Positions 1 to 56,889 of a DNA stretch of 56,889 nucleotides are shown here, piece after piece. Source of the stretch: Oscillospiraceae bacterium. GTDB lineage: Bacteria; Bacillota; Clostridia; Oscillospirales; Oscillospiraceae. Under the pieces are notes generated by a model. The model was not told where the DNA came from. It did not search any database and saw only the letters and a program-made list of their open reading frames with translations. Each line of letters starts with the position of its first letter. Position 1 is the first letter of the stretch. The position numbers and the translations under genes were made by a program. Where the stretch lies: positions 1-56,889 of the forward strand of contig CADCQK010000259.1 of the NCBI GenBank assembly GCA_902803575.1, read 5' to 3'.

Positions 1-11
1 ACGGAGCTTTC

Positions 12-85
12 TGGAGCGGGTGATGGGAATCGAACCCACGTATCCAGCTTGGAAGGCTGGTGTTCTACCATTGAACTACACCCGC
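12..85 (-). tRNA. tRNA-Gly, anticodon UCC, CCA encoded
   Basis: The reverse complement folds as a cloverleaf. Acceptor GCGGGTG/CACCCGC, D stem GTTC/GAAC, anticodon stem CCAGC/GCTGG with loop CTTCCAA, T arm GTGGG-TTCGATT-CCCAT, then T-CCA. Length 74 nt. Confidence 0.95.
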
Positions 86-231
86 ACAATGGTTGTCCTT
101 CCGACAATTCAGCTTATCGAATATACCATTTTATGAGGCGTTTGTCAAGCAAATTTTTATTCAAATTAAAAATATTCCTAAAGCGGTTAAAAACAGGTTC
201 TTCGGGGCAAGCTTTCCCTGAGGTGATTAAT

Positions 232-693
232 ATGAACACGCAGCTTACCCAGAAGGAACAGACCCTGCTCAAGGAACTCAAGGGCCAGGAGCAGCTGTGC
301 ATTGAGAAATACTCCAAGGGCGCAGCAGCCGCAGTGGACGGTCAGCTCAAGGGACTTTTTGCCCGGATCGCACAGATCGAGCAGCAGCATCTGGACACCC
401 TGACCCAGATTGAGAACGGCAATGTCCCCCAGCCGCCCGCAGGAGGCGCGCAGGCCCTCCCCACTTTCACCCAGACCTACGGCATCGCCGAGACCCCGGA
501 CAAGAAAAACGACTGCTATCTCTGTACCGACGCCCTCGGCACCGAGAAGCACGCTTCCACGGTCTACAACACCTGTATCTTCGAGTTTCAGGATGAGCAG
601 ACCCGAAAGGTGCTGGGTCACATTCAGGGTGAGGAACAGGATCACGGAAAGATGATCTACGACTATATGAAAGTCAACCACATGTACAGCTGA
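232..693 (+). CDS. Spore coat protein F (CotF)-like protein
   Basis: SD GAGGTGA at 220-226, ATG at 232. Translation begins MNTQLTQKEQTLLKELKGQEQLCIEKY and ends EEQDHGKMIYDYM, helical Q/E/H-rich repeats typical of the Coat_F family. The longer 49..693 ORF would overlap the tRNA, so I trimmed it. Confidence 0.7.
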   Translation: MNTQLTQKEQTLLKELKGQEQLCIEKYSKGAAAAVDGQLKGLFARIAQIEQQHLDTLTQIENGNVPQPPAGGAQALPTFTQTYGIAETPDKKNDCYLCTDALGTEKHASTVYNTCIFEFQDEQTRKVLGHIQGEEQDHGKMIYDYMKVNHMYS

Positions 694-696
694 AGC

Positions 697-725
697 AAAA
701 ACCGGAGGGTTTCCTCCGGTTTTTG
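697..725. terminator. Bidirectional rho-independent terminator
   Basis: AAAA-ACCGGAGG-GTTT-CCTCCGGT-TTTT hairpin between convergent genes. Confidence 0.8.
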
Positions 726-1937
726 TTATTCTTTCGGTTTTCGGACCAGAGAGAGCGGCGCGGCAGGGATCGGCAGCGGCATGGAGAATCGCTGCATGGG
801 ATGAGGCACGCTGTCGATGGGCTCCCCTTCCTCGTTTTTCATATTCTCTGCCACGAAGCGGATCGGCGGATGATCTCTGGTGACCAGTTCCAGGGTTTCT
901 CCGGCAAAAAAGCGGTTCCGCTGGGTGAGCATGCCGCCCTCTTCCACCACGGCGCAGAACTCCGCACCGGAGAAATAAGCGGATTCGGAGGTGTACTGCC
1001 CCGGTTCCCCGAAGTAGAAGCCAGTGCTGTATGGCCGGTGGCTGATCTGCTCCGTCTCCCGGATCCAGACGGGGTCAGGGACTCTCCCCTGCTTCACGTC
1101 ATCCATGGCGTGTCGGTAGGCGTTGGTCACGGCACCCACATAATAGGCGCTCTTCATCCGACCTTCTATTTTCATACTGGAGATTCCGGCGCTCAAAAGT
1201 TCCGGCAAGTACTCAATCATTCGCATATCTCTGGAGTTGAACACGAAGGTGCCGCCGTCTTCCACGATGTCATAGACCTCGCCGGGGCGCTGCTTTTCCA
1301 CCAGACCGTATTCCCAGCGGCAGGGCTGGGCGCAGCGGCCGCGGTTGGCGTCTCTGCCGGTGAGATAATTGGAAAGCAGACATCTGCCGGAAAACGACAC
1401 ACACATGGCGCCGTGGACGAAGGCCTCCAGCTCCAATTCCACCGGCGTATTCGCGCGGATGGCCGCGATCTCGTCCAAATGCAGTTCTCGCGCCAGAACC
1501 ACCCGTTTTGCGCCCAGCTCATAGAGCGCGTTGGCGGAGGCGGAGTTCACCACCCCGAACTGGGTGCTCACATGGAGGGCCACATGAGGCGCATAACGCT
1601 TGACCATCTGCATGACACCGAAGTCCGCCGCGATCACCGCGTCCGCGCCGATCTCTTCCAGCAGCTCCAGAAAGGCCGGGAGCGCCGCCAGCTCGTCATC
1701 TCGCGGCAGGGTGTTGCAGGTCACGTGCACCTGTGCGCCAGCGCTATGGGCAAGCTGCACAGCCTCCCGCAGAGCTTTCTCGGTGAAATTCCCCGCGAAA
1801 GCCCGCATGCCGAATTGTTCACCTGCCAAATAAACCGCGTCAGCACCAAAATGGAGCGCCATTTTCAGACGCTCCATATCCCCTGCCGGAGCCAGAAGCT
1901 CCGGCAGATGTTCGATTTTCTTACGTTCCTGATCCAT
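726..1937 (-). CDS. Peptidase U32 family protein (YrrO/TrhP-like)
   Basis: N-terminus MDQERKKIEHLPELLAPAGDMERLKMALHFGADAVYLAG and the Cys-rich motif GAMCVSFSGRCLLSNYLTGRDANRGRCAQPCRW fit the U32 signature. The first 34 aa of the track ORF overlap mltG and were dropped. Confidence 0.85.
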   Translation of the reverse strand: MDQERKKIEHLPELLAPAGDMERLKMALHFGADAVYLAGEQFGMRAFAGNFTEKALREAVQLAHSAGAQVHVTCNTLPRDDELAALPAFLELLEEIGADAVIAADFGVMQMVKRYAPHVALHVSTQFGVVNSASANALYELGAKRVVLARELHLDEIAAIRANTPVELELEAFVHGAMCVSFSGRCLLSNYLTGRDANRGRCAQPCRWEYGLVEKQRPGEVYDIVEDGGTFVFNSRDMRMIEYLPELLSAGISSMKIEGRMKSAYYVGAVTNAYRHAMDDVKQGRVPDPVWIRETEQISHRPYSTGFYFGEPGQYTSESAYFSGAEFCAVVEEGGMLTQRNRFFAGETLELVTRDHPPIRFVAENMKNEEGEPIDSVPHPMQRFSMPLPIPAAPLSLVRKPKE

Positions 1938-1938
1938 A

Positions 1939-3417
1939 TTAGTTGGAGTAAGACTGTCTCGCCACGAAAGCGGAGAACTCGCTGTAGCTGGTGAAGAACT
2001 GGTGGGTACCGCTCTCGGCGTCCAGGGCGTAATACACATAGTTGGTGTTGGCCGGCTTCACCGCGGCGGTGATGGACGCAGCACCCGGGTTCGCGATGGG
2101 CGTGGGCGGAAGGCCCGTATGCTGATAGGTGTTGTAGGGACTGTCGATCTTCGTGTCTTCCACGGTGAGGGTGTCGCCGTGCTCCTCCAGCACATACATG
2201 ATGGTGGAGTCCACCTGCAGCGGCATGTCGCGCCGCAACCGGTTGTAGATAACCGATGCGATCACGGTGCGCTCATCGTCGTTGGCGGCTTCCTTCTCGA
2301 TCATGGAGGCGATGTTGATCACATCCTTCAGCGAGAGGCCACGCTCCGCAGCCAGGTCGATGGTCTCCTCGGTGAGACGGTTGTGGAAGTTCACCAGGAA
2401 CTTGTTGATGGCACTGGAGGCCTGCATGCCCTGATAGAACTCGTAGGTATCCGGGAACAGGAAGCCCTCCAGTCTGGTGGGATCGCCGATGGCATTCTCG
2501 TCCAGGAAGGAGTAGTTATAATTATAGTTGGCGGCGGCCTCCATCAGGTCGTCGTAGGAGCAGACGTTCTCTTCCTCCAGCTTCTGGAAGATCTGCTTCA
2601 TGTTGTAGCCCTCAGGGATGGTGACCTTGGTGGTGACCATGGCGCCGGAGCCGATCTGCATCTTCTTGACCAGAGCGCGATAGTCGTAATTCGTGTTCAG
2701 CTCATAGGTGCCGGGGTCGATCTGCCGGTCCGCGTGGGAGAAATTGCAGTAGAGCTTGAAAAGGCTCTTATACTGAATGATGCCGGCGGTCTTGAGCTGA
2801 TCGGCCAGATAGTCCAGATCCACGCAGCGGACGGTTTCCCGCTCCTCGCTGCCATTTTCGTTTTCCACGGTGACGACTTTTTCGGAGAAGATGTCCTTGT
2901 CCAGGGTAATGGTGGCTTCGATGGGCTCTTTGTTCAAAGCCAGCACGTCGGAAGCCGCCAGCCAGCCGACACAGGCCAGAATGATGCTGACGCTCAGCAC
3001 GAAAGCGAAATAGATCACGCCGCCAAGGCAGCCGCTTTGTCCGTCGCGCCGCTTGCGGATGGGGGCGTCGTCCTCGTACTCCGGTTCCTCCACTTCCGCT
3101 GCGTAGAACCGCTGAGCGGCTGAGACCGGCTGACGGGCAGGCGCAGACTGCCGCACGCTTCTGGCAGCTTCCGCCCGCTGAGCGGCCCGCTGCTGGGCAG
3201 AATTCACCGTTCTTACAGCATTCTGAACCGGCTGCGCCGGTCTCGCTGCGGGCGCGGCAGGCTCCGCGCTCTGGGGAGCAGCCTCCTGCTTCGCGGCGGC
3301 CCGCTGACGCTGGGCGGCCTGCTGCTGCGCTGAACGCTGCTGCTGGGCAGCCTGACGCAGGGCGCGGTTGGCCTCCGCTGCGGATTCGTCGTATCGTTTG
3401 TTGATCGGGTCAGACAT
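1939..3417 (-). CDS. mltG: Endolytic murein transglycosylase MltG (YceG-like) with a long Q/A/R-rich cytoplasmic N-terminal tail
   Basis: SD AGGAGGA precedes the ATG at 3417. There is one TM segment (GGVIYFAFVLSVSIILACVGWL). The YceG core contains EGFLFPDTYEF, ASMIEKEA and YNTYQHTGLPPTPIANPG. Confidence 0.9.
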   Translation of the reverse strand: MSDPINKRYDESAAEANRALRQAAQQQRSAQQQAAQRQRAAAKQEAAPQSAEPAAPAARPAQPVQNAVRTVNSAQQRAAQRAEAARSVRQSAPARQPVSAAQRFYAAEVEEPEYEDDAPIRKRRDGQSGCLGGVIYFAFVLSVSIILACVGWLAASDVLALNKEPIEATITLDKDIFSEKVVTVENENGSEERETVRCVDLDYLADQLKTAGIIQYKSLFKLYCNFSHADRQIDPGTYELNTNYDYRALVKKMQIGSGAMVTTKVTIPEGYNMKQIFQKLEEENVCSYDDLMEAAANYNYNYSFLDENAIGDPTRLEGFLFPDTYEFYQGMQASSAINKFLVNFHNRLTEETIDLAAERGLSLKDVINIASMIEKEAANDDERTVIASVIYNRLRRDMPLQVDSTIMYVLEEHGDTLTVEDTKIDSPYNTYQHTGLPPTPIANPGAASITAAVKPANTNYVYYALDAESGTHQFFTSYSEFSAFVARQSYSN

Positions 3418-3582
3418 GCGTTGTCCTCCTGAGGTGGTGGTAACGTCCCAAATCGGGACGGCATAGGATAGGGCGTCGGCGGGAGCAGGGCCCGCTCCGC
3501 CAGCATAGATGAAGATCGGCTGCACCCGTCCGTGCAAGGCAGCCCGGAAGCAAATCCCCTGCGCGGAGAAAGGATCAAACCA

Positions 3583-3723
3583 ATGTTCTGCAACAATAAC
3601 AACGGCAGCTGCTACAGTGCGCTCTGGATCATTCTCATCCTGATCATCCTGTTCGGCTGCGTTGGCAACAACGGCGGCTGCGGCTGCAACAATGGCTGTG
3701 GCTGCAACGACGGCTGCTGCTGA
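3583..3723 (+). CDS. Tiny (46 aa) Cys/Gly/Asn-rich single-TM protein
   Basis: SD GGAGAAAGGA at 3565-3574, 8 nt before the ATG. Sequence MFCNNNNGSCYSALWIILILIILFGCVGNNGGCGCNNGCGCNDGCC. Two terminator hairpins follow. It lies in what the track shows as a spurious N-terminal extension of mltG on the other strand. Confidence 0.7.
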   Translation: MFCNNNNGSCYSALWIILILIILFGCVGNNGGCGCNNGCGCNDGCC

Positions 3724-3801
3724 CGTCAGAATGGACGCGCTGCGCTCTGCAGCCAGGCACCAGACCTGACGGCTTCGCATCCGCTTCCCCATTCTTCCTT
3801 A

Positions 3802-3829
3802 CCAAATGGAAAAAAGTTTTTCCATTTGG
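3802..3829 (+). terminator. Perfect 13-bp-arm palindrome hairpin
   Basis: CCAAATGGAAAAA-AG-TTTTTCCATTTGG followed by CTTTT. Confidence 0.5.
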
Positions 3830-3840
3830 CTTTTAACGGG

Positions 3841-3868
3841 CGGGGTCTCTTCGGAGGCCCCGTTTTTT
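3841..3868 (+). terminator. Rho-independent terminator (UUCG tetraloop)
   Basis: CGGGGTCTC-TTCG-GAGGCCCCG followed by TTTTTT. Confidence 0.8.
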
Positions 3869-3895
3869 GACGTAGAAAAGCAGAAAAAGTTCTGA

Positions 3896-4621
3896 TTATC
3901 TCTTTCTGCGGAAACGCTCTCGGATGGTGGCGAAGAGGAACTTCGGCAGCTGCATCATGCGTCCGATGCGCCAGGGCTCTTTCATCAGACGGTAGAACCA
4001 CTCCAGCCCCAGCTTCTGAAAGAGCTTCGGCGCACGCTTCACCGTTCCGGCAAAGACGTCCAGGCTGCCGCCGAGACCGGCCATGATGCCGACCTTCAGC
4101 TTCGAAGCATTGCGCTGCATCCAGAGCTCCTGCTTCGGCGCGCCGAGGCAGACGAACAGCAGATCCGGTTTTGCCTCGTTGATGACTTCAATCACCGGGG
4201 TGTCATCTTTAAAGTAACCGTCCTGTGTGCCGCAGATGGTGAGACCGGGATAGCGGTTTCGGAGGGTTTCCGCCGCCATTTCCGCCACGCCAGGCTTCGA
4301 GCCCATCAGAAACACACGGCCGCCGGTTTGGGAGAGCTCCCCCATCAGCGCCTGGACAAAGTCGATGCCGGGAACCTTCTGCTTCAGGGGCGTTCCCAGG
4401 ATCTTGGCGCCATAGACCACGCCGATGCCGTCCGGCAGAACCAGATCGGCCTTCTGCACCGCGTCCATCACGTTTTCGTCCGCCCGGCACATCATGACGA
4501 TCTCCGGGTTCGGCGTCACCACATAGGCGCTCCGATGCTCGGAAATCAGGCGCAGCGCCTCGGTGACGACTTCGTTCAGTGTGAGACTGTCAAATCCCAC
4601 ACCCATTACATCAATTCTCAT
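3896..4621 (-). CDS. tagA: WecG/TagA/CpsF family glycosyltransferase (UDP-ManNAc transferase type)
   Basis: Starts MRIDVMGVGFDSLTLNEVV. Contains VVTPNPEIVM, LPDGIGVV, GAPKQELW and a LEWFYRL-type C-terminus. SD GAGGT lies upstream of the ATG at 4621. Confidence 0.85.
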   Translation of the reverse strand: MRIDVMGVGFDSLTLNEVVTEALRLISEHRSAYVVTPNPEIVMMCRADENVMDAVQKADLVLPDGIGVVYGAKILGTPLKQKVPGIDFVQALMGELSQTGGRVFLMGSKPGVAEMAAETLRNRYPGLTICGTQDGYFKDDTPVIEVINEAKPDLLFVCLGAPKQELWMQRNASKLKVGIMAGLGGSLDVFAGTVKRAPKLFQKLGLEWFYRLMKEPWRIGRMMQLPKFLFATIRERFRRKR

Positions 4622-4628
4622 GGATACC

Positions 4629-5345
4629 TCAAATCCGGGAGAACACATCGCCGATCTTCTCATGAATGATCAGATTGGCCGCACTGTCATAGGGCGTGGC
4701 GCTGCGGTTCACCAGCACCAGTTTATTCCCCCGATAATAATTCAGCAGGCCCGCCGCGGGATAGACCGCCAGCGAGGTGCCGCCGACGATCATCATATCG
4801 GCGTTGCGGATATAGTGGATGGACTTTGCGAGAACCTCCTCGTCCAGCGCCTCCTCATAGAGGACGATGTCCGGACGGATGATGCCGCCGCAGTCACATC
4901 TCGGGATCCCGGTGCCCAGATTCATCCGGTCGGCGGGATAGGGTCTGCCGCACTGCATGCAGTAGCAGCGATGGATGCTGCCGTGGAGCTCCAGAACGTT
5001 CTTGCTGCCGGCCGCCTGGTGGAGACCGTCGATGTTCTGGGTGATGACGGCTTTCAGCTTTCCCTCAGCCTCCAGCTCCGCCAGACGCAGGTGGGCCCGA
5101 TTGGGCTTCGCCTCCGGCGCCACCAGCTTGGCACGATGAAACTCGTAGTATTCATCCGGATGCGCCACGAAAAAGGAATGGCTCAGGATCGTCTCAGGCG
5201 GGTATTTATACTGCTGATTGTAAAGCCCGTCCACACTGCGGAAATCCGGGATCCCACTCTCCGTGGAGACACCGGCGCCGCCGAAGAAAACGATGTTGTC
5301 GCTCTCCTCCACAAGCTTCTTCAATTCCAATACCGGATCGGACAT
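4629..5345 (-). CDS. cobB: NAD-dependent protein deacylase (Sir2 family)
   Basis: Contains GAGVSTESGIPDFRS, TQNIDGLH, LHGS, a Zn ribbon (CxxC ... CDCGG) and a GTSLAVYPAA motif. Confidence 0.9.
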   Translation of the reverse strand: MSDPVLELKKLVEESDNIVFFGGAGVSTESGIPDFRSVDGLYNQQYKYPPETILSHSFFVAHPDEYYEFHRAKLVAPEAKPNRAHLRLAELEAEGKLKAVITQNIDGLHQAAGSKNVLELHGSIHRCYCMQCGRPYPADRMNLGTGIPRCDCGGIIRPDIVLYEEALDEEVLAKSIHYIRNADMMIVGGTSLAVYPAAGLLNYYRGNKLVLVNRSATPYDSAANLIIHEKIGDVFSRI

Positions 5346-5433
5346 GCTGCACCGCTCCTTTCAGTTTTGATTGAATCAATACATTATACAACGCATTTCA
5401 CCGCAATTCAAGCTTTCTCAGAAAAGTTTCAAC

Positions 5434-5465
5434 AAAAAACAGGCAGCTCAAACCTGAGCTGCCTG
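5434..5465 (-). terminator. Rho-independent terminator
   Basis: Minus strand reads CAGGCAGCTCA-GGTT-TGAGCTGCCTG followed by TTTTTT. Confidence 0.8.
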
Positions 5466-5479
5466 AAATCATTTATGGA

Positions 5480-5965
5480 TCATTCCTCGGGATGGACGAA
5501 GTATTCCACCAGTTCCTGCTGGGTGCCGTCGTTGTTGATCCGGGTCAGGAGCAGAGCGCCATCCTCATCGAAGGCGGTCTGGTACATCTCCACTGCCCCG
5601 GCGTCGGTGACGAAGGTCAGAACATTCCCCTGCATAGCATATTCAAAGCTCACCGAAGTGTCCGCCGCAGTGACAGAACCGGTGCCGTTGTCCGCAAACA
5701 CATAAACGCGGGTCTCCTCGGTCTCCACAGCTGCCGCATCGGGATCGGTGGTGCTCACCGTCTTGTCCAGCGTCCAGGTGCCGATCAGCGCCTCCACGTC
5801 CGTGCCGGACTGGATGCCGGAGGTGACGTTGGAGTCAGAAAACGGAGCGGCGGTGGTCTCCGGCGGCGTGCTCTCCACAGGAGCGGAATTGCTCCCGCAG
5901 CCGGCGATCAGCAGTGTGCACAGCAGAAATACCGCGGTGATGACGAACTTATAATTGAACTTCAT
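5480..5965 (-). CDS. Hypothetical lipoprotein
   Basis: Signal peptide with lipobox MKFNYKFVITAVFLLCTLLIAGC. SD GGAGGGAG upstream. An alternative ATG at 5971 is possible. No recognisable domain. Confidence 0.6.
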   Translation of the reverse strand: MKFNYKFVITAVFLLCTLLIAGCGSNSAPVESTPPETTAAPFSDSNVTSGIQSGTDVEALIGTWTLDKTVSTTDPDAAAVETEETRVYVFADNGTGSVTAADTSVSFEYAMQGNVLTFVTDAGAVEMYQTAFDEDGALLLTRINNDGTQQELVEYFVHPEE

Positions 5966-6135
5966 AAGCATTCTCCCTCCGGAGTTCTTGAAATACCTGA
6001 TTTTGGGGTCCTTCCCCAGCAACCGCATCATATCATGGAGGCGGGAAAATGTCAATGATTTAATAATTATTTAATCATATTATGTGAAGCAATTCGATTA
6101 TTTTCGGCAGAAAATACAAATATTGGACATTCAAA

Positions 6136-6154
6136 TTATGGAATAACTCCATAA
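6136..6154. promoter_or_regulatory. Inverted repeat TTATGGA-N5-TCCATAA in an AT-rich divergent intergenic region
   Basis: Read directly from the sequence. It lies between the lipoprotein gene and the cupin gene. Confidence 0.3.
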
Positions 6155-6274
6155 GATTTTTACATTTTATCACTATTTCAAACAGTTTTTACAAAAATAT
6201 TTAATCTTGTAATTTCGGAGGCGCTGTGCTATCGTGGATCCAGAGACCAAATACTGTGAAAAGGAGCGATTTAC

Positions 6275-6631
6275 ATGGCATTCAAGCGCAGACTTCCGGA
6301 GACGCCGATCATTCTGGAGCACTTCCAGGGCGGCGCGGGCGAGCTGGAGAAATACGACATTCTCAACGGCCCCGACGAGATGTACCAGAAGGGGCGGGTG
6401 TGCTCGATCATGAAGCTCAAGCCGGGCTGTGAGATTGGCCGCCACCGCCACAACGGCGACGGTGAGGTGTACTACATTCTCTCCGGCAAAGGCAAATATC
6501 TGCTGAATGAGGAGCTGGTAGACATCGTCCCCGGTGACATCCTCTTCTGCGAAGACGGCGAAGAGCATCAGGTCATCAACGACACCGATCAGGACCTCTG
6601 CCTGTTGGCCGTGGTATTGTATTCCAAATAA
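6275..6631 (+). CDS. Cupin domain protein
   Basis: SD AAAGGAG upstream. Cupin motifs GCEIGRHRHNGDGEVYYILSGKG and PGDILFCEDGEEHQVIN. Confidence 0.8.
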   Translation: MAFKRRLPETPIILEHFQGGAGELEKYDILNGPDEMYQKGRVCSIMKLKPGCEIGRHRHNGDGEVYYILSGKGKYLLNEELVDIVPGDILFCEDGEEHQVINDTDQDLCLLAVVLYSK

Positions 6632-6640
6632 GTCATGAAA

Positions 6641-6668
6641 ATCCCGGTATGCCTCGGCACACCGGGAT
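6641..6668. terminator. Bidirectional terminator hairpin
   Basis: ATCCCGGT-12 nt-ACCGGGAT, with T-runs on both strands, between convergent genes. Confidence 0.6.
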
Positions 6669-6672
6669 ACTT

Positions 6673-8943
6673 TTATGCTTTTTTCCGGTCTCGATTGTAG
6701 TTGATCAGGCAGCCGGCCTTGACGATGGCCCGTTCATCCGGGGTCATATCCGCAATGTAGAGCTGCAGGGGTTCAGCCTTTCCGTTTCGGATCAAATAGG
6801 CGGTGATGTCCTTCAGGTCGCCGTCCAGCGCCGCGCGGATGCCGGGGACGAAGATGTAGTCCCCCACCTCGAAGTCCGGGTCCGCCTCCATCTGGAAGGG
6901 CACCATGCCCCAGTTCATCACGTTGGAGCGATACCGCTTGGTGGCGTATTCCTTTGTGATGTTAGCAAGGCCGCCGATCACGCGCTGGCAGCTGGCGGCC
7001 TGCTCTCGGGCGGAGCCGTCGCCGGGCTTCACCGCGTAGAGCATGGAGCCGATCTCCGTCTTGGCGGGGTCGATCTCGGCCTGACCGGGGATGGTGCGGA
7101 TCACGCCGTAAACTTCTTTCAGCTCCGGCTCCGCTGCGAGGACGTCCTCCCCTGCTGCGCGGGCCTTCTCCAGCTTGTCCACAGCCTTGCTGCATCCCAC
7201 ATACTCCGGATCCCGGCGGCTGAGGGTGAACTCCGCCAGACCCAGCGGATTGGAGCGGAAGGAGCTGGTCTCGCCGGAGGGGATCAGCTCGTCGGTGGTG
7301 GTGACGGGATCCAGGATCTTGGAGCAGACCTTCAGGAGGATGTTCTCCGTCAGAGCGCTCATGGCGGGCCAGTCCTTGATGTTGGGGCCGTAGACCAGAT
7401 CTTCGCCGGTGCCCTTTCCGAAGCCCTGATAGACCCGGCGGTCATAGACGCCCTTGTCGAAGTGGTAATCCGGGATACTGTCCCAGCAGTCCAGAGTCTC
7501 CGCACTGGTGAGGATGCCGCCATTGGCTGCGGTAGCCGCGATGCTTCTTGCGTCCATGAGGGCCACGGCGGACATCTGGGCGTTGCCGGGCTTGGAGCCT
7601 TCCCGGTTGGGGAAGTTTCTGGTGGTGTGGCGCACGGAGAGTCCGTTGTTGCAGGGGGTGTCGCCCGCGCCGAAGCAGGGGCCGCAGAAGGCACTGCGCA
7701 CGATGGCGCCGGCTTCGATCAGATCGGCAATGGCGCCGTTTTTCGTCAGCTCCAGATTCACCGGCTGGCTGGAGGGATAGACCGAGAGGCTGAATTCTCC
7801 ATAGCCGCAGCTCTTGCCCCGGAGGGCGTTGGCAGCCTGCACCACGTTGGTGTAGTTGCCGCCGGCGCAGCCAGCGATGACGCCCTGCTGAACGCGCAGA
7901 CGACCGTTTTCGATCTTATCCAGCAGCGTGTATTCCGCCCGGCCGCCGGCCACCTTCTTTGCCTCGGCTTCCACAGAGGCAAGAATGTCCTCCAGATTTG
8001 CGTTCAGCTCGTCGATCTCATAGACGTTGGAGGGATGGAACGGCAGGGCGATCATGGGCTTGACGGTACTCAGATCCACATAGACACAGCCGTCATAGTA
8101 GGCCACATCGGCGGGATTCAATTCTTTATAGTCCTCGCCGCGTCCGTGCTGCTCCAGATAGGCCTTCGTGTCTGCGTCGGTGCGCCAGACGGAGCTGAGA
8201 CAGGTGGTCTCGGTGGTCATGACGTCCACGCCGTTTCGATAGTCGGTGGACATGGAGGCCACGCCGGGGCCAACAAACTCCATGACCTTGTTTTTCACAT
8301 AGCCGTTCTGGAATACCGCACCGATGATGGCAAGGGCGATGTCCTGGGGGCCGACCCAGGGCTGCGGCTTGCCGGTGAGATACACCGCCACTACGCCGGG
8401 ATAGGCCACGTCGTAGGTGTCCTCCAGCAGCTGCTTGACCAGCTCTCCGCCGCCCTCACCCACCGCCATGGTGCCGAGAGCGCCATAACGGGTGTGGGAG
8501 TCGGAGCCGAGGATCATCTTTCCACAGCCGGCGTGCATCTCCCGCATGTACTGGTGGATGACCGCAATGTGCGGCGGGACGTAGATGCCGCCGTATTTCC
8601 GCGCGGCGGAGAGGCCGAACATGTGGTCGTCCTCATTGATGGTGCCGCCCACGGCGCAGAGGGTGTTGTGACAGTTGGTGAGCACATAGGGCAGCGGGAA
8701 GCGTTCCATGCCGGAGGCCTTCGCCGTCTGAATGATGCCCACGAAGGTGATGTCGTGGGAGGCCATGGCGTCAAACTTCAGCCGCAGCTGCTCCATACTC
8801 CCGGAGGTATTGTGGGCCTTCAGAATGCTGTATGCAATGGTGCCCTTCCGGGCCTCCGATTTCTCATAACCCGCGGCCTCCGCCTCGGGGAGCAGCGTCT
8901 CGCCATTGAGGAGATACACACCGCCGTCATAGAGCTTCACCAT
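6673..8943 (-). CDS. Aconitase-family hydratase (aconitate hydratase-like, 756 aa)
   Basis: Contains [17 protein letters not shown] and a C-terminal swivel domain with [18 protein letters not shown] lies 8 nt before the ATG. Confidence 0.85.
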
Positions 8944-9014
8944 TGGAAAATCCCTCCAATTTCGTTTTTACAGGCAACTATTATACGCGCTTTTTTCAAA
9001 CGCGTCAATGGTGC

Positions 9015-9043
9015 TTGTCAGGATTGGAAAACCATGGTATATT
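9015..9043 (+). promoter_or_regulatory. Putative sigma-A promoter (TTGTCA-17-TATATT)
   Basis: Hexamers read directly, 33 nt upstream of the start codon at 9076. Confidence 0.4.
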
Positions 9044-9075
9044 GATTCCATAAATATAATATTGAGGTGAAACCC

Positions 9076-10086
9076 ATGACCTTTGACGAAGTTCGGGAAA
9101 GCGCAAAGAAAAACATCTCCAACTGCAAGGCATGTCCGGTCTGCAACGGTCTCGGCTGCGGCAACACCATACCGGGCCCCGGCTCCAAGGCTCCCGGCAA
9201 CGGCGCCAATGTGAACTGGAGCGCGTGGCAGAAGATTGGTCTGAACATGGATGTGTTCGCCCCGGACGGAGCGGTCGACACCGGCTGCGAGCTCTTCGGT
9301 GCGAAGCTGAAGCTCCCGCTGCTGAGCGGCCCCATCGGCTCCCTGACCCAGTACAGCAAGACCGACGTGACGCTGGAATACAACGACGGCGTCATCGAGG
9401 CTGCGGCGAAGTGCGGCTTCATCGACTGCTTCGGAGACGGAGTCACCCCGCAGACGCTCCCCGGCGGTCTCATCAGCATGGAGCACTACCAGGCGGCCGC
9501 CGTCCCGATCCTGAACCCCTTCCCCAATGACGTGATCCTGAAGCACATCGAGAAGATCAACAAATCCTCCGCCGTGGCCGTGGGCGTGGTAGCGGACAGC
9601 GCCGGACTCTCGGTCTGGACCGGCAAGGGGTTAAAATTCGGCTCCAAGACCCCGGATGAGATGAAAGAACTCAGAGCTGCTTCCGAGAAGCCGTTCATCG
9701 TCAAGGGCATTATGACCGCGAAAAACGCCGAGCAGGCTGTGGCGTGCGGCGCGGACGGCATCATCGTCTCCAACCACGGCGGCCGTGTGCTCCCCGGGGC
9801 TCCCGCTACGGCGGAGGTGCTGCCGGAGATTGTCGCGGCAGTCGGCGGCGCAGCGAAGATCATCGTGGACGGCGGCCTTCGCTCCGGATCCGACATACTC
9901 AAAGCCCTGGCCATGGGCGCTGACGCCGTCATGATCTGCCGTCCCTTCCCCGTTGCCTGGTTCGGCGCCGGCGCAGAGGGTGTGACGGTCTATGTGGAGA
10001 AGCTGCGCATGGAGCTGGTGGAGGCCATGTACATGTGCGGCGCCAGAAAGCTCACCGACATTTCCCCCGAAATGGTGCGCGTGTAA
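9076..10086 (+). CDS. FMN-dependent alpha-hydroxy-acid dehydrogenase/oxidase family protein with an N-terminal CxxCxxCxxxxC motif
   Basis: SD GAGGTG lies 6 nt upstream of the ATG at 9076. Contains NCKACPVCNGLGCGN, then TIM-barrel FMN motifs (PFIVKGI, GADGIIVSNHGGR, IIVDGGLRSGSDILKALAMGADAV). Confidence 0.8.
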   Translation: MTFDEVRESAKKNISNCKACPVCNGLGCGNTIPGPGSKAPGNGANVNWSAWQKIGLNMDVFAPDGAVDTGCELFGAKLKLPLLSGPIGSLTQYSKTDVTLEYNDGVIEAAAKCGFIDCFGDGVTPQTLPGGLISMEHYQAAAVPILNPFPNDVILKHIEKINKSSAVAVGVVADSAGLSVWTGKGLKFGSKTPDEMKELRAASEKPFIVKGIMTAKNAEQAVACGADGIIVSNHGGRVLPGAPATAEVLPEIVAAVGGAAKIIVDGGLRSGSDILKALAMGADAVMICRPFPVAWFGAGAEGVTVYVEKLRMELVEAMYMCGARKLTDISPEMVRV

Positions 10087-10187
10087 GAATCACACAAACA
10101 TACGGATTCCCCGGTGTTCTGCACTGGGGAATTCTTAATTTTTGTTTATCATTTCTTCGGCGTTTTCACGATTTTATTTTTGCTTCA

Positions 10188-10216
10188 TTGACAGTCATAT
10201 TCTGTTCCGATATAAT
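10188..10216 (+). promoter_or_regulatory. Perfect-consensus sigma-A promoter (TTGACA-17-TATAAT)
   Basis: TTGACA at 10188-10193, a 17-nt spacer, TATAAT at 10211-10216. Confidence 0.7.
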
Positions 10217-10281
10217 TTATAATAGTGACAAATGTGTTGTTTTTGTAACTATTTGGAAAAAGATGCAAGGAGGAAATGCCA

Positions 10282-13200
10282 ATGAAGTTATTCCGCAAAA
10301 TTCTCGCGCTGGTGATGGTTCTGTGTCTGACCATCCCGCTGTTCGGCGTCCCCGCCGCGGCGGCCGGCGCAAACGATCTTCCCATCGACTTTCAGTTTGA
10401 GGAGGTCAAAGAGTCAGAAGTACCTATGAACGCTGAAAAGCTGTCCTTTGATCCCTTCTCGTCTCTCCAGTGGGACATGAAGCTGATCGGCATGCAGCAG
10501 GCCTGGGATTCCGGTCTCACCGGCAAGGGCGTGCGCGTTGCCATCATCGACTCCGGCGTGTCCAATCTCACGCTGGACATCCCCGGCAGCCGAATCACCA
10601 AGGGTGATAATCTCAGCACCTCCTCCGGTATCTTCGGCTCCACCACGGTGGACATGGAGGGTCACGGTACCTTCATTGCCGGCATCATCGGCGCTGCCAG
10701 AGGCAACGGCGTCAGCATCGCCGGTGTGGCTCCGGAGGTGCAGTTCATCTCCATCAAGACCCTGAGCCGCGACGCCGAGGCGATCCGTGTCGCCGTTGAC
10801 AAATATGACGCCGACGTCATCAACATGAGCATGGGCACACCCTATGACAATCAGGCCCTGCGCGAGGCTGTTCAGTATGCCGCCAGTAAGGGCGTCATCA
10901 TCGTGGCCGCGGTCGGCAACGAGGGCAATGCCCAGCTGCAGTATCCCGCCGCTTACTCCGAGGTCATCGGCGTGGGTGCTGTGGATAAGAACAGCAATGT
11001 CTGCAGCTTCTCCAACAAGAATGACAGCGTTTTCGTCGTTGCACCCGGCGAGAAGGTTCTCAGCCTCGGCCCCGCTCCGCTTCTGGTTTACCGCAGCAGC
11101 GGCACCAGCTTCTCCGCCCCCTTTGTCACCGGTATTGCGGCGCTGCTGAAGCAGGCGCATCCCGAGATGACCGCTTCGGACTTCAAGGCGATCCTTCAGG
11201 CCTCCAGCAAGGATCTGGGCGATGCTGATTACGATACCGCCTACGGTTGGGGTCTGGTTCAGGCTCCCGAAGCCATTCAGGCGGCTGACGAGTATTTCAG
11301 CGCCGAGGCCCAGAATACGGATTCCGGCAAGCCCATCGATCATCAGTATGAGGCGGTTTCCGAGAAGGAAGTCAGCGCGAATGCCCAGAAGCTTTCCTTC
11401 GACGCCTTCTCCTCCCTCCAGTGGGATATGAAGATGATCGGCATGGAGCAGGCCTGGAACTCCGGTCTCACCGGTAAGGGCGTGACCGTCGGCATCGTGG
11501 ACTCCGGTCTGTCCAACCTCACCATGGACATCGACAGAGACCGCATCCTGGAGGGTGTGAATCTCTCCCCCGTAAAGCTGAAATTCGGTTCCCCCGTGAT
11601 GGACACCGAGGGCCACGGCACCTTCATCGCCGGCATCATCGGCGCCAGCAAGGGCAACGGCATCGGCATTGCCGGTGTGGCCCCGGAAGTCACCTTTGCT
11701 CCCATCAAATGCTTTGCCACATTGTTCTCCACGCCTGACGCCGAGATCAGTGGAATCTACGCCGCGGTGGACCAGTATCACTGTGACGTTATCAATCTGA
11801 GTTCCGGAATGACCTCCGATCTGCCCAGAATGAAGCAGGCGATCGATTACGCGATCTCCAAGGGCGCCATCGTCATCAGCACCGTCGGCAACGACGGCGA
11901 CGCCACTTACAACTATCCCGGCGCTTACAGCAACGTCATCGCGGTCGGCTCTGTGGACAAGAACATGAAGGTCAGCGAGTTCTCCAACCAGAACGACAGC
12001 GTGTTCGTAGTCGCTCCCGGAGAGAAGGTCCTCAGCCTCGGCACTCTGCCCTTCACCGTCTACCGCAGCAGCGGCACCAGCTTCTCCGCTCCCTTCGTCA
12101 CCGGCGTTGCCGCTCTACTGAAGCAGGCCCACCCGGAGATGACCCAGGCCGATCTCATGGAGATCCTGAAGGCCTCCGCCAAGGATCTGGGCGACAATGG
12201 CTATGACAGTGCCTACGGCTACGGCCTGCTGGACGCTCCCGCCGCCATCAAGGCAGCCGACGCACACTTCACCAAGACCGATGCTGCCCAGCCCGAGCAG
12301 CCCGCAGAAGTGGAGTTCAACGTTGACGACAGCCTGCCGCTGGATCAGCAGCTCGTCGACGTGAATCTTGGTCAGGTGGACCAGAACGCCGAAAAGCTCT
12401 CCTTCGACCCCTTCTCCCCCCTGCAGTGGGATATGAAGATGGTCGGTATGCGTGAGGGCTGGAAGTCCGGTCTTACCGGCAGCGGTGTCCGTGTCGGCAT
12501 CATCGATTCCGGCGTCTCTCTGAACACCGGCGACATCGACAGCAGCCGTCTGCTCCCCGGCAAGAACCTGGTGAACGCCTCTGAGAATACCGATGACACC
12601 AACGGACACGGCACCTTCATCGCCGGCATCATCGGCGCCACCAAAGGCAACGGTGTCGGCATCGCGGGCGTCGCCCCCAATGTCACCATTGTTCCGCTGA
12701 AAACCTCTACCGACGGTAAATCCGACACCGGGATCAATTCCAGAGCCATTTATGCGGCTGTGGATGAGTTCCACTGTGACGTCATCAACATCAGCATCGG
12801 CTCCATCAGGGGCACCGAGACGCTCCACAATGCCATCAAGTACGCCGAGTCCAAGGGCGTCATCATCGTCTGCTCCACCGGCAACACCGGCACCGAGGAG
12901 ATCCACTATCCCGGCGGCTATGAAGAGACCATCGGCGTCGGCTTCGTGGACATTGCAAAGAAGACCACCTCCTTCTCCAACCACAATGAGACCATTGACG
13001 TTGTAGCTCCCGGCTTCGGCGTCGTCAGCCTCAGCTGCAAGGTGCCCTACATCGCCAAGCTCGGCGCAGGCTCCTCCTACGCGGCTCCCTTCGTGACCGG
13101 TCTGGCTGCCCTGCTGAAGGAGAAGTATCCGGACATGAACAAGACCGACTTCCTGGAGATCCTGAAGATGTCCAGCAAGGATCTGGGCGACAGCGGCTAC

Positions 13201-13872
13201 GACACCACCTACGGCTGGGGTCTGGTCCAGGTTCCCGCCGCCATCCAGGCCGCTGACGCCTACTTCAGCGGCACAGAGGCATCCGAAGGTGAGAAGCTCC
13301 CCGCAGCGGCTTCCCTGATTGAGCGGTTCAAGGATGTACTCAAGAATTCCTGGTTCTACAATGTGATCCAGTACGTCACCGAAAAGGGCTACATGAAGGG
13401 TGTGGATTCCAGCTCCTTCGAGCCCCAGAGCCTGGTGACCCGTGCGCAGATCGCGCAGATCCTCTACAACATTGCCGGCAAGCCGGAGTTCACTCCCGCC
13501 GGCAGCTTCTCCGACGTCTCCAGCAGCGCCTGGTACTACGCGCCCGTCATGTGGGCGGAGCAGGCCGGTCTGGTCAACGGCTATCCGGAAGGAGCCTTTG
13601 GTCCCAACGATCCCGCCACCAGAGAGCAGATGGCTGCGATCCTTCAGCGCTTCGCCCAGTGGAAGGGTCTGAACGCGAATGCCGGCAGCGCCAAGTCTGC
13701 CAGCTTCCAGGACAGCAGCCTGATCTCTGACTGGGCCAGGGGCGCCATGCAGTGGGCCACCAATCTCGGCGTTATGAACGGCGATAACCTCGGCCGCCTG
13801 AATCCCCTCGGCTTCGCGACCCGCGCAGAGGTTGCCTCCATGCTGAAGAACTTCGATCTCAGCGTCAAATAA
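10282..13872 (+). CDS. Secreted S8 (subtilisin-family) protease with three tandem catalytic modules and three C-terminal SLH domains
   Basis: SD AAGGAGG lies 8 nt before the ATG at 10282. Signal peptide MKLFRKILALVMVLCLTIPLFGVPAAAA. The triad motifs IDSG / HGTFIAG / GTSFSAP (GSSYAAP in module 3) occur three times. The C-terminus has three F-x-D-V...W...TR-x-E/Q SLH units. Confidence 0.9.
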   Translation: MKLFRKILALVMVLCLTIPLFGVPAAAAGANDLPIDFQFEEVKESEVPMNAEKLSFDPFSSLQWDMKLIGMQQAWDSGLTGKGVRVAIIDSGVSNLTLDIPGSRITKGDNLSTSSGIFGSTTVDMEGHGTFIAGIIGAARGNGVSIAGVAPEVQFISIKTLSRDAEAIRVAVDKYDADVINMSMGTPYDNQALREAVQYAASKGVIIVAAVGNEGNAQLQYPAAYSEVIGVGAVDKNSNVCSFSNKNDSVFVVAPGEKVLSLGPAPLLVYRSSGTSFSAPFVTGIAALLKQAHPEMTASDFKAILQASSKDLGDADYDTAYGWGLVQAPEAIQAADEYFSAEAQNTDSGKPIDHQYEAVSEKEVSANAQKLSFDAFSSLQWDMKMIGMEQAWNSGLTGKGVTVGIVDSGLSNLTMDIDRDRILEGVNLSPVKLKFGSPVMDTEGHGTFIAGIIGASKGNGIGIAGVAPEVTFAPIKCFATLFSTPDAEISGIYAAVDQYHCDVINLSSGMTSDLPRMKQAIDYAISKGAIVISTVGNDGDATYNYPGAYSNVIAVGSVDKNMKVSEFSNQNDSVFVVAPGEKVLSLGTLPFTVYRSSGTSFSAPFVTGVAALLKQAHPEMTQADLMEILKASAKDLGDNGYDSAYGYGLLDAPAAIKAADAHFTKTDAAQPEQPAEVEFNVDDSLPLDQQLVDVNLGQVDQNAEKLSFDPFSPLQWDMKMVGMREGWKSGLTGSGVRVGIIDSGVSLNTGDIDSSRLLPGKNLVNASENTDDTNGHGTFIAGIIGATKGNGVGIAGVAPNVTIVPLKTSTDGKSDTGINSRAIYAAVDEFHCDVINISIGSIRGTETLHNAIKYAESKGVIIVCSTGNTGTEEIHYPGGYEETIGVGFVDIAKKTTSFSNHNETIDVVAPGFGVVSLSCKVPYIAKLGAGSSYAAPFVTGLAALLKEKYPDMNKTDFLEILKMSSKDLGDSGYDTTYGWGLVQVPAAIQAADAYFSGTEASEGEKLPAAASLIERFKDVLKNSWFYNVIQYVTEKGYMKGVDSSSFEPQSLVTRAQIAQILYNIAGKPEFTPAGSFSDVSSSAWYYAPVMWAEQAGLVNGYPEGAFGPNDPATREQMAAILQRFAQWKGLNANAGSAKSASFQDSSLISDWARGAMQWATNLGVMNGDNLGRLNPLGFATRAEVASMLKNFDLSVK
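10432..11295 (+). repeat. Subtilase module 1 (intragenic duplication)
   Basis: Runs AEKLSFDPFSSLQWDMKLIGM ... AIQAADEYF. Catalytic D92, H130, S278 in track numbering. Confidence 0.85.
11380..12270 (+). repeat. Subtilase module 2
   Basis: Runs NAQKLSFDAFSSLQWDMKMIGM ... AIKAADAHF. Catalytic D409, H447, S602. Shares long near-identical DNA stretches with modules 1 and 3. Confidence 0.85.
12385..13266 (+). repeat. Subtilase module 3
   Basis: Runs NAEKLSFDPFSPLQWDMKMVGM ... AIQAADAYF. Catalytic D744, H778, S934. Confidence 0.85.
13324..13869 (+). repeat. Three SLH (S-layer homology) domains
   Basis: FKDVLKNSWFYNVIQYV...TRAQIAQIL, FSDVSSSAWYYAPVMWA...TREQMAAIL and FQDSSLISDWARGAMQWA...TRAEVASML. 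Confidence 0.8.
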
Positions 13873-13886
13873 GCAAAACCACATAG

Positions 13887-13917
13887 TAAAACTCCACCGG
13901 AAGTCCGGTGGAGTTTT
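13887..13917. terminator. Bidirectional rho-independent terminator
   Basis: AAAACTCCACCGG-AAGT-CCGGTGGAGTTTT. Confidence 0.85.
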
Positions 13918-13929
13918 GCTGTTTATTAT

Positions 13930-14586
13930 TCAATTCAAAGACAAGAGATACGCTTTCAGCTCCGATACGGTGTCCACCACATGCTCTGCCCCGGCAGCTT
14001 CCAGCTCTCCGGGCTCCGGGAAGCCGAAGCGGACGCCGATGCATTTGACGCCGCACTTCGCCGCGCCGAGGACGTCGTATTTCCGGTCTCCGATCATACG
14101 CACCTGTTCGGGGTGCTCCGTGAGACCGAAGTGCTGCATCACATCCGCCACCACCTCGTGTTTTTTCGAGCGGGTGCCGTCAAACTCACTGCCGAGGATG
14201 TAATCGAAATGGTGCACCAGATCATAGTGCTCCAGGATCTTCATGGTGGTGGGCGTGGGCTTTCCGGTACAGACGGACGCCAGGAATCCCGCCTCCCGCA
14301 CAGCGTCCACCAGGTCGATCATTCCCTCGTAGGGCGCGCACTCCAAAAACCCCACGGGCTGGTAGCGCTCCCGGTAGAGCTCCACCGCGTGGTTGGCGGT
14401 CTCGTCGTCGAAGCCGTAGAGCTCCTGAAACATATCATAAAGCGGCGGGCCAATGAACTTTTTCAGATTGCTTTCATCCGTCTCATGGATGCCGAGCTTT
14501 TCCAATGCATAGCGGACGCAGTTCGTGACGCCGAGGCCGGTGTCAAACAACGTACCGTCAAAATCGAACAGCAGCAGCTTTACCAT
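13930..14586 (-). CDS. HAD-IA family phosphatase (phosphoglycolate phosphatase-like)
   Basis: Starts MVKLLLFDFDGTLFDT (DxDGT motif), with a later GDRKYDV motif. SD GAGGTGA upstream. An alternative ATG at 14589 is possible. Confidence 0.8.
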   Translation of the reverse strand: MVKLLLFDFDGTLFDTGLGVTNCVRYALEKLGIHETDESNLKKFIGPPLYDMFQELYGFDDETANHAVELYRERYQPVGFLECAPYEGMIDLVDAVREAGFLASVCTGKPTPTTMKILEHYDLVHHFDYILGSEFDGTRSKKHEVVADVMQHFGLTEHPEQVRMIGDRKYDVLGAAKCGVKCIGVRFGFPEPGELEAAGAEHVVDTVSELKAYLLSLN

Positions 14587-14677
14587 CATTCTCACCTCGG
14601 CTTGATTATACGGGCAGCGGCCGGAATTGTCAAACCCGACAGAATCTGCATAGGATAGCGGGAAATGAGGTGATGGC

Positions 14678-15328
14678 ATGGAGCTGTTTCATGGACCGGT
14701 GACGCTGCCGGGACCATTGAAATACGGAACGGCGGCAGAGCGGCAGGTCAGCCATGGGATCCTTTGGTTTTTGAAGCGGAGCGCGGCGCTCCTGCAGGCG
14801 GCGGGGCTGGTGGACGCCGCCGGAGAGCCCGGATTGGTGCTGACCGAGGATCGAATCGAAGCAAGGAACTTGGGCGAGCAGGCTTCAAACGGGCTGCCGA
14901 AGACGGCGCTCTCCGGCCGGGCAGAGATTGGTTTTTTGCGGAGTTTGACCGTGGATGGGCTGATCGCAAAGTCAATTCCATTTGAAAAAATGATGACTCT
15001 GGAAGACACCTGCGGATTGGGAAACGAGTTTCTCTGTGCCCTGGCACTGAAGGCGCTGGAGAAAGGCCACCGGGTACAGCTCTGCCCTTCCATTTTGGAT
15101 TCTGAAAAGCTGGAGGCCCTGCTGCTGCCGGAGCTGGGGATGGCATGGGTGTCTGACCGGGTCGGCATCCAGGGAGCGACGCTCAGGCTGGATGGGCTTC
15201 CGGATCCGGAGCGGCGGTTCGCGCTGAAAGAAGTGATGGAAAGGGATCAAGAACTCCAGCAGTCTTTGATCCGACAGGCAGAAGCGCAGATGCAGATGGC
15301 AGGAATCCTGTATCAGGTATTCGAATAA
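14678..15328 (+). CDS. Hypothetical protein (possibly a degenerate P-loop ATPase-like fold)
   Basis: Strong SD GAGGTGA at 14667-14673. Composition is not low-complexity, unlike the opposite-strand ORFs. No firm family assignment. Confidence 0.55.
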   Translation: MELFHGPVTLPGPLKYGTAAERQVSHGILWFLKRSAALLQAAGLVDAAGEPGLVLTEDRIEARNLGEQASNGLPKTALSGRAEIGFLRSLTVDGLIAKSIPFEKMMTLEDTCGLGNEFLCALALKALEKGHRVQLCPSILDSEKLEALLLPELGMAWVSDRVGIQGATLRLDGLPDPERRFALKEVMERDQELQQSLIRQAEAQMQMAGILYQVFE

Positions 15329-15434
15329 CCCTCTGGACGCGCCGGTAGGATCCGACGCGTCTTTTGTTTTTCAGAAAACGCCTTGCACCGTTCAGCCGCA
15401 GCGGTTATAATGGTACCATGCATGGGAAAGGCGG

Positions 15435-16163
15435 ATGCTTATGGCATTGTATCGAAAAATACTGAAGAAGCTCGGCAAAGCGCCCTACCGCGCGGCGGTG
15501 ATCGTGGCGGCGGGCTCCTCCACCAGACTGGGGCAGGACAAGCTGACGCTGCAGGTCGGCGGCGCCTCGGTGATCGAGCGGACGCTGACGATCTTTCAGG
15601 TCACGGCCTGCATCGATGAGATCGTATTGGTGACCCGGGCGGATCGGATCGAGGAATTCGCCGCGCTCAGGGATAAGCTGGGCCTCCATAAACTGAGTAA
15701 GGTAGTCGTCGGCGGAAGCACCAGGGCGGAATCCTCCCTCGCAGGTGTGCTGGCGGTCAGCAGCAAGGCAACGGTCATCGGCATCCATGACGCCGCAAGA
15801 CCACTGGTCACACCGGATCTGATCCAGGCCACCTATGAGGCGGCGGAAAAACATCAGGCCGCAGTGCCCACTCTGCCCTTGAAGGACACCGTGAAGGTGC
15901 TGGAGGAAGGTTATCTGGTGAGCACCCCGCCGAGAGAAAGTCTCGCCGCCGTACAGACGCCGCAGGTGTTCCAGGCGGATCTGATCCGCGCTGCGCTGAC
16001 TGAGGCCATCAAAAACAAGCTTCCCATCACCGACGACTGCTCCGCCGTGGAGGCGCTGGACATGAAGATTTTTGCGGTGGAGGGCTCTGAGGAAAACATT
16101 AAGATCACCACCCCGCCGGACGTGCTGCTGGCAGAGGAGATTCTAAGGAGGCGACTGCAATGA
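15435..16163 (+). CDS. ispD: 2-C-methyl-D-erythritol 4-phosphate cytidylyltransferase
   Basis: [34 protein letters not shown] and VQTPQVF motifs. Confidence 0.9.
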
Positions 16164-16639
16164 TGCGGATCGGACACGGCTATGACGTCCACAAGCTGGT
16201 GGAGGGTCGGAAGCTGATCCTCGGCGGCGTGGAGATCCCCCACACCGTGGGCTTGCTGGGCCACTCGGACGCGGACGTGCTGACCCACGCGCTGATGGAC
16301 GCCCTCCTTGGCGCACTGGCGCTGGGTGATATCGGGCACCTGTTTCCCGACAACGATCCCGCCTATGAGGGTGCTGACAGCATCAAACTGCTCAAAGAAG
16401 TCATGAAGCGGATCCGCGCAGAGGGCTATCGGCTCGGAAACGCGGATGTCACGGTACTGGCCCAGGCCCCGAAGCTGGCGCCGCACATTCTGAATATGCG
16501 AAAAAACCTGGCGGAGGCCATGGAATGTGATCTGAATCAAATCTCCGTGAAGGCCACCACCGAAGAGGGGCTGGGCTTCACCGGAGCAAAAGAAGGCATC
16601 GCCGCCCACGCGGTGGTGCTGCTGGAATCGAGGGACTGA
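16160..16639 (+). CDS. ispF: 2-C-methyl-D-erythritol 2,4-cyclodiphosphate synthase
   Basis: [23 protein letters not shown] and GDIGHLFPD motifs. ATGA overlap with ispD. Confidence 0.95.
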
Positions 16640-16641
16640 CC

Positions 16642-17283
16642 ATGCGGACACAGGAACAGATCAACGAGATCATCGATTTGCTGGAGCAGGAATATCCGCT
16701 GGCGGAATGCACGCTGGACTACGAAAAGGCTTATGAGCTGCTTTTCGCTGTGCGGCTGGCGGCCCAGTGCACCGACGAGCGGGTGAACCAGGTGACCCCG
16801 GCTCTCTACGAGCGTTTCCCCTCCCTGCAGGCATTCGCCGAAGCGGACGTACAGGAGGTGGAGCAGTACATCCACAGCTGCGGCTTCTTCCGCTCCAAGG
16901 CCAGAGACATCGTCAAGTGTGCTCAGGTGCTGCTGGCAGAGCACGGCGGCATCGTGCCGGACACCATGGAGGCGCTGGTGGCGCTGCCCGGCGTGGGCAG
17001 AAAGACCGCCAACCTGATCCTCGGTGACGTGTACCACAAGCCCGCCATCGTGGTGGACACCCACTGCATCCGATTGACCAACCGGATGGGGCTGGTGGAC
17101 AATCTGAAAGATCCGGTGAAGATCGAGCGGGCGCTGCAGCCCCTGCTGCCGCCCGAGAAGAGCAGCGATTTCTGTCATCGTCTGGTGCTCCACGGCAGAG
17201 CCGTCTGCGATGCAAGAAAGCCGAACTGCGAGGTCTGCTGCGTCAGGCACCTGTGCCAGCAGTTTGAGGGGGAAAGCGCATGA
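16642..17283 (+). CDS. nth: Endonuclease III
   Basis: HhH-GPD motif LPGVGRKTANLILG and a C-terminal 4Fe-4S cluster motif CxxxxxxCxxCxxxxxC. Confidence 0.9.
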   Translation: MRTQEQINEIIDLLEQEYPLAECTLDYEKAYELLFAVRLAAQCTDERVNQVTPALYERFPSLQAFAEADVQEVEQYIHSCGFFRSKARDIVKCAQVLLAEHGGIVPDTMEALVALPGVGRKTANLILGDVYHKPAIVVDTHCIRLTNRMGLVDNLKDPVKIERALQPLLPPEKSSDFCHRLVLHGRAVCDARKPNCEVCCVRHLCQQFEGESA

Positions 17284-17945
17284 GGCCCGTTGCGAGGATC
17301 CGAAGCGATTTCCCCGAAAAATTCGGCATCCCCAGACAGAGCGGCGTGGTGCCGGAGCTGGAGGCGCGGATCGTGTTTGAGCCGGAGTTCCGGGTCATGG
17401 ACGCCGTGCGGGGACTGGAGGATTTCAGCCACATCTGGCTGATCTGGGAGTTTTCCGAGGCGAAGCGGGATTCCTGGAGCCCCACAGTGCGGCCGCCGCG
17501 CCTCGGAGGGAATGTCCGGATGGGCGTCTTTGCGACCCGCTCCCCTTTCAGACCCAATCCCATCGGTCTGAGCTGCGTGAAGCTGCTGTCGGTGGACGAA
17601 GATCCGGAGCTTGGCCCGGTGCTGCGGGTTGCGGGTGCCGATCTGATGGACGGGACGCCGATCTATGACATCAAGCCCTATATTCCCTACGCCGACTGCC
17701 ATCCGGATGCCATGGGCGGGTTTACGACCACCACCGCCATGCCGGAGGTCAACGTGGTGTTCCCGGACGAATTGCTGCAAAAGGTCCCTTCGGACAAGCG
17801 GGACGCGCTCATCGGGGTTTTGAAGCAGGATCCGAGACCCAGGTATCAAAACGATCCCGATCGGATCTACGGTCTCAGCTTTGCCGGGATGGAGGTCAAA
17901 TTCCGGGTCGATGGCAAGCTGCTGACCGTGCTTGAAATCCAATAG
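17280..17945 (+). CDS. trmO: tRNA (t6A37) methyltransferase TrmO (TsaA/YaeB family)
   Basis: FPEKFGIPRQSG, FSHIWLIWEF, VFATRSPFRPNPIGLS and DGTPIYDIKPY motifs. Confidence 0.85.
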   Translation: MRPVARIRSDFPEKFGIPRQSGVVPELEARIVFEPEFRVMDAVRGLEDFSHIWLIWEFSEAKRDSWSPTVRPPRLGGNVRMGVFATRSPFRPNPIGLSCVKLLSVDEDPELGPVLRVAGADLMDGTPIYDIKPYIPYADCHPDAMGGFTTTTAMPEVNVVFPDELLQKVPSDKRDALIGVLKQDPRPRYQNDPDRIYGLSFAGMEVKFRVDGKLLTVLEIQ

Positions 17946-17949
17946 ATGC

Positions 17950-17985
17950 AAAAAGAGTGCAGACTGAATCTGCACTCTTTTTTTA
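17950..17985. terminator. Bidirectional rho-independent terminator
   Basis: AAAA-AGAGTGCAGA-CTGAA-TCTGCACTCT-TTTTTT between convergent genes. Confidence 0.85.
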
Positions 17986-18115
17986 TCGGTCGCTGGGTCT
18001 CGAGGTCTCCGAGCCGAAGATCCAATCATCTAAATCTGTACCCATTTTCTTCACCCCTCCGCAATCAGCATATACACACCAGTATATGCCGCGCATGGGA
18101 AAAAGTTGCATGGAT

Positions 18116-18970
18116 TCAGTCGACAGTCTTCAGGGTGATGCAGGCGATCTCCGGGTTGTTCAAAAGCCGCGGGAAATAGCGGGTCTGTCCCAGGCCCACA
18201 GAAACGAACATCTGAAACCGCTCTCCGTCGTAGATCCCCGCGTCATAATCGGGAAACAGCGTGCGGTCCTCGCTCATCAGTCCCCCGATAAAGGGCAGCC
18301 GCACCACGCCGCCGTGGCTGTGGCCGCAGAGGATCAGATCCACCGGGAGCGTCGGATATTCCTCCACCCAGTAGTTCCGGTGGGCCAGCAGCAGCGTCCA
18401 GAGGCCGGGGTTCGCCGTCTGCGCATCCTCAATCACCTGATCCGGGGTCGCCAGATCCGCGTAGCTGTTGGGGTCCTCCACCCCGATCATCAGCAGAGAG
18501 TCGCCGTTTCGCTCCAAAACGTCATACTGGTTACGCATGCAGCGTACGCCTTCTGCTTCCAATGAAGCCATCAGCTCCTCTGCCAGCCCGGAGGCCCACT
18601 CGTGGTTGCCGGTGACATAACAGACCGGCGCGATGGAAGTCAGCGATCTTGCCAGTGTCAACGTCACCTGCATCTGCTCAGCATTTTCCACAAAATCACC
18701 GGTGAGCGCGATGAGATCCGGATTGCAGCTTCGAATCTTCTCCACCAGCTTTGTATTGTTTTCTCCAAATTCCGCTCCGTGCAGGTCCGTCAGCTCAACG
18801 ATGCGAAATCCATCGAAGGACGCCGGCAGAGTCTCGCTTTCGATCGTCACCTCGTTGGTCACGATCCGGTGGCCGCTGTCATAGAAAAGGCCGATGACCG
18901 CCAGAGTGACCACCAGCACAAGAACCAATGTGATTTTCAGCGTATTCGGTTTTCTTCTGTTTTCGTTCAT
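18116..18970 (-). CDS. Membrane-anchored metallophosphoesterase (YkuE-like)
   Basis: An N-terminal TM segment, then LTDLHG, GDFV, GNHE and GHSHGG calcineurin-like motifs. Confidence 0.85.
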   Translation of the reverse strand: MNENRRKPNTLKITLVLVLVVTLAVIGLFYDSGHRIVTNEVTIESETLPASFDGFRIVELTDLHGAEFGENNTKLVEKIRSCNPDLIALTGDFVENAEQMQVTLTLARSLTSIAPVCYVTGNHEWASGLAEELMASLEAEGVRCMRNQYDVLERNGDSLLMIGVEDPNSYADLATPDQVIEDAQTANPGLWTLLLAHRNYWVEEYPTLPVDLILCGHSHGGVVRLPFIGGLMSEDRTLFPDYDAGIYDGERFQMFVSVGLGQTRYFPRLLNNPEIACITLKTVD

Positions 18971-19077
18971 GGGCAGTTCCTTTCCCGAACATCATACGCC
19001 TTTTGCGGGCGATTCACAAGTGGCGAAGATGCACAATTTCCAGACTTTTCATTCACAGAATATTTCCATCCATGTGG

Positions 19078-19106
19078 TTGACAGAACACCAGGTATCCTA
19101 TATAAT
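19078..19106 (+). promoter_or_regulatory. Perfect-consensus sigma-A promoter (TTGACA-17-TATAAT)
   Basis: TTGACA at 19078-19083, a 17-nt spacer, TATAAT at 19101-19106. Confidence 0.7.
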
Positions 19107-19170
19107 ATTAAAGCTATTTCAGCAGATGCCGATACAAAAGCATCCATTTTAGAGAAACAGGTGAACCCTT

Positions 19171-20748
19171 ATGAGTGCATCCCAAGACAAGAAAACCCGC
19201 TCCCAGCAGCGTGCTGAGGGTACGGAGCGCCGCCAGGTCGCAGCGCAGAAAAAGGCTGCCGAAGACCGCAAGAGCCGCATCAAGTGGATCAGCGGCTCCA
19301 TCGCCGTCATTGTTCTGATCGCCGCCATTCTGCTGGGCAACTCCAGCCTCTTCTATCGCCAGAAGGCGTTGAAGGTCAATGACGAGACCTACAGTGTGGC
19401 CGAGGTCAACTATTTCTATAACGTTGCTTACCAGAACTTCTACAGCAGCTATGGTTCCTATGCCAGTGCTTTCGGTCTGGATACCAGCAAGCCGATGGAC
19501 GAGCAGGAATATACCATGAGCGATGAGTATGACACCTGGGCTGACTACTTCCTCGGCGAGGCGAAAAAGTCCATGACCGAGATCACCGCACTCAGCAAGG
19601 CCGCGGAAGACGAAGGTATGACTCTCTCCGAAGATGATATGGAAGAGATCGACGAGCAGATCGCCTCCATCGCCGAGTACGCCAAGAGTGCCGGCTACAC
19701 CTCCGCTTCCAAGTATATGGAGGCCATCTACGGCCGCGGCACCAATGAGAAGCTGGTCCGTGAGATGATGGCCAAGAGCATGCTGGCTTCCAACTACGCA
19801 CAGGAGAAGCAGGCAAGCTTCACCTACACTGCAGACGAGATCAAAGAAGAGTATGCCAATCATGCCAACGAGTATGACCTCTTCAATCTGCGTTACTATC
19901 TGGTAGCCGCTGAGACCAAGCAGGCCACCGATGCCGACGGTCACGAGACCGAAGCGCCCACCGAGGCTACCATGGCTGCCGCGAAGGAGACTGCCGACAA
20001 GATCGCCGAAGCTTCGAAGGACGCCGAATCCTTTGCCGCTGCTGTTGCCGAGCTGGGTGAGCCCACCGACGCAGTGGATGAAGATGGCAATCCCACCGGT
20101 GAGACGACCCCCGCTGAGCCCACTGTGGTGGAAAACAGCCAGGGCTCCAACCTGAGCTACTACGGCTTTGCCGACTGGGCCTTTGATGATGCCCGCGAGG
20201 CCGGCGACGTCGGTGTCGTTGAGGAAGAAGGCTCCGGCTACTATGTGGTTCTCTTCGAGGGCCGCGACACCAACGATTACAACACCGTTGACGTGCGCCA
20301 CATCCTGGTTCAGGTCACCGACACTGACGAAGACGGCGAGATCTCCGATGAGGAGAAGGCGGCTGCCGAGCAGACCATGGCGGATATTCAGGCCAAATGG
20401 GAAGCCGGCGAGCAGACCGAAGAGGCTTTTGCCGCTCTGGCAGAGGAGTACAGCCAGGATCATGGTTCCCACCACAACGGCGGTCTCTATGAGCATGTCT
20501 ACAAGGGCCAGATGGTCACGGAGTTCAACGATTTCTGCTTCGACGAGAGCCGCAAGCCCGGCGATGTGGGGCTGGTTTACAATGAGAGCACCGGCTATCA
20601 CCTGATCTACTTCGTGGGCGAGAACGTCCCCTACTGCGATTATCTGGGCGACCAGCAGCTGCGCAGTGAGGATTACAGCGCCTGGAAGGAGGAGTACATG
20701 GCCGACTTCGAGGCCGAGGAGCTCCGCGCGATCCGTTACGTCGGATAA
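19171..20748 (+). CDS. Membrane-anchored parvulin-type peptidyl-prolyl isomerase (PrsA/SurA-like)
   Basis: Basic N-terminus plus a TM segment (WISGSIAVIVLIAAILLG), a SurA-N-like region, and a PpiC domain with VRHILV ... GYHLIYF. Confidence 0.8.
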   Translation: MSASQDKKTRSQQRAEGTERRQVAAQKKAAEDRKSRIKWISGSIAVIVLIAAILLGNSSLFYRQKALKVNDETYSVAEVNYFYNVAYQNFYSSYGSYASAFGLDTSKPMDEQEYTMSDEYDTWADYFLGEAKKSMTEITALSKAAEDEGMTLSEDDMEEIDEQIASIAEYAKSAGYTSASKYMEAIYGRGTNEKLVREMMAKSMLASNYAQEKQASFTYTADEIKEEYANHANEYDLFNLRYYLVAAETKQATDADGHETEAPTEATMAAAKETADKIAEASKDAESFAAAVAELGEPTDAVDEDGNPTGETTPAEPTVVENSQGSNLSYYGFADWAFDDAREAGDVGVVEEEGSGYYVVLFEGRDTNDYNTVDVRHILVQVTDTDEDGEISDEEKAAAEQTMADIQAKWEAGEQTEEAFAALAEEYSQDHGSHHNGGLYEHVYKGQMVTEFNDFCFDESRKPGDVGLVYNESTGYHLIYFVGENVPYCDYLGDQQLRSEDYSAWKEEYMADFEAEELRAIRYVG

Positions 20749-20758
20749 GGAGAACAAC

Positions 20759-20917
20759 ATGGCAAAAGAGATGAAGACCGAGCGCTACAACCGCAAAACC
20801 ATGCGTGCCACCGAGCTGGCTGACGCGCTGGAGCGGGAGAAGGCCGCCGGATGGATTGTCTACAGCGCCGAAAACGAGGATGACGATTACGTAATCACCT
20901 TCGAAAAAGAAGACTGA
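20759..20917 (+). CDS. Small acidic hypothetical protein (52 aa)
   Basis: SD AAGGAGA at 20747-20753, ATG at 20759. Sequence MAKEMKTERYNRKTMRATELADALEREKAAGWIVYSAENEDDDYVITFEKED. Confidence 0.55.
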   Translation: MAKEMKTERYNRKTMRATELADALEREKAAGWIVYSAENEDDDYVITFEKED

Positions 20918-21086
20918 TATCACCATCCCGATCACGATGATTGCAAAGACATGAAAGAAACTCTCGGATTGGTTTGATACCGTTCTGAGAGTTCTTTCAT
21001 TTTGGTCATCCGGAAATCCGGTATCGGCAAAATGCCGTACGCCATAAACGAATTGATTGTAAAAACCGATTTGATGAGGTGATTGT

Positions 21087-23258
21087 ATGAAACGAACCAT
21101 TCGCAGATGGTCGGCACTGCTGCTCTGCCTTTGCATGATGCTGACCCTCAGCACCGCCGCCTTCGGCACATCTATGCCGGAGGTCACATCCGAAATGTCC
21201 AAACCGGGCTACTGGTCTGCGCTGCAGGCCGATCCATCCGCCCTTTTGATGACGCCGGAGGAGATCGCAGCCCAAAACGCCGCGAACATCGCCGAGCCGG
21301 GCACCAACATGACGGATCTCAAAAACCTGCCCGATACCATCGACGGCATTGCCCAGAAAAAAGCGCTGCAGGCCAGCGGTCAGGCCGACGCAAACCATTA
21401 CCTCGGCTGGACCTATCAGACCGACGGCAGCGCAGCCAATCAGGCTTTTTATGACAAGATGATCCGCAACATGTCGGATCCCAAGGCCAGCAAGGAGCAG
21501 CCTCTGCGCTATGCCATCACGGTGAACCGCACGACGCTGCACACCTTCCCTTCCAACGCGCAGATCCTCGATGATCCCGCGGACCCGGAGTTTGACTATC
21601 AGCACCTGACCGGTTTGCGCGTCAATGAGCCGCTGGTGATCTACGGCACCAGCGCCGACGGGAATTTCTATCTGGTGAAATCCATCAGCTGCCCCGGGTG
21701 GGTGCCGGCAGAGGATGTGGCCGTCTGCATCGATAAGGAAGAATGGCTCGACGCCTGGGACTTTGCTCCTGAGGACGCACTGGTGGTCTGGGGCACCTAT
21801 ACCACCGCCCTGTCCCTGGTGGCGCCGGAGGTCTCCCGCCGTCTGCTGACACAGGGCACCGTGCTGCAACGGGTGGAGCTGGAGGATCGCAACACGCTGG
21901 TGAACAACCGCGCTGCCTACAACAACCATGTGGTCTACCTCCCCGTGCGGAACGATGACGGCAGCTATGCCAAAAAGCTCTGCCTGATCGCGGAGCGTGC
22001 AGAGGTCTCTGTGGGCTATCTGCCCATGACCCGGGAGAACATCTCGAAGGCTGCACTCTCCGTCCTGGGTGACGCCTACGGCTGGGGCGGTATGATGCTC
22101 GCGGATGACTGCTCAGGTTATGTGCGGAACATCTACAAATGCTTCGGTCTGGAGCTGGCACGCAACACCAACTGGCAGCAGGCGATGCCGCTGTTCCAGC
22201 TGAATCTGACCGGTCTGAGTGACACGATGAAAGCCGCCGCGATCCGGGAGCTTCCCATCGGCGCGACGCTGTTTTTCAGCGGCCATGAGATGCTCTATCT
22301 GGGCTGCGTCAATGACAAGCTCTATGTGGTCAGCGCCGTCAGCAGCATCATGAATCCCGACGTGGAGGGCAAGCGCCAGCGGGCCAGGGACGTGATGATC
22401 AACACCCTGGACGTCAAACGCGCCAACGGCAACACCTGGCTGACCTCCCTTACCGGTGCGGACGTGCCCTTCTACCCGGCGGATGCCGGTGTGCTGGTGC
22501 CGCAGGAGAGCGAGCACGGCAGTGTGACGCTCAGCCCCATGATCGCGCCCAAGGGCACCGTTGTCACGGCTGCACCGCAGGCTGAATCGGGTTACGGGAT
22601 CCAGTCGCTGATCCTCACGGACGCAGATGGCGCGGAGACCACTGTCACCGAGCCCACCTTCCCCATGCCTGCCGGCATCAACCGTGTTCAGGCGGTCTTT
22701 GAATCGAAGACACTGACGAACATCCCGCCCAAAGAATTCGATGACGTCGCCTCTGACGCCTGGTATCATGACGCGGTACAGTGGGCTGTTGCCAGCGGCG
22801 TCACCAACGGCACCGGCGAGACCTCCTTCAGCCCGGACGCCTCCTGTACCCGCGCCCAGGCGGTCACCTTCCTTTGGCGCGCCGCCGGTTCTCCGGCTCC
22901 CGCCTCCGAGGTCAACCCCTTCCAGGATGTGGCGGAGGACGCTTACTATCACGACGCGGTCATCTGGGCAGTGGAGCAGAAGATCACCAACGGCACGGCG
23001 GAGGGCACCTTCAGCCCCGACGCCTCCTGCACCCGCAGCCAGATCGTCGCCCTCCTCTACCGCGCTGCCGGAAGCCCTGAGACGACCGAGGAATCCACCT
23101 TTGCGGATGTCGCTGCGGACGCGTTTTACGCCGACGCAGTGCGCTGGGCCCTGGAGCAGAAGATCACCAACGGCACCGACAGCAGCCGTTTCAGCCCCGA
23201 GATGACCTGCACCCGCGCCCAGATCGTCACCTTCCTCCAGCGCTTTGAAGCAAAATAA
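21087..23258 (+). CDS. Secreted NlpC/P60-family cell-wall hydrolase with C-terminal SLH-like repeats
   Basis: Signal peptide MKRTIRRWSALLLCLCMMLTLSTAAFG. NlpC/P60 core DDCSGYVRNIYKCFG ... GHEMLYLG. Three SLH-like units at the C-terminus. Confidence 0.85.
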   Translation: MKRTIRRWSALLLCLCMMLTLSTAAFGTSMPEVTSEMSKPGYWSALQADPSALLMTPEEIAAQNAANIAEPGTNMTDLKNLPDTIDGIAQKKALQASGQADANHYLGWTYQTDGSAANQAFYDKMIRNMSDPKASKEQPLRYAITVNRTTLHTFPSNAQILDDPADPEFDYQHLTGLRVNEPLVIYGTSADGNFYLVKSISCPGWVPAEDVAVCIDKEEWLDAWDFAPEDALVVWGTYTTALSLVAPEVSRRLLTQGTVLQRVELEDRNTLVNNRAAYNNHVVYLPVRNDDGSYAKKLCLIAERAEVSVGYLPMTRENISKAALSVLGDAYGWGGMMLADDCSGYVRNIYKCFGLELARNTNWQQAMPLFQLNLTGLSDTMKAAAIRELPIGATLFFSGHEMLYLGCVNDKLYVVSAVSSIMNPDVEGKRQRARDVMINTLDVKRANGNTWLTSLTGADVPFYPADAGVLVPQESEHGSVTLSPMIAPKGTVVTAAPQAESGYGIQSLILTDADGAETTVTEPTFPMPAGINRVQAVFESKTLTNIPPKEFDDVASDAWYHDAVQWAVASGVTNGTGETSFSPDASCTRAQAVTFLWRAAGSPAPASEVNPFQDVAEDAYYHDAVIWAVEQKITNGTAEGTFSPDASCTRSQIVALLYRAAGSPETTEESTFADVAADAFYADAVRWALEQKITNGTDSSRFSPEMTCTRAQIVTFLQRFEAK
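22737..23255 (+). repeat. Three SLH-like repeats
   Basis: FDDVASDAWYHDAVQWA..FSPDASCTRAQAVTFL, FQDVAEDAYYHDAVIWA..FSPDASCTRSQIVALL and FADVAADAFYADAVRWA..FSPEMTCTRAQIVTFL. Confidence 0.75.
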
Positions 23259-23274
23259 GTTTTCCCCAGAAACC

Positions 23275-23314
23275 AACGATCCCACTCCCTGAAATCAGAG
23301 AGTGGGATCGTTTT
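23275..23314. terminator. Terminator hairpin between convergent genes
   Basis: AACGATCCCACTC-12 nt-GAGTGGGATCGTT followed by TT. Confidence 0.7.
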
Positions 23315-23353
23315 CATGAAAACACTTTTATAAAAGCGGTTTCTTGAGATCGA

Positions 23354-23983
23354 TTATTTGGTACCGAAGATACGGTCGCCGGCGTCGCCGAGGCCGGGAA
23401 CGATGTAGCCGTGATCGTTCAGGTGCTCGTCCACCGCAGCGACGAAGATATCCACATCGGGGTGCGCCTTCTGCATGGCGTCCACGCCTTCCGGAGCGCC
23501 GATGATGCTCATGAGCTTGATGTGCTGGGCGCCGGCTTCCTTCAGGAAGGTGACCGCTGCCGCAGCGCTGCCGCCGGTGGCCAGCATGGGATCCACCACG
23601 ATGACGTCGCGCTCTGCGATGTCGGCGGGCATCTTGAAGTAGTACTTCACAGGCTCCAGGGTCTCGGGGTCACGGAACAGACCGATGTGACCGACCTTTG
23701 CATTGGGCATCAAGGTGACCATGCCGTCCACCATGCCGAGACCGGCGCGGAGGATCGGGACGATGGCCAGCTTCTTGCCGGCAATCTGCTTGCAGTGGGC
23801 CATGGCGACGGGGGTCTGCACCTCGACCTCCTCCAGAGGCAGGTCGCGGGTAGCCTCATAGCACATCAGCATGGCGATCTCGGAGATCAGCTCGCGGAAC
23901 TCCTTGACGCTGGTGGCCTCATCCCGGAGGATGGACAGCTTGTGCTGGATCAGCGGGTGGTCAAATACATGAACGTTGCTCAT
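23354..23983 (-). CDS. upp: Uracil phosphoribosyltransferase
   Basis: [31 protein letters not shown] and [17 protein letters not shown] motifs. Confidence 0.95.
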
Positions 23984-24004
23984 AATGGTTTCTCCTTCTA
24001 TCTT

Positions 24005-24703
24005 TCAATTCTGAGATAATCTGGCTTGCCGCTCCCGCTCTGCCTGCGAGAGTCTGAGATACACCGGCTGCAGCTGGTCGCCGGAGACGAATTCCGACTC
24101 CTGCGCCGCCATGGCCACGCCCCAGGCGCTTTGATGGCGGAGATTCTCCGGTGCAAGTGTGAAATCAAATTCCGCTTTCCGGAAGGCTTCCGCGCAGAGC
24201 TCCGCGCCGTCACCCACCAGGAAGGGCGTCCAGTCATTGGAGCGTAATTCCTCCAAAAGCGCCTCTACAGAGATAGCGCGATCTTCACACAGGCGCTCCG
24301 GACGGCCGCTGCGGACTTCGAAAAGTGCATTGTACACCTGGCTGCGTCTGGCGTCCATGCAGCAGCAGATGAGACTTCCCTCACCTGCGGCCACGCCGTT
24401 CCATGCCATGGCGGCCAGGGTGGAGACACCGCAGGCAGGCTTTTCCGCCGCCCAGGCGAGGCCCTTCACTGCCGAGACGCCGATGCGGACGCCGGTAAAG
24501 GAGCCGGGACCGTGGGCCACCGCGAAGCCGTCCACGTCCTTCAACGGAATCCCAGTGTTCTTCAAAAGATCCTCCGCCATGGGCAAGAGGGTCCGGCTGT
24601 GGGTCAGGCCGCTGAGCTGGGTGGTCTGCCCCAAAAGGATACCGTCCCGAACCAGTGCCACAGAGGCGGCCTTTGCCGTGCTTTCCATTGCGAGAATCAG
24701 CAT
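24005..24703 (-). CDS. tsaB: tRNA t6A37 threonylcarbamoyltransferase complex dimerisation subunit TsaB
   Basis: MLILAMESTAKAASVALV and GPGSFTGVRIGVSAVKGLA motifs. Confidence 0.9.
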   Translation of the reverse strand: MLILAMESTAKAASVALVRDGILLGQTTQLSGLTHSRTLLPMAEDLLKNTGIPLKDVDGFAVAHGPGSFTGVRIGVSAVKGLAWAAEKPACGVSTLAAMAWNGVAAGEGSLICCCMDARRSQVYNALFEVRSGRPERLCEDRAISVEALLEELRSNDWTPFLVGDGAELCAEAFRKAEFDFTLAPENLRHQSAWGVAMAAQESEFVSGDQLQPVYLRLSQAERERQARLSQN

Positions 24704-25125
24704 AGGGACTCCCCTCCTTCCACGACAATGCGGCGGCTGTGGTCGCCGGTTTTTTCGAAGCGGACGATGATCTCGTCCCCTTCAAAGGCGTCCTCCACGT
24801 TTTCGCTCCACTCCACGGCACAGACGCTGCCGCGGCGGAGATAGTCCTCCCAGCCGATGTCAAACAGCTCGTCGCCGCTATGGAGACGGTACATATCAAA
24901 ATGGATCAGCTCCCGCTGGCCGCGGTACTCGTTCACGATGGTGAAGGTGGGGCTGCTGACACGGCAGTCGATTCCCATGCCCTTTGCCATGCCGCGAACG
25001 AAGGCAGTCTTCCCGGAGCCCAGCTCCCCGTACATGGCCACAACGCAGCCATCGGGCAGCGACCTGGCGAAGGTCTCCCCCGCCTGTTCGGTTTCGCGCT
25101 CACTGTTGGTGATGAATTCTGTCAT
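24697..25125 (-). CDS. tsaE: tRNA t6A37 ATPase subunit TsaE
   Basis: MYGELGSGKTAFVRG, SPTFTIVNEY and HFDMYRL motifs. Seven-nt overlap with tsaB. Confidence 0.9.
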   Translation of the reverse strand: MTEFITNSERETEQAGETFARSLPDGCVVAMYGELGSGKTAFVRGMAKGMGIDCRVSSPTFTIVNEYRGQRELIHFDMYRLHSGDELFDIGWEDYLRRGSVCAVEWSENVEDAFEGDEIIVRFEKTGDHSRRIVVEGGESLC

Positions 25126-25177
25126 AGTTTTACTTCCGTATTCATATTTCGTGAACCATTATAGCAGGAAATCGCCG

Positions 25178-25206
25178 TTGCGTAAAGTGTTTTTCTGTGT
25201 TATACT
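25178..25206 (+). promoter_or_regulatory. Putative sigma-A promoter (TTGCGT-17-TATACT)
   Basis: Hexamers read directly upstream of the SEDS gene. Confidence 0.45.
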
Positions 25207-25247
25207 ATCAATTTGTAAGGATTCAGAAGAAAGGAGGCATTTGCCCT

Positions 25248-26396
25248 GTGAAACGCTTTCGCGGCGCTGCAAAAGAATTCTTCCAGCGGGCGGATCTGCT
25301 GCTGCTGGGACTGAGTCTGATCTGCGCCATCTTCGGCATCATTGTCATCACAAGCGCCACCGCCTCCTATGACGGTACGGCAAAATATATCGTTGTGCAG
25401 ACGCTGTCCATGTTCCTCGGCATCATCGCCTTCGTGGTCATGACCCTGCTGGACGTGGACATTCTGGCGGACAAATGGCTGGCGCTGACCATTTTCAACG
25501 TCATCTTCATTGTGGGTCTTCTGGTTTTCGGCGTGGACGACGGCACCGGCAACAAGGCCTGGTACCGCTTCCTCGGCATCGGCGTGCAGCCCACCGAGAT
25601 CGTGAAGCTCTCCTTTACCATCGTTCTGGCAAAACAGATCTCCACCCTGCAGAAGAGCCCCCAGGGTCTGAACGCGCCGATGTCCGCTGTTCAGCTGGCA
25701 GGACACTTCATCCTGATCTTCGGCGTCATCCTCGCTGCATCCAAGGATCTGGGCTCTGCTTTGATCTTTTTCTTCATCTTCATTGTCATGCTGTTCGCGG
25801 CAGGCTTCGCACTTCGATGGTTCGCCATCGGCTTTGCGGCCATTGCGGCCATGATCCCGCTTTTGTGGAACTTCGTTTTGAAGGACTACCAGAAGCAGCG
25901 CATCCTAGCCCCCTACGACAGCACCATCGATCCCACCAACACCGGCATCAACTGGCAGGCCCATCAGAGTAAGATCGCTCTGGCTTCCGGAAGACTTACC
26001 GGAACCGGGCTATATCACGGCACCCAAAGTCAGTCCAGCCACTTCCCTGAAAAGCACACCGACTTTATCTTCGGCGTCATCGGCGAGGAGCTCGGCATGA
26101 TCGGCTGCATCGTTGTCGTGCTTCTTTTGACCGCCATCATCATCCGATGCGTCGTGGTGGGCGTCCGCTCCGGCAATTCCATGAGCGCGCTGATCTGCTT
26201 TGGTGTGGCGGCGTTCATGACCTTCCAGGCCTTTGAAAACATCGGCATGTGCATCGGCATCACGCCGGTCATCGGCATTACGCTCCCCTTCTTCAGCTAC
26301 GGCGGCTCCTCCCTGCTGGCAACCTTTGCCGCCATGGGCATGGTCTCCGGTGTGCACTATCGGCCCAAGCGGCGAAGAAGCACCATCTATTACTGA
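25248..26396 (+). CDS. FtsW/RodA/SpoVE (SEDS) family peptidoglycan glycosyltransferase
   Basis: GTG start 10 nt after GGAGG. Multi-TM protein with IQPTEIVKL, TDFIFGVIGEELG and PFFSYGGSSLL motifs. Confidence 0.85.
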   Translation: MKRFRGAAKEFFQRADLLLLGLSLICAIFGIIVITSATASYDGTAKYIVVQTLSMFLGIIAFVVMTLLDVDILADKWLALTIFNVIFIVGLLVFGVDDGTGNKAWYRFLGIGVQPTEIVKLSFTIVLAKQISTLQKSPQGLNAPMSAVQLAGHFILIFGVILAASKDLGSALIFFFIFIVMLFAAGFALRWFAIGFAAIAAMIPLLWNFVLKDYQKQRILAPYDSTIDPTNTGINWQAHQSKIALASGRLTGTGLYHGTQSQSSHFPEKHTDFIFGVIGEELGMIGCIVVVLLLTAIIIRCVVVGVRSGNSMSALICFGVAAFMTFQAFENIGMCIGITPVIGITLPFFSYGGSSLLATFAAMGMVSGVHYRPKRRRSTIYY

Positions 26397-26426
26397 TCCC
26401 ATTTTTTCATTCCCGAAGGAGAAACT

Positions 26427-27968
26427 ATGAAGACTTCCCGTACCCCTGTTTATGTGCTTGTCTGGCTGGCGATGCTTGCTGCGGAGGCTTACTCCGCCTT
26501 TCGCCTTTGGAAGCTCAGCATGCTCCCGCTGCGGCACAAGCTGCTGGTCATCATTCTCTTCACGATGGTGTGGCTCCTTGCCGGATTATTGTACATGCTC
26601 GGCAACAATGCCAGAAAAGGAAAACACCCCGGACTCTGGAGACGGATCATCGCCTGGGTGCTCTCCGTTGTCATGATCGCCGGATCTCTTTACAGCGTCC
26701 GTTTTGCCAACCAGCTGGATGAGACCATCGACAAGGTCACCACTACGGTAGCGGTCACCTCCACCATTGGTGTGTATGTCCTCAAGGACGACCCCGCCGA
26801 ATACATCGAAGACGCTGAGGGCTATACCTTCGGCATCACCAAGAGCTATGACGCCTCCAACACCAGCACGGCTGTCAAACAGCTCAAGGAAAAGCTGGAT
26901 GAGATGGAGACCGAGACCCACGACAGTGTGGTGGACATGGTGGACGCCCTCTACGCTAAGAAGGACAACGCCATCATCCTCAACGAGGCCTATGCCTCTC
27001 TGCTGGAGGATCAGGACGACTACGAGACCTTCAGCGAGGACACCCGCATTCTCTTTGAGATCGTGGTGGAGGAAGGCGACACCGATCAGATCATCTCCAA
27101 TGCCTTCTCCGAGGACGCCAATGTGGAGATGGGCGATTACAACTCCAGCATCGAGAATCTGAAGCCCGTGAACGTCACTGCGGAGCCCTTCGTGGTGTAT
27201 CTCAGCGGTTCTGACACCCGCAGCAAGATGCTCAGCACCAGCCGCAGCGACGTAAACATCCTCATGGTGGTCAACCCCGTGAGCAAGCAGATCCTGATGG
27301 TGAACACGCCCCGCGATTATTATGTGCCGAATCCCGCCGGAAGAGGCGCGCTGGACAAGCTGACCCACTGCGGCATCTATGGCATCGGCTGCTCTGTAGG
27401 CGCCCTGGCGAACCTGTATAACGTGCCGATCAACTATTACGCTCAGATCAACTTCACCGGTTTTGAAACCCTGATCGATGCAATCGGCGGCGTCACGGTG
27501 GAATCGGACTACGCCTTCAAGGGCTTCCAGGTGGGAGAGAATCACCTCAACGGAAAAGAAGCCCTGGTCTTCGCCAGAGAGCGTCACGCCTTTGCCACCG
27601 GTGACAATCAGCGCGGCAAGAACCAGATGAAGATTCTCACCGCCGTCATCGACAAGCTCTCCACCGGCACCATCATCATGCACCATGCCCAGATCCTCAA
27701 CAGCCTGCAGGGCATGTTCGTGACCAATCTGAGCAGCAGCGAGATCAACGATCTCATCAAGATGCAGCTCAATGACGGCGCAAAGTGGAACATCAAATCC
27801 TTCGCCGTCACCGGCAACGGCGGCAGCAATTACACCTATTCCATGCCGAATTTCCGGGCATACGTCATGTATCAGGACGCAGGTCTGGTGAACGCCGCCA
27901 GTGAGCTGGTGCAGCGGGTAATCAACGGAGATACCCTCACCAAAAAAGACGTCTCCAAAAGCGCATAA
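26427..27968 (+). CDS. LCP (LytR-CpsA-Psr) family glycopolymer-to-peptidoglycan ligase
   Basis: N-terminal TM segments, then SRSDVNILMVVNP, VNTPRDYYV, INFTGFETLIDAIGGV and ALVFARERH motifs. Confidence 0.85.
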   Translation: MKTSRTPVYVLVWLAMLAAEAYSAFRLWKLSMLPLRHKLLVIILFTMVWLLAGLLYMLGNNARKGKHPGLWRRIIAWVLSVVMIAGSLYSVRFANQLDETIDKVTTTVAVTSTIGVYVLKDDPAEYIEDAEGYTFGITKSYDASNTSTAVKQLKEKLDEMETETHDSVVDMVDALYAKKDNAIILNEAYASLLEDQDDYETFSEDTRILFEIVVEEGDTDQIISNAFSEDANVEMGDYNSSIENLKPVNVTAEPFVVYLSGSDTRSKMLSTSRSDVNILMVVNPVSKQILMVNTPRDYYVPNPAGRGALDKLTHCGIYGIGCSVGALANLYNVPINYYAQINFTGFETLIDAIGGVTVESDYAFKGFQVGENHLNGKEALVFARERHAFATGDNQRGKNQMKILTAVIDKLSTGTIIMHHAQILNSLQGMFVTNLSSSEINDLIKMQLNDGAKWNIKSFAVTGNGGSNYTYSMPNFRAYVMYQDAGLVNAASELVQRVINGDTLTKKDVSKSA

Positions 27969-27976
27969 CAAATAAC

Positions 27977-28004
27977 CAGGCCGTCCGTCAGGGCGGCCTG
28001 ATTT
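27977..28004 (+). terminator. Terminator hairpin
   Basis: A 10-bp stem CAGGCCGTCC / GGGCGGCCTG with a GTCA loop, followed by ATTT. Confidence 0.55.
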
Positions 28005-28019
28005 GGGAAGGACCCTTTT

Positions 28020-29000
28020 ATGATTCGAATTTACGGAACCCTTGGACCCGCCAGTGAGAGCAAGGAAATCCTGAAAGAAATGCTGCGCGCCGGTATGACC
28101 GGCATTCGGCTGAATCTCTCACACAGTATGCTCGCAGAGGCCGCCGCTGATCTGGATGCGCTGCGTGCGGCAGAAAAAGAGACCGGCATCCCTTCGGAGC
28201 TGCTCATCGATCTGCAGGGGCCGGAGGTGCGCATCGGAAAGCTTCCGAAACCGCTGGAGCTGGAAATAGGCAGCAGCGTCAAGTTCGGAGAAGAGATCCC
28301 GGTGCCGCTGGCGGTCCTTCAGGCGCTGCAGCCGGGACAGAAGCTGCTGCTGGATGATGGAAAGCTGCTGCTGGAGATGGTAACGGAAACCGAAGCGAAG
28401 GTGCTGCGCGGCGGAATGCTCGCCAGCCGGAAGAGCCTCGCCATCGAGGGCGTGGATCTGCACCTCCCTGCGCTGACCGACGAAGATCGCGTCAATCTGT
28501 CCCACGCAGCGGAATTTGGCGTGACCGCAGTCATGCAGCCCTTTGTGCGGGGTGCAGAGGATCTGGTAACGCTGAGAAAGGCACTGGACGACGCTGGCGG
28601 GTCCCACATCAAGATTTTTGCCAAGGTTGAGAATCAGTCCGGCGTACAGCATCTGCCGGAGCTGCTCCCTCATTGTGATGAGATCATCATTGCCCGGGGC
28701 GATCTCGGGAATGCCGTGACGCTGCTTCAGCTCCCGGCAGTGCAAAAAGAAATCGCTGCGATCTGCCGGAGGGCCGGGAAGCCGTTTCTGGTGGTGACCC
28801 AGCTACTGGCCAGCATGGAGCACGCGCCGATCCCCACCAGAGCGGAGGTCAGCGACATTTTCAACGCGGTTCAGGATGGCGCGGATTCCCTGATGCTCAC
28901 CGGGGAGACCGCCGTCGGAGCCTATCCCGTGGATTCGATTCGCTGGCTTCGGGATGCCGCAGATGCAGCTGAGGATTACAGAAATGAAAAAACGCGCTGA
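28020..29000 (+). CDS. Pyruvate kinase-like protein, barrel domains only (326 aa, no C-terminal regulatory domain)
   Basis: GTLGPAS, RLNLSHS, DLQGPEVR, KVENQSG, IIARGDLG, VTQLLASM and PTRAEVSDIFNAVQDGADSLMLTGETAVGAYP motifs. Confidence 0.8.
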   Translation: MIRIYGTLGPASESKEILKEMLRAGMTGIRLNLSHSMLAEAAADLDALRAAEKETGIPSELLIDLQGPEVRIGKLPKPLELEIGSSVKFGEEIPVPLAVLQALQPGQKLLLDDGKLLLEMVTETEAKVLRGGMLASRKSLAIEGVDLHLPALTDEDRVNLSHAAEFGVTAVMQPFVRGAEDLVTLRKALDDAGGSHIKIFAKVENQSGVQHLPELLPHCDEIIIARGDLGNAVTLLQLPAVQKEIAAICRRAGKPFLVVTQLLASMEHAPIPTRAEVSDIFNAVQDGADSLMLTGETAVGAYPVDSIRWLRDAADAAEDYRNEKTR

Positions 29001-29016
29001 AATCAGCGCGTTTTTC
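28986..29016. terminator. Bidirectional rho-independent terminator closing the minus-strand block
   Basis: AAAAA-ACGCGCTGA-AA-TCAGCGCGT-TTTT. It overlaps the stop codon at 28998-29000. Confidence 0.85.
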
Positions 29017-29022
29017 GTTTAA

Positions 29023-29874
29023 TCAGATAAGATCCACCGTGGCGATTCTCGGCTCGAAGCAACAGGTAGGACGGACGCAGACGATCCGGACACCGCTGGC
29101 TCTCTGGGGGCCGACCTTCATGAAGGTGGCGATCACGGAGGTGTTGCCGCCGAGACCCAGGGGTCCGATGTTGGCCTCATTCACTCTGCGGGTGATCTCC
29201 TGCTCCATGTCGCTCTGCACGTCGTAGCGGCCATCCACCTGCGCCTGGAGCATCATGGATGCAGCCTCGAAGTGGCTCCGCCCGACGCCCACCGCCAGCG
29301 TGCAGGGAGAGCAGCCCAACTGTGCTACGCCTTCCTTCGCCCAACTGACGATCTCGTCCAGCACCACCTGGGTGTTGTGCTTGTGGAACACCCGATAGGT
29401 CTTGGCACGGATGGCAGGGCCGCCGCCAAACATGAGGATGTGCAGCCGCAGCACGTTTTCCTCGCAGCGGCGCAGGAGGATCGGAGCAGGCTCCACGCCG
29501 GCGCTGTCAGGGTTCAGACCGCCGCTCTGGTCGATCCGGTGGCTGTCATCCCCCATGATCCCCATGGGGCGGCCAGGGAGCTTTCGGAGCCCCTGCCGGA
29601 CACCCTCGCGGATCTCATCCAGCATCCGACCGGTCACGGCGCAGTCCGGGCCAACCTCCAGCACCAGGTGCGGAATGCCGGAATCATCACAAAGAGGGCT
29701 GCGGTTCTGCTCCGCCGCCTCCGCATTGTCCAATACCGTCTGGAGCACCCATCTGGCCTGCTCGTTCTGCTCTTTTTCGATGGCAGCGCGGTAGGCCGCT
29801 TTTTTGTCCGCGCGGAAGGTGGAGCCGGCCTCCACCAGCGTGTCCCGCACGAGACTTACGATGTCATTTTTCAT
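29023..29874 (-). CDS. Fe-S type hydro-lyase, tartrate/fumarate subfamily, alpha subunit
   Basis: SD GGGAGGAG lies 5 nt before the ATG at 29874. The NRSPLCDDSGIPHL motif corresponds to the CQDTG motif of class I fumarases. Eleven-nt overlap with the beta gene. Confidence 0.8.
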   Translation of the reverse strand: MKNDIVSLVRDTLVEAGSTFRADKKAAYRAAIEKEQNEQARWVLQTVLDNAEAAEQNRSPLCDDSGIPHLVLEVGPDCAVTGRMLDEIREGVRQGLRKLPGRPMGIMGDDSHRIDQSGGLNPDSAGVEPAPILLRRCEENVLRLHILMFGGGPAIRAKTYRVFHKHNTQVVLDEIVSWAKEGVAQLGCSPCTLAVGVGRSHFEAASMMLQAQVDGRYDVQSDMEQEITRRVNEANIGPLGLGGNTSVIATFMKVGPQRASGVRIVCVRPTCCFEPRIATVDLI

Positions 29875-30373
29875 AAATGCTCCTCCCATGGGCTGCGCCG
29901 ATGATCGCAGGGTAGCGATCCACCTTGATCAGATGCAGCGCCTCCATGCCAAGCTCCGGGAAGGCCAGGACCTTCCGCTCGGAGGTCTTAGCCTCCAGCA
30001 GTGCCGTCACCGGCGGGATCACGGCATAGACCGCGTTATATTGATCCAGCGCTTGGATGGTCTCCTTGTGCAGCTCCCCTTTTCCCAGATGCAGCTTGAT
30101 GCCGGCTCTGGACAGCGGGGCGATGCTGCTTTCGATCTCCAGCTTGTTGGAGCTGGTGGGGCCGACGCCGGCCGGACTGACGGCGGTGTGGAAAATCACC
30201 TGACCTCTCAGATCCACGCCAAGCTCCCCCACGGTGCCGTCTTCGATCATTTTCAGCACCTTCGGAAGCACGGCGTCTCGTCCGCAGAGGATATAGCCGC
30301 TGATCTCAACGGTATCTCCCACCTGCAGGGCCGCTGCCGCTTCCTCTGAAATCGGTGTTTTCAATGCAATCAT
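29864..30373 (-). CDS. Fe-S type hydro-lyase, tartrate/fumarate subfamily, beta subunit
   Basis: GDTVEISGYILCGRDAVLPK and HLGKGE motifs, typical of the FumA C-terminal / TtdB domain. Confidence 0.8.
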   Translation of the reverse strand: MIALKTPISEEAAAALQVGDTVEISGYILCGRDAVLPKVLKMIEDGTVGELGVDLRGQVIFHTAVSPAGVGPTSSNKLEIESSIAPLSRAGIKLHLGKGELHKETIQALDQYNAVYAVIPPVTALLEAKTSERKVLAFPELGMEALHLIKVDRYPAIIGAAHGRSIYEK

Positions 30374-30394
30374 ATGAAATCCTCTTCATTCGAT

Positions 30395-30427
30395 TTGACT
30401 GCCTGCTCTTGCGGAACAGGCAGTCAA
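30395..30427 (-). other. Perfect 11-bp inverted repeat (intercistronic stem-loop)
   Basis: TTGACTGCCTG-11 nt-CAGGCAGTCAA between the lyase stop and the beta-subunit SD. No U-tract on the transcribed strand. Confidence 0.5.
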
Positions 30428-30435
30428 TTTGTAAG

Positions 30436-31581
30436 TTACTCATTCACGGCAAAGAGCTTTACATAGCCGCTTTCATTCTTGATCACGCCAAAGGCTCTCG
30501 CCCGGTTGTAGATCTTCTTCGCCCAGTTGGTATGGGGTCTGATCTCGTTCATTTTGTTTCCGCCGGAGCCCTTGACCACACCGCCGTTGGTGCCGAGGAT
30601 CTGACAGGCGTCGTCATATTCCTCCCTGGTCACCGCCATCAAAGCGTTGACGAACTTGACGTGGGTGGGATGGATGACCGTTCTGCCCACAAAGCCGTTG
30701 GCCTTGTCGAGGATCAGCTCCCTCAGCAGACCGTCGATCTCGTTGTTCACCAGCGGCTGACGGCGCATGAGGTAGTCCTCGATCCCGTGGTGGGGCAGCT
30801 CCTCAAACATCAGCTCCTTGGGCGCGCGGAAATACTCCCACACCGGCCCGGAGATCACATAGTCATTGTTGCGGCCGCAGATGTTGATGATGTCGCTGAG
30901 ACACTCACGGACGGTCATAATATCATAAAGACTGTAATCCACCCCGCGGCGCACACCGAACACAGAGCTGAAGTCCGTACCGCCCACGCGCACCTGCAGC
31001 ACCAGATCGTGATACTTGTCCAGGATCTTCTTGATGCCGATCAGCTGCTGCAGCCGGCTCTCCTTGTAGGCGACCTCCGGGTCCTCAATGATGGGCATGC
31101 CATAGAGGATCTCTCCGAAGCGATCGTTCAGATCCTGCAGGTAGGCATAGTACTCATAGCCGTTCTCCGCGTTGAATTTTGGAAAATTGACGCCGCAGAG
31201 AGAACGGACCTCCTGCTTGGTCAGCTTTTCCCCAAAGGCTTTGAACTGGGCCAGGTTCCGGATGCGGACGAAGATCAGCGGCACATAGTCCGGGTCCAGC
31301 GTGCCGTTGTCCACAGCCTCGGTGACCGTGGAAAGCAGATGGTGGACATTCTCCATGGCCTCCGGTACTCTCTCCTCCGGGCAGGCGTCCTCGAAGCAGA
31401 GGACCATGGTGGTCAGTCCGGGCATGGCGTGCTCCAGGATCTTCGGTGTAAAATCCTTGTACCCCGGCATATACATTGTGGCGCCCAGACAGTACTGGAG
31501 CAGCTCACGCTCCGTGTACTTGTTAAAATGCTCCGGCTCGACCACGAACTTGAAATCCGGGTTATACATGTGGTGTCTCAT
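30436..31581 (-). CDS. HpcH/HpaI aldolase / citrate lyase beta (CitE)-like TIM-barrel C-C lyase, long form (381 aa)
   Basis: The LCFEDACPEE motif corresponds to the CitE D/E-L-E-D-A metal motif. RVGGTDF and VIHPTHV motifs are also present. SD AAGGAAG lies 9 nt upstream. Confidence 0.65.
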   Translation of the reverse strand: MRHHMYNPDFKFVVEPEHFNKYTERELLQYCLGATMYMPGYKDFTPKILEHAMPGLTTMVLCFEDACPEERVPEAMENVHHLLSTVTEAVDNGTLDPDYVPLIFVRIRNLAQFKAFGEKLTKQEVRSLCGVNFPKFNAENGYEYYAYLQDLNDRFGEILYGMPIIEDPEVAYKESRLQQLIGIKKILDKYHDLVLQVRVGGTDFSSVFGVRRGVDYSLYDIMTVRECLSDIINICGRNNDYVISGPVWEYFRAPKELMFEELPHHGIEDYLMRRQPLVNNEIDGLLRELILDKANGFVGRTVIHPTHVKFVNALMAVTREEYDDACQILGTNGGVVKGSGGNKMNEIRPHTNWAKKIYNRARAFGVIKNESGYVKLFAVNE

Positions 31582-31650
31582 TTGTTGCTGCTTCCTTTCG
31601 TCTTGCCGTACCGGTATCCCTGCCGGTACAGCGGAAATCCATGGCCGGGA

Positions 31651-32553
31651 TCAGACCAGGCTGCCCTTGGGAGACCATACGGCCTCGGGGTAGTATTCGT
31701 CGATCATACGCTTGACCAGGCTGCACTGCTTGGCGCGCTTGCGGGCGTCGTCCTCGGTGCTGTCCCAGGAGTGGGTGGCAGCCACAGAGCCGCCGGTCTT
31801 CAGATAGATCGGAGCGGCAATGCGGATCATCTCCGGCACCTCGTAGTGGCGGATGAAGCCGCCGGTGGACTTGGGGTTTTCGGTGTGGATGTCGATGGGG
31901 CAGTCCACCGCCTGACGCATGGCGGCAAGCATCTGCAGCTGGATGTCACGCACCGGGTTGATGGAATCGGCGCCGATGGTCTCCAGCAGCTTGGCGGAGC
32001 AGGGGTTGCCGTGGCCCGCGTGAGCGGAAACCTTGAAGTGGCAGTCCTCGGGGATCTCGCCTGCCTTGCGCATCTCGTTTAAGATCCAGAGGCATCCCTC
32101 GTCATAGACCAGGAAGCCGCGGGCACCCAGACGGGCGGCGCGCTTCACATCCTCAATGGCGCGAATGATCTGCTCCTGACCGCGAAGACGGTAGCCCATG
32201 CGGACGCCCTCTTCGGTGTGGACGGAGGCGGAAGTGTCCGTGGTGGCGCGGGGACCGATGGCCAGAATCAGATCCGTCTGCCACTGGTGAGCAAGCTCCA
32301 CCATCTTGCCGATCTCCTGATCCGTCAGACGCATGATGCCCTGGGTCTGGGTCACACGGTGCAGATACAGGCCGTAGGAGTCCATGGCCTCCAGCAGCGC
32401 GCGCATGACCTTGGGCCCCTGAATGCCGGGGACCTCAAAGCGGAACTGGCCGCCGTCCTTGAAGCGCTTCTCAGAAGTGGGCAGATCATAAGCGTCCCCG
32501 CCGGGGAGGCCGACAGATTTCAGGAATTCTCTGGTTTGCTCCATGCTGTTCAT
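31651..32553 (-). CDS. Conserved hypothetical enzyme, probable alpha/beta barrel, family unassigned (300 aa)
   Basis: SD GGAGAAAGGA lies 7 nt before the ATG at 32553. The sequence is globular with alternating hydrophobic and charged segments, plus His-rich segments SAHAGHGNP and IDIHTEN. The opposite-strand ORF is low-complexity. Confidence 0.6.
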   Translation of the reverse strand: MNSMEQTREFLKSVGLPGGDAYDLPTSEKRFKDGGQFRFEVPGIQGPKVMRALLEAMDSYGLYLHRVTQTQGIMRLTDQEIGKMVELAHQWQTDLILAIGPRATTDTSASVHTEEGVRMGYRLRGQEQIIRAIEDVKRAARLGARGFLVYDEGCLWILNEMRKAGEIPEDCHFKVSAHAGHGNPCSAKLLETIGADSINPVRDIQLQMLAAMRQAVDCPIDIHTENPKSTGGFIRHYEVPEMIRIAAPIYLKTGGSVAATHSWDSTEDDARKRAKQCSLVKRMIDEYYPEAVWSPKGSLV

Positions 32554-32589
32554 GTTCAAATCCTTTCTCCGGCAGTGCCGGACGATGTA

Positions 32590-33720
32590 TTATCCGTTCA
32601 GATCGTCGATCAGTTCGTCGATGGCCGCCCGGTGATCGAAAATGATTGGCGGCAGCTTCCGGGTCAGTCCCTTGTGGATGCGGCAGTCGATGAAGGCTGC
32701 CTTGCCGCAGTCCTTCAACTGAGAAATGGCCTCAATCAGTTCTTCTTTCGTGGTGACCGCGTGGCCGACGGTCGCGTAGCCGCAGGCCTCCGCCGCTTTG
32801 GTAAAGTCCACAAGATGTCCCGCCGAGGGCTGACCGCCCACGGACTCATGGGCGCCGTTGTTCAGCACCACATGGAGGAAGTTTGGCGCCTGCACCTTGC
32901 TGACCATGGTCATGGCACCCATGTGCATCATGGCGGCGGAGTCGCCGTCCAGCGCCACGACGTGCCGTTCCGGTCTGGAAAGCGCGATCCCCAGGGCAAC
33001 CGAGGAGCAATGTCCCATGCTTCCCACATTCAGGAAATCCCGGGCTTTCGTCTCTCCCCGCTTCTCTCTGAGGAAAAACAGTTCTCTGGTGGCGCGTCCG
33101 GTGGTGGCACTGTAGACGGTAACCTCCGGCATGTGGTCGAGGATCACCTCAATGGCCTCTTCCCTGCTCATGGGATAGACATCATCCACATTGTTGGGCT
33201 TGTCGGGATCCGCCATGACGCCCTTGGGAGCAATGAGCGCGTAGATGCCGCGGGTCTCTTTGCAGTAGGTCACCGCTCGCTCCACGGTCTCGCTGAACTT
33301 CCGGTCGTCATCCTCCAGAATCGTATAAGGGATGTGCATCACATCCAGCAGACCCGGGGTGATCTCCCCCTGGAGCTTGTGCTGGGGGTGGTTTGGCTCT
33401 GTGTTTCCCTGGCCGCGCCAGCCGATCAGCAGCAGCATCGGAACAGCGTAAACGTCCCGGTCTGCCAGGCTGGCCAGGGGGTTAATGGTGTTGCCCATGC
33501 CGCTGTTCTGCATGTAGACCAGCGGGATCTCTTTGGTGGCGAAGTAATGCCCCGCCGCGATGCCCACGGCGTTGCCCTCATTGGCGGCGATCACGTTCCG
33601 ATCGCCGCAGTGGAGAAGCGCATAGTTGCAAAACCCGTTCAGATAGGAGTCCGGCACACCGGTGAAATAGGTCACGCCGTGATCCCGGAGGGTTTGAAAT
33701 ACGTTGTTCTGGTCCAGCAT
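32590..33720 (-). CDS. Single-chain ThDP-dependent decarboxylase of the phosphonopyruvate / sulfopyruvate decarboxylase family
   Basis: N-terminus YFTGVPDSYLNGF, then ANEGNAVGIAAGHY, LVYMQNSGMGNTINPL, LLLIGWRG, and a ThDP motif region ALDGDSAAMMHMGAM...NNGAHESVG. At 376 aa it is a fused alpha+beta form. Confidence 0.75.
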   Translation of the reverse strand: MLDQNNVFQTLRDHGVTYFTGVPDSYLNGFCNYALLHCGDRNVIAANEGNAVGIAAGHYFATKEIPLVYMQNSGMGNTINPLASLADRDVYAVPMLLLIGWRGQGNTEPNHPQHKLQGEITPGLLDVMHIPYTILEDDDRKFSETVERAVTYCKETRGIYALIAPKGVMADPDKPNNVDDVYPMSREEAIEVILDHMPEVTVYSATTGRATRELFFLREKRGETKARDFLNVGSMGHCSSVALGIALSRPERHVVALDGDSAAMMHMGAMTMVSKVQAPNFLHVVLNNGAHESVGGQPSAGHLVDFTKAAEACGYATVGHAVTTKEELIEAISQLKDCGKAAFIDCRIHKGLTRKLPPIIFDHRAAIDELIDDLNG

Positions 33721-34701
33721 TTACTTTTTCTCGCCCCCTACCGAGCCCTTGCCCTTGTAGAGCGTGAAATACTCCGGGCTGTCGCCCTTGGTGATGGCCC
33801 AGGCCTGCTCAAAGGCCTCCACCACGTCCTCCGGCAGCGGGCCGGCCTGGATGGTCTTCATGTTCTGCTGCAGATGGTTCAGCTTGGAGGCGCCGATGAG
33901 GATCGCGTCCCCCCGGTCGCCGTTCAGCATCGAATGATAGGCCAGCCAGCGGTAGGTGGCCTCGATGCTGGTAATGCCGTGCTTTGCCGCAGCGGCTTTG
34001 ATGAGATCCACCGCGTCAAAGAAGCTCTTCTTCCAGTAGCGTCCCTGATAGTTGGGCCGATGGGTGAACCGGCCGTCGGTGGGCGCGTCCGTATAGGAGC
34101 CGTACTTGCCTGTCAGCAGACCGCCGCACATGGGGTTATAGGCATAAAACCGCATGCCGAAATGGTTCAGACAGTCGTTGAGCTCCGCCTCGGCTCTGCG
34201 GGTCAGCGGATTGTAAACACCCTCGAAGACCGTGGGCTTCACCCAGCCGTGCCTGTCGCAGATGTGCCACACGTCGGTGACCATCCAGGCCGGGAAATTG
34301 GAAATGCCCAGTTCCTTGAATTTGCCCTGATCATGGAGATCCGCCATGGCCTCCAGAACGGAGATCACGGGCGTGGCGGGGTCCGGGAAATGCAGGAACA
34401 TGATGTCCGCGCAGTCCAGCTTCATCCGCTCCAGGCTCTCGTTGACCTGCATATAGGCCGCTTCCGCGTCCAGCTTGCCGGTGATGCGGGGATTCACCTT
34501 TCCCGCGATCTTGAAGGGCCGGTTCAGGTTCGGCAGCACCTCGCCCAGCAGCCGCTCGCAATTGCCCTCGTTATAAACATAGGCAGTGTCCAGCTCATCG
34601 TAACCCGCATCCAGAAATGCGTTGATAAAAGACTCCACATCCGGGGAAAACACGGATTCCCCGAAGGTCATGGTCCCAAGAATCAGTTTTACGTTGTTCA
34701 T
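33721..34701 (-). CDS. Aldo/keto reductase
   Basis: LGTMTFG, LDTAYVYNEG, HFPD and a LIGASKLNHLQQN-type C-terminus. The stop TAA abuts the next ATG. Confidence 0.85.
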   Translation of the reverse strand: MNNVKLILGTMTFGESVFSPDVESFINAFLDAGYDELDTAYVYNEGNCERLLGEVLPNLNRPFKIAGKVNPRITGKLDAEAAYMQVNESLERMKLDCADIMFLHFPDPATPVISVLEAMADLHDQGKFKELGISNFPAWMVTDVWHICDRHGWVKPTVFEGVYNPLTRRAEAELNDCLNHFGMRFYAYNPMCGGLLTGKYGSYTDAPTDGRFTHRPNYQGRYWKKSFFDAVDLIKAAAAKHGITSIEATYRWLAYHSMLNGDRGDAILIGASKLNHLQQNMKTIQAGPLPEDVVEAFEQAWAITKGDSPEYFTLYKGKGSVGGEKK

Positions 34702-34715
34702 GCCATCACTCCTCC

Positions 34716-36050
34716 TTATAGTTCCCTGATCAGGGCATCGACCGGGGCATCGGTCCGATATGCGGTTTGATAGACCGAATTGCTTGTGTCAGGCGAGATG
34801 CCGGCGTATTCCATCAGACCGTCGTAGCGCTCCCGGAATTCCCGGTCATCCAGCGGGTTTTCCGGCTCCCCTTTCGGGAAATCCACGCGGTCGGTGAAAG
34901 TGCCGTCCTTCGTGCGGATCGTGACCACCGCCGCCTGTACATCGGGGAACACGGCACTCAGCTCCGCATCCGCAGAAACCTTGACCTTTTGAGTCAGATC
35001 CAGGACCGCGGCGCCCTGCACAGCCTCCTCCGTGAACTCCTGCAAGCCCGCTTTCCCAAAGAGCAATCCCGCCGCCGTGGCGTAGGGGATGCTCATTTTG
35101 GCGCTGTAGCTGCCGGGGATCTCCGTATGGTCATGGCCGCTGACAGCGAGATCATAGGTCCGGATCGAAATCGATTCCACATCCTCCGGCTTCACCCTGC
35201 TGCGCAGATGGATCGCCGCCTCCACCGCAGGGTGGGTATAGCGGCAGGAGGCATAGGGCTTCGTATAAGACTTCATGATGGCATAGGTGCCATTCAAGAA
35301 CACCGGCTGCAATTCAACAGATTCCTTGCCGGTCATCATCTTCAGAAAGCCGCGGCCGCCCAGCGGGTCGCTGTGTCCTTTGAATCCGCTCCTGGCCAAT
35401 TGCAGCGCCGTGAGCGAAAGCAGCGCCGTCTTAGCCACATTATAGGGCTTCAGCTCACTGCCGTCATCCAGCACCTTCAACATGCCGCTGGCAGCCACAC
35501 AGGCACAGGCAAAGGCCTGAAACCGCTCCTCCTCCGAGAAGTCCAGCAGATAGGCTGCCGCCAGCGTTGCGCCCAGCGTGCCGCAGGTGCCGGTGGCGTG
35601 GTAGCCCATGGCCTTGTGCCCTGGCTGGATGGACACTGCCATGGTGTAGGACGCCTCATAGCCGGTTATCGCCGCCCGGAGCATCTCATCCACTGAAAAA
35701 CCATATCGCTGGCACAGCGGGATCAGCAAACTGAAGATCGGGCTTCCCAGATGGATGATGCCGGAGTTGGTGCCATCGTCAAAATCCAGCGCGTGCCCGT
35801 TCAGGCCGTTCAGAAAGACCGCTTCCTTCAGCACCAGATCCCTTCCGGTTCCGATGGCGCGGAAGGCGCCCTGCTCCGGCTCCGCGAAGGCGAAATAGCG
35901 ATCCAGCTTTTCTCTCTGGAATCTCGCCCCGGCGCAGGTCACAGCCAGATAATCCAGCAGGCTTCGACGCGCGCGGGCCATGACGGTCTCCGGAACCGGT
36001 TGATTCCACACGCCGTCAATGGCTTTCAAAAAATCGATCGATTGATTCAC
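34716..36050 (-). CDS. MmgE/PrpD family protein, paralog 1
   Basis: GTG start 7 nt after GGAGG. ARRSLLDYLAVTCAGA, ALDFDD and HLGSPIFSLL motifs, with the two-domain PrpD layout. Confidence 0.8.
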   Translation of the reverse strand: MNQSIDFLKAIDGVWNQPVPETVMARARRSLLDYLAVTCAGARFQREKLDRYFAFAEPEQGAFRAIGTGRDLVLKEAVFLNGLNGHALDFDDGTNSGIIHLGSPIFSLLIPLCQRYGFSVDEMLRAAITGYEASYTMAVSIQPGHKAMGYHATGTCGTLGATLAAAYLLDFSEEERFQAFACACVAASGMLKVLDDGSELKPYNVAKTALLSLTALQLARSGFKGHSDPLGGRGFLKMMTGKESVELQPVFLNGTYAIMKSYTKPYASCRYTHPAVEAAIHLRSRVKPEDVESISIRTYDLAVSGHDHTEIPGSYSAKMSIPYATAAGLLFGKAGLQEFTEEAVQGAAVLDLTQKVKVSADAELSAVFPDVQAAVVTIRTKDGTFTDRVDFPKGEPENPLDDREFRERYDGLMEYAGISPDTSNSVYQTAYRTDAPVDALIREL

Positions 36051-36102
36051 GCATCATCCTCCTGACAGTCCGTCGTCTATGCGCATGGTCAAGATGCATC
36101 TG

Positions 36103-37893
36103 TCACGGGACAGAAACCTGTACAAAATCGCTGGAGATCTGACCATAGTCGGTCTCGAACTCCACCTTCAGAAGCCATGTGCCCGAATCGTGATTCGTGA
36201 GCACATAGCCGTTGGCCTGCTCCTCCGCTGTGAGGGCGTAAGCGCGGGAAACCGCCATATAGTCCCGGCTGGTCTTCGACAGAACACCGCCGGCATTGTT
36301 GGTATCCGGGTAGCACCAGGCATACCAGGTCGGCTTTGCGTTGGAGGAGGAGAATGTGAGCTTCACATTGCCGTCCTCCAGAACCTCGGCGCCGATCCGG
36401 GTATCGACCACGAGGAAGCTGGCGGGGCGGCTCTGCCCCTCGGGCCCGGTCAGAAACACCTGATAGGATCCGCTGCTGAGATCTTCGTACCGCAGGCAAA
36501 AATCCTCCGGAATCGCCGAAACAGAGACCACTTCGCTGCCCCGTGTGAGCACGGCGCGCTCATAGCTTGCCGCGTTCATTACATCGATCTCCACCGTCTC
36601 TCCCAGGGGCCAGTTGGCCTTGTCGCCCCGTCTGGGACAGAGGTTTTCGTTCAGATGGAAGTGCTTTTCCCAGGAAGTATCCGCAGGCGGAACGTCGTTG
36701 ATCTTCGTATAGCGGTAGATATCATACCCAGCATTGAGCCAGTTGTCGTTGAATTCCCGGCGGGAATAGGTGCGGACGCGAACCTGGGGGGCGCGGGCTT
36801 CCGCTTCCACCAGGTTTATGATCCTGCCGTCCGGAGTGCGCTCCACACCGACGATCATGCAGACGTGGGAGTCCCGCTTCAGGATCATGTCCCCCAGGCG
36901 AATGTTGTCGATGCTCTGATCTTCCAGATACACCAGCCCGTCCAGCAAGCCCAGCTGATGGGTCGTATAGATGCAGGGCAGATCGTAGTTATAGCTGATG
37001 AACGACGAACACACGGAGCCATAGTAGGTGCGGCTGTTCCGCAGCTCGGAAACTCTGGTATAGAGATAGGACTTCGGGTTGCTCGCGGCGCTCAGATAGC
37101 TTTCGAAGGAGACCGCGTTGGGCACATACAGCGACTCCTGACGGGTCGAGGAATACATGACCCCATCCACCCGGGTGTCAGGCGCCACGTCCCCCTTCTG
37201 CCCCGGCAGGACCGCCCGGGTGACGATGGAGAGTTCCACGCTCTGCATGGCGCGGTCAATGGCGTTGCGCACGCCCTGGCTGTTCGGCAGGTCGTGAAAA
37301 AGATTCAGCTTCAGATCCGAGACGATGGAGCAGCCTTCAGGCAGCCGGAAATGCTCTGCGTCAAAAGCCGTTCCGTCTGCATAGCCCAGAATAAAAACCG
37401 CATAGCTCGCACCGCTGACGTCGCCGGCGCTGACGGTTCGGGACACTGCGGAAAACTCAGTTCCCCACAGGAATCGGAAATCCGAATCGAAATAGCCAAC
37501 TAAGTATTGCAGCCCGGACGCTGGGTCCCATGTGACTTCGATGGTGCCAAGAGGCCAGAAGCCGGAGCGGAGCCGATTCTCGTTAACGGTATTGTCGCCG
37601 GATCCGTTGGAGACCCGAATGCCGCCAAGAACAAAGTCATCCACCGCAAAACGCCCCGGGACCAGATTCGTTTGGTTCATATCCTGTCCCCCCGCTTCCC
37701 GGAGTACCGCAAACTGCAGCGGGTCCACCGGCGTCGGTGTGGGCGTCTGCTGTACGGGAGTCGGCGCAGTTGTCGGTTCCGCCAGCACATCGCTGGGATC
37801 CGGCTGCCCTGCCACAGGTGCAGCGGTGCCGCATCCGGTCACAAGCATTATGAGTATAATACAAAATAAAAAACAGGTAAGCTGTCTTCCCAT
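36103..37893 (-). CDS. Lipoprotein with a putative NlpC/P60-like (papain-fold Cys-His) domain
   Basis: SD GGGAGA lies 7 nt before the ATG at 37893. Lipobox LVTGC and a Pro/Thr linker. Candidate nucleophile YGSVCSSFISY (Cys310 in track numbering) and GDMILKRDSHVCMIVGV (His358). Confidence 0.55.
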   Translation of the reverse strand: MGRQLTCFLFCIILIMLVTGCGTAAPVAGQPDPSDVLAEPTTAPTPVQQTPTPTPVDPLQFAVLREAGGQDMNQTNLVPGRFAVDDFVLGGIRVSNGSGDNTVNENRLRSGFWPLGTIEVTWDPASGLQYLVGYFDSDFRFLWGTEFSAVSRTVSAGDVSGASYAVFILGYADGTAFDAEHFRLPEGCSIVSDLKLNLFHDLPNSQGVRNAIDRAMQSVELSIVTRAVLPGQKGDVAPDTRVDGVMYSSTRQESLYVPNAVSFESYLSAASNPKSYLYTRVSELRNSRTYYGSVCSSFISYNYDLPCIYTTHQLGLLDGLVYLEDQSIDNIRLGDMILKRDSHVCMIVGVERTPDGRIINLVEAEARAPQVRVRTYSRREFNDNWLNAGYDIYRYTKINDVPPADTSWEKHFHLNENLCPRRGDKANWPLGETVEIDVMNAASYERAVLTRGSEVVSVSAIPEDFCLRYEDLSSGSYQVFLTGPEGQSRPASFLVVDTRIGAEVLEDGNVKLTFSSSNAKPTWYAWCYPDTNNAGGVLSKTSRDYMAVSRAYALTAEEQANGYVLTNHDSGTWLLKVEFETDYGQISSDFVQVSVP

Positions 37894-37981
37894 CCGGCAT
37901 TCTCCCGCGGTGTATTCGAAAAAGCGGATCATCCGCATCTGATTTGTTTTTTCCGGAAACGCCGGAACCGGCAGCCTGAAA

Positions 37982-38728
37982 TCAATGCACAGACCGCGCT
38001 CTCAGGCGTCCGTAAATGCTGAACAGCTGGCGGTCCTCCACGTTTCCGGAAAACTGAAACGCATCGTCGCTCCGCGTCAGAATCATCTCCAGAGGAACCT
38101 CCGGCACCACCTCATGGCGGTAGTCGATGGCGGCGAAGGCCACCTCATACTGCCGCATGGCCTCGATCCCAAAGCTGTTGCACAGCCAGTCGGCATATCT
38201 CGCGTTGTTGACATGTCCATTGATGTCGATATCGGCGTATTGGGGCTGATGCCGAAAGCGCTTCTCTTCACCGGAAAGAGACTTGACGCCCATGGAGATC
38301 TTCACGGGCGGCACTGCCTCCTCCGCATCGGGGATCACAATGCCCCGTTCCGCCGGTGAGACCGCCTTTCTGGTGGTGCGGTCCATCAGCATCAGCAGTG
38401 AGCCGATGCGGACGATCACCGCCCCCCGCGCGTCCGTTACCAGATAGTATCTCGGACAGAACATGGAGCGGGAGCCCTTGGTGAAGGTTCGCACCGTGAC
38501 GCTTTCTCCGAGGCGCGGGTATCGATCCACATAGAGATCGGTCTTGAACAAAACCCATGAGAGATTCTGCTCGGTCAAATCATCATGCCACAGATGCATT
38601 GCAGCGCTGTGCTCGTTGGCCGTGCTCTGGGCCATCTCCAGAACGGAGCGCAGCATCCATTGGCCGTTGATGTCGCACTCACTGGTGCCAAGGTGAAATC
38701 GCTTTTCAAAAAAGGCCTGTGGATCCAT
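37982..38728 (-). CDS. Acyl-ACP thioesterase (FatA/FatB type)
   Basis: Starts MDPQAFFEKRFHLGTSECDINGQWMLRSVLEMAQ. Contains a NLSWVLFK motif and a second hotdog half with ADIDINGHVNNARY. Confidence 0.8.
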   Translation of the reverse strand: MDPQAFFEKRFHLGTSECDINGQWMLRSVLEMAQSTANEHSAAMHLWHDDLTEQNLSWVLFKTDLYVDRYPRLGESVTVRTFTKGSRSMFCPRYYLVTDARGAVIVRIGSLLMLMDRTTRKAVSPAERGIVIPDAEEAVPPVKISMGVKSLSGEEKRFRHQPQYADIDINGHVNNARYADWLCNSFGIEAMRQYEVAFAAIDYRHEVVPEVPLEMILTRSDDAFQFSGNVEDRQLFSIYGRLRARSVH

Positions 38729-38735
38729 GGTTATC

Positions 38736-40079
38736 TCACCCCCGGAGCCATTCCATCGGGTTGCAGAACGGTCGATCCGACGAAATCTCTCCGATTGCCC
38801 TCTGCAGTCCCGCAAGCTGAACCTCATCTGCGAGACCCTGGGCACATACCCGCAGCTTGGCAACGATGTCCTCTGCCGAAAGCGGATTCTCCGGGTCTCC
38901 CTTCGGCACCAGAACCGTCTGCTTCAAACGCCGGCCGCCGCTGGTCAGAATCTCGATCCTGGCGCCGCGGATGCCTCTGCTGCGATCCTCCATGGTTTCA
39001 TCCGGAATCAGCTGGATCCGGTCAATCATGGATCTGATCGAATCGGTCAGACGACCCGGCTGCATATCCTCAACACCGTAGCTGCCGTTCAGCAGGGCGC
39101 AGGCCAGCGTGTACGGGATGGAAAACTTGGTTTCATCCGGATCCCTGGGATACGGGATTCCGGCAAGCTTGATGGCATTGGGATAAATGAAGACGTTGAC
39201 CGTCCGAATCTCCTCCGCCTGCACCTGATCGTGCAGCAGGATCCCCGCGTCAATGCCGCAGTGGGTATGACGGCAGGAGGGATAGAGCTTAAAATAGCAG
39301 TCGTGCAGCAGCAGATGATCCGAGCCGCGCAGACAGCTTTCATCCACATGATCCGTCACGGCATGGAACCAGCCGTTTGGCCCCTCAAGAGACTCCGTGG
39401 GGCCAAGCATGCCTTCCCTGGCGAGCATCGCAGCGAAGATGCCGTTCTCTGCCGCCTTGCCTGGATTGAGCGGCTTGATCGCCGGTCTGGAATCTCCATA
39501 GGACAACAGGCCGCCGGACATGGTGGTGGCAAGAGCAATGGCGTTTTCAAGCCCATTCGCATCCAGGTGATACAGCCGCGCACAGGCAGCTGCACAGGCC
39601 AGAGTGCCTGCCATGCCGGTGGAGTGAAATCCGTGCTGCACCAGCCCGGGCTGCGCCGCCGAGGAGATGCGGATATACGCCTCATAACCCGCAGCGAGGG
39701 CCAGCAGCACGTCATTTCCGGTGCTGCCCAGCTTTTCTCCCAGGGCAAACACAGCGGGAATCAAATGCACGCCCGCGTGTCCGGCTGCCTTCTTGTTTCC
39801 GTCATCCAGCTCGGCGCCGTGACCATAGACAGCGTTCATAAAGGCCGCCAGTCGGGCGGGATATTTTGTTTTCTGAAAGAGCACCGTGCTCTCTGCAGCG
39901 CCGCCCTGCGCATACACCACCGTCTCCACCGCGTCGTTGAAGACCCGGTTCTGTCGATAGCCGGCGCAGGCAGCCGCGAAAAAGTCGGTGATCAGGATCT
40001 GCAGCTGCGATACATCCCGCTCTGAAAGGTTACAGATCGAAACAAGATCGCGCGCCAGTTCCGTTGTCATACCGCCCAT
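38736..40079 (-). CDS. MmgE/PrpD family protein, paralog 2
   Basis: ITDFFAAACAGY, ELDDGN, HAGVHLIPAVFAL, PSCRHTH and a PKGDPENPL motif near the C-terminus. Confidence 0.8.
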   Translation of the reverse strand: MGGMTTELARDLVSICNLSERDVSQLQILITDFFAAACAGYRQNRVFNDAVETVVYAQGGAAESTVLFQKTKYPARLAAFMNAVYGHGAELDDGNKKAAGHAGVHLIPAVFALGEKLGSTGNDVLLALAAGYEAYIRISSAAQPGLVQHGFHSTGMAGTLACAAACARLYHLDANGLENAIALATTMSGGLLSYGDSRPAIKPLNPGKAAENGIFAAMLAREGMLGPTESLEGPNGWFHAVTDHVDESCLRGSDHLLLHDCYFKLYPSCRHTHCGIDAGILLHDQVQAEEIRTVNVFIYPNAIKLAGIPYPRDPDETKFSIPYTLACALLNGSYGVEDMQPGRLTDSIRSMIDRIQLIPDETMEDRSRGIRGARIEILTSGGRRLKQTVLVPKGDPENPLSAEDIVAKLRVCAQGLADEVQLAGLQRAIGEISSDRPFCNPMEWLRG

Positions 40080-40108
40080 TGCTTGCGTTCCCTTCTGATT
40101 TAAAAAGT

Positions 40109-41380
40109 TTATGCCTTAGATTTTTTCGAAAGCTTCTTTCTCAGCTTCCGGTAATCTGCCTTATCGATGAACAGCATGGTTCGAAACGGGATCCCGGTGG
40201 TGCGGCAGAAATACACGATAAACAGGACAGAGCAGACCGCATAGGAGATGACGCTGGCGAGACCGGCGCCGTAGATTCCGGAGATTGGGATCAGGATCAG
40301 GTTTGCAACCACGTTGCTCAATACGCCGATCCCCAGCAGGACAAAGCTCACAACCTGCTTGCCCATGGCAATGTTGTAAGAGGCGATGAGCTTATAATAG
40401 ATCATCGAAAACACACCGGCGAGCAGGATCAATGTGACCTGATACGCGCCGCTGAACTCGCTGCCAAAGGCAAAATCAATGAAGGGCTTGCCCAGCGCGA
40501 TAATGCCCAGCACAATCACCAGACAAACCGTGTTGCTGATACGGATGACATACGCCGTCTCCCGGGCATCCTTGCCCTTGGCGATGTTGGAAACCATGAC
40601 GCCCTTCATGGCGTCGGGGATCATCCAGATCCGCTCCGCCAGAAGCACGCCGACGGAATACACACCGATGGCTGCATCCGCCACACGGCCGTTGAGCATC
40701 AGGACGTCTACCCGATAATTCAGGGTGGTCATCAGCAGAGAGAGCATCGGGAAAAAGCCGAATTTCACCAGCTTCGGGATCCAGATCTTCAAAGACTCCG
40801 AGGGGACAAAAAACCGCTTTCTCCACCAGCCGGTATAGATGAGTGCCTTGGCGACGTCCTTGATGGTGATGACAAACACACCGATGACGAAGGTGGGCTT
40901 CGCTGTGATCCAGAGGATGACCAGGATCACCAGCTCTGCGAACACCACGGCCATGTCTGAGACGCTTCGCTTGTTCGGCACCTCAATCAGCGTGATGTAA
41001 GAGACGATCTTATCGTAGGTCAGCAGCGGCGTGAGAATCAATACGGCGATGTATTTCGCAGGCAGGTCCATCACGGCGATCGCCGCCGCCGAAATTGCCC
41101 CGTAGAAGAGCAGCAGCAGCAGCGAGAGCTTCATGAAGATGGGCATGATATCCACATCGCTGTTGCGCTTGAAGTAGGGATAGGCGTGATAGATGCCCAG
41201 ACCGAACACGATGGAGGTGATGCTGACGATGCTGTTGACCGTCGCCACCTGCCCCTTAATCTCCGCGCCGAGGTATCGGGACTGGAAGATGGTGAAAACC
41301 AGGCCCACCACAACGCCGAACACTTTCGATATGACGGATAAGGAATATGCGTTTGTGAAGAACTTTTTAATTCCGCTCAT
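40109..41380 (-). CDS. Polysaccharide flippase (Wzx, MOP superfamily)
   Basis: About 12 predicted TM segments. N-terminus SVISKVFGVVVGLVFTIFQSRYLG is typical of the Polysacc_synt family. Confidence 0.8.
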   Translation of the reverse strand: MSGIKKFFTNAYSLSVISKVFGVVVGLVFTIFQSRYLGAEIKGQVATVNSIVSITSIVFGLGIYHAYPYFKRNSDVDIMPIFMKLSLLLLLFYGAISAAAIAVMDLPAKYIAVLILTPLLTYDKIVSYITLIEVPNKRSVSDMAVVFAELVILVILWITAKPTFVIGVFVITIKDVAKALIYTGWWRKRFFVPSESLKIWIPKLVKFGFFPMLSLLMTTLNYRVDVLMLNGRVADAAIGVYSVGVLLAERIWMIPDAMKGVMVSNIAKGKDARETAYVIRISNTVCLVIVLGIIALGKPFIDFAFGSEFSGAYQVTLILLAGVFSMIYYKLIASYNIAMGKQVVSFVLLGIGVLSNVVANLILIPISGIYGAGLASVISYAVCSVLFIVYFCRTTGIPFRTMLFIDKADYRKLRKKLSKKSKA

Positions 41381-41415
41381 GAACTGCTCCTTGCTGTCGC
41401 TCCGGCGATGAATGC

Positions 41416-42885
41416 TCAGGCAAGGGCGATCAGCTGCTTTCTGTCGACCTTACCGTTGTAGGTTCTGGGGATCTCCGTAAGCGGCTCGATGAACTTCGGC
41501 ACCTTATAGGCCTCCAGCTTGGCCGCCAGGAACTCCGCGATCTCTACAGCGTCGAAGCTGCAGCCGTCCTTCATGACGACGAACATCTTCAGGCTTTTCC
41601 CGAACATATTGTCATCAAAGGGGATGCAGGCGCAGTCGGCCACCTTCTCAAACCGAAGGAGCATATCCTCCACCTCGGTGGGCGCCACCTTGAATCCGCG
41701 GATGTTGACAACATCATCCCCTCTGCCGGCAAAGTGCAGACAGTGTCTGTCATCAAAGAACATCAGATCTTTGCCGTAGATGTATCCATCCTTCAGCACC
41801 GAGGCAGTCAGCTCCGGCTCATGATAGTAGCCGAGCATGTTCATATCGCTCTTAGAGCAGATCAGGCCTTCTTTGAAGGGCTCGGTGATCTCATTTCCGT
41901 TCTCGTCCAGGAGCTTCACTTCCACCGACGGATACGGCACGCCCAGGCTGTTGATGGTCTCCCCCGGCGCGTTGTACTGGCAGTTGCAGATGCTGCCGGT
42001 CTCACTGCTGCCGTAGCCCTGGTGAAGCCTGGTGTCCGGCAGAAGCTCCATGAGCGTCTCAATGTCCTTCGTGGGGAAGGGCGCGGAGGCAGTGTAAACA
42101 AACTCCAGCTTGCCGTTGAGTGCGGCCAGCTGCTTTTTAGCAAGGGTGATCAGCATCTTCACAGAGGCCGGCGGCAGATAGGTGTGGGTTACCCCATACT
42201 GATTGGCCAGCTGGAAAAACGCGCGCAGATTCTGCACCCCGTCCAGCAAGATCACGGTGCAGCCAACCGCCATGCACTGGTGTACCCGGTGCAGACCGCC
42301 CACATGGTTCAGCGGCGTGGTCACCAGGAACACAGAGTCCTCTTTGAGGCCGAAGGAAGGGTTGATCGCCGCCATATAGGCCTCAAGGCATTTGGAGGAG
42401 AGCATGACGCCTTTGGATTTTCCGGTGGTGCCGGTGGTAAAGATAATCTCCGAGCAATCCGGAGAGACCCCTGCCGGCGTCCAGTCGAAATCCGTCTCAC
42501 GGTCCATATCCACATCAGCAGCGGAGATCCAGTGAAACTCTCCTGCAGGCTGCTCGGGTGAGATCACAAACGCCGCATCCACAAAACCCGCGATATCGGA
42601 AAGACGGTCCACCGGGGCGCGGTTCTCCGCCGGGATATGCACAGCGCCGATGCCCAGCAGCGCATACTCGCAGACGATGTATTCCGCGCTGGGCGTGGCC
42701 ATGGACAGCACATGGCTGCCGGGTTTTACGCCTTTGGAAAGGAACCAGGCCGCTGCGGAACTGATTTTTTGATACAGCTCCTGATAGGTAAGGCACGCGT
42801 CGCCGACGACGAGCGCAAGCTTCTCCGGGGTCTCAATGGCATGCTGCCGGATCAGCCCGGTAACTGACAAGTGTTCCGCGTTCAT
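41416..42885 (-). CDS. ANL-superfamily adenylating enzyme (acyl/aminoacyl--carrier-protein or CoA ligase)
   Basis: SD GAGGTGA lies 8 nt before the ATG at 42885. AMP-binding motifs IIFTTGTTGKSKGV, YGSSETG and GKVDRKQL. Confidence 0.85.
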   Translation of the reverse strand: MNAEHLSVTGLIRQHAIETPEKLALVVGDACLTYQELYQKISSAAAWFLSKGVKPGSHVLSMATPSAEYIVCEYALLGIGAVHIPAENRAPVDRLSDIAGFVDAAFVISPEQPAGEFHWISAADVDMDRETDFDWTPAGVSPDCSEIIFTTGTTGKSKGVMLSSKCLEAYMAAINPSFGLKEDSVFLVTTPLNHVGGLHRVHQCMAVGCTVILLDGVQNLRAFFQLANQYGVTHTYLPPASVKMLITLAKKQLAALNGKLEFVYTASAPFPTKDIETLMELLPDTRLHQGYGSSETGSICNCQYNAPGETINSLGVPYPSVEVKLLDENGNEITEPFKEGLICSKSDMNMLGYYHEPELTASVLKDGYIYGKDLMFFDDRHCLHFAGRGDDVVNIRGFKVAPTEVEDMLLRFEKVADCACIPFDDNMFGKSLKMFVVMKDGCSFDAVEIAEFLAAKLEAYKVPKFIEPLTEIPRTYNGKVDRKQLIALA

Positions 42886-42917
42886 GTTTCCGATCACCTC
42901 TCCAAAACCAACTGGAA

Positions 42918-43154
42918 TTATTTTGCCTGCAGGGTCTCGATCATGCGGGCCATCGCGTCCACAGAATTGAAGTTCTCAGGCACGATCTCATCGATAGAGA
43001 TCTCAACGCCGAATTTTTCGCTCAGCGTCGTGATTAGGAGCATCAGCTCAAAGGAGTCGATGTAACCGCCCTCGATGATGTTGGTGATACCATCCAGGTT
43101 CTTGGTGGGTTTTACGTCATGCAGGATCTGCAAAACCTGTTCACGAGTCGTCAT
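42918..43154 (-). CDS. Standalone acyl/peptidyl carrier protein, DltC-like
   Basis: 78 aa. Phosphopantetheine site GGYIDSFELMLLI (Ser34). The overall pattern resembles D-alanyl carrier proteins. Confidence 0.8.
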   Translation of the reverse strand: MTTREQVLQILHDVKPTKNLDGITNIIEGGYIDSFELMLLITTLSEKFGVEISIDEIVPENFNSVDAMARMIETLQAK

Positions 43155-43170
43155 GGGAATTACCTCCGAT

Positions 43171-44457
43171 TCAAATTGTATTTCTTAAACGATTGGTGGG
43201 ATAAGCCATCTCACTGGCAGCGACACGACGCCGCTCGCCTTTTTCATGATACCCCTCGGTCAGGAACACGATGAAAAACAGCATATAGAAGGTTCCGTGG
43301 GTATGAGGCGTGAAGAACGACAGACCAATCAGGAAGGCCGCCAGCCAGAAGGACCAGCCGCGCAGATCGATCAGGCACTTCAGATAGAACAAATAGGACA
43401 GCAGCGTGCCGACAATGCCGAATTTGTACATGGTCGCGTTGAAGCCGGTCATGTGGAAATCCAGACCGGAGTAGTGGTCGGAAATGCCGAACACAAGCTC
43501 CCATCCGTGCATCTGGCGGATAAACTCATAGCCGCCCTCAACGCGTCCCGAGACGGCGTTCTTGTAGTCAGAGCCGCTGGAGAAGATGCGGATGACGCTC
43601 CGGTGGAAGAAATCGACCTTGAAAAACATAAAGACCAGCACGGCAGTGATCAGAAGCAGAATCGAAAGATTGCGAGGCTGCAGCAGCTTCGGCAGCAGCA
43701 GCTTGCCGTATCTCCGCTTCTCGCTGTTTCTGGACAGATACACCAGCCAGAGCAGCACCGTCGCGATGATGGCCATGCCAGAGGTGGAGAGGATCATGCC
43801 AGCGGACAGGAAAATTGCCTTCCGTTTTGCCCGGAACCCCGCTCCGGAATGGTAGATTTCATACACCAGCGGCGCGAACAGATAGATGAACATGTGAGAC
43901 GGCTCCAGGAAGAAAGCCGAAGGCCGGTAGAAGGAGATCGGTCGGCCGGTGATGCTGTATCGTCCGGTATTGGCAAGCTTGACCCACTGGTTGGCACTTT
44001 TCAGCAGCAGCGAGGTCGGCACCATCTTCAGATGGAAATGCAGCAGATAGTAGCAGAAATACTGCAAAATGATGCCCACACAGGCTGCCATTGAAATGAC
44101 CGTAGCGACTTTGATCACCTTTTTTGCCTCCAGACAACCGGACAAAAACGCCATCGTGAACACGAAATAAACCAGCACGAGGCCCATTTCGCTTGCGCTG
44201 GTGCCGTGGTCAATGATTTTATAAACTTGAAACAAATACAGTCCGCCGAACACATTCAGGCATCTGGACGACAAAACAGGACGGCCCGCAAATAAAGCCA
44301 AAACCAGAACCATGGCAAGTATGATAACGGTAACGCCGCCGTTGATCACACCCTTATAGTTCTGGAGGATCGGCGCGATCGCCACAGCGATCACAGCCAG
44401 TGTGGCTAAATTCAATACACGGGCCTGACTTCTGCCCCGCGTGATGCTTATCTTCAT
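43171..44457 (-). CDS. Wzy-type oligosaccharide repeat-unit polymerase / O-antigen ligase-like membrane protein
   Basis: About 10-12 TM segments, with a periplasmic loop RPSAFFLEPSH typical of polymerases. Confidence 0.65.
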   Translation of the reverse strand: MKISITRGRSQARVLNLATLAVIAVAIAPILQNYKGVINGGVTVIILAMVLVLALFAGRPVLSSRCLNVFGGLYLFQVYKIIDHGTSASEMGLVLVYFVFTMAFLSGCLEAKKVIKVATVISMAACVGIILQYFCYYLLHFHLKMVPTSLLLKSANQWVKLANTGRYSITGRPISFYRPSAFFLEPSHMFIYLFAPLVYEIYHSGAGFRAKRKAIFLSAGMILSTSGMAIIATVLLWLVYLSRNSEKRRYGKLLLPKLLQPRNLSILLLITAVLVFMFFKVDFFHRSVIRIFSSGSDYKNAVSGRVEGGYEFIRQMHGWELVFGISDHYSGLDFHMTGFNATMYKFGIVGTLLSYLFYLKCLIDLRGWSFWLAAFLIGLSFFTPHTHGTFYMLFFIVFLTEGYHEKGERRRVAASEMAYPTNRLRNTI

Positions 44458-44541
44458 TCTTTCGGTTTCCCTCCATCATTTCTCAGACTGACCGACCGGC
44501 GCGCCAGCCAGCGCTCCCCATCCGGTAAACGCATGGCGGCG

Positions 44542-45105
44542 TCAGGATCCGTGCCGTTGATCGAACCGTTCCCATTCCGCAGCAGCCACCTCCGGGGGCA
44601 TCTGCTGTTTTTTGAACGCGACCGTCTGGTTCTTGCTCATTTTCCGAAGCGCCATGAACATATCAAAGCGCCCGGTGGGCTTGGCGGGAATGCCGGAGGC
44701 AATGGAGTTTTCGGGGATATCCGACGCCACGACGCTTCCGGCGGAGATGATGCAGTTGCGGTTGATTCTCACATTCGGCATGATGATGACGTTCATGGAG
44801 ATATAGACGTTGTCCATCAGCTCGATGCACCCGAGCTTTTCCCGATAACCGAAGTCCGCGTCGGGATCGCAGCCCTTCAGGAAGTTGTTGATCATGTCGT
44901 GGGGAGACAGGTGGGCGCTTTTGTGCACGACCACGTTGTCATGGACCCGGATCAGCTTCGCGTGCAGCGGCAGCAGCCAGGGACCCCACTTGACATTCTC
45001 GCCCATGTGGTCGAAGAGATTGTGCTTGCGAATATAGTCCGCACGCTTGCGGGCGGAACGGCACAGCAGCAGACGGATGCTGTGATAGAGTCTTGCAGCT
45101 CTCAC
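44542..45105 (-). CDS. Hexapeptide-repeat (LbH) acetyl/acyltransferase
   Basis: GTG start 7 nt after GGAGG. Hexapeptide run IELMDNVYISMNVIIMPNVRINRNCIISAGSVVASDIPENSIASGIPAK. Confidence 0.8.
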   Translation of the reverse strand: MRAARLYHSIRLLLCRSARKRADYIRKHNLFDHMGENVKWGPWLLPLHAKLIRVHDNVVVHKSAHLSPHDMINNFLKGCDPDADFGYREKLGCIELMDNVYISMNVIIMPNVRINRNCIISAGSVVASDIPENSIASGIPAKPTGRFDMFMALRKMSKNQTVAFKKQQMPPEVAAAEWERFDQRHGS

Positions 45106-45148
45106 GTAGATTCCTCCATTTTCAGATGCGCATCATGCGCTGCGGGTC

Positions 45149-45172
45149 GATGCTTCTCAACGTCGAAGCATC
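45149..45172 (-). other. Perfect 8-bp inverted repeat (intercistronic stem-loop)
   Basis: GATGCTTC-8 nt-GAAGCATC, overlapping the stop codon of the sugar transferase gene. Confidence 0.4.
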
Positions 45173-45875
45173 AGGAATGGGGCTCCGGCATTTCCTCCGG
45201 TCTCGGCACGGTGCCGGCTTCCCACTGGGCCTTTCGGTAATCCCAGAAAAGCTCCTGCTTGCCGGCCTCGATGATGTCCGCGTGCTTGAACACCTTGGCC
45301 ACCGTCTGAAACAGGATCTTCACATCCAGCCAGAAGGAGACATTCTCAACATAGTAGAGATCGTATTCAAATCGCTTGTCCCAGCTGGCGGCGTTTCTGC
45401 CGTTGACCTGGGCGAGTCCCGTCAATCCCGGCCGGACCGCATGGCGGCGGTGCTCCGCAGGGGTGTAATACGCCAGAGCCTTTTTGTTCCAGGGTCTGGG
45501 GCCCACAAAGCTCATGTCCCCTTTCAGGATGTTCCAGAGCTCCGGAATCTCGTCCAGGCTGGTGGCGCGCAGCATCCGTCCGAACTTGGTCATGCGCTGG
45601 GCGCTGGGCAGCAAGACACCGTTCTCGTCCACATCGTTGGTCATGGAGCGGAACTTGCAGAGGCCGAACAGCTTTTCCTTGCCGGTCTTGGGGTCGATTT
45701 TGCCGGGACGCTGGTGAACAAAAATGACCGGTGAACCGAGATTCACCTTCACCAGGATCGCCACGATGGCGTACAGCCAGCAGAACAGGATCATTGCAAC
45801 AACAGACAGGACAATGTCGAATAACCGCTTAACGACATTGTTATAAAACTTATGCCTGGGTTCGAGTGTTTCCAT
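45171..45875 (-). CDS. Small monotopic phosphoglycosyl transferase (bacterial sugar transferase, PglC/EpsL/WbaP C-terminal type)
   Basis: KRLFDIVLS, SPVIFVHQRPG, KFRSM, DEIPELWNILKGDMSFVGPRP and GLTGLAQVNGR motifs. ATG at 45875 preferred, with TTG at 45902 possible. Confidence 0.85.
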   Translation of the reverse strand: METLEPRHKFYNNVVKRLFDIVLSVVAMILFCWLYAIVAILVKVNLGSPVIFVHQRPGKIDPKTGKEKLFGLCKFRSMTNDVDENGVLLPSAQRMTKFGRMLRATSLDEIPELWNILKGDMSFVGPRPWNKKALAYYTPAEHRRHAVRPGLTGLAQVNGRNAASWDKRFEYDLYYVENVSFWLDVKILFQTVAKVFKHADIIEAGKQELFWDYRKAQWEAGTVPRPEEMPEPHS

Positions 45876-45898
45876 CACTGATTGACTCCCTTTTATAC

Positions 45899-47218
45899 TC
45901 AAGAATCAAAGAATCTCGTCGTGTCAAACGGCGCAAACAGCAGGCTCCGGCCGTCGGTGTCGTCCACCCGGACGTGCGCCTGGATAAAGTGGATCGTGTC
46001 GGCCATTTCCTCCAGGTCGTTGGCGCGGATCTTGAAGGAGATGACCCGCTGCTGGGTGGTGCCGCGGTCCGGGATGTTCTTCCCCACATAGACGTAGGGG
46101 CTGATATCCAGAACATTTTCCCGCCCGCTGACCGCGCTGTAATCCACGTTGCCGACTTCGCCTGCATGGGCATACATCACATAGGTCGCCATCTGCTCTT
46201 TCAGTTCCGGATTGTCCTTGGACAGCGAGTCTCCCATGGAGCCCGTGAGCGAATGGTGGATCATCATCTTCATGTGATTGATCCCGTTGCAGCGGCTCAG
46301 CAGCTTCCAGTCGTTGCCGCCATTGAGACGGAGGCCCATTTCAAAGGCGACGATCCGGTCATCCGTTGCGATGAACTGGAAGCCGGCGATGCCGTTTTTC
46401 ACGCCGATGTCCCGCAGCAGCGACTTGATCTTTTCATCGATCGTATCCCGGTAGCGCCTATAAAACCGCGACGGCGTGATGGCGATGTCACAGAGGGCAG
46501 CGTATTTCGTTCCCTCTCTGGAGAGGTACTTGTCGTTGATGATCGAAAGGCTGATCTCGCCGTCGGCAATGGTATAGATCGCTGTGATCTCCATGCCGGT
46601 CACATACTCCTCCACCACAACGGTGTGGGTTTCAGAGTTCTTTTCCGCAAAGGCCAGAGCATCGTCCAGCTGCTCCTCGGAGTCGCAGATCGTGATGCCG
46701 ATGCGTCCGCCGTAATCCGCCGGCTTGACGATGACCGGGTAGCGGATCGCGCTCCGGTCCAGTTCCGCCGCATGACCGTTTTTGCAGTACTCGGTGGGGA
46801 CCGGCACACCATGCTTTTCGCAGAGGTGCTTGAACGAGCGCTTGTTGCGCGTCAGCTCCACCTGCTCTGGGGTGACATAGAACGGTGTCCCCAGCAGCTG
46901 GGAGAGCCTGGCGGCATAGAACACCTTGCCCTCACTGTAGCCGGAGAACACACCGCTGACGCCCGCCTCGCGGCACTTGTGAACCAGCGTGTCCATGTCG
47001 GAATAGTCGATGTCCCACGCCTCATCAGCGATGGACTTCGCCGGGAGCTTCGAGTAGTCGCTCCCACGCTCAGTGACAATGGTATACACGCCCATCTCCC
47101 GCGCCTGGCGCACGATGTTCATCAGATTCGTCTCGCCGCCGATGATCAGCAGCTTCTTTCCTTTGGCCTGTTCAAACATGTATCTTTTTCCTTTATCCGA
47201 CTGACAGCGGTCTGTCAT
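45899..47218 (-). CDS. ATP-grasp ligase (439 aa)
   Basis: Pre-ATP-grasp KKLLIIGG, followed by KHGVPVP, YPVIVKPADYGG, VVVEEYVTG and FQFI...FEMGLRLNGG. ATGA overlap with the upstream gene. An alternative ATG at 47179 is possible. Confidence 0.75.
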   Translation of the reverse strand: MTDRCQSDKGKRYMFEQAKGKKLLIIGGETNLMNIVRQAREMGVYTIVTERGSDYSKLPAKSIADEAWDIDYSDMDTLVHKCREAGVSGVFSGYSEGKVFYAARLSQLLGTPFYVTPEQVELTRNKRSFKHLCEKHGVPVPTEYCKNGHAAELDRSAIRYPVIVKPADYGGRIGITICDSEEQLDDALAFAEKNSETHTVVVEEYVTGMEITAIYTIADGEISLSIINDKYLSREGTKYAALCDIAITPSRFYRRYRDTIDEKIKSLLRDIGVKNGIAGFQFIATDDRIVAFEMGLRLNGGNDWKLLSRCNGINHMKMMIHHSLTGSMGDSLSKDNPELKEQMATYVMYAHAGEVGNVDYSAVSGRENVLDISPYVYVGKNIPDRGTTQQRVISFKIRANDLEEMADTIHFIQAHVRVDDTDGRSLLFAPFDTTRFFDS

Positions 47219-48177
47219 TTTTTCAGGATCTTGACCTCATTGTATTTCATCATGTAGATCCCCTCATCGTAATCGCCGATGCGCTTTTCGTTGGCCCGGC
47301 CCTGCAGATTATTCAGGATCAGCTTCATGTGGTCGCATCCGGCCTCATAGGCGTGGGGATAACCGCCGCCGAAACGGGGGTTGACTTCGGAGATGTAGTA
47401 GACGCCGTCCACTTCGAAGATGTCAATGTCGATCTGGCCCCGGTAGCCGGCCTCCAGAACGAATTTCTCAATGAGGGCAAACAGCGCAGGGTCCTTGAAG
47501 CTGACCGCCTTGTCCGTCTCACCGGCCCGCATCAGCAGCTTTTTCTTCGTGAAGATCGAGACGACCTCCCCGCTGATCATGTCGATGTAGACGTCCGCGC
47601 CGATCTCCTGCCCGTCCAGAAACTCCTGGATCATCAAATCATTACGCTGCCGGTAGAGCAGATCGATGGTCTCCCGGTCATAGACCTTGGAGATGCTGAT
47701 GGAGGCAGAACCCCGATAGGGCTTGACAAAGACGGGATAAGACACCAAACCGGACTCCACAGCCCGGTAAAACGCCTCCGGCTCTCTCCAGGATCTGGCG
47801 CAGTGATAACCGTGGTCCGTGAGCCACCGGAACATCTGCATCTTGTCCAGAGACATCTCGCAAAGCTCATAGGAGCTGCCGATCACGGTGGTGCCGACAG
47901 CTTCGAACAGAGACGCGTTTTTCGCCAGCAGACTCAGCTCCGGGTCGATCAGACTCAAAACGCCGTCGATCTGCTCCTTGCGGCAGATGTCCAGAATCAC
48001 GTCAATATAGCCCGGAGCCGTGATGGGCGGAACAATATAGTGCTTGTCGGCATCATAGATTGCAGGCCCGAAGGGACTTGCATCCGTCGCTACAATCGTA
48101 CCGACGCCGGCAAAGGCGGCTTTGAAATACTGGACAACTTTATCTCTGGTGCCAGCGGCCAGAATCAGAAAATTCAT
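47215..48177 (-). CDS. ATP-grasp ligase (320 aa, carbamoyl-phosphate-synthase L-chain-like)
   Basis: MNFLILAAG, YPVFVKPYRGSASI, MIQEFLDGQEIGADVY and ISEVNPRFGGGYP motifs. Confidence 0.8.
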   Translation of the reverse strand: MNFLILAAGTRDKVVQYFKAAFAGVGTIVATDASPFGPAIYDADKHYIVPPITAPGYIDVILDICRKEQIDGVLSLIDPELSLLAKNASLFEAVGTTVIGSSYELCEMSLDKMQMFRWLTDHGYHCARSWREPEAFYRAVESGLVSYPVFVKPYRGSASISISKVYDRETIDLLYRQRNDLMIQEFLDGQEIGADVYIDMISGEVVSIFTKKKLLMRAGETDKAVSFKDPALFALIEKFVLEAGYRGQIDIDIFEVDGVYYISEVNPRFGGGYPHAYEAGCDHMKLILNNLQGRANEKRIGDYDEGIYMMKYNEVKILKK

Positions 48178-48189
48178 TTATCTGTTTCC

Positions 48190-49500
48190 TCACTGAAAGC
48201 ATCTGTGAATGATATCGATCACGACATCCTGCTCGGCCGGCGTCATCTTGTTGTCGCTGGGCAGGCACAGGCCCCGTCTGAAGATGTCCGCGCCCACGTC
48301 CACGATCTTGCCGGAGATATAGGCGTTGGTTTCGCCGCGGCCGTTTCCTTCCGCAGTCACGAATGCATTCGTGCGGTAGATCGGCTGCATATGCATGGGC
48401 TTCCAGATCGGACGGCCCTCGGCGTTGAAGGCTGCCAGCGCATCCAGAATCTCCTGAGGGGAACTCTTGCCGGGCTCTGTCTGATAGAGATAATCCCGCT
48501 CGCCGCGCACCATGGGCGCCATGGCTGCCTCATCGATGATCATGCAGCTGAGCCAGAAGTTCGGGATGCACTTGTCCGGATCCCAGGGATTCATCTGTAC
48601 CGGAAGATCCTTCAGCCCTTCAGCATAGCGCTCCCAGACGGCCCGCTTCTGTGCGATGTGCGCGTCCAGATAAGGGGTCTGCCCTCTGACCACGCCGGCA
48701 ATGATATTGCTCATGCGGTAGTTATAGCCGACTTCCTCATGCTGATACCAGGGGGCATCTTCGCGGCTCTGGGTGGACCACTTTCTCACCTTATTGGCAT
48801 CCTCCAGACTGTCGGTCAGGAACATGCCGCCGGCGCTGCCGGTAATGATCTTGTTGCCGTTGAAGGAGATGCAGTTGTAATCTCCGAGGGCGCCGGTCTC
48901 CACCCCCTGGCCGTTCAGCTTATATTTGGCGCCGAGACTCTCGGCCGCGTCTTCGATGATCAGTGCGCCGTGCTTTTCGGCGATGGCCTTGATCTCCTGC
49001 ATCTTCGCGGGGGTGCCATAAAGGTGCGCCACCACGATGAGTCTGACCTCCGGGTAAAGCTCAAAGGCCTTTTCCAGCGCCTCGGGGCTCATGTTCCAGC
49101 TGTCATACTCCGTATCGATGAAAACAGCCTCGCCGTCTTCATAGGCCACCGGATTGACGCTGGCGTCGAAGGTGCAGTCAGAACAGAAGACCCGGTGCCC
49201 GCGGAGGGTACCCTCGTTGGGTCTTGCCTGGCCGTAGAGCTTTTCCCCTGCCAGCTTCGTGGCAAGATGCAGCGCCGCAGTTCCAGCGGAGAGCGCCACA
49301 GCGTACTTGCAGCCGATGAAGGCCGCCAGCTGCTGCTCAACCTCGTTGATGTTCGCGCCCACGGTGCTCACCCAGTTGGTGCGGATGGCGTCATCCACCC
49401 ACTTCTGCTCCTCACCGTGCATGGTCGGCGTGGCAAGCCAGACTTTGGATTGGAAAGGCACGATGCCGGAAAACCTGGGGTCTGTTAAAAATCGATTCAT
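48190..49500 (-). CDS. DegT/DnrJ/EryC1/StrS family PLP-dependent sugar aminotransferase
   Basis: SAGTAALHLA, IIEDAAESLGA, SFNGNKIITGSAGGM (PLP lysine) and GYNYRMSNI motifs. ATG at 49500 preferred over the track start at 49563. Confidence 0.85.
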   Translation of the reverse strand: MNRFLTDPRFSGIVPFQSKVWLATPTMHGEEQKWVDDAIRTNWVSTVGANINEVEQQLAAFIGCKYAVALSAGTAALHLATKLAGEKLYGQARPNEGTLRGHRVFCSDCTFDASVNPVAYEDGEAVFIDTEYDSWNMSPEALEKAFELYPEVRLIVVAHLYGTPAKMQEIKAIAEKHGALIIEDAAESLGAKYKLNGQGVETGALGDYNCISFNGNKIITGSAGGMFLTDSLEDANKVRKWSTQSREDAPWYQHEEVGYNYRMSNIIAGVVRGQTPYLDAHIAQKRAVWERYAEGLKDLPVQMNPWDPDKCIPNFWLSCMIIDEAAMAPMVRGERDYLYQTEPGKSSPQEILDALAAFNAEGRPIWKPMHMQPIYRTNAFVTAEGNGRGETNAYISGKIVDVGADIFRRGLCLPSDNKMTPAEQDVVIDIIHRCFQ

Positions 49501-49635
49501 GTTACATACATCCCAACGATCGTAGTTTTTGTGTGAAATCTGCGTCTGCGGATCGAGCCGCATGCCGCGAAAGAGAAGTCTATTCCGGCCGCACGGTGAT
49601 TCCGCGCAGGCACTAACAAATCATCCGCTCCATCC

Positions 49636-50298
49636 TCAGCGGTTTTCCACCACAGAGAGGAGTTCGGCGTGGATCTCATCGATCCCCCGCATTTCGCCCG
49701 CCCGGCTGCAAAGGACGGTTTTCCAGCCCAGCCGGTTGGCACAGTATTCCGCGGCCTTCCGGGAGCGGTCCAGATAGGCGAGGTTGCTTTCATGGATATC
49801 TTTTCTGCTCTCGTCACCGTGATAGCGCCCGGTCATCAGCTTCTGGCTGACCTCCGGCTCCACCTTCAGATAGAACACCAGATCCGGCGCAGGGATCCCC
49901 AGCAGCCGATATTCAAACTCGAACAGCCAGTCAAGATAGCCGTCCCATTGCTCCTCCGGAAGCTTGGAGCACTGGTGGATGGCGTTGGAGGTCGTATAGC
50001 GGTCGGCAACGATGATGCCGCCTTTCTGATAGAAGCCGCCCCAGTCTTTCTTGAACGAGGCGTAGCGGTCCACCGCATAGAAGGAAGACGCGGCGTAGGC
50101 ATTCACATCCCCGGGGTCGCTGCCGAAGGCGCCGCTCAGATACATCTTGATCAGCGCCGAGGAATCGCTTGCGTAATCCGGGAAAGACACGGCCCGTACT
50201 GCGGTATCCCGGCTTTGGAGTGCCTCGTAAAGAAGCTTTGCCTGTGTTGCCTTTCCACTGCCGTCCAAGCCTTCGATCACGATCAGTTTCCCGCTCAT
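49636..50298 (-). CDS. tmk: Thymidylate kinase
   Basis: LIVIEGLDGSGKATQ P-loop, VSFPDY and DRY motifs. Confidence 0.85.
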   Translation of the reverse strand: MSGKLIVIEGLDGSGKATQAKLLYEALQSRDTAVRAVSFPDYASDSSALIKMYLSGAFGSDPGDVNAYAASSFYAVDRYASFKKDWGGFYQKGGIIVADRYTTSNAIHQCSKLPEEQWDGYLDWLFEFEYRLLGIPAPDLVFYLKVEPEVSQKLMTGRYHGDESRKDIHESNLAYLDRSRKAAEYCANRLGWKTVLCSRAGEMRGIDEIHAELLSVVENR

Positions 50299-50343
50299 AG
50301 TTCTTCCGTCCGCCTTCTGTTCCTGTGGTCTGAATTCTGCTGA

Positions 50344-50385
50344 AATCTTAAGATCATTTCAATTTAGAATCTTAACAAATCTTAA
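50344..50385. repeat. Three direct copies of AATCTTAA (two further AATCTT hexamers at 50468 and 50487)
   Basis: Octamers at 50344-50351, 50368-50375 and 50378-50385, inside a 337-bp AT-rich intergenic region. Confidence 0.5.
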
Positions 50386-50635
50386 AATCATACAGATTTA
50401 ATTTTACACTATTTCTGTCAAATCGTCAACCTGTGAAACTGGTAAAACCGTATAATTGTCAGCACCAAATCTTGTATTGTTTGCATAATCTTCATAGAGT
50501 TTACAAATGGTTTTTCTGGAGGACATGGGTTTCTCGAAGCATGAAAAACAGATCGCCCGATCCTGTCGAACAACGGTTTTTTCCGGTTTGAGCTACCGGT
50601 ATATTCCGTATTCGAAAAGATCGGGTCGATGGAGC

Positions 50636-52399
50636 TCACGGGTTTTGCGACAGCTTTTGAACCAGTGCCTCGTCCGAGGAAGCCAGGATCGTCTGGTACG
50701 TGGTATAGAGCACCATGCCCGGCAGTGCGCCGGCAGGCTTTCGCACGTTACGAACCATGGTGTAGTCCACGGGCACCTTGCCGCCGTCCCGTCCCTGGGA
50801 GTAATAGACGGCCAGAGCGGCTGCCTGCTCAATGGTGGTCTCATCCGGCTCTGCGTCCAGACAGCGGACGATCACGTGAGAGCCGTGGATCTTCTGCACA
50901 TGGAGCCAGAGGTCGGTTCTTCTGGCGAGGCGGTGCGTCAGCTCGTCGTTCTGGGCGTTGGAGCGGCCAACCAGGATCTCGAAGCCCGTATCGGATACAA
51001 ACCGCAGCGGCGCCCGGGGCTTCAGCTTTTCCTTCTTTTTGGACTTCTCCGGCTTCAGATAACCGGTCTGCCGCAGCTCGGCGCGAACATCCGCAAGATC
51101 CTGCTCACTCTCCGCGCGCTGGAGCACATCCAGAACGCTGTTGAGATAGGCAAGCTGCTTCTCCCCCTCGGCGATCAGGCCGGTGAGGTGCTGCTCGGCG
51201 GTCTTTGCCTTCTGATACTGCTTGTAGAGCGCGGCGGCATTCTGCTGAGGCGTTTTCAGCGGGTCCAGGCGGATCTCCACCGTGGGGTAAGCTTCCTCAT
51301 AGAAATCCTCCGCCAGCAGCTTGGTGTCGCCCTTTTTCATTCGGTAGAGGTTCGCGGTGATCAGGTCGGCCTTACGCCTCAGCTGCTCCCGGTCCTCGCT
51401 GCGGTGGAGCTCCTCCGTCCGTAGGGCCAGCTTTTTCGCCGTGCGATCCCGGAGGGTTTTCACGGTTTTCGTCAGAGTCTGGGACTTGCGCCGCATGGAC
51501 TCGGCCTTGTCCCGCCGGAGGTAGAACTCATCCAGCAATTCGGAAAAGCTGTCTCTGGTTTCTGCCTGCAGGGCATCACCGTATTGCGTGATTGGGATCG
51601 CGCTGAAGTCCTTAGGCTTGTCCCCGTCCAGCAGGATCACCGGATGGAGATCCGAAGCGTTGACCTGCTCACAAAGCGCATCCATCTCGCAGAGGAAGGC
51701 TTCCTGCTGATCCTCCGTCAGAGACAGGAATCGCGGTGCTGTCTCTCCGAAAGCACGGTGGCAGAGCTCTCTGCACAGCAGCGGCGAGAGACCGGAAAAG
51801 GTCTTCAAAAGCCAGTCGTCCAAAGCGGCGCCGGCCTCCATTTGATCCAGCAGTTCCCTTCTCTGCTCCGGAGTAGTGTCGAAGAATGCCGGCTTCTCCT
51901 GCTTCGGCGGCAGACGATAGAGCATCCCCGGCAGCAGCGGCCGCACGGCGCTCATGGCGGAGTCCACCCTCCGCATGCAGTCCAGAATCAGGCCGTCCGG
52001 GCCGGTCAGGATCACGTTGGACTGGCGGCCCATCATTTCCACCGCCAGGGTCTTTTCCGTCTCGTTTCCAAGCTCATCTCTTGCGTCCAGACGCAGCAGG
52101 AGGATGCGCTCCCCCTCCGGCTGTTCCACCTCCCGGATCCGGGCGCCCACCAGATGCTTTCGAAGGAGCATGCAGAACATGGGCGGCTCGGCGGGGTTTT
52201 CGAAGCGCCCTTCGGTCAGGTGGACTCTTGCGCTGCCCACACCACCGTGGATCAGAAGTCTGCCGTTGCCATTCAAAAGGCGCAGGCTGAGCAGCAGCAT
52301 GTCCCGCTCGGGCTGCTGCACCTTATCGATTTTCGCGCCGGTGATGCGCGTTTTCAGCTCTCCGGTGACCCCGGAGAGAAAGACTGCATCCAGCGGCAT
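50636..52399 (-). CDS. rqcH: Ribosome quality control factor RqcH (NFACT / FbpA family)
   Basis: Starts MPLDAVFLSGVTGELKTRITGAKIDKVQQPERDMLLLSL. A coiled-coil middle region and a C-terminal NFACT-R region with HGSHVIV. Confidence 0.85.
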   Translation of the reverse strand: MPLDAVFLSGVTGELKTRITGAKIDKVQQPERDMLLLSLRLLNGNGRLLIHGGVGSARVHLTEGRFENPAEPPMFCMLLRKHLVGARIREVEQPEGERILLLRLDARDELGNETEKTLAVEMMGRQSNVILTGPDGLILDCMRRVDSAMSAVRPLLPGMLYRLPPKQEKPAFFDTTPEQRRELLDQMEAGAALDDWLLKTFSGLSPLLCRELCHRAFGETAPRFLSLTEDQQEAFLCEMDALCEQVNASDLHPVILLDGDKPKDFSAIPITQYGDALQAETRDSFSELLDEFYLRRDKAESMRRKSQTLTKTVKTLRDRTAKKLALRTEELHRSEDREQLRRKADLITANLYRMKKGDTKLLAEDFYEEAYPTVEIRLDPLKTPQQNAAALYKQYQKAKTAEQHLTGLIAEGEKQLAYLNSVLDVLQRAESEQDLADVRAELRQTGYLKPEKSKKKEKLKPRAPLRFVSDTGFEILVGRSNAQNDELTHRLARRTDLWLHVQKIHGSHVIVRCLDAEPDETTIEQAAALAVYYSQGRDGGKVPVDYTMVRNVRKPAGALPGMVLYTTYQTILASSDEALVQKLSQNP

Positions 52400-52400
52400 A

Positions 52401-52883
52401 TCAGGCCCTCCCTACGGCGTGGACAGCGTTGAAGAGCTCCGCCAGCCGCTTTGTCTCCCCACGGAGCCACAGCCAGCCAAAGAGGGTCTCCAGTCCGGTA
52501 GCGGCATGATACTCCGAGACATTGGCGTGCTGCGGCACCGAGTTCACCTTGGCGTTGCGGCCCCGCTTATAGACCGCCATCTCCGCATCGGTGAGCAGCG
52601 GCAGCATGGATTCCACGGCGGCAGCCTGGGCAGGGGCGTTGACGCGGCGCACCGTCTCCCGGTGGAGATTCTGAACATGGGTGACCCCCGCCTGCGCCAG
52701 TGCCGTGCGCATCATGAGCTCATAGACGCCGTCCCCGATGTGGGCCAGAGCCAGAACGCTGTATGCGCCGGCCTCAGCGTCGCTGAGCTTCGGTGCAAAG
52801 CCGTCCCCTGAAATGTATTCAACCGGTTTCGCGGGGCCGCCCGAAGGCAGCCCCGCGGTGTTTGCATTAGATTTCATCGTCAT
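52401..52883 (-). CDS. mrnC: Mini-ribonuclease 3
   Basis: LALAHIGDGVYELMMR, RGRNAK and TGLETLFGWLWL motifs. Confidence 0.8.
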   Translation of the reverse strand: MTMKSNANTAGLPSGGPAKPVEYISGDGFAPKLSDAEAGAYSVLALAHIGDGVYELMMRTALAQAGVTHVQNLHRETVRRVNAPAQAAAVESMLPLLTDAEMAVYKRGRNAKVNSVPQHANVSEYHAATGLETLFGWLWLRGETKRLAELFNAVHAVGRA

Positions 52884-55512
52884 TCGATTCCTCTGTGGTG
52901 GGATCCGCGAAATCCATCTGGGTGCGCAGGACCTCGCCGGGGGCGGTGCCCTGCACCAGCTGCATCTCCTGCCACTGCTCTCTGGTGATCAGGATCTTTC
53001 TGGGCTTGGAGCCCTCAAAGGGGCCGACCACACCCATTTCCTCCATCTGATCCACCAGACGGGCGGCACGGGAGTAGCCCAGCTTCAATCTTCTCTGGAG
53101 CATGGAGACGGAGGCCTGTCCGGTCTCCAGGATCACATCCACACCCTGCGGCAGCAGCTCGTCGTAGTCGCTGTCCTTGTCGGCGGGAGCGGCATCATGT
53201 CCGCCGGAGGAGGAAGATCCGGAGCCCTTGGTGTCAGCCTTGACGGCGTTCTGATCCACCTGATCCATGATGTCCTGACTGTAGTCCGCCTCGGAGTTCT
53301 GCTTGATGAAGTTGATGACCTCCTCGCGCTCCTCATCCGACACGAAGGCACCCTGCACACGCAGCGGCTTGCCCAGCGTCACGGGGGCATAGAGCATATC
53401 GCCGTTGCCCATGAGCTTCTCGGCGCCGGGGTTGTCGAGGATGATGCGGCTCTCCAGTGCGGAGGAGACGCTCAGCGCGATGCGGCTGGGGATGTTGGCC
53501 TTCATCAGGCCGGTGATCACGTCCGCGGAGGGACGCTGGGTTGCGATGATCAGGTGCATGCCTGCAGCACGGCCCATCTGTGCCACACGGCAGATGCTCT
53601 CCTCCACCTCTTTGGCTGCGCAGAGCATGAGGTCCGCCAGCTCGTCGATGATGATGACCACCGTGGGCAGCTTTTCGCCTTCGGGGTCGTTCTCCTGCAG
53701 CTCGTTGTAGCTCTTCAGATCGCGGACCTGAACCTCGGAGAACAGGCGGTAGCGCTTGAGCATCTCAACCACCGCCCACTGGAGGGCGCCGGCGGCTTTC
53801 TTCGGATCATTGACCACGGGGATATACAGGTGCGGGATGCCGTTGTAGACCGTGAACTCCACCATCTTGGGGTCGATCATGATGAGACGCACCTCGTCCG
53901 GCGTCGCCTCATAGAGCAGAGACAGGATCAGAGCGTTCAGGCACACGGACTTACCGGAACCGGTGGTGCCGGCGATCAGCATATGCGGCAGACGGGAGAT
54001 GTTTCCGATGATGTTGTTGCCGCCGATGTCCTTGCCGACCGCGAAGGATACCTTGCTCTTGGCATTGCGGAAGTCGTTGGTGTCGATGATGTCTCTGAGA
54101 CCGATGGTGCTCTTGACCTTGTTCGGCACCTCGATGCCCACGGTGGACATCTTGTCCGGCACCGGGGCGATGCGGACATTCTCCACGCCCAGCGCCAGAG
54201 CCAGATCGTTGGCAAGGTTCGTGATCTTGTTGAGCTTTACGCCCGCCTCCAGCTGGAGGTCATAGCGGGTAACCGTGGGGCCGCGGGTGATGTCACAGAT
54301 GTTGGCATTGACGCCGAAGCTGTTGAGGGCAGTCTCCAGCCGGTCACGGTTGAAGCTGACCTCCTCCGAGGCATCGGCCCGGCTGCGGGTCCCGGCCTTC
54401 AGGAAGGAGACCGGCGGCAGCTGATAGGCGGCGTGCTCCCCTGACTGACTGTCAATGGCGGAGGCGATGGCAGCGGTCTCCGCAGCCACGGCGGCGGCAG
54501 CGGCCTTCTTGGTGCCCTTGACGCCGCTGACCTTCTCACCTTCTTCACTGCTGAGATCCACACCGGCCAGATCGGCGGCCTCCTCCATGGTGAGGGGCTT
54601 GACGTTGGTGGTGTCCTTTACAGAGGGCTTGCGCTCCGGCTCTCCGTCCAGCGGAATATCGAAGGTCCAGTTGGTCTTTTGCAGCTTTGCCGCAGGCTTC
54701 TGTGCCTGCACCTGAGTGGGCTGCAGCTGTGCTTTCGGCTTCACCGGCTCCAGCGGCTGCTCAGCAGCGGTGGGAGGCGGCGTGCGGCGGGCAGTTCGCG
54801 TGGCGACGGGCTTCACCGGCTCGTCGTAGAAATCATCGTAGGAATCCTCAGGGGTATATTTTGCCTCGCTGCGCTCCTGGAGCCAGGAGACAAACTTCCG
54901 GATGGTGAAATAGAAGCACCGCAGCAAACAGTAGACAAAGGCCAGAAGCAGCAGCGGGATCGCCACATACTTGCTCAGCGCCGCCTGCAGCAGCATGGCA
55001 AGGCCGCCCGCGATGACGCCGCCGGCTGCGCCCGCCTGCCCGTTCAGATAGAGCTCCCCGATCATGGCGCCCACGTCCCCCTCGGTGAAGTTCACCTTGC
55101 AGAGGATCAGATGCAGAAAACCGCCCATGAGGATCGGCAGCAGGATCGCGGACGCAATGCGGAAAGCCACGCTCTCCCGGTTCCGCGCCACAAGGATCCA
55201 CGCCAGCAGCGCCATGGCAAAGGGAAACGCCCAGTAGCCATAGCCGATGATGCCCATGAGGAAGCTTCTGAAATACCGCAGCAGGAAGCCGTCGTTGGAG
55301 CCCTCCTGCAGGAAGAAGCCGATGAAGGCCAGGATCCCCAGCAGCAGCGCAATTCCCGCATAGACCCACATCATGGGCACCGCGGGCTCCTTCGGCTCCG
55401 GAGCCGCCGCAGCCGTGGTCTTTTTCTTCGACGACGACTTGGTGGGCGCACCCTTCACCGGAGGCCGCTTGGCGGTGGGTTTCGTTTTGTTGTTGGAACT
55501 TGCTTTCGCCAT
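52867..55512 (-). CDS. ftsK: DNA translocase FtsK/SpoIIIE
   Basis: N-terminal TM segments, a linker, a motor with PHMLIAGTTGSGKSV and IIIDELADLM, and a C-terminal gamma wHTH with SVSMLQRRLKLGYSRAARLVDQME. Confidence 0.95.
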   Translation of the reverse strand: MAKASSNNKTKPTAKRPPVKGAPTKSSSKKKTTAAAAPEPKEPAVPMMWVYAGIALLLGILAFIGFFLQEGSNDGFLLRYFRSFLMGIIGYGYWAFPFAMALLAWILVARNRESVAFRIASAILLPILMGGFLHLILCKVNFTEGDVGAMIGELYLNGQAGAAGGVIAGGLAMLLQAALSKYVAIPLLLLAFVYCLLRCFYFTIRKFVSWLQERSEAKYTPEDSYDDFYDEPVKPVATRTARRTPPPTAAEQPLEPVKPKAQLQPTQVQAQKPAAKLQKTNWTFDIPLDGEPERKPSVKDTTNVKPLTMEEAADLAGVDLSSEEGEKVSGVKGTKKAAAAAVAAETAAIASAIDSQSGEHAAYQLPPVSFLKAGTRSRADASEEVSFNRDRLETALNSFGVNANICDITRGPTVTRYDLQLEAGVKLNKITNLANDLALALGVENVRIAPVPDKMSTVGIEVPNKVKSTIGLRDIIDTNDFRNAKSKVSFAVGKDIGGNNIIGNISRLPHMLIAGTTGSGKSVCLNALILSLLYEATPDEVRLIMIDPKMVEFTVYNGIPHLYIPVVNDPKKAAGALQWAVVEMLKRYRLFSEVQVRDLKSYNELQENDPEGEKLPTVVIIIDELADLMLCAAKEVEESICRVAQMGRAAGMHLIIATQRPSADVITGLMKANIPSRIALSVSSALESRIILDNPGAEKLMGNGDMLYAPVTLGKPLRVQGAFVSDEEREEVINFIKQNSEADYSQDIMDQVDQNAVKADTKGSGSSSSGGHDAAPADKDSDYDELLPQGVDVILETGQASVSMLQRRLKLGYSRAARLVDQMEEMGVVGPFEGSKPRKILITREQWQEMQLVQGTAPGEVLRTQMDFADPTTEESNDDEI

Positions 55513-55540
55513 GAAAGTACTCCTTACAATGAATTTACAA

Positions 55541-56377
55541 TCAGAAGATCAGCGAGAGGATCAGCGTCAGCGCGCCGGCGCCCCAGCAGTAATAGCAGAA
55601 GCTGCCGAAGCGGCCGCTGCGGGTGATCCGGGTCACCAGCCGGATGGCAAAGACGCCTACAACCGCTGCGATCACGGTGCCGATCAGATAGGCCGGGATC
55701 AGCGAGGCGTCGATTCCCTCCCGAACCGCATCGACAAAGGTCAGGATCGCAGAGCCCAGCACCGCCGGGACGGACATCAGGAAGGAAAACTTTACCGCGA
55801 AGTCCCGGTCCAGCCCTCTCGCCATGCCTGCGGTGATGGTGGTGCCGGAGCGGGAGATGCCCGGGATCACCGCCACACACTGGCAGATGCCGATCAGCAG
55901 CGCGTCCAGCGCGGTCATGCTCTTTGCGTCCCGATTGCCCTGGGGCATTTTGTCGGAGACATAGAGGATGCAGCCGGTCAGCAGGAAAAACAGGCCGATG
56001 GCGAAGGTGTGGTAATAGAGCTGCTCCAGCTCGCTTTTGATTGGCAGGATCAGCGCCAGCGGGATCGTTGCGATCACGATCATCACCACGAATCGCGCCA
56101 TGGGCAGGGTCGGCTGCCGCTTCCCTTTTTCGCTGCCGCCCCCGGTGAACAGGAGGATCAGCTCCTGCACCATGGAGACGATATCCCTCCAGTAGACGAC
56201 CAGGATGGAGATCAGCGTGCCGAAATGCAGCAGCACATCAAAGAACAGGTGTCCCTGCTCCGTGGTGGACATATGAAACAAGTTTTGCAGCACCGACAGA
56301 TGCCCGGAGCTGGAGATGGGCAGAAACTCCGCGATGCCCTGCACCAGACCCAGTATGATGGCATTGAGAATCGACAC
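55541..56377 (-). CDS. uppP: Undecaprenyl-diphosphate phosphatase
   Basis: GLVQGIAEFLPISSSGHL and PGISRSGTTI motifs. GTG at 56377 (8 nt after GGAGG) preferred over the TTG at 56383. Confidence 0.9.
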   Translation of the reverse strand: MSILNAIILGLVQGIAEFLPISSSGHLSVLQNLFHMSTTEQGHLFFDVLLHFGTLISILVVYWRDIVSMVQELILLFTGGGSEKGKRQPTLPMARFVVMIVIATIPLALILPIKSELEQLYYHTFAIGLFFLLTGCILYVSDKMPQGNRDAKSMTALDALLIGICQCVAVIPGISRSGTTITAGMARGLDRDFAVKFSFLMSVPAVLGSAILTFVDAVREGIDASLIPAYLIGTVIAAVVGVFAIRLVTRITRSGRFGSFCYYCWGAGALTLILSLIF

Positions 56378-56459
56378 AGTCAATACCTCCAGAAAGCGGA
56401 AAAATCACATTATGTAACCCTGAATGTATATCATAGCATACTTTTCGAAAAAGCACAAG

Positions 56460-56490
56460 GGCAGATTTCATGAAGATCATGAAATCTGCC
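56460..56490 (-). terminator. Terminator-like hairpin downstream of the aminopeptidase gene
   Basis: GGCAGATTTCAT-7 nt-ATGAAATCTGCC. On the minus strand it is followed by CTTGTGCTTTTT. Confidence 0.5.
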
Positions 56491-56518
56491 GCGAATGTGT
56501 TGGAATTTCAGCTGTTTT

Positions 56519-56889
56519 TCAGTCCTGATAGGCCGCCAGAACGCCCTTATAGGTCATCCAGCAGTCCAGCTTGGAGACGACTTCAAAGGGGGCGTGCATG
56601 CTCAGTACCGGGACGCCGGCGTCGATGGTGTCGATGTTCCGCTCGGCCATGAACTTGGCAATGGTGCCGCCGCCGCCCTGGTCCACCTTGCCCAGCTCGC
56701 ACATCTGCCAGATGACGTTGTTCTCCGCAAAGAGCTTGCGCAGATAGGCCACGATCTCGGCGGAGGCGTCGCTGGTGCCGCTCTTACCGCGGGCGCCGGT
56801 GTACTTGCAGATGCCCATGCCGTAGTTGATCTTGGCCTCGTTGCGCTTCTCACTGACCTCGGGATAGTTGGGGTCGAAGGCGTTGCAGA
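56519..56889 (-). CDS. M18 family (aspartyl) aminopeptidase, C-terminal part; the gene continues beyond the window edge
   Basis: The frame stays open to the window end. DPNYPEV..., GGGGTIAKF, DAGVPVLSMHAPFE motifs. Confidence 0.8.
   Translation of the reverse strand, partial: CNAFDPNYPEVSEKRNEAKINYGMGICKYTGARGKSGTSDASAEIVAYLRKLFAENNVIWQMCELGKVDQGGGGTIAKFMAERNIDTIDAGVPVLSMHAPFEVVSKLDCWMTYKGVLAAYQD

Follow-up and report, generated by a model that had tools for sequence, protein, structure and literature searches.

The perosamine-tetronate of Vibrio cholerae O1 is a described precedent, with five dedicated tetronate genes supplying an acid that N-acylates a 4-amino sugar (PMC3441752). In the window, a 56,889-nucleotide stretch of Oscillospiraceae DNA, we identified a cassette of metabolic genes within a glycan locus; its most likely role is to make an uncommon acidic substituent for a polymer of the cell surface.

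Organization of the gene block

Nineteen consecutive, tightly packed genes run along the minus strand from 49563 to 29023 (Table 1), according to both the ORF listing and the gene calls for the source contig (ENA ERZ1049550 scaffold_238), with intergenic spacing of -11 to 133 nt. The block follows tmk, a gene that in another cassette-bearing locus (L027) lies within a dTDP-sugar operon and has 71% identity. A promoter-like site (50429-50401) is a possible start of the transcription unit, judging by its consensus match. The terminator at the other end has a 13-bp stem between an A-tract and a T-tract and is the strongest across a 20-kb scan; a consensus scan found several short terminator-like stems within the block, none near it in strength. 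Neighboring genes are closely coupled: the start of the decarboxylase (33720) abuts the AKR stop (33721), the Fe-S hydro-lyase genes overlap by 11 nt (29864-29874), and Shine-Dalgarno boxes sit on the preceding stop codon in TAAGGAGG (~34711-34718) and TGAGGAA (~48188-48192). The original prediction of a co-directional run after tmk, its terminator and this coupling is thus confirmed. We consider that the whole block could form a single operon-like locus for a surface glycan in a Clostridia bacterium from gut or rumen, giving this and the chemistry proposed below, taken jointly, an even chance of being correct.

Table 1. Features of the locus, in order from the head of the block
Feature	Coordinates	Strand	Evidence
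Promoter-like site TTGACG-17-TAAAAT, 5' of tmk	50401..50429	-	consensus match only, 10/12
tmk, thymidylate kinase, block head	49636..50298	-	PF02223
DegT/DnrJ/EryC1 sugar aminotransferase, LegC-like	48190..49563	-	PF01041, 228 bits
ATP-grasp ligase 1, PylC-like N-terminal domain	47215..48177	-	PF21360, PF02655
ATP-grasp ligase 2, related to L-amino-acid-ligase-type enzymes	45899..47179	-	several ATP-grasp Pfam matches
Small PglC-type phosphoglycosyl transferase (PGT)	45171..45875	-	PF02397 (Bac_transf), 205 bits
Hexapeptide (left-handed beta-helix) acyltransferase	44542..45105	-	PF00132; weak NeuD/PglB/VioB match
Polytopic membrane protein	43171..44457	-	at least 7 hydrophobic segments
DltC-like carrier protein, IDS serine motif	42918..43154	-	PF00550
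ANL adenylating enzyme (AMP-binding)	41416..42885	-	PF00501, PF13193
Wzx-like multi-span transporter	40109..41380	-	NF050818 HfsF, E 1e-8; MatE, E 3e-4; ~10 hydrophobic segments
PrpD paralog 2, IRG1/cis-aconitate-decarboxylase/IDS-epimerase type	38736..40079	-	PF03972, PF19305 (MmgE/PrpD)
Acyl-ACP thioesterase	37982..38728	-	PF01643, PF20791
Lipoprotein, LVTGC lipobox	36103..37848	-	sequence; no family match in scans
PrpD paralog 1, accessory (MmgE/PrpD)	34716..36050	-	family scan and related loci
AKR7-type aldo-keto reductase (Aldo_ket_red)	33721..34701	-	267 bits, E 2e-78
ThDP-dependent 2-oxo-acid decarboxylase, phosphonopyruvate/sulfopyruvate decarboxylase family	32590..33720	-	TIGR03297
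Core: unk300, family-less TIM-barrel protein, distantly U32-like	31651..32553	-	no family match in scans
Core: C-C bond lyase, CitE/malyl-CoA-lyase-like	30436..31581	-	PF15617, 375 bits
Core: Fe-S hydro-lyase beta subunit (Fumerase_C)	29864..30373	-	PF05683
Core: Fe-S hydro-lyase alpha subunit (Fumerase)	29023..29874	-	PF05681, 165 bits
Bidirectional intrinsic terminator at the end of the block and of the convergent plus-strand genes (FtsW, LCP, PK-like)	28987..29016	.	terminator scan
LytR-CpsA-Psr (LCP) ligase beside block	26427..27968	+	PF03816

A pyruvate-kinase (PK)-like gene had also been counted in the metabolic pathway. It lies on the plus strand directly 3' of the FtsW and LCP genes (25197-29000), with which it is likely co-transcribed, and is missing from all 27 related genome loci; we therefore rejected it as a cassette member. 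The adjacent LCP gene, which adjoins the cassette in two further loci as well (L121 and L122), encodes a candidate enzyme for joining the polymer to peptidoglycan, and it is this neighbor that suggests a wall polymer rather than a surface protein as acceptor.

A portable core with a swappable tailoring step

A genome scan seeded with PrpD paralog 2 recovered the order PrpD2-AKR-decarboxylase-unk300-PF15617-FumB-FumA in 20 of 27 species-level genomes, and the gene arrangement is therefore not due to chance. Genomes with this order come from Lachnospiraceae, Oscillospiraceae and three isolates (Sporofaciens musculi, Acetatifactor muris, Ruminococcus sp. zg-924). The cassette occurs in at least 20 Clostridia species and lies within variable surface-glycan loci every time (20 genomes and further metagenome variants), bearing out the expectation that metabolic and glycan genes travel together. 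Its flanks vary by locus and always consist of glycan genes (Wzx, Wzy_C, EpsG, RmlA/B/C, GT2, GT4, PGT, DegT), in some cases with NeuB and a full nonulosonic-acid set. One locus (L116) contains the complete proposed logic in a single row: a PglF-like dehydratase, DegT, ATP-grasp, PGT, ATP-grasp and the cassette.

The metabolic genes make up a portable cassette at the promoter-distal (3') part of the block, and the travelling unit is a four-gene core with a swappable 2-oxo-acid tailoring step, not the full 21 kb. The invariant core comprises unk300, the PF15617 enzyme and both Fe-S hydro-lyase subunits. Best conserved is unk300, with 84-94% protein identity between species; as its third-codon identity is only 27-43% (near saturation) despite ~90% protein identity, and cassette GC follows host GC from 39% to 63%, the genes are real and constrained. 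No core enzyme has a characterised close relative, and the enzyme set itself is uncharacterised. The alpha subunit scores 97.5 bits against TIGR00722 (cut-off 100.65), and every NCBIfam equivalog model is under cut-off for the beta subunit. The lyase first described as CitE-like retains its CitE/malyl-CoA-lyase likeness with its family corrected to PF15617; malyl-CoA lyases are the top fold matches of its structural model, which is of low confidence (pLDDT 54).

The tailoring step is exchanged between loci, with a corresponding change in chemistry suggested by the genes. In L116-L119 an Ldh_2 gene adjoins unk300, and in L120 a 2-Hacid_dh (D-2-hydroxyacid dehydrogenase) gene does so, all five lacking decarboxylase and AKR, which implies that the core yields a 2-oxo acid. 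Two 12-kb contigs (L121 and L122) carry AKR, decarboxylase and core without PrpD, which together with the swap argues that the core supplies the decarboxylase substrate. The AKR matches AKR7A2/A3/A1 of the succinic-semialdehyde-reductase group over its full length, keeps the RYW arginine, and is predicted to convert an acid-aldehyde to an omega-hydroxy acid. Of the metabolic set originally read as one pathway, the PrpD paralogs are accessory and lie outside the core. Paralog 2 has 7bra, 2hp0 and 6r6u as its top PDB matches rather than 2-methylcitrate dehydratase; paralog 1 occurs elsewhere alongside a DctM-type permease and a LysR regulator. The lipoprotein is found elsewhere only in the closest relative (L015), at 90% identity.

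Predicted glycan assembly and acid ligation

Pfam and NCBIfam scans of the 19 block proteins showed the earlier domain calls to be essentially right (DegT, two ATP-grasp ligases, PGT, hexapeptide protein, ANL with carrier, thioesterase, two PrpD, AKR, ThDP enzyme and Fumerase pair). The DegT protein scores 275 bits against TIGR04181 (cut-off 420), and the PGT has a single N-terminal hydrophobic segment with LDE and PRP motifs. Assignment of a Wzx flippase is retained on a weak HfsF match and the hydrophobic segments. The Wzy polymerase is putative: the protein has no Pfam or NCBIfam match even at E<=1, and hhalign against Wzy_C proteins of related loci gave a probability of 0.5%, with no profile similarity. 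Since the same scans found neither a further glycosyltransferase besides the PGT nor a sugar dehydratase or sugar 4,6-dehydratase in the window, and Wzy is not verifiable, the glycan side is incomplete or unusual.

ATP-grasp ligase 1 exceeds the NF009406 cut-off (506 vs. 271 bits), the carrier protein is under that of NF003464 (34.9 vs. 68 bits), and homologues of ATP-grasp ligase 2 in related loci share 19-32% identity and carry a LAL_C2 domain. Enzymes of this L-amino-acid-ligase type occur in most related loci and directly adjoin the cassette in 8 of ~20. ANL orthologues adjoin it in L014 and L021 (the latter with an MBOAT as well), and the hexapeptide acyltransferase accompanies ANL and carrier in L014 and L015. 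Nearly all full-length cassette loci have ATP-grasp ligases or ANL and carrier modules, many of them adjoining the cassette, and the product should therefore have a carboxylate. The predicted ligation of an acidic substituent to an amino sugar is partly supported by these ligases and the glycan linkage.

Proposed product chemistry and comparison with known pathways

Of the carboxylate, phosphonate or sulfonate initially envisaged, the evidence favours a carboxylate. A phosphonate or sulfonate is a minority possibility, suggested by the decarboxylase, which matches the NCBI phosphonopyruvate decarboxylase model TIGR03297 at 397.6 bits (trusted cut-off 312.5), resembles RhiEF (9iz3) and has the ThDP motif GDS-X26-NN. 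In coenzyme M synthesis, moreover, sulfopyruvate is the substrate of two families, Ldh_2 and that of this decarboxylase. The usual phosphonate-forming partner of phosphonopyruvate decarboxylase is PEP mutase, however, and none was found near the cassette by motif search and tblastn with the validated Mytilus enzyme (best E = 0.12 in 692 kb of window and loci; 2.5 in variant loci L116-L123). The search covered window and loci rather than whole genomes, leaving out L124 and L125 from a plasmid collection.

Our best reading, held with about equal belief and doubt, is a new pathway whose product, a hydroxy-carboxylic acid, N-acylates an amino sugar in an exported polymer. The core would form or cleave a C-C bond and catalyze dehydration/hydration, giving a 2-oxo acid with a second anionic group, oxaloacetate- or 2-oxoglutarate-like. 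In the window, the ThDP enzyme would strip C1 from this acid, leaving an acid-aldehyde for the AKR7-type reductase to turn into an omega-hydroxy carboxylic acid, with candidates such as 3-hydroxypropanoate, 4-hydroxybutanoate or 2,4-dihydroxybutanoate analogues; genomes with Ldh_2 or D-2-hydroxyacid dehydrogenase would make a 2-hydroxy acid instead. The two PrpD paralogs may act on polycarboxylates in an accessory role, as dehydratases, decarboxylases or isomerases. The acid would be activated by the ATP-grasp ligases and/or ANL, carrier protein and hexapeptide acyltransferase, and joined, most probably through an amide bond, to the amino sugar from the DegT aminotransferase. The PglC-type transferase would load the sugar onto undecaprenyl phosphate, the Wzx-like protein flip it, and the neighboring LCP enzyme then probably fix the product to the wall.

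The synthase, (de)hydratase and lyase logic proposed for the core is that of the glyoxylate and methylcitrate cycles. The V. cholerae O1 tetronate pathway provides a precedent for a dedicated acid pathway feeding N-acylation, as proposed for the present locus.

Layout of the block

The gene set of the block was taken from an ORF listing and from the gene calls of ENA metagenome scaffold ERZ1049550 scaffold_238 (147 kb). Both bear out the original prediction of 19 successive minus-strand genes with tmk ahead of them, and the spacing between genes ranges from an 11-nt overlap up to 133 nt. Translational coupling was likewise as predicted, the stop codon of the AKR7-type reductase (AKR) gene meeting the start codon of the ThDP decarboxylase gene at 33721/33720, and ribosome-binding sites are present on preceding stop codons (TAAGGAGG and TGAGGAA). 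The block closes with a terminator that is by far the best of the region, a 13-bp G+C-rich stem with an A-tract on one side and a T-tract on the other; a scan also returned several short terminator-like stems within the block, none close to this one. Housekeeping genes make up the rest of the window (YceG, an SLH-anchored subtilase, IspD, Nth, TrmO, TsaE/TsaB, and FtsW), and an Rfam scan of the window matched a single tRNA and no riboswitch.

Coordinates of the block, its signals, and the neighboring features
Feature	Position	Strand	Remark
SLH-domain surface protein	10276-13872	+	
SLH-domain surface protein	21087-23258	+	
FtsW/RodA	25197-26396	+	neighbor of block
LCP	26427-27968	+	neighbor of block
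Pyruvate-kinase-like (PK-like) gene	28020-29000	+	326 aa; TIGR01064 317.6 bits (cut-off 306.4)
Closing terminator	28987-29016		
Block	49563-29023	-	19 genes
PF15617 protein	30436-31581	-	CitE/malyl-CoA-lyase-like
unk300	31651-32553	-	300 residues
ThDP decarboxylase	32590-33720	-	
AKR	33721-34701	-	
PrpD1	34716-36050	-	
Lipoprotein	36103-37848	-	
PrpD2	38736-40079	-	
Putative Wzy	43171-44457	-	polytopic membrane protein
tmk	49636-50298	-	
Promoter-like site	50429-50401	-	upstream of tmk

A pyruvate-kinase-like gene had been counted as a member of the pathway. It encodes a barrel-only paralog (A and B domains, without the C-terminal regulatory domain) and lies directly 3' of the FtsW/RodA and LCP genes on the same strand, with which it is likely co-transcribed. 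It never accompanies the cassette, as we call the metabolic genes at the 3' end of the block, in other loci, and its strand is convergent; on these grounds it is ruled out as a supplier of the pathway. Near the locus are genes for two large SLH-domain surface proteins, one an S8 subtilase (three SLH repeats) and the other an NlpC/P60 + SH3 + SLH protein. Because SLH domains bind secondary cell-wall polymers, the polymer made by the block could anchor these proteins.

The core genes and their exchangeable partners

A comparative scan of one genome per species, with PrpD2 as the seed, returned 27 loci, 20 of which have PrpD2, AKR, decarboxylase, unk300, PF15617, FumB, and FumA in identical order. 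The hosts are Lachnospiraceae, Oscillospiraceae, and other Clostridia from the rumen and from the human, rabbit, and mouse gut; isolates with the cassette are Sporofaciens musculi, Acetatifactor muris, and Ruminococcus sp. zg-924. In the related loci examined, the flanks vary yet contain polysaccharide genes every time, including Wzx, Wzy_C, EpsG, Acyl_transf_3, GT2, phosphoglycosyl transferase (PGT), DegT, and asparagine-synthase-like amidotransferases, with a full nonulosonic-acid set in one locus (L006) and an RmlA-RmlB-Tmk-RmlC-like-DegT set in another (L027). Of about 20 loci, nearly all encode an ATP-grasp (L-amino-acid-ligase type) or ANL enzyme, and in 8 its gene lies immediately upstream of PrpD2; in L021, genes for a carrier protein, an MBOAT, and an ANL enzyme are interspersed among those of the cassette. 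The metabolic and glycan genes therefore travel together in related loci, the outcome anticipated by the original prediction.

Between the window and loci of 39–44% GC, unk300 is 84–92% identical in protein with a third-codon identity of 27–43%, and the GC content of the cassette tracks that of the host, from 39% to 63%. With third codons near saturation and GC host-adapted, recent horizontal transfer is ruled out as the source of the high protein identity, and the strong conservation reflects purifying selection. In the protein collection unk300 and PF15617 each match about 5,400–5,700 clusters (90% identity), and the best 120 of more than 5,000 matches for each have 81% or more identity with the protein of the window. 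Copies of the cassette were also seen in a Victivallales MAG (L004) and an Erysipelotrichaceae MAG (L011), taxa distant from Clostridia; protein identity to the window is 81–92% in L004 and 70–92% in L011, PrpD2 being lowest (73% and 70%, respectively). These copies represent either real lateral transfer or mis-binned contigs.

Variant loci were found through unk300 homologs. L116–L119, from the human gut, encode a PglF-like dehydratase, DegT, ATP-grasp, PGT, ATP-grasp, PrpD, unk300, Ldh_2, PF15617, FumB, FumA, GT4s, Wzy_C, and Wzx, and neither a decarboxylase nor an AKR was found in them. L120 has a D-2-hydroxyacid dehydrogenase close to unk300 and is also without decarboxylase and AKR. In L121 and L122 a TagO-like transferase and LCP are followed by AKR, decarboxylase, unk300, PF15617, FumB, and FumA, with no PrpD on the 12-kb contigs, and in L007 a PrpD2 ortholog stands with just an ATP-grasp and nonulosonic-acid genes. 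Comparison of these variants identifies unk300, PF15617, FumB, and FumA as the invariant unit, with PrpD as an accessory. The variable partner of this core is the ThDP decarboxylase plus the aldehyde reductase in some loci and a 2-oxo-acid reductase, of two kinds, in others. Because the partner is always a 2-oxo-acid enzyme, we infer that the core supplies a 2-oxo acid, the strongest functional inference at hand, and the swap indicates that the decarboxylase substrate derives from the core and not from a PEP mutase. The predicted pathway of central-metabolism paralogs in a glycan locus thus holds for the linkage of metabolic and glycan genes, with the PK-like gene outside it and PrpD merely accessory.

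The families involved point to a second anionic group on this 2-oxo acid. The decarboxylase family acts on beta-phosphono or beta-sulfo pyruvate, AKR7 enzymes act on carboxy-aldehydes, and Ldh_2 enzymes act on oxaloacetate, sulfopyruvate, and 2-oxoglutarate. As ATP-grasp and ANL ligases require a carboxylate, the final product should carry one.

Pfam and NCBIfam confirmed the enzyme families originally named, with refinements. The decarboxylase carries the ThDP motif GDS-X26-NN and scores 397.6 bits against TIGR03297 (phosphonopyruvate decarboxylase; cut-off 312.5), but is below cut-off for the sulfopyruvate decarboxylase alpha and beta models (102 vs. 221.5 and 84 vs. 148); a review of RhiEF does not give the substrate-binding residues. 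The AKR aligns end to end (residues 4–312, 267 bits) with mammalian AKR7A enzymes, a group that we take to be succinic-semialdehyde reductases. It keeps the arginine of the RYW motif and has a Lys-rich tail in place of the C-terminal arginine, the carboxylate-binding roles of these arginines being presumed from the AKR7A1 literature. The protein initially described as CitE-like belongs to PF15617 (375 bits), with weak matches to the CitE and RipC models, and its top fold matches are the malyl-CoA lyases 5ugr, 6kkh, and 4l7z, from a model with a pLDDT of only 54 and an unreliable C-terminal third. The Fe-S hydro-lyase subunits match PF05681 (alpha, 165 bits) and PF05683 (beta, 76 bits), and are below cut-off for the equivalogs fumarate hydratase (101 vs. 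276), TtdA (51 vs. 365), and TIGR00722 (97.5 vs. 100.65). The PrpD paralogs carry Pfam family domains of MmgE/PrpD and score 23–30 bits against the NCBIfam PrpD (2-methylcitrate dehydratase) models, whose cut-offs are 458–950; PrpB and PrpC partners were not found. Since all curated equivalogs failed, the Fe-S subunits and PrpD paralogs constitute new subfamilies rather than fumarase, tartrate dehydratase, or 2-methylcitrate dehydratase, and a plain methylcitrate cycle is ruled out for the same reason.

The closest structures to PrpD2 are an IRG1 homolog, IDS epimerase, and cis-aconitate decarboxylases, and by alignment it keeps seven of the eight positions that we take to form the active site of cis-aconitate decarboxylase. 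Orthologs 70–73% identical occur without the remaining cassette in L007 and L018, and in L007 (8605-11335) the gene lies directly 3' of the ATP-grasp gene and adjoins the nonulosonic-acid genes. On its own, PrpD2 may convert a common metabolite, for instance cis-aconitate, to an acid that can be ligated. PrpD1 is found together with a DctM-type TRAP permease in five loci (L004, L005, L014, L024, and L028); three of these (L014, L024, and L028) also have a LysR regulator. The window has neither, the lipoprotein gene standing in their place. The association with a permease hints that the precursor acid is imported in some strains.

Relatives of unk300 and the probable nature of the surface substituent

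No family match was obtained for unk300. Its AlphaFold model is a TIM barrel (pLDDT 82) whose fold neighbors are generic (class II aldolases and ICL/PEP-mutase superfamily lyases, TM about 0.45–0.5), with a weak resemblance to methylisocitrate lyases, and neither sequence nor profile searches against solved structures gave anything significant. The match to PF01136 (Peptidase_U32) is below cut-off (13 bits, E 0.057; cut-off 22.4), although this domain is present in some distant relatives; the cluster-binding cysteines of U32 were looked for, and no cysteine is conserved across the family alignment. The family comprises about 1,000 clusters at 50% identity. Among 80 environmental loci fetched as deeper relatives, the neighbors counted were creatininase-like hydrolases (22 loci), PrpD-family proteins (21), Ldh_2 and aldehyde:ferredoxin oxidoreductase (16 each), malic enzyme (12), IclR regulators (11), and FumA/FumB (10). 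It follows from these neighbors that the ties of unk300 to Fe-S hydro-lyases, PrpD, and Ldh_2 are old, and the pattern points to malate/oxaloacetate/fumarate-like chemistry. The environmental clusters have no PF15617, decarboxylase, or AKR, which are additions specific to the Clostridia glycan cassette.

An operon of Ldh_2, unk300, malic enzyme, FumA, and FumB recurs in the environmental set. In L046, L062, L081, L091, and L107 it adjoins genes for a creatininase-like hydrolase, nitroreductase, cupin, and aldehyde:ferredoxin oxidoreductase, with IclR regulators, and it looks like an uncharacterized anaerobic catabolic pathway feeding malate and fumarate. In large-genome bacteria (L032, 9291-16616; L033; L034; homologs P0340 and P0366) the unk300 homolog lies 3' of a ComB-family 2-phosphosulfolactate phosphatase gene and is followed by a MurL-like epimerase/ligase and two Mur ligases, with PGT and MurJ adjoining. 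Such an arrangement looks suited to exporting a lipid-linked glycan with a peptide-bearing acid, and it ties the unk300 family to surface polymers a second time, independently. Other distant homologs lie between hydantoinase subunits in an actinomycete and on Enterobacter chuandaensis plasmid NZ_CP097174.1 (L125, 81015-81953; 34% identical, annotated as a U32 family peptidase). The neighbors of the latter (phosphotransferase, NAD(P) oxidoreductase, aminotransferase, iron-containing redox enzymes, MFS exporter, and nucleotidyltransferase) look like a small-molecule biosynthetic cluster.

The Wzx/Wzy export kit initially proposed for the block was recovered in part. The PGT is clear (PF02397, 205 bits; TIGR03025, 239 bits over the catalytic domain). 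The Wzx-like protein has about 10 hydrophobic segments and, with no Pfam match, only weak NCBIfam matches to HfsF (E 1e-8) and MatE (E 3e-4), so that its assignment is weak but reasonable. The Wzy assignment gained no support: this polytopic membrane protein has no family match and no profile similarity to the Wzy_C proteins of L019, L027, and L116; it may be a divergent polymerase. Glycosyltransferases other than the PGT are present in related loci and absent from the 19 genes of the block. In Ruminococcus sp. zg-924 (L027, 2888-3550) a tmk 71% identical to that of the window lies between RmlB and the RmlC-like gene of a dTDP-sugar operon. A PGT using a dTDP-sugar would release dTMP, which could then be recycled by a thymidylate kinase linked to the locus. 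An inventory of phosphonate clusters (PMC8942020) also records thymidylate kinase at the flanks of PEP mutase clusters.

From the gene content we propose that the core would build a 2-oxo acid resembling oxaloacetate or 2-oxoglutarate. PF15617 would serve as a C-C bond-forming synthase or aldolase, as its malyl-CoA lyase fold matches suggest, the Fe-S enzyme aided by PrpD as a (de)hydratase, and unk300 as a second lyase or aldolase. In the window the acid would be decarboxylated and then reduced to an omega-hydroxy acid, ligated to a DegT-made amino sugar on a lipid carrier, exported, and presumably fixed to the wall by the adjoining LCP. A coherent example would be pyruvate + glyoxylate to 4-hydroxy-2-oxoglutarate, then to malate semialdehyde and 2,4-dihydroxybutanoate, the acid found on perosamine in Vibrio cholerae O1 (PMC3441752). 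As the specific product, 2,4-dihydroxybutanoate is a guess to which we give little chance.

The 2-oxo acid could instead be phosphonopyruvate, formed by a PEP mutase elsewhere in the genome or by one of the two TIM-barrel proteins of the cassette acting as a noncanonical mutase; decarboxylase and AKR would then yield 2-hydroxyethylphosphonate, Ldh_2 or 2-Hacid_dh phosphonolactate, and the Fe-S hydro-lyase phosphonoacrylate. The decarboxylase does exceed an equivalog cut-off for this substrate, PF15617 belongs to what we take to be the pyruvate-kinase-like TIM-barrel clan shared with PEP mutase, and decarboxylation and reduction of phosphonopyruvate are known early branch points of phosphonate synthesis. 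The combination of unk300, Ldh_2, Fe-S hydro-lyase, and ATP-grasp in L116 also strikingly parallels a cluster predicted in Paenibacillus larvae, which joins PEP mutase to malate dehydrogenase, fumarase, and ATP-grasp (PMC8942020). Mutase and decarboxylase genes are normally adjacent, however, and PEP mutase is absent within 10 kb in more than 25 cassette loci. The motif EDKxxxxxNS was absent from all six frames of the window and L001–L030, and tblastn with the Mytilus PEP mutase (100% identical to PDB 1M1B) gave nothing better than E = 0.12 in the window and fetched loci (692 kb) and was likewise empty for L116–L123, L124 and L125 being outside the search. The unk300 family shows no relation to the PEP mutase profile (hhalign probability 0.3%), and the block has no genes for cytidylyltransferase or LicD-type phosphonate transfer. 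To our knowledge, phosphonoacetaldehyde reductases are Fe-dependent alcohol dehydrogenases and not AKR7 enzymes, and 2-hydroxyethylphosphonate, the product of the decarboxylase branch, is without the carboxylate needed by the ligases. We therefore regard phosphonate decoration as improbable. Decoration with a sulfonate of the isethionate or sulfolactate type, via sulfopyruvate, seems a still poorer prospect. The decarboxylase would correspond to ComDE, the Ldh_2 of variant loci to ComC, and unk300 would replace the TIM-barrel phosphosulfolactate synthase ComA; sub-cut-off matches to the sulfopyruvate models, membership of Ldh_2 in the ComC family, and the position of distant unk300 homologs directly 3' of a ComB-family gene in L032–L034 favor this. 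Yet the window has no homolog of ComA (PF02679), ComB (PF04029), or ComC (PF02615), Ldh_2 is limited to the variant loci and ComB to the neighborhood of distant homologs, and the phosphonopyruvate model outscores the sulfopyruvate ones. By the logic of the swap, no dehydrogenase takes part when the core makes its 2-oxo acid, whereas the ComA/B/C route depends on one; that route would also leave the Fe-S hydro-lyase and PF15617 without a role, and isethionate offers the ligases no carboxylate. It is a long shot that the core is a new route to a beta-anionic pyruvate (such as phosphonopyruvate or sulfopyruvate) that forms C-P or C-S bonds with neither PEP mutase nor ComA and serves to decorate the surface glycans of abundant gut and rumen Clostridia.

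If the carboxylic acid envisaged here is correct, its acceptor might still differ, the lipid-linked modified sugar being moved to a surface protein (S-layer/flagellin-type O-glycosylation) or a lipid anchor with the putative Wzy as transferase. This is conceivable because the window encodes the PGT alone, with no further polymer-building glycosyltransferase and no recognizable Wzy; several SLH-domain surface proteins are encoded nearby, and ATP-grasp "carbamoyl-phosphate-synthase-like" genes occur in clostridial flagellin glycan loci. An LCP gene adjoins here and in L121 and L122, both of which also have a TagO-like transferase, and most related loci have the full polymer-typical set of Wzx, Wzy_C/EpsG, and glycosyltransferases; on balance we consider a protein or lipid acceptor unlikely. 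An ordinary organic-acid catabolic or central-metabolism operon merely adjacent to glycan genes is suggested by distant unk300 relatives from sediment and bioreactor metagenomes, which sit in catabolic-looking clusters with Ldh_2, malic enzyme, FumA/FumB, and PrpD, neighbored by creatininase-like hydrolase, aldehyde:ferredoxin oxidoreductase, IclR, and TRAP or ABC transporters. Those clusters, however, are without the three Clostridia-specific enzymes, the cassette lies within a glycan locus in every Clostridia locus examined despite differing glycan genes, and cassette and glycan genes are tightly spaced and translationally coupled, making chance adjacency very improbable.

Significance and relation to known systems

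In data from gut and rumen the core proteins abound, and the cassette is present in cultured mouse-gut isolates, so its product is probably widespread on commensal Clostridia, and would probably be an immunologically exposed surface feature so far undescribed. For unk300, a family-less and extremely conserved TIM-barrel enzyme, there is now a testable pathway position upstream of a 2-oxo acid. "Phosphonopyruvate decarboxylase" labels given in these genomes will probably lead phosphonate genome mining astray. Should the product be a 3-hydroxypropanoate- or 2,4-dihydroxybutanoate-type acid, the cassette would offer a natural source of compounds that engineered pathways now supply; a phosphonate or sulfonate product would mean that bonds are formed here by a new chemistry.

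That a glycan locus brings its own pathway for a nonsugar substituent is known from other systems, whereas the present pathway, the enzyme family at its core, and its modular tailoring are undescribed. A literature search found no description of this gene combination, of PF15617, or of the decarboxylase without PEP mutase. The Dlt system (DltA, DltC, DltB, and DltD) resembles the locus in its ANL enzyme and DltC-like carrier, with an MBOAT between these and the cassette in L021. It differs in that the window has neither MBOAT nor DltD, the carrier scores 34.9 bits against the DltC model (cut-off 68), and the acyl group is probably not D-alanine. Coenzyme M synthesis (ComA–ComE) shares ComDE-family (window) and ComC-family (variant loci) enzymes at an equal pathway position, and ComB-family genes neighbor distant unk300 homologs, but ComA, ComB, and ComC are missing from the window, the extra core enzymes have no counterpart, and the hosts are not methanogens or alkene oxidizers. 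The methylcitrate and glyoxylate cycles (PrpC/citrate synthase, PrpD + aconitase, and PrpB/isocitrate lyase) match the proposed order of synthase, (de)hydratase, and lyase leading to a 2-oxo acid and include a PrpD-family protein, but each step would fall to a different protein family, and the cassette, lying in glycan loci, has a biosynthetic context. Phosphonate-decorated glycans (Bacteroides fragilis polysaccharide B and phosphonoglycans) also have a TIGR03297-passing decarboxylase within a polysaccharide locus, and TCA-like enzymes acting on oxaloacetate analogs are documented for phosphonates (PMC8942020). The window differs in being without PEP mutase, aminoethylphosphonate transaminase, Fe-dependent alcohol dehydrogenase, nucleotidyl activation, and LicD-type transfer.

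The bacillosamine-type pathway of Campylobacter N-glycosylation (PglF, PglE, PglD, and PglC) has in common with the locus a small PglC-type PGT, a DegT aminotransferase, a hexapeptide acyltransferase and, in L116, a PglF-like dehydratase. Here, in contrast, ATP-grasp ligases and a dedicated acid pathway replace or supplement simple N-acetylation, and the window has no sugar dehydratase. In the Vibrio cholerae O1 O-antigen, perosamine is N-acylated with 3-deoxy-L-glycero-tetronate, made by five dedicated tetronate genes, VC0248–VC0252 (PMC3441752). As in our locus, a glycan locus has its own small hydroxy-acid pathway, and the acid goes onto the amino group of a 4-amino sugar. The rfbK–O products presumably also include a carrier protein, an AMP-forming ligase, and a hexapeptide acyltransferase, like the window at 41416-45105. 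The acid-forming enzymes are nevertheless unrelated, being here an Fe-S hydro-lyase, a CitE-like lyase, a U32-like TIM-barrel protein, a ThDP decarboxylase, and an AKR7 enzyme, and most cassette-related loci have ATP-grasp ligases instead; reduction there takes place on the carrier-bound acyl group and here probably on free acids.

Follow-up and report, generated by a model that had tools for sequence, protein, structure and literature searches.

A conserved seven-gene cassette in a surface-glycan locus of an Oscillospiraceae bacterium, a candidate module for carboxylic-acid processing

The window analysed here is a 56,889-nt stretch of DNA from an Oscillospiraceae bacterium (GCA_902803575.1 CADCQK010000259.1:1-56889). 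Positions 29023-36050 are filled by seven co-directional ORFs on the minus strand; the genes are real and follow the order given in the first-pass annotation, with Pfam or NCBIfam assignments for all but the 300-aa protein. In the direction of transcription the features are:

36103..50298, minus strand: upstream surface-glycan genes (Pfam, NCBIfam)
34716..36050, minus strand: PrpD1, MmgE/PrpD family, 444 aa, putative hydroxy-polycarboxylate dehydratase (Pfam PF03972 and PF19305)
33721..34701, minus strand: aldo-keto reductase, 326 aa, putative aldehyde reductase (PF00248)
32590..33720, minus strand: ThDP-dependent decarboxylase of the phosphonopyruvate/sulfopyruvate decarboxylase family, 376 aa (TIGR03297)
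31651..32553, minus strand: divergent peptidase-U32-like TIM-barrel protein, 300 aa (fold model, weak PF01136 in relatives)
30436..31581, minus strand: PF15617 C-C_Bond_Lyase (CCL) TIM barrel, CitE/HpcH-like, 381 aa, putative Claisen/aldol C-C synthase or lyase (Pfam)
29864..30373, minus strand: Fe-S hydro-lyase beta subunit, 169 aa, class I fumarase/TtdB type (PF05683)
29023..29889, minus strand: Fe-S hydro-lyase alpha subunit, 288 aa, class I fumarase/TtdA type (PF05681)
28987..29016, no strand assigned: hairpin able to terminate both strands, ending the cassette and a convergent pyruvate kinase gene (stem plus T/A runs)

Adjacent cassette genes overlap by up to 26 nt or are separated by at most 69 nt. 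The last gene lies directly 5' of the bidirectional hairpin, which has a 13-bp stem with 6 G-C pairs followed by a T run; ahead of the stem, the plus strand shows a corresponding run of A. The 52 nt that precede PrpD gave no strong terminator-like hairpin, and transcription of the cassette may therefore begin further upstream, within the glycan-synthesis genes of the same strand. Towards the cassette these encode a dTMP-kinase-like protein, a DegT/LegC-like aminotransferase, two ATP-grasp ligases and a priming phosphoglycosyltransferase, and then an unknown 428-aa protein, an AMP-ligase, a flippase-like protein, a second PrpD paralog, an acyl-ACP thioesterase and a 611-aa lipoprotein, the signal peptide and lipobox of which are visible in the translation. 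The first-pass annotation had missed this position of the cassette within a surface-glycan locus. It had also counted a convergent pyruvate kinase among the relevant genes; a homolog does exist (28020-29000, plus strand, 326 aa), but it consists of the barrel domain only and recurs in just one of the related loci (L005).

The comparison set comprised 84 related loci. In 43 distinct loci all seven proteins are found together, at full length and with more than 60% identity to the window copies, and the synteny table gives the same gene order for these loci, which belong to different species. The cassette is also found in Bacteroidota, and its order recurs across phyla, including Parabacteroides distasonis. 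The view that the block is a conserved unit of TCA- and methylcitrate-enzyme look-alikes around a decarboxylase-reductase pair is hereby borne out. The hosts are mostly rumen or gut bacteria. The GC content of the cassette tracks each host, following that of the flanks (r = 0.93), while mean pairwise protein identities stay at 70-91%, and the cassette is therefore old and under strong selection. The most conserved gene encodes the U32-like protein (mean pairwise identity 90.6%), whose gene varies in third-codon-position GC (GC3) from 0.23 to 0.93 across hosts even though protein identity remains at about 91%; at least 460 species genomes encode it.

PrpD1 contains the MmgE_PrpD_N/C domains (E 1e-39 and 6.5e-35), and its orthologs in the related loci are 64-89% identical. 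A second type, PrpD2, takes its place in 8 loci, and both types are present in 4 loci, as they are in the window. The C-C_Bond_Lyase protein (E 3.6e-112) gives weak CitE and CLYBL profile matches, which include the IHP motif and the E64-D65 pair; its 90%-identity cluster takes in P. distasonis, and its gene is missing from four otherwise similar loci (L045, L050, L058 and L064). The beta subunit of the hydro-lyase (Fumerase_C, E 3.1e-21; TIGR00723 at 80 bits, below the cut-off) occurs in all related loci whose sequence extends far enough. In the alpha subunit (Fumerase, E 3.4e-48; TIGR00722 at 97.5 bits against a cut-off of 100.65) all sequences have Cys67 and Cys196, and 79 of 82 keep Cys276/277, so the Fe-S ligand cysteines appear intact. 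The alpha/beta architecture, the two domains and the conserved cysteine ligands are shared with the two-subunit class I Fe-S hydro-lyases, i.e. archaeal-type fumarase, L-tartrate dehydratase TtdAB and mesaconase. Unlike these, the cassette enzyme scores below the fumarase and TtdAB equivalog cut-offs and invariably has a U32-like TIM barrel as its partner.

The 300-aa protein had been left unassigned, and the window copy still matches no Pfam or NCBIfam family (PF01136 at an E of only 0.057), but it can now be described as a divergent, non-Fe-S peptidase-U32-like TIM barrel that has no close solved relative. PF01136 is matched by 22 of 26 diverse relatives (best E 7.7e-8), a weak but consistent likeness. 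The AlphaFold2 model (pLDDT 92.5) finds the U32 structure 5d88 as its best Foldseek match, the U32 and class II aldolase matches heading the list with TM-scores of about 0.4-0.55. The peptidase U32 family includes the anaerobic hydroxylases UbiU/UbiV, TrhP and RlhA. Compared with that family (Mk0906, 5d88), the TIM-barrel fold is common, whereas the family of the cassette protein does not conserve the Fe-S cysteines, the U32 C-terminal domain is lacking, and the contexts are those of carboxylic and sugar acids rather than of RNA or quinone hydroxylation. Relatives 54-56% identical to the window copy occur in operons of U32-like protein, fumarase alpha, fumarase beta and malic enzyme, near TctABC or TRAP transporters and with a PrpR-type regulator; one such operon adjoins an Ldh_2 dehydrogenase. 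More distant members are found in acid-sugar and hydroxy-acid loci, and other relatives adjoin an oxidoreductase and an aminotransferase. We propose that the U32-like protein is a putative lyase or dehydratase yielding a 2-oxo acid.

The decarboxylase scores 397.6 bits against TIGR03297, the NCBIfam phosphonopyruvate decarboxylase equivalog (curated cut-off 312.5), and thereby groups with these enzymes rather than with ordinary 2-oxoacid decarboxylases. In the PDB, the putative Ppd subunits of 9iz3 match it best, and it has E48 and the GDS-X25-NN ThDP motif. The reductase (PF00248, E 2.7e-56) has D38, K68 and H104 invariant in 67 orthologs, at positions that fit the AKR catalytic residues. Judged by these retained residues, both enzymes are probably intact. 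In the related loci they are always gained or lost as a pair. Eleven loci lack both, and in the 10 of these 11 with enough upstream sequence a SerA/GhrB-like 2-hydroxyacid dehydrogenase stands beside PrpD instead; the PF15617 protein of this variant is only 56-59% identical. The exchange points to a 2-oxo acid as the branch point that both versions share.

The first-pass annotation had favoured phosphonate-style logic. On this reading, the source of phosphonopyruvate would be either a PEP mutase whose gene lies at another place in the genome or the U32-like barrel itself, through a novel C-P bond-forming activity; the phosphonopyruvate would then be decarboxylated and reduced to 2-hydroxyethylphosphonate, the variant cassette giving phosphonolactate. 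Besides the TIGR03297 and PDB matches, there are several points in its favour. The cassette decarboxylase is 41% identical to a genuine PepM-linked Ppd (L023). The U32-like gene adjoins the decarboxylase gene, which is the usual place of pepM, and the cassette lies in capsule loci, as phosphonate genes of Bacteroides do. The alternation of decarboxylase plus reductase with a SerA-like dehydrogenase parallels the two routes known for phosphonopyruvate, which goes either to Ppd and then a reductase or to VlpB-type reduction (PMC8942020); the same study predicted that malate dehydrogenase and fumarase act on phosphonate analogues beside ATP-grasp genes. However, a six-frame scan of the 57-kb window found no EDKxxxxxNS PEP mutase motif, and a PEP mutase is present in only 2 of the 84 loci, the other 82 having none within 10 kb. 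The PepM of L023 is accompanied by its own canonical Ppd (449 bits) and an Fe-ADH, which marks the cassette decarboxylase as a separate paralog. The U32-like protein has no ICL/PEP mutase motifs and has relatives beside carboxylate enzymes and transporters, the PrpD and fumarase-type enzymes have no obvious role towards 2-hydroxyethylphosphonate, and a module so widespread would be expected to bring its own C-P bond-forming enzyme. We consider a phosphonate decoration, by either origin of the phosphonopyruvate and with either end product, to be quite improbable.

A sulfonate pathway, from sulfopyruvate through sulfoacetaldehyde to isethionate, or to sulfolactate in the variant, seems very improbable, and equally so the accompanying roles of the fumarase-type enzyme on sulfoacrylate or sulfolactate and of the TIM barrel as a ComA-like enzyme. 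ComDE belongs to the decarboxylase family, as seen in domain-level matches (E 1e-23 and 3e-29), but the scores against the ComD and ComE models (83.9 bits, cut-off 147.95; 102.1 bits, cut-off 221.5; NCBIfam) are far too low, whereas the Ppd model is passed. The Ldh_2 family includes the sulfolactate dehydrogenase ComC, and a member adjoins the U32-like gene in one locus (L092) and lies nearby on the opposite strand in another (L093). One report (PMC13335735) describes TRAP transporters in the uptake of sulfonates in the gut. Against this, with E values allowed up to 10 the 300-aa protein still gives no match to ComA (PF02679), no phosphatase is encoded in the cassette, and the malic enzyme and tricarboxylate transporters of the related operons suggest ordinary carboxylates.

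Carboxylate chemistry is thus the best supported of the three options considered originally, because of the dehydrogenase variant and because the U32-like relatives stand beside fumarase subunits, malic enzyme and TRAP/Tct carboxylate transporters, as well as in acid-sugar loci. Most likely, the Ppd-like enzyme acts on an oxaloacetate-like 2-oxo-dicarboxylate, i.e. a 3- or 4-carboxy-substituted 2-oxo acid, and not on phosphonopyruvate.

What such chemistry would serve can be judged from the neighbourhood. As a rule the cassette sits either in a surface-polysaccharide locus with ATP-grasp ligases beside it or behind a LysR regulator and a TRAP or GPH transporter. Glycan genes of the kinds seen in the window occur beside or within it elsewhere too; 36 of the 84 loci have glycan genes only, and 11 more have them together with a transporter or LysR gene. 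The genes can be interleaved: an ATP-grasp gene lies inside the cassette between U32 and CCL (L039), a priming transferase and an ATP-grasp gene sit among the cassette genes of variant-B loci, and in P. distasonis PrpD is separated from the remaining cassette by GT2, Wzy and Wzx genes. Against a glycan role, only 15 of the 59 loci whose sequence reaches far enough upstream have an ATP-grasp gene immediately before the first PrpD. In about 26 loci LysR and a fused TRAP-type permease, in many cases directly upstream of PrpD, or GPH symporters with beta-glucuronidase directly adjoin the cassette, and this arrangement looks like a catabolic operon. These genomes leave some room for the suggestion that the genes break down a dietary acid. 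A catabolic or fermentative operon would import a diet or host acid (trans-aconitate, tartrate, or an aldarate- or uronate-derived acid), hydrate or dehydrate it and cleave it to a 2-oxo acid, with decarboxylation and reduction as an electron sink and the glycan location incidental. We regard both this assignment and this course of reactions as unlikely. The GPH glucuronide-type symporters of L052, L053 and L068, the beta-glucuronidase of L052, the catabolic look of the related malic enzyme operons with their transporters and regulator, the distant U32-like genes of acid-sugar catabolic loci and the rumen or gut origin of most hosts argue for it; the interleaving, the presence of glycan or ATP-grasp genes in 11 transporter-linked loci, and the window cassette, which adjoins no transporter or LysR gene, argue against it.

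We give about an even chance to the seven genes being a self-contained carboxylic-acid-processing module that here serves a cell-surface polysaccharide locus. Firstly, the PF15617 CitE-like enzyme, dispensable in some genomes, would join a 2-oxo acid and an acyl thioester into a substituted malate- or citrate-type hydroxy acid. Secondly, the PrpD-family dehydratase and the Fe-S hydro-lyase would take water off and put it back, thereby shifting the hydroxyl, as modelled on PrpD and aconitase in the methylcitrate cycle. Thirdly, and least certainly, the U32-like barrel might convert the product, as lyase or dehydratase, into a 2-oxo acid. We infer both the order of these three steps and the U32-like reaction. 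The Ppd-like enzyme would then form an aldehyde and the aldo-keto reductase a primary alcohol, the families being clear and the substrates presumed; in the sister cassette the same 2-oxo acid would be reduced to a D-2-hydroxy acid. Finally, the neighbouring ATP-grasp ligases may attach the hydroxy-carboxylate to an amino sugar or other polymer acceptor, but to be their substrate the variant-A product would have to carry a second carboxylate, which we assume that it does. For plain oxaloacetate or 2-oxoglutarate as the 2-oxo acid, the module would not need its four or five upstream enzymes, a point that counts against this explanation.

It is instructive to compare the cassette with known systems. 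The methylcitrate cycle (PrpC, PrpD, aconitase, PrpB) follows the same logic of a C-C synthase, a PrpD-family dehydratase, an Fe-S hydratase and a TIM barrel that would release a 2-oxo acid. In the cassette, however, the synthase is of the CitE/PF15617 and not the citrate-synthase type, the hydratase is of the class I fumarase type and not an aconitase, the barrel is U32-like and not of the ICL/PEP mutase family, and PrpD1 scores only 23-28 bits on the PrpD equivalog models (cut-offs 458-950); the cassette may thus work like the cycle while being no member of it. PepM-Ppd capsule cassettes such as aepXYZ of Bacteroides fragilis share the Ppd-family decarboxylase passing TIGR03297, an aldehyde-processing enzyme that follows it and the surface-polysaccharide setting, but here, as in nearly all related loci, there is no PEP mutase, an aldo-keto reductase replaces the AEP transaminase or Fe-ADH, and five additional carboxylate-type enzymes are present. 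Such systems include nucleotidyltransferase-PepM fusions (PMC6697681), and their branch points have been inventoried (PMC8942020). The FR-900098, phosphinothricin and pantaphos pathways likewise recruit central-metabolism look-alikes for an analogue of a TCA intermediate, yet they start from PepM and use homocitrate-synthase, aconitase and isocitrate-dehydrogenase paralogs, where the cassette has CitE-like, PrpD-like and class I fumarase-like enzymes. A further likeness is to the Ter-associated biosynthetic module, in which a PF15617 lyase also occurs with ATP-grasp ligases, some of those near the cassette weakly matching ATPgrasp_Ter; the cassette differs in having no PRTase, HAD or Ter genes and in its context of glycan synthesis rather than tellurite resistance. 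Anantharaman, Iyer and Aravind reportedly defined that module, with PF15617 and a PF15632 ATP-grasp, in 2012.

We found no published characterisation of the seven-gene cassette. The module is shared by hundreds of bacterial species from the gut and rumen; its most likely product is a small hydroxy acid, made from a di- or tricarboxylic acid to decorate a surface sugar polymer, and not a phosphonate.

Seven minus-strand open reading frames fill positions 29023-36050 of the window, and since their Pfam and NCBIfam identities agree with those proposed in the first-pass annotation, the seven-gene block described there is confirmed. In the order of the transcript, followed by the elements that close and face the cassette, the features are:

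34716-36050, minus strand: MmgE/PrpD-family protein, first (Pfam/NCBIfam)
33721-34701, minus strand: aldo-keto reductase, second (Pfam/NCBIfam)
32590-33720, minus strand: ThDP decarboxylase, third (TIGR03297, 397.6 bits)
31651-32553, minus strand: 300-aa protein, below called U32-like, fourth (without a family match in the initial Pfam/NCBIfam searches)
30436-31581, minus strand: PF15617 'C-C_Bond_Lyase', weakly similar to CitE, fifth (E 3.6e-112)
29864-30373, minus strand: beta subunit of an Fe-S hydro-lyase of the class I fumarase/TtdAB type, sixth (Pfam/NCBIfam)
29023-29889, minus strand: alpha subunit of the same hydro-lyase type, seventh (Pfam/NCBIfam)
28987-29016: hairpin closing the cassette, a potential terminator for both strands
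28020-29000, plus strand: pyruvate kinase with the barrel domain only (326 aa), without the C-terminal regulatory domain

The spacing between neighbouring cassette genes ranges from a 26-nt overlap up to 69 nt. The pyruvate kinase gene is convergent on the cassette and its product passes TIGR01064 (317.6 bits vs a cut-off of 306.4). It was set aside as a pathway member, as only one other locus, the near-twin L005, contains the gene.

The enzyme families can be recognised at the level of domains. The hydro-lyase subunits match PF05681 and PF05683, i.e. they have the two-subunit class I Fe-S architecture, and among the cysteine ligands of the alpha subunit Cys67 and Cys196 are invariant while Cys276/277 is kept in 79 of 82 sequences. 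Both subunits stay below the equivalog cut-offs, alpha with 101 bits vs 276 for fumarase and 51 vs 365 for TtdA, beta with 78 vs 238 for fumarase and 62 vs 264 for TtdAB. The lyase matches PF15617 along the full length of the profile, its residues E64 and D65 are invariant, and a weak profile match to the citrate lyase 3qll and to CLYBL includes the IHP motif; it scores 25 bits vs the CitE equivalog cut-off of 443, and sequence and profile searches of the PDB returned marginal CitE and CLYBL matches only. In the case of the cassette PrpD, the Pfam superfamily domains alone are matched, the scores against the equivalogs TIGR02330, NF006943 and NF042438 being 23-28 bits vs cut-offs of 458-950. 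A methylisocitrate lyase of the PrpB/ICL family was not found among the seven proteins (Pfam, NCBIfam). The scheme that we propose below is functionally similar to the methylcitrate cycle, with decarboxylation and reduction added, but none of the cassette enzymes qualifies as a member of that cycle.

The 300-aa protein appears to be a divergent U32-like TIM barrel. The copy in the window matches PF01136 below the gathering score (13.1 bits vs 22.4, E 0.057), and 22 out of 26 diverse relatives match the same family at E <= 1, the best at 7.7e-8. U32 members of the UbiU/UbiV type have conserved cysteines that hold a 4Fe-4S cluster. No conserved cysteine column is present in our alignments of 26 and 51 U32-like sequences, and none of the four cysteines found in the gut clade is universal there, each being kept in 73-83 of 89 sequences. 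As the cysteines vary across the family, the protein is not of the Fe-S type of U32 enzymes, and a role as Fe-S hydroxylase was set aside. Arginines and acidic residues predominate among the invariant positions (D33, E40, R102, D106, E134, R138, D151, K174, R213, D221, R235, R244, K252, H261), and the five arginines belong to an arginine-rich pocket. A first structural model, built from a shallow alignment (pLDDT 79), gave a mixed Foldseek list of class II aldolases, methylisocitrate lyases and U32 proteins, with PrpB structures at a TM-score of about 0.47. With a deeper alignment (pLDDT 92.5), the top match is the U32 structure 5d88, whose TM-score is only 0.42-0.50; class II aldolases come next, and PrpB structures are outside the top 50. 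The leading TM-scores of this confident model, about 0.4-0.55, indicate that the protein has no close solved relative, so neither a PrpB-like nor a PEP-mutase-like identity is supported. Sequence and profile searches of the PDB with this protein gave nothing significant.

The U32-like family is widespread. In a clustered protein database, 5,393 matches were found at E <= 0.001, each representing a 90%-identity cluster, the best 120 of which are 84-95% identical. A genome-collection scan with a 3-sequence alignment as query detected relatives in at least 460 species genomes; the best 80 of the 460 matches, to which the listing extends, are 89-98% identical, so distant variants of the cassette are under-sampled. 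The hosts include Oscillospiraceae, Lachnospiraceae, Acutalibacteraceae and Erysipelotrichaceae, named isolates such as Hungatella effluvii, Acetatifactor muris, Sarcina sp. and Butyricimonas muris, and also Spirochaetales and Victivallales MAGs. The 90%-identity cluster of the lyase includes Parabacteroides distasonis, and the Parabacteroides copy is listed in 14,659 index blocks of public assemblies.

Full-length copies of all seven proteins occur in 43 distinct loci, with the same order in the synteny table. The mean pairwise identity is 90.6% for the U32-like protein, 83.9% for the lyase, 79.0% and 78.1% for the alpha and beta subunits of the hydro-lyase, 73.4% for the decarboxylase, 71.7% for the reductase and 70.1% for PrpD. 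The cassette copies are under very strong purifying selection. The GC content of the cassette follows that of its flanks (r = 0.93, n = 75), and between hosts the U32-like gene varies in GC3 from 0.23 to 0.93. A composition that has drifted to that of each host, combined with high protein identity across bacterial phyla, argues that the copies are long-resident rather than fresh transfers. A search of plasmids found distant U32-like genes only (34-45% identity), with no sign of a plasmid-borne cassette. Across the hosts of the 84 loci gathered with the U32-like gene (L001-L084), the protein is 85-99% identical despite this range of GC3; such a constraint is unusual for an enzyme of an accessory pathway and might stem from a multi-protein complex or a large substrate.

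The presence of the U32-like gene in all loci is uninformative, as it was the probe used for collecting them. Wherever a locus extends far enough, both hydro-lyase subunits are found with it, and the other components vary. The PF15617 lyase is absent from four loci, and two PrpD types, one of them represented in the window by a second, divergent paralog (PrpD2), replace each other or co-occur between loci. The decarboxylase and the reductase are both missing from 11 loci, all 11 in glycan contexts. In nine decarboxylase-less loci a SerA/GhrB-like 2-hydroxyacid dehydrogenase is located immediately upstream of PrpD; L079 has it upstream of the U32-like gene, none was detected in L074, and the short L021 permits no judgement. 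One locus (L034) contains both modules together. Most simply, the core enzymes would supply a 2-oxo acid, to be either decarboxylated and reduced, or reduced to a D-2-hydroxy acid.

This branching bears on the earlier suggestion that the cassette may make a phosphonate or a sulfonate, a reading that we disfavour. The two alternative downstream enzymes mirror the two known fates of phosphonopyruvate (PMC8942020). In addition, the decarboxylase exceeds the curated cut-off of the phosphonopyruvate decarboxylase model TIGR03297 (397.6 vs 312.5 bits) and its best PDB match is a putative Ppd, so this part of the phosphonate proposal holds. However, none of the six frames of the 56,889-base window contains the EDKxxxxxNS motif of PEP mutase, and a true PepM was found in just two of the 84 related loci (20-kb loci, 1.44 Mb in total), i.e. 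it is missing from 82. About 5% of bacterial genomes have PepM (PMC8942020). In L023 (16040-20489) it is a double nucleotidyltransferase-PepM fusion about 3 kb from the cassette (TIGR02320, 400 bits), in a module that also has an Fe-ADH and its own Ppd (TIGR03297, 449.2 bits), only 41% identical to the cassette decarboxylase; in L071 (about 15800-17900) PepM alone was seen. L023 offers a natural side-by-side comparison of a true Ppd with the cassette paralog. As to the sulfonate proposal, the decarboxylase is below the ComD/ComE cut-offs (83.9 bits vs 147.95 for TIGR03845, 102.1 vs 221.5 for TIGR03846), and ComA (PF02679) matched none of the seven proteins at the default cut-off, nor the 300-aa protein at E up to 10. 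We consider it very improbable that the U32-like barrel next to a Ppd-like decarboxylase represents a PEP-mutase-free route to a 3-substituted pyruvate with a C-P or C-S bond. If it did, commensals including Parabacteroides distasonis and many Clostridia would add 2-hydroxyethylphosphonate, phosphonolactate or a sulfonate to their capsules, by means of a previously unknown bond-forming enzyme.

The surroundings of the cassette point to cell-surface polymers. Upstream of it in the window, on the same strand and toward the cassette, are genes for a dTMP-kinase-like protein, a DegT/LegC-like aminotransferase, two ATP-grasp ligases, a priming phosphoglycosyltransferase, an unknown 428-aa protein, an AMP-ligase, a flippase-like protein, PrpD2, an acyl-ACP thioesterase and a 611-aa lipoprotein; an LCP/CpsA glycopolymer transferase is found on the other side, past the pyruvate kinase. 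Features of this region with coordinates are:

37982-42897, minus strand: PrpD2 and acyl-ACP thioesterase, flippase-like gene, AMP-ligase
36103-37938, minus strand: 611-aa predicted lipoprotein between the glycan genes and the cassette (signal peptide, LVTGC lipobox in the translation)
21087-23258, plus strand: 723-aa protein with SLH, SH3b and NlpC/P60 domains

The lipoprotein has no Pfam or NCBIfam match; it is kept in L005 with 89% identity. From the 723-aa protein the host can be recognised as a Firmicute whose wall is of the S-layer type, in keeping with a wall-glycan role of the adjoining loci. Elsewhere an ATP-grasp gene often directly precedes each PrpD paralog (L045, L020, L030, L050, L097), a hint that ligase products may serve as substrates of PrpD-type proteins.

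Glycan genes (ATP-grasp, DegT, RmlA/B, priming transferase, flippase) are the only recognised setting in 36 of the 84 loci, a transporter setting is found in 15, the two occur together in 11, and 22 loci are too short for judging. The window and L005 are of the glycan type. In several cases the glycan genes penetrate the cassette itself: in L039 the U32-like gene and the lyase are separated by an ATP-grasp gene, and in the dehydrogenase-containing variant a priming transferase and an ATP-grasp gene lie between the hydro-lyase and the dehydrogenase. In P. distasonis, GT2, Wzy and Wzx genes lie between PrpD and the reductase. In this locus (L097 1-12527, strain CL03T12C09, GCA_000307455.1) the cassette forms the 3' end of a capsule locus, with PrpD and a pair of ATP-grasp genes on one side of the three genes and the remaining six cassette genes on the other; in a second locus (L096) the cassette is retained but has different genes upstream. 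At the gathering threshold, Rfam detected no riboswitch that would name a ligand in the window and four loci.

The main alternative is that the cassette catabolises an imported dietary acid. Here the transporter setting speaks in its favour: a LysR regulator and a fused TRAP-type permease directly upstream of PrpD, or GPH glucuronide-type symporters, accompanied in L052 by a beta-glucuronidase. Related operons containing malic enzyme point in the same direction. U32-like copies that are 54-56% identical occur in operons of U32-like, fumarase alpha, fumarase beta and malic enzyme genes in Thermovenabulum gondwanense, an Acetomicrobium MAG and another Firmicute (L092 7904-12688, L094 9001-12732, L095 9001-15032), with TctABC or TRAP transporters nearby; an Ldh_2 dehydrogenase adjoins the U32-like gene in L092 and a PrpR-type regulator in L094. 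This operon, recurring in thermophilic or anaerobic Firmicutes and Synergistota, is probably an unrecognised catabolic route for di- or tricarboxylates.

In Geobacillus, Brevibacillus, Paenibacillus and Thermomicrobium, more distant copies belong to loci for the catabolism of acid sugars and hydroxy acids, with neighbours such as KdgD-like, GarD-like, MR_MLE, IlvD/EDD, LarA, 2-Hacid_dh and TRAP genes. Others adjoin oxidoreductase and aminotransferase genes in biosynthetic-looking clusters (Kutzneria; an Enterobacter plasmid). The latter, on plasmid pE20191216 of Enterobacter chuandaensis (L100 6907-15870), contains genes for a phosphotransferase, the U32-like protein, a hypothetical protein, an NAD(P) oxidoreductase, an aminotransferase, an iron-containing redox enzyme, an M14 peptidase and an MFS transporter, and looks like a small-molecule biosynthetic cluster. 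The common thread in the interpretable contexts is carboxylic-acid chemistry, usually with a 2-hydroxy/2-oxo-acid or other NAD(P)-dependent oxidoreductase as neighbour; an Anaerolineae locus (L087) has none of these neighbours.

We prefer a biosynthetic role, for which the most likely scheme has five steps, the families being taken from sequence and the substrates and order inferred. The CitE-like enzyme would form a substituted malate- or citrate-type acid, whose hydroxyl group would be shifted by PrpD and the Fe-S hydro-lyase through dehydration and rehydration. The U32-like barrel, acting as a lyase or dehydratase, would then release a 2-oxo acid, to be converted to an omega-hydroxy acid by the Ppd-like enzyme and the reductase, or to a D-2-hydroxy acid by the dehydrogenase. 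Finally, ATP-grasp ligases would join the product to the polymer. As products, 3-hydroxypropionate or D-malate (from oxaloacetate) and 2,4-dihydroxybutyrate (from 4-hydroxy-2-oxoglutarate) were considered; these, as well as trans-aconitate catabolism, fit some of the data and were set aside.

No published description of this gene combination was found in the literature on its families, on capsules and on Parabacteroides. The cassette is very common and unusually conserved, and is probably a module for small-molecule synthesis inside a capsule locus, a kind of system already known. Metagenomic 'phosphonopyruvate decarboxylase' calls have been read as fosfomycin biosynthesis (PMC10117117); as TIGR03297 accepts a cassette decarboxylase that has no PEP mutase in its neighbourhood, such calls may not mean phosphonate synthesis. 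The cassette sits in loci that build capsules and wall polysaccharides, i.e. where gut bacteria meet the immune system and phages. A new non-sugar decoration of capsules would probably emerge from solving it; this would also assign a function to the U32-like TIM-barrel family and to PF15617, and reveal the role of a phosphonopyruvate-decarboxylase-like enzyme that has no accompanying PEP mutase.

Follow-up and report, generated by a model that had tools for sequence, protein, structure and literature searches.

The window analysed here, that is the whole stretch of 56,889 nucleotides, carries a seven-gene cassette on its minus strand, and the fourth gene of this operon (31651..32553, the target) encodes a 300-aa (beta/alpha)8-barrel enzyme, remotely U32-related as judged by Foldseek comparison of its AlphaFold2 (AF2) model, that belongs to an undescribed family. 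In operon order, the first gene encodes an MmgE/PrpD-family protein (34716..36050; PF03972 and PF19305), followed by an aldo-keto reductase (AKR) of the aldehyde-reductase type (33721..34701; PF00248, 191 bits, with weak NCBIfam matches to aldehyde reductases) and a Ppd-like TPP-dependent decarboxylase, a paralogue of phosphonopyruvate decarboxylase (32590..33720; PF02776, PF02775 and TIGR03297). Downstream of the target are found a CitE-type acyl-CoA lyase/synthase (30436..31581; PF15617, 375 bits) and the beta (29864..30373; PF05683, 76 bits) and alpha (29023..29889; PF05681, 165 bits; PDB match to fumarate hydratase 7xky) subunits of an Fe-S hydro-lyase of the class I fumarase/tartrate dehydratase family, whose two genes overlap by 26 nt. 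The alpha subunit also scores 97.5 bits against TIGR00722, slightly below the cut-off. The operon is closed, right after the alpha-subunit stop codon, by an intrinsic-terminator-like hairpin (28987..29016, minus strand; 13-bp stem and T run), while inside the cassette no such site was detected from one gene to the next and, besides one tRNA, no Rfam element (no riboswitch) was found in the window. Compared with PDB sequences, the MmgE/PrpD-like protein scores 93 bits with B. subtilis IRG1, 88 with IDS epimerase and 26 with 2-methylcitrate dehydratase, and is thus nearer to IRG1/cis-aconitate decarboxylase (CAD) and IDS epimerase than to 2-methylcitrate dehydratase. The AF2 model of the PF15617 lyase (pLDDT 67, built on a shallow alignment) matches mainly CitE-type enzymes, namely (S)-citramalyl-CoA lyase, malyl-CoA lyase, CLYBL and CitE, plus the citrate synthase SbnG; this lyase was therefore rejected as a hidden analogue of PEP mutase (PepM).

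The target ORF extends over 300 codons from an ATG at 32553-32551 to a TGA at 31653-31651. Its Shine-Dalgarno sequence GGAGAAAGGA (32561..32570, minus strand), read directly from the sequence, is separated from the ATG by the 7 nt TTTGAAC, and since the Ppd-like gene ends 36 nt upstream on the same strand, the target lies immediately downstream of it. Both the strong Shine-Dalgarno with its 7-nt spacing and the position directly after the decarboxylase had been noticed in a previous sequence-only reading of this DNA, and both were found as described, together with all the peptides that it quoted from the translation (SAHAGHGNP at residues 176-184, IDIHTEN at 220-226, GIMRLTDQEIGKMVELA and LLETIGADSINPV). 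Homologues of the target form 5393 clusters at 90% identity. Compared with 80 orthologues, the median amino-acid identity is 92.5% and dN is 0.061 for a saturated pS of ~0.7, orthologues remaining ~90-98% identical despite the saturation of synonymous sites. Owing to these 5393 homologous clusters, to the dN of 0.06 at saturated synonymous sites and to a GC3 of 0.83 in its frame, the target is confirmed as a genuine gene, as opposed to an ORF arisen by chance. The plus strand opposite to it also contains long ORFs, which are artefacts of antisense reading in this genome of 58.5% GC. The dN of the target is the lowest among the seven cassette genes, a comparison in which its apparent conservation is inflated since the 80 loci were chosen by their similarity to the target. 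The high identity is not ascribed to recent horizontal transfer, which was rejected because synonymous sites are saturated and the GC content is adapted host by host, the GC of the cassette tracking that of the host from 43 to 59%.

The cassette is a widespread, uncharacterised pathway. A search requiring exact peptide words detected it in 393 species-level genomes, and the PF15617 lyase alone forms ~5,700 clusters at 90% identity; nothing relevant was found in the literature on the cassette or on PF15617. Its carriers are mostly Clostridia from the human or animal gut and the rumen, and further copies are assigned to Bacteroidota, Spirochaetales, Victivallales and Erysipelotrichaceae. Isolates with the cassette include Hungatella effluvii DSM 24995, Acetatifactor muris DSM 23669, Sarcina sp. 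DSM 11001, Lachnospiraceae bacterium NE2001 and Butyricimonas muris GBG-M4. Across loci, the target is accompanied most faithfully by the FumA-like Fe-S hydro-lyase, in 68/68 loci, by the MmgE/PrpD protein, in 58/60, and by the CitE-type lyase, in 64/68, and not by the decarboxylase. The latter adjoins the target in 50 of the 60 loci with enough upstream DNA, so that the co-occurrence of orthologues with the decarboxylase, proposed as a check by the sequence-only reading, does hold. In a variant cassette, a PGDH-like D-2-hydroxyacid dehydrogenase is found in place of the decarboxylase and the AKR. Moreover, a DctM-family permease lies directly upstream of the cassette in 14 loci, and a LysR regulator, present in 11 loci in total, frequently goes with it, which could indicate catabolism or precursor scavenging and not de novo biosynthesis. 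Among the homologues, one from Streptomyces overlaps the 3' end of a 2-Hacid_dh gene, one that is 54% identical lies in a GntR/TctCBA/PrpD/DHDPS-aldolase operon, and another is beside an HpcH aldolase. Distant homologues also occupy very different contexts, accompanying hydantoinase/oxoprolinase HyuAB (three cases), MTTB or TonB receptors, and this variety shows that the family is functionally diverse. No single pathway emerges from the surroundings of ten distant homologues.

The cassette itself is usually located within surface-polysaccharide loci, where it is flanked by genes for Bac_transf, Wzx, GT4, DegT, UDP-glucose dehydrogenase and ATP-grasp ligases, and the window also encodes a LytR-CpsA-Psr protein, an 11-TM protein, a multi-TM protein, an AMP-binding enzyme and a lipoprotein. 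Because these loci build the cell surface, the product of the cassette probably decorates a glycan seen by the host and by phages.

Single-sequence searches of Pfam, NCBIfam and the PDB with the target gave no match, and databases name members of its family 'hypothetical protein' or, in a few NCBI records, 'peptidase'. The protein has no signal peptide and no TM segment and is a soluble enzyme. Its AF2 model (pLDDT 93, pTM 0.91) is a (beta/alpha)8 barrel of eight beta/alpha units, with a low-confidence loop at residues 101-125 that could act as a lid. Both the alternating beta/alpha-like segments and the unassigned TIM-barrel enzyme suspected from the letters alone were thus recovered. The best Foldseek match of the model is the U32 protein Mk0906 (5d88; E 1.6e-8), with a TM of 0.41-0.49 and an rmsd of 11 Å over 215 columns, followed by class II aldolases and other generic barrels, all at TM ≤0.52; these matches are weak and generic and do not fix the reaction type. 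The U32 profile PF01136 is weakly matched by 22 of 26 diverse family members over residues ~135-222 (best E 7.7e-8), and the target itself scores 13.1 bits (E 0.057), under the Pfam gathering threshold of 22.4. These scores indicate a remote relationship to U32 and not membership. A profile search of the PDB with the 26 members gave nothing significant, the best match being a 138-aa uncharacterised protein (E 0.026), with 5d88 at E 1.5. The target shares the (beta/alpha)8 barrel with the U32 proteins (PF01136; Mk0906, UbiU/UbiV, TrhP, RlhA) and differs from them by its score below the Pfam cut-off, its low TM and the lack of conserved Fe-S cysteines; characterised U32 proteins belong to quinone or RNA hydroxylation, whereas the target is surrounded by organic-acid and glycan genes. 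Class II aldolases (tagatose-/fructose-bisphosphate aldolases, 1gvf and 3c52; YdjI) are the next-best structural matches, at TM 0.45-0.52. In the PDB profile search, the 'PIDIH' strand of the target aligns locally with the 'PLVLH' strand of AgaY, which we take to carry a zinc-ligand His. Of the three His zinc ligands of these aldolases, H223 alone aligns with the AgaY residue and the other two have no conserved counterpart in the target family; PF01116 (F_bP_aldolase) was not matched in the 26-member Pfam scan, and class II aldolases use sugar phosphates whereas the likely substrates of the target are carboxylic acids. In the explanation that we prefer, the undescribed family founded by the target is a very remote branch of the U32 'peptidase' superfamily that lacks the cysteines.

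Conservation was also examined residue by residue. The His-rich stretches of the target had been read as metal ligands, and H178, H181 and H223 are indeed invariant in 121 close orthologues, H178 and H223 being kept in the nearest clade; this part of the claim stops there, since none of the three is conserved across the wider family and the 26-member alignment contains no family-wide conserved metal-binding motif. The same alignment contains no conserved Cys, and C185 and C218 are variable even among the 121 close orthologues. An Fe-S cluster in the target was rejected because its cysteines are not conserved. The family-invariant polar residues sit at or just past the predicted beta-strands and, from the alignment and the AF2 model, the charged residues among those that never vary are concentrated on the catalytic face, as in an enzyme-type barrel.

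The cassette decarboxylase passes the phosphonopyruvate decarboxylase equivalog model TIGR03297 (397.6 bits for a cut-off of 312.5), and the sequence-only reading had placed the target where PEP mutase normally sits, while remarking that the two do not align. The target does not match the Pfam and NCBIfam PEP mutase models (PF13714 and TIGR02320), and the genuine PepM of another locus (L019) scores 177 and 400 bits, respectively, in the same scans. The EDKxxxxxNS motif is absent from the target. When the window and 93 loci were scanned in six frames, the motif occurred in the PepM fusions of L019 and L070 and nowhere else; accordingly, the window with its Ppd-like gene is free of the PepM motif, and so are 91 of the 93 loci. 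Alignment of the target family with the L019 PepM domain by hhalign gave a probability of 0.3%, and ICL/PEPM structures appear only at ranks 31 and 43 of the Foldseek list, as generic barrel matches. The PepM identity was rejected on the hhalign result and on the 26-member Pfam scan, in which PF02679, PF13714, PF01261 and PF00682 were not matched even at E≤1. The same scan led us to reject xylose-isomerase-like and HMGL-like membership as well as a ComA identity, and the resemblance to ComA that had been suggested was not upheld by structure either: the barrel was predicted with U32 5d88 as its best match, and no ComA chain was present among the top 50 Foldseek matches or in the PDB profile search (E≤10). 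The PepM/ICL superfamily (PepM and the methylisocitrate lyase PrpB) resembles the target in size, barrel fold and a possible mobile loop, without detectable homology.

In L019, a PntC-PepM fusion lies 6 kb from the cassette together with its own Fe-ADH and its own Ppd, the latter scoring 449 bits with TIGR03297 and being 41% identical to the decarboxylase of the window cassette. Since this PepM brings its own Ppd, the cassette decarboxylase is a distinct paralogue. For this reason, and because of the identity of the most faithful partners and the replacement of the decarboxylase in the variant cassette, the genomic context makes it unlikely that the target occupies the position of PEP mutase or catalyzes a first committed step. 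Like the canonical PepM-Ppd-alcohol dehydrogenase module of L019, the cassette combines a Ppd-family decarboxylase with a subsequent aldehyde reductase in a glycan locus. In contrast to it, the cassette has no PepM, contains an AKR and not an Fe-ADH, uses the 41%-identical paralogue and is tied to CitE-, PrpD- and fumarase-type enzymes.

The explanation that we prefer, to which we give somewhat less than an even chance, is that the target, assisted by a metal, forms an enolate from a branched hydroxy- or oxo-dicarboxylate and delivers a 2-oxo acid for a glycan substituent. The link with 2-oxo acids is seen in the neighbour of the target, which is a 2-oxo-acid decarboxylase in the main cassette or the PGDH-like 2-hydroxyacid dehydrogenase in the variant one, and also in the Streptomyces homologue overlapping a 2-Hacid_dh gene, the 54%-identical homologue and the one beside an HpcH aldolase. 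Further arguments in favour are the fold with its U32 signal, the strong constraint, the fidelity of the cassette, the chemistry of the partner enzymes and the glycan setting. Arguments against are the weak and generic structural matches, the lack of a family-wide metal-binding motif and of any characterised family member, the permease found upstream in 14 loci and the diverse contexts of distant homologues. The substrate class, the order of the steps and the reaction of the target are those that we infer, and they would be as follows. The CitE-type enzyme would condense an acyl-CoA with a 2-oxo acid into a branched, citramalate-, malate- or citrate-type hydroxy-dicarboxylate, which the PrpD/IRG1-like protein and the Fe-S hydro-lyase would dehydrate, rehydrate or decarboxylate. 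The target barrel would then produce a 3-substituted pyruvate, i.e. a 2-oxo acid whose anionic group is most likely a carboxylate. Its putative acid/base residues at the catalytic face are E40, D151/E152, K174, S176, D196, D221, R235 and K252, the subfamily-specific H178/H223 are also predicted there, and a divalent metal is probably used. Through an enolate, the reaction could be an ICL-like retro-aldol cleavage, the (de)hydration of a 2-oxo-enoate, a beta-decarboxylation or a keto-enol isomerisation. The Ppd paralogue would decarboxylate the 2-oxo acid and the AKR would reduce the product to a hydroxy acid, while in the variant cassette the PGDH-like dehydrogenase would reduce the 2-oxo acid directly. 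Finally, carboxylate-activating enzymes of the same loci (the ATP-grasp ligases, or the AMP-binding enzyme of the window) may join the product to the glycan. As the AKR is the sole dehydrogenase of the canonical cassette, schemes requiring an oxidation are incomplete.

Such a pathway would have relatives in 2-oxo-acid elongation and in the methylcitrate cycle, which proceed by a synthase, a dehydratase, a hydratase and then a dehydrogenase or lyase; in the cassette, one operon gathers a Claisen-type synthase/lyase with an MmgE/PrpD protein and an Fe-S hydro-lyase. By analogy, the place of the target in an operon with a synthase, a dehydratase and a hydratase may resemble the logic of the methylcitrate cycle, with PrpB as the lyase. 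Nevertheless, the cassette enzymes are not orthologous to those of these cycles: the synthase is CitE-type and not a citrate or isopropylmalate synthase, the hydro-lyase is fumarase-type and not aconitase-type, and the MmgE/PrpD member is IRG1-like and not a true PrpD. The fourth step, carried out in the known cycles by isocitrate/isopropylmalate dehydrogenase or by PrpB, would fall to the target barrel.

Another possibility is that the target is a non-homologous replacement of PEP mutase making phosphonopyruvate or a related C-P compound, which the Ppd paralogue would decarboxylate and the AKR reduce to 2-hydroxyethylphosphonate for a phosphonoglycan, or which the PGDH-like reductase of the variant cassette would convert to phosphonolactate. 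Decarboxylation plus reduction and direct PGDH-like reduction are both established ways of pulling the PepM equilibrium, as in the fosfomycin/phosphinothricin and valinophos pathways. The absence of a PepM motif from the window and nearly all fetched loci agrees with a replacement, the 41% identity to the PepM-linked Ppd is inside the spread of genuine Ppds, and the surface glycans built by these loci are possible phosphonate carriers. Judged by its profile score, the passing of the TIGR03297 cut-off by the paralogue argues for a phosphonate over a carboxylate substrate and counts against the explanation that we prefer. However, the target has neither sequence or profile similarity to PepM nor the EDKxxxxxNS motif, and its steadiest partners are carboxylic-acid enzymes with no part in C-P bond formation. 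In addition, the PntC-PepM fusion of L019 relies on its own Ppd and Fe-ADH, many homologues are found without any Ppd, and the neighbour-scanned loci contain no cytidylyltransferase or LicD-type phosphonate transfer gene with the cassette, while ATP-grasp ligases, which require a carboxylate, do accompany it. We consider such a role of the target very improbable.

A comparable scheme can be drawn for sulfonates. ComA acts upstream of the ComDE decarboxylase in methanogens, and a ComA-like target forming a C-S bond, for instance from sulfite and PEP or an enoate, would lead to sulfopyruvate, then to isethionate through a ComDE/Ppd-like decarboxylation and AKR reduction, or to sulfolactate in the variant cassette. 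The barrel fold and the size of the target are compatible with this scheme, and the decarboxylase matches the two sulfopyruvate decarboxylase subunit models (102 and 84 bits), both below the cut-offs. The TRAP-type permease and LysR regulator found beside some cassettes also occur in sulfonate operons. Beyond the TIM barrel, though, the target has no sequence, profile or top-ranking structural similarity to ComA (PF02679), as seen from the 26-member scan, the PDB profile search and the Foldseek list; the cassette has no equivalents of ComB and ComC, it contains neither a phosphatase nor a sulfolactate dehydrogenase, and the partner enzymes indicate carboxylate chemistry. This role is highly unlikely for the target and, more generally, neither a phosphonate route independent of PepM nor a sulfonate one is likely for the cassette.

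U32 being the only family that gave any sequence or structure signal, the target could also be an O2-independent, prephenate-dependent hydroxylase like UbiU/UbiV, TrhP and RlhA, filling the oxidation step that is absent from the cassette. The hosts are anaerobic and the canonical cassette has no dehydrogenase besides the AKR, both in line with this proposal. U32 proteins were proposed to be prephenate-dependent hydroxylases (PMC10990095), but UbiU/UbiV and the related characterised U32 hydroxylases are Fe-S proteins (PMC10990095), while the target family has no conserved cysteine and C185/C218 vary. With a PF01136 score of 13 bits for a cut-off of 22.4 and a TM to 5d88 of only 0.41-0.49, we give this function a very low probability. 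Lastly, that the target is a peptidase, as a few NCBI records label it, or that it serves the remaining cassette enzymes as a non-catalytic scaffold, to which extreme conservation over nearly the whole sequence could correspond through many protein-protein contacts, is extremely improbable, given that the label probably stems only from the remote similarity to U32, whose peptidase activity is itself, to our knowledge, poorly founded, that the barrel is of the classical enzyme kind, with its invariant charged residues grouped on the catalytic face, in a protein devoid of signal peptide and TM segment, and that homologues are found alone in metabolic operons.

That the target, as the founder of a new enzyme family, makes a 3-substituted pyruvate by a reaction new to biology is improbable. 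If this were true, its boldest form would be a PEP-mutase-independent route to phosphonopyruvate, that is a second way of forming the C-P bond, or a ComA-independent route to sulfopyruvate; such a route, supplying a Ppd paralogue, would be present in hundreds of species of the gut and the rumen and would be missed by current pepM-based surveys. The family of the target has no characterised member and no Pfam or NCBIfam model, and its neighbour, which has no PEP mutase beside it, is labelled a phosphonopyruvate decarboxylase by automated annotation. Either many genomes are mis-annotated as phosphonate producers, or an unrecognised source of substrate exists. If the reaction of the target were solved, a large orphan family would gain a function, a new glycan substituent would be defined and this annotation question would be answered.

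The 300-aa barrel gene occupies 31651-32553 on the minus strand (ATG at 32553, TGA at 31651-31653, 300 codons) as read from the sequence, with GGAGAAAGGA at 32570-32561 separated from the ATG by the 7 nt TTTGAAC. A TPP-enzyme gene (32590-33720, same strand) ends 36 nt ahead of this ATG. The open reading frame, the quoted peptides, the Shine-Dalgarno with its 7-nt spacing and the position directly downstream of the decarboxylase, all reported by the sequence-only reading, were found in the DNA and its translation. The GC3 of the frame is 0.83 and the GC content of the window 58.5%. Two long plus-strand ORFs opposite the cassette genes, 30355-32082 (575 aa) and 32218-34770 (850 aa), are antisense artefacts of high GC, judged by the codon-position GC of the 575-aa ORF, the one covered by this argument, which is unlike that of a coding frame.

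Searched alone, the protein sequence matched no Pfam-A family, NCBIfam model or PDB chain. Homologs with E<=1e-3 fall into 5393 clusters of 90% identity, the best 120 of which are all 84-95% identical to it. When 1.84 billion representatives of 50%-identity clusters were scanned exhaustively with HMMER, 994 clusters were retrieved (124 with E<=1e-30), the full-length relatives sharing 30-54% identity. These are named merely "hypothetical protein" or "peptidase" in databases, and we found neither an HMM model nor a characterized member nor literature for the family. An alignment of 26 diverse members shows invariant S27, F31, E40, G143, D151, S176, R213, R235, and P248, nearly invariant D33, G72, G125, R145, G153, P168, K174, N183, G194, K252, and P289, and no conserved cysteine. 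From this alignment, AlphaFold2 produced a confident (beta/alpha)8 barrel (pLDDT 93, pTM 0.91), whose N-terminal segment is extended, though confidently modeled, and whose loop at 101-125 is of low confidence, bearing out the TIM-barrel size and alternating beta/alpha segments perceived by eye. Foldseek against the PDB ranked the U32 "peptidase" Mk0906 first (5d88, E 1.6e-8, TM 0.41-0.49), followed by class II aldolases and assorted other barrels, TM never exceeding 0.52. Similarly, PF01136 (Peptidase_U32) matched 22 of the 26 members weakly (best E 7.7e-8), and the protein itself at E 0.057 and 13 bits, for a cut-off of 22.4 bits. Since no transmembrane segment is predicted either, the fold model and the weak U32 matches indicate that the protein is a soluble barrel enzyme of an undescribed family, related to U32 only remotely, if at all.

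The profiles PF02679, PF13714, PF01261, and PF00682 were run on the 26 members and none gave a match at E<=1, which rules out membership in all four families. The suspected likeness to phosphosulfolactate synthase (ComA, PF02679) was thus not upheld, and ComA was also missing from the PDB profile search and from the top 50 structural matches. The remark that the protein does not resemble PEP mutase (PepM, PF13714) proved right, as a motif scan found the PepM signature EDKxxxxxNS neither in the protein nor anywhere in the window, and hhalign gave a probability of 0.3% when the family profile was compared with a genuine PepM domain (from locus L019, 400 bits on TIGR02320), which rules out this identity. 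As for the histidines suspected to be metal ligands, H178, H181, and H223 are invariant in 121 close orthologs, like H65 and H236, but this does not hold family-wide: H178 and H223 are kept in the nearest clade and none of the noticed histidines is conserved across the 26-member alignment. H178, H181, and H223 may be subfamily-specific ligands.

The gene is the fourth of seven minus-strand genes, transcribed in the order MmgE/PrpD-like protein (34716-36050), aldo-keto reductase (33721-34701), phosphonopyruvate decarboxylase (Ppd)-like TPP decarboxylase (32590-33720), barrel enzyme, PF15617 "C-C bond lyase" (30436-31581), Fumerase_C-type beta subunit (29864-30373), and Fumerase-type alpha subunit (29023-29889). 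Beyond the last gene lies a hairpin (29016-28987) with a 13-bp stem and a T run, and no terminator-like hairpin was found in the intergenic stretches of the cassette. A convergent ORF at 28020-29000 (+), ending 22 nt away, encodes a 326-aa pyruvate-kinase barrel domain alone (PF00224, 259 bits) without the C-terminal domain; only L001, the nearest relative, retains it (80%).

The gene order recurs across the 80 genome loci fetched by similarity to the barrel gene out of 393 detected. Counting only loci with sufficient flanking DNA, the hydro-lyase alpha subunit accompanies the barrel gene in 68 of 68, the lyase in 64 of 68, a PrpD-family gene within 5 kb in 58 of 60, and an adjacent decarboxylase in 50 of 60. 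Most of the 80 loci belong to Clostridia of the rumen and gut (Oscillospiraceae, Lachnospiraceae, Ruminococcus, Acutalibacteraceae), with further copies attributed to Butyricimonas (an isolate), Spirochaetales, Victivallales, and Erysipelotrichaceae, taxa taken from metagenome-assembled genomes being subject to possible bin contamination. Across these loci, the barrel enzyme is 89-98% identical to the window copy (median 92.5%), with a dN of 0.061 against 0.09-0.21 for the other six genes, a comparison biased in its favor by the choice of loci; the lyase is nearly as conserved (85-94% in the top 120 of its own search). The proportion of synonymous differences is near 0.7, i.e., saturated, and the GC content of the cassette (43% to 59%) tracks the host, ruling out recent transfer as the cause of this identity, which instead reflects very strong purifying selection. 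The fold itself is ordinary; the family, without model or characterized member, is under unusual constraint.

The partners were then considered for their chemistry. The AlphaFold model of the lyase, moderately confident (pLDDT 67), has 48 significant PDB matches, mainly CitE-type enzymes: (S)-citramalyl-CoA lyase, malyl-CoA lyases, CLYBL, citrate lyase beta subunit, and related putative lyases, together with the citrate synthase SbnG. Against the PDB, the MmgE/PrpD protein scores 93 bits with B. subtilis IRG1, 88 with iminodisuccinate (IDS) epimerase, 52-60 with cis-aconitate decarboxylases, and just 26 with 2-methylcitrate dehydratase, so that it is probably mislabeled when called "PrpD", as is customary. 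The hydro-lyase, a member of the class I fumarase/tartrate dehydratase family, which also includes mesaconase, falls slightly below the TIGR00722 cut-off. Together, these partners point to branched C4-C6 di- or tricarboxylates of the malate, citramalate, mesaconate, itaconate, or aconitate type. Among distant homologs, a 54%-identical one lies in an operon GntR/homolog/TctCBA/PrpD/DHDPS-type aldolase, another with an asparagine-synthase-like enzyme, an HpcH aldolase, and TauD, and three from unrelated lineages (39-45% identity) directly follow hydantoinase/oxoprolinase HyuA-HyuB genes (L091 3214-7894; L092 2315-7927; L094 4227-9939). In the Streptomyces case among these three, the final stretch of a 2-hydroxyacid dehydrogenase gene overlaps the homolog, which is followed by two aldehyde dehydrogenases. 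The remaining homologs have unrelated settings. The recurrent partners are makers or users of 2-oxo or 2-hydroxy acids, and aldolases.

The cassette usually lies, co-directionally, inside surface-polysaccharide loci, next to genes for an initiating sugar transferase, Wzx-type flippases, GT4 and GT2 transferases, a DegT aminotransferase, a sugar 4,6-dehydratase, a UDP-glucose dehydrogenase, a phosphomutase, and choline-binding-repeat proteins, with PylC/LAL-type ATP-grasp ligases nearby in at least 30 loci. The window also encodes LytR-CpsA-Psr. Upstream of the cassette, 36103-44457 (-) encodes a lipoprotein of 611 aa that has the lipobox LVTGC and matches no Pfam family, an acyl-ACP thioesterase, two membrane proteins (one with 11 TM segments, one multi-TM), a second MmgE/PrpD paralog (38736-40079, -), and an AMP-binding acyl-CoA-ligase-like enzyme (41416-42897, -); these genes are probably part of the glycopolymer locus of the cassette. 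Elsewhere, a 723-aa protein with SLH, SH3b, and NlpC/P60 domains (21087-23258, +) points to a cell wall with an S-layer-anchoring polymer, and a tRNA-Gly (TCC) occupies 12-85 (-). In 14 loci, the PrpD gene is directly preceded by a ~97-aa ORF and a permease of the DctM family (TRAP large-subunit-like), and a LysR regulator, found in 11 loci in all, is a frequent companion. The permease sits ~1.5 kb upstream of that gene in L002, L004, L021, L056, L058, L060, L062, L066, L073, L077, and others, where no DctP was noticed, and suggests dicarboxylate-precursor uptake or a catabolic use of the cassette.

About 10 loci carry a variant cassette lacking the decarboxylase and the aldo-keto reductase, and in most of them a D-2-hydroxyacid dehydrogenase, PGDH- or glyoxylate-reductase-like and under every equivalog cut-off, precedes PrpD, barrel enzyme, and lyase. 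ATP-grasp ligases accompany the variant, including tandem "sugar-transfer associated" genes (PF14397; L072 10900-13268, and upstream in L013 and L015). In two loci, L072 and L076, a CoA-transferase follows the lyase, recalling the citrate-lyase alpha/beta pair. Four functions form a constant core: the CitE-type synthase/lyase, the IRG1/PrpD-like protein, the Fe-S hydro-lyase, and the barrel enzyme. Since the tailoring step alternates, the simplest reading is that the core yields a 2-oxo acid, which the decarboxylase and aldehyde reductase would convert to a hydroxy acid one carbon shorter, and the variant dehydrogenase would reduce to a 2-hydroxy acid. We favor a carboxylate-bearing 2-oxo acid, derived from oxaloacetate or oxoglutarate, because the classical substrates of the tailoring families are pyruvates with an anionic C3 group and because the associated ligases (ATP-grasp, AMP-binding) activate carboxylates. 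The barrel enzyme, whose gene is flanked by those of the decarboxylase and the lyase in the main cassette and by PrpD and the lyase in the variant, presents invariant Glu, Asp, Lys, Arg, and Ser and the subfamily histidines on its barrel face. We assign to it the step that would form the 2-oxo acid via an enolate. This step could be a retro-aldol cleavage, as PrpB or ICL would perform in a methylcitrate-like sequence, a (de)hydration in which a 2-oxo-enoate is handled as by the hydratase of a hydratase-aldolase pair, a beta-decarboxylation, or a keto-enol isomerization.

The decarboxylase scores 397.6 bits with the NCBIfam phosphonopyruvate decarboxylase equivalog (cut-off 312.5), and the PepM motif is absent from the window and from 91 of 93 loci scanned. 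Together with the alternative PGDH-like reductase, this would fit a PepM-independent phosphonate route or a ComA-independent sulfonate route, either of which would be new. We consider such a route improbable, since the constant partners of the barrel enzyme act on carboxylic acids, phosphonate-transfer genes were not seen with the cassette in the loci whose neighbors were scanned, and the genuine PepM module of L019 carries its own Ppd. The two loci with the motif are L019 and L070 (near 17480). In L019, a complete canonical phosphonate module (16040-20489), 6-10 kb from the cassette, comprises a 681-aa NTP-transferase/cytidylyltransferase/PepM fusion, an Fe-alcohol dehydrogenase, and, on the opposite strand, a Ppd (449 bits) 41% identical to the cassette decarboxylase. 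The same organisms can thus make phosphonates by the usual route, and the cassette decarboxylase is, by sequence comparison, a distinct paralog of Ppd. A U32-like, prephenate-dependent hydroxylase would supply the oxidation missing from the cassette, yet this role is very unlikely for the barrel enzyme given its lack of Fe-S ligands: UbiU/UbiV are Fe-S proteins (PMC10990095), and the Fe-S cysteines of characterized U32 hydroxylases are absent from the family, both in the 26-member alignment and in close orthologs. Little speaks for a peptidase or a scaffold.

A new C-P or C-S route would, if true, be of very high interest. The cassette is widespread and undescribed, and the decarboxylase next to the barrel enzyme is probably mis-annotated, or else the sign of new chemistry.
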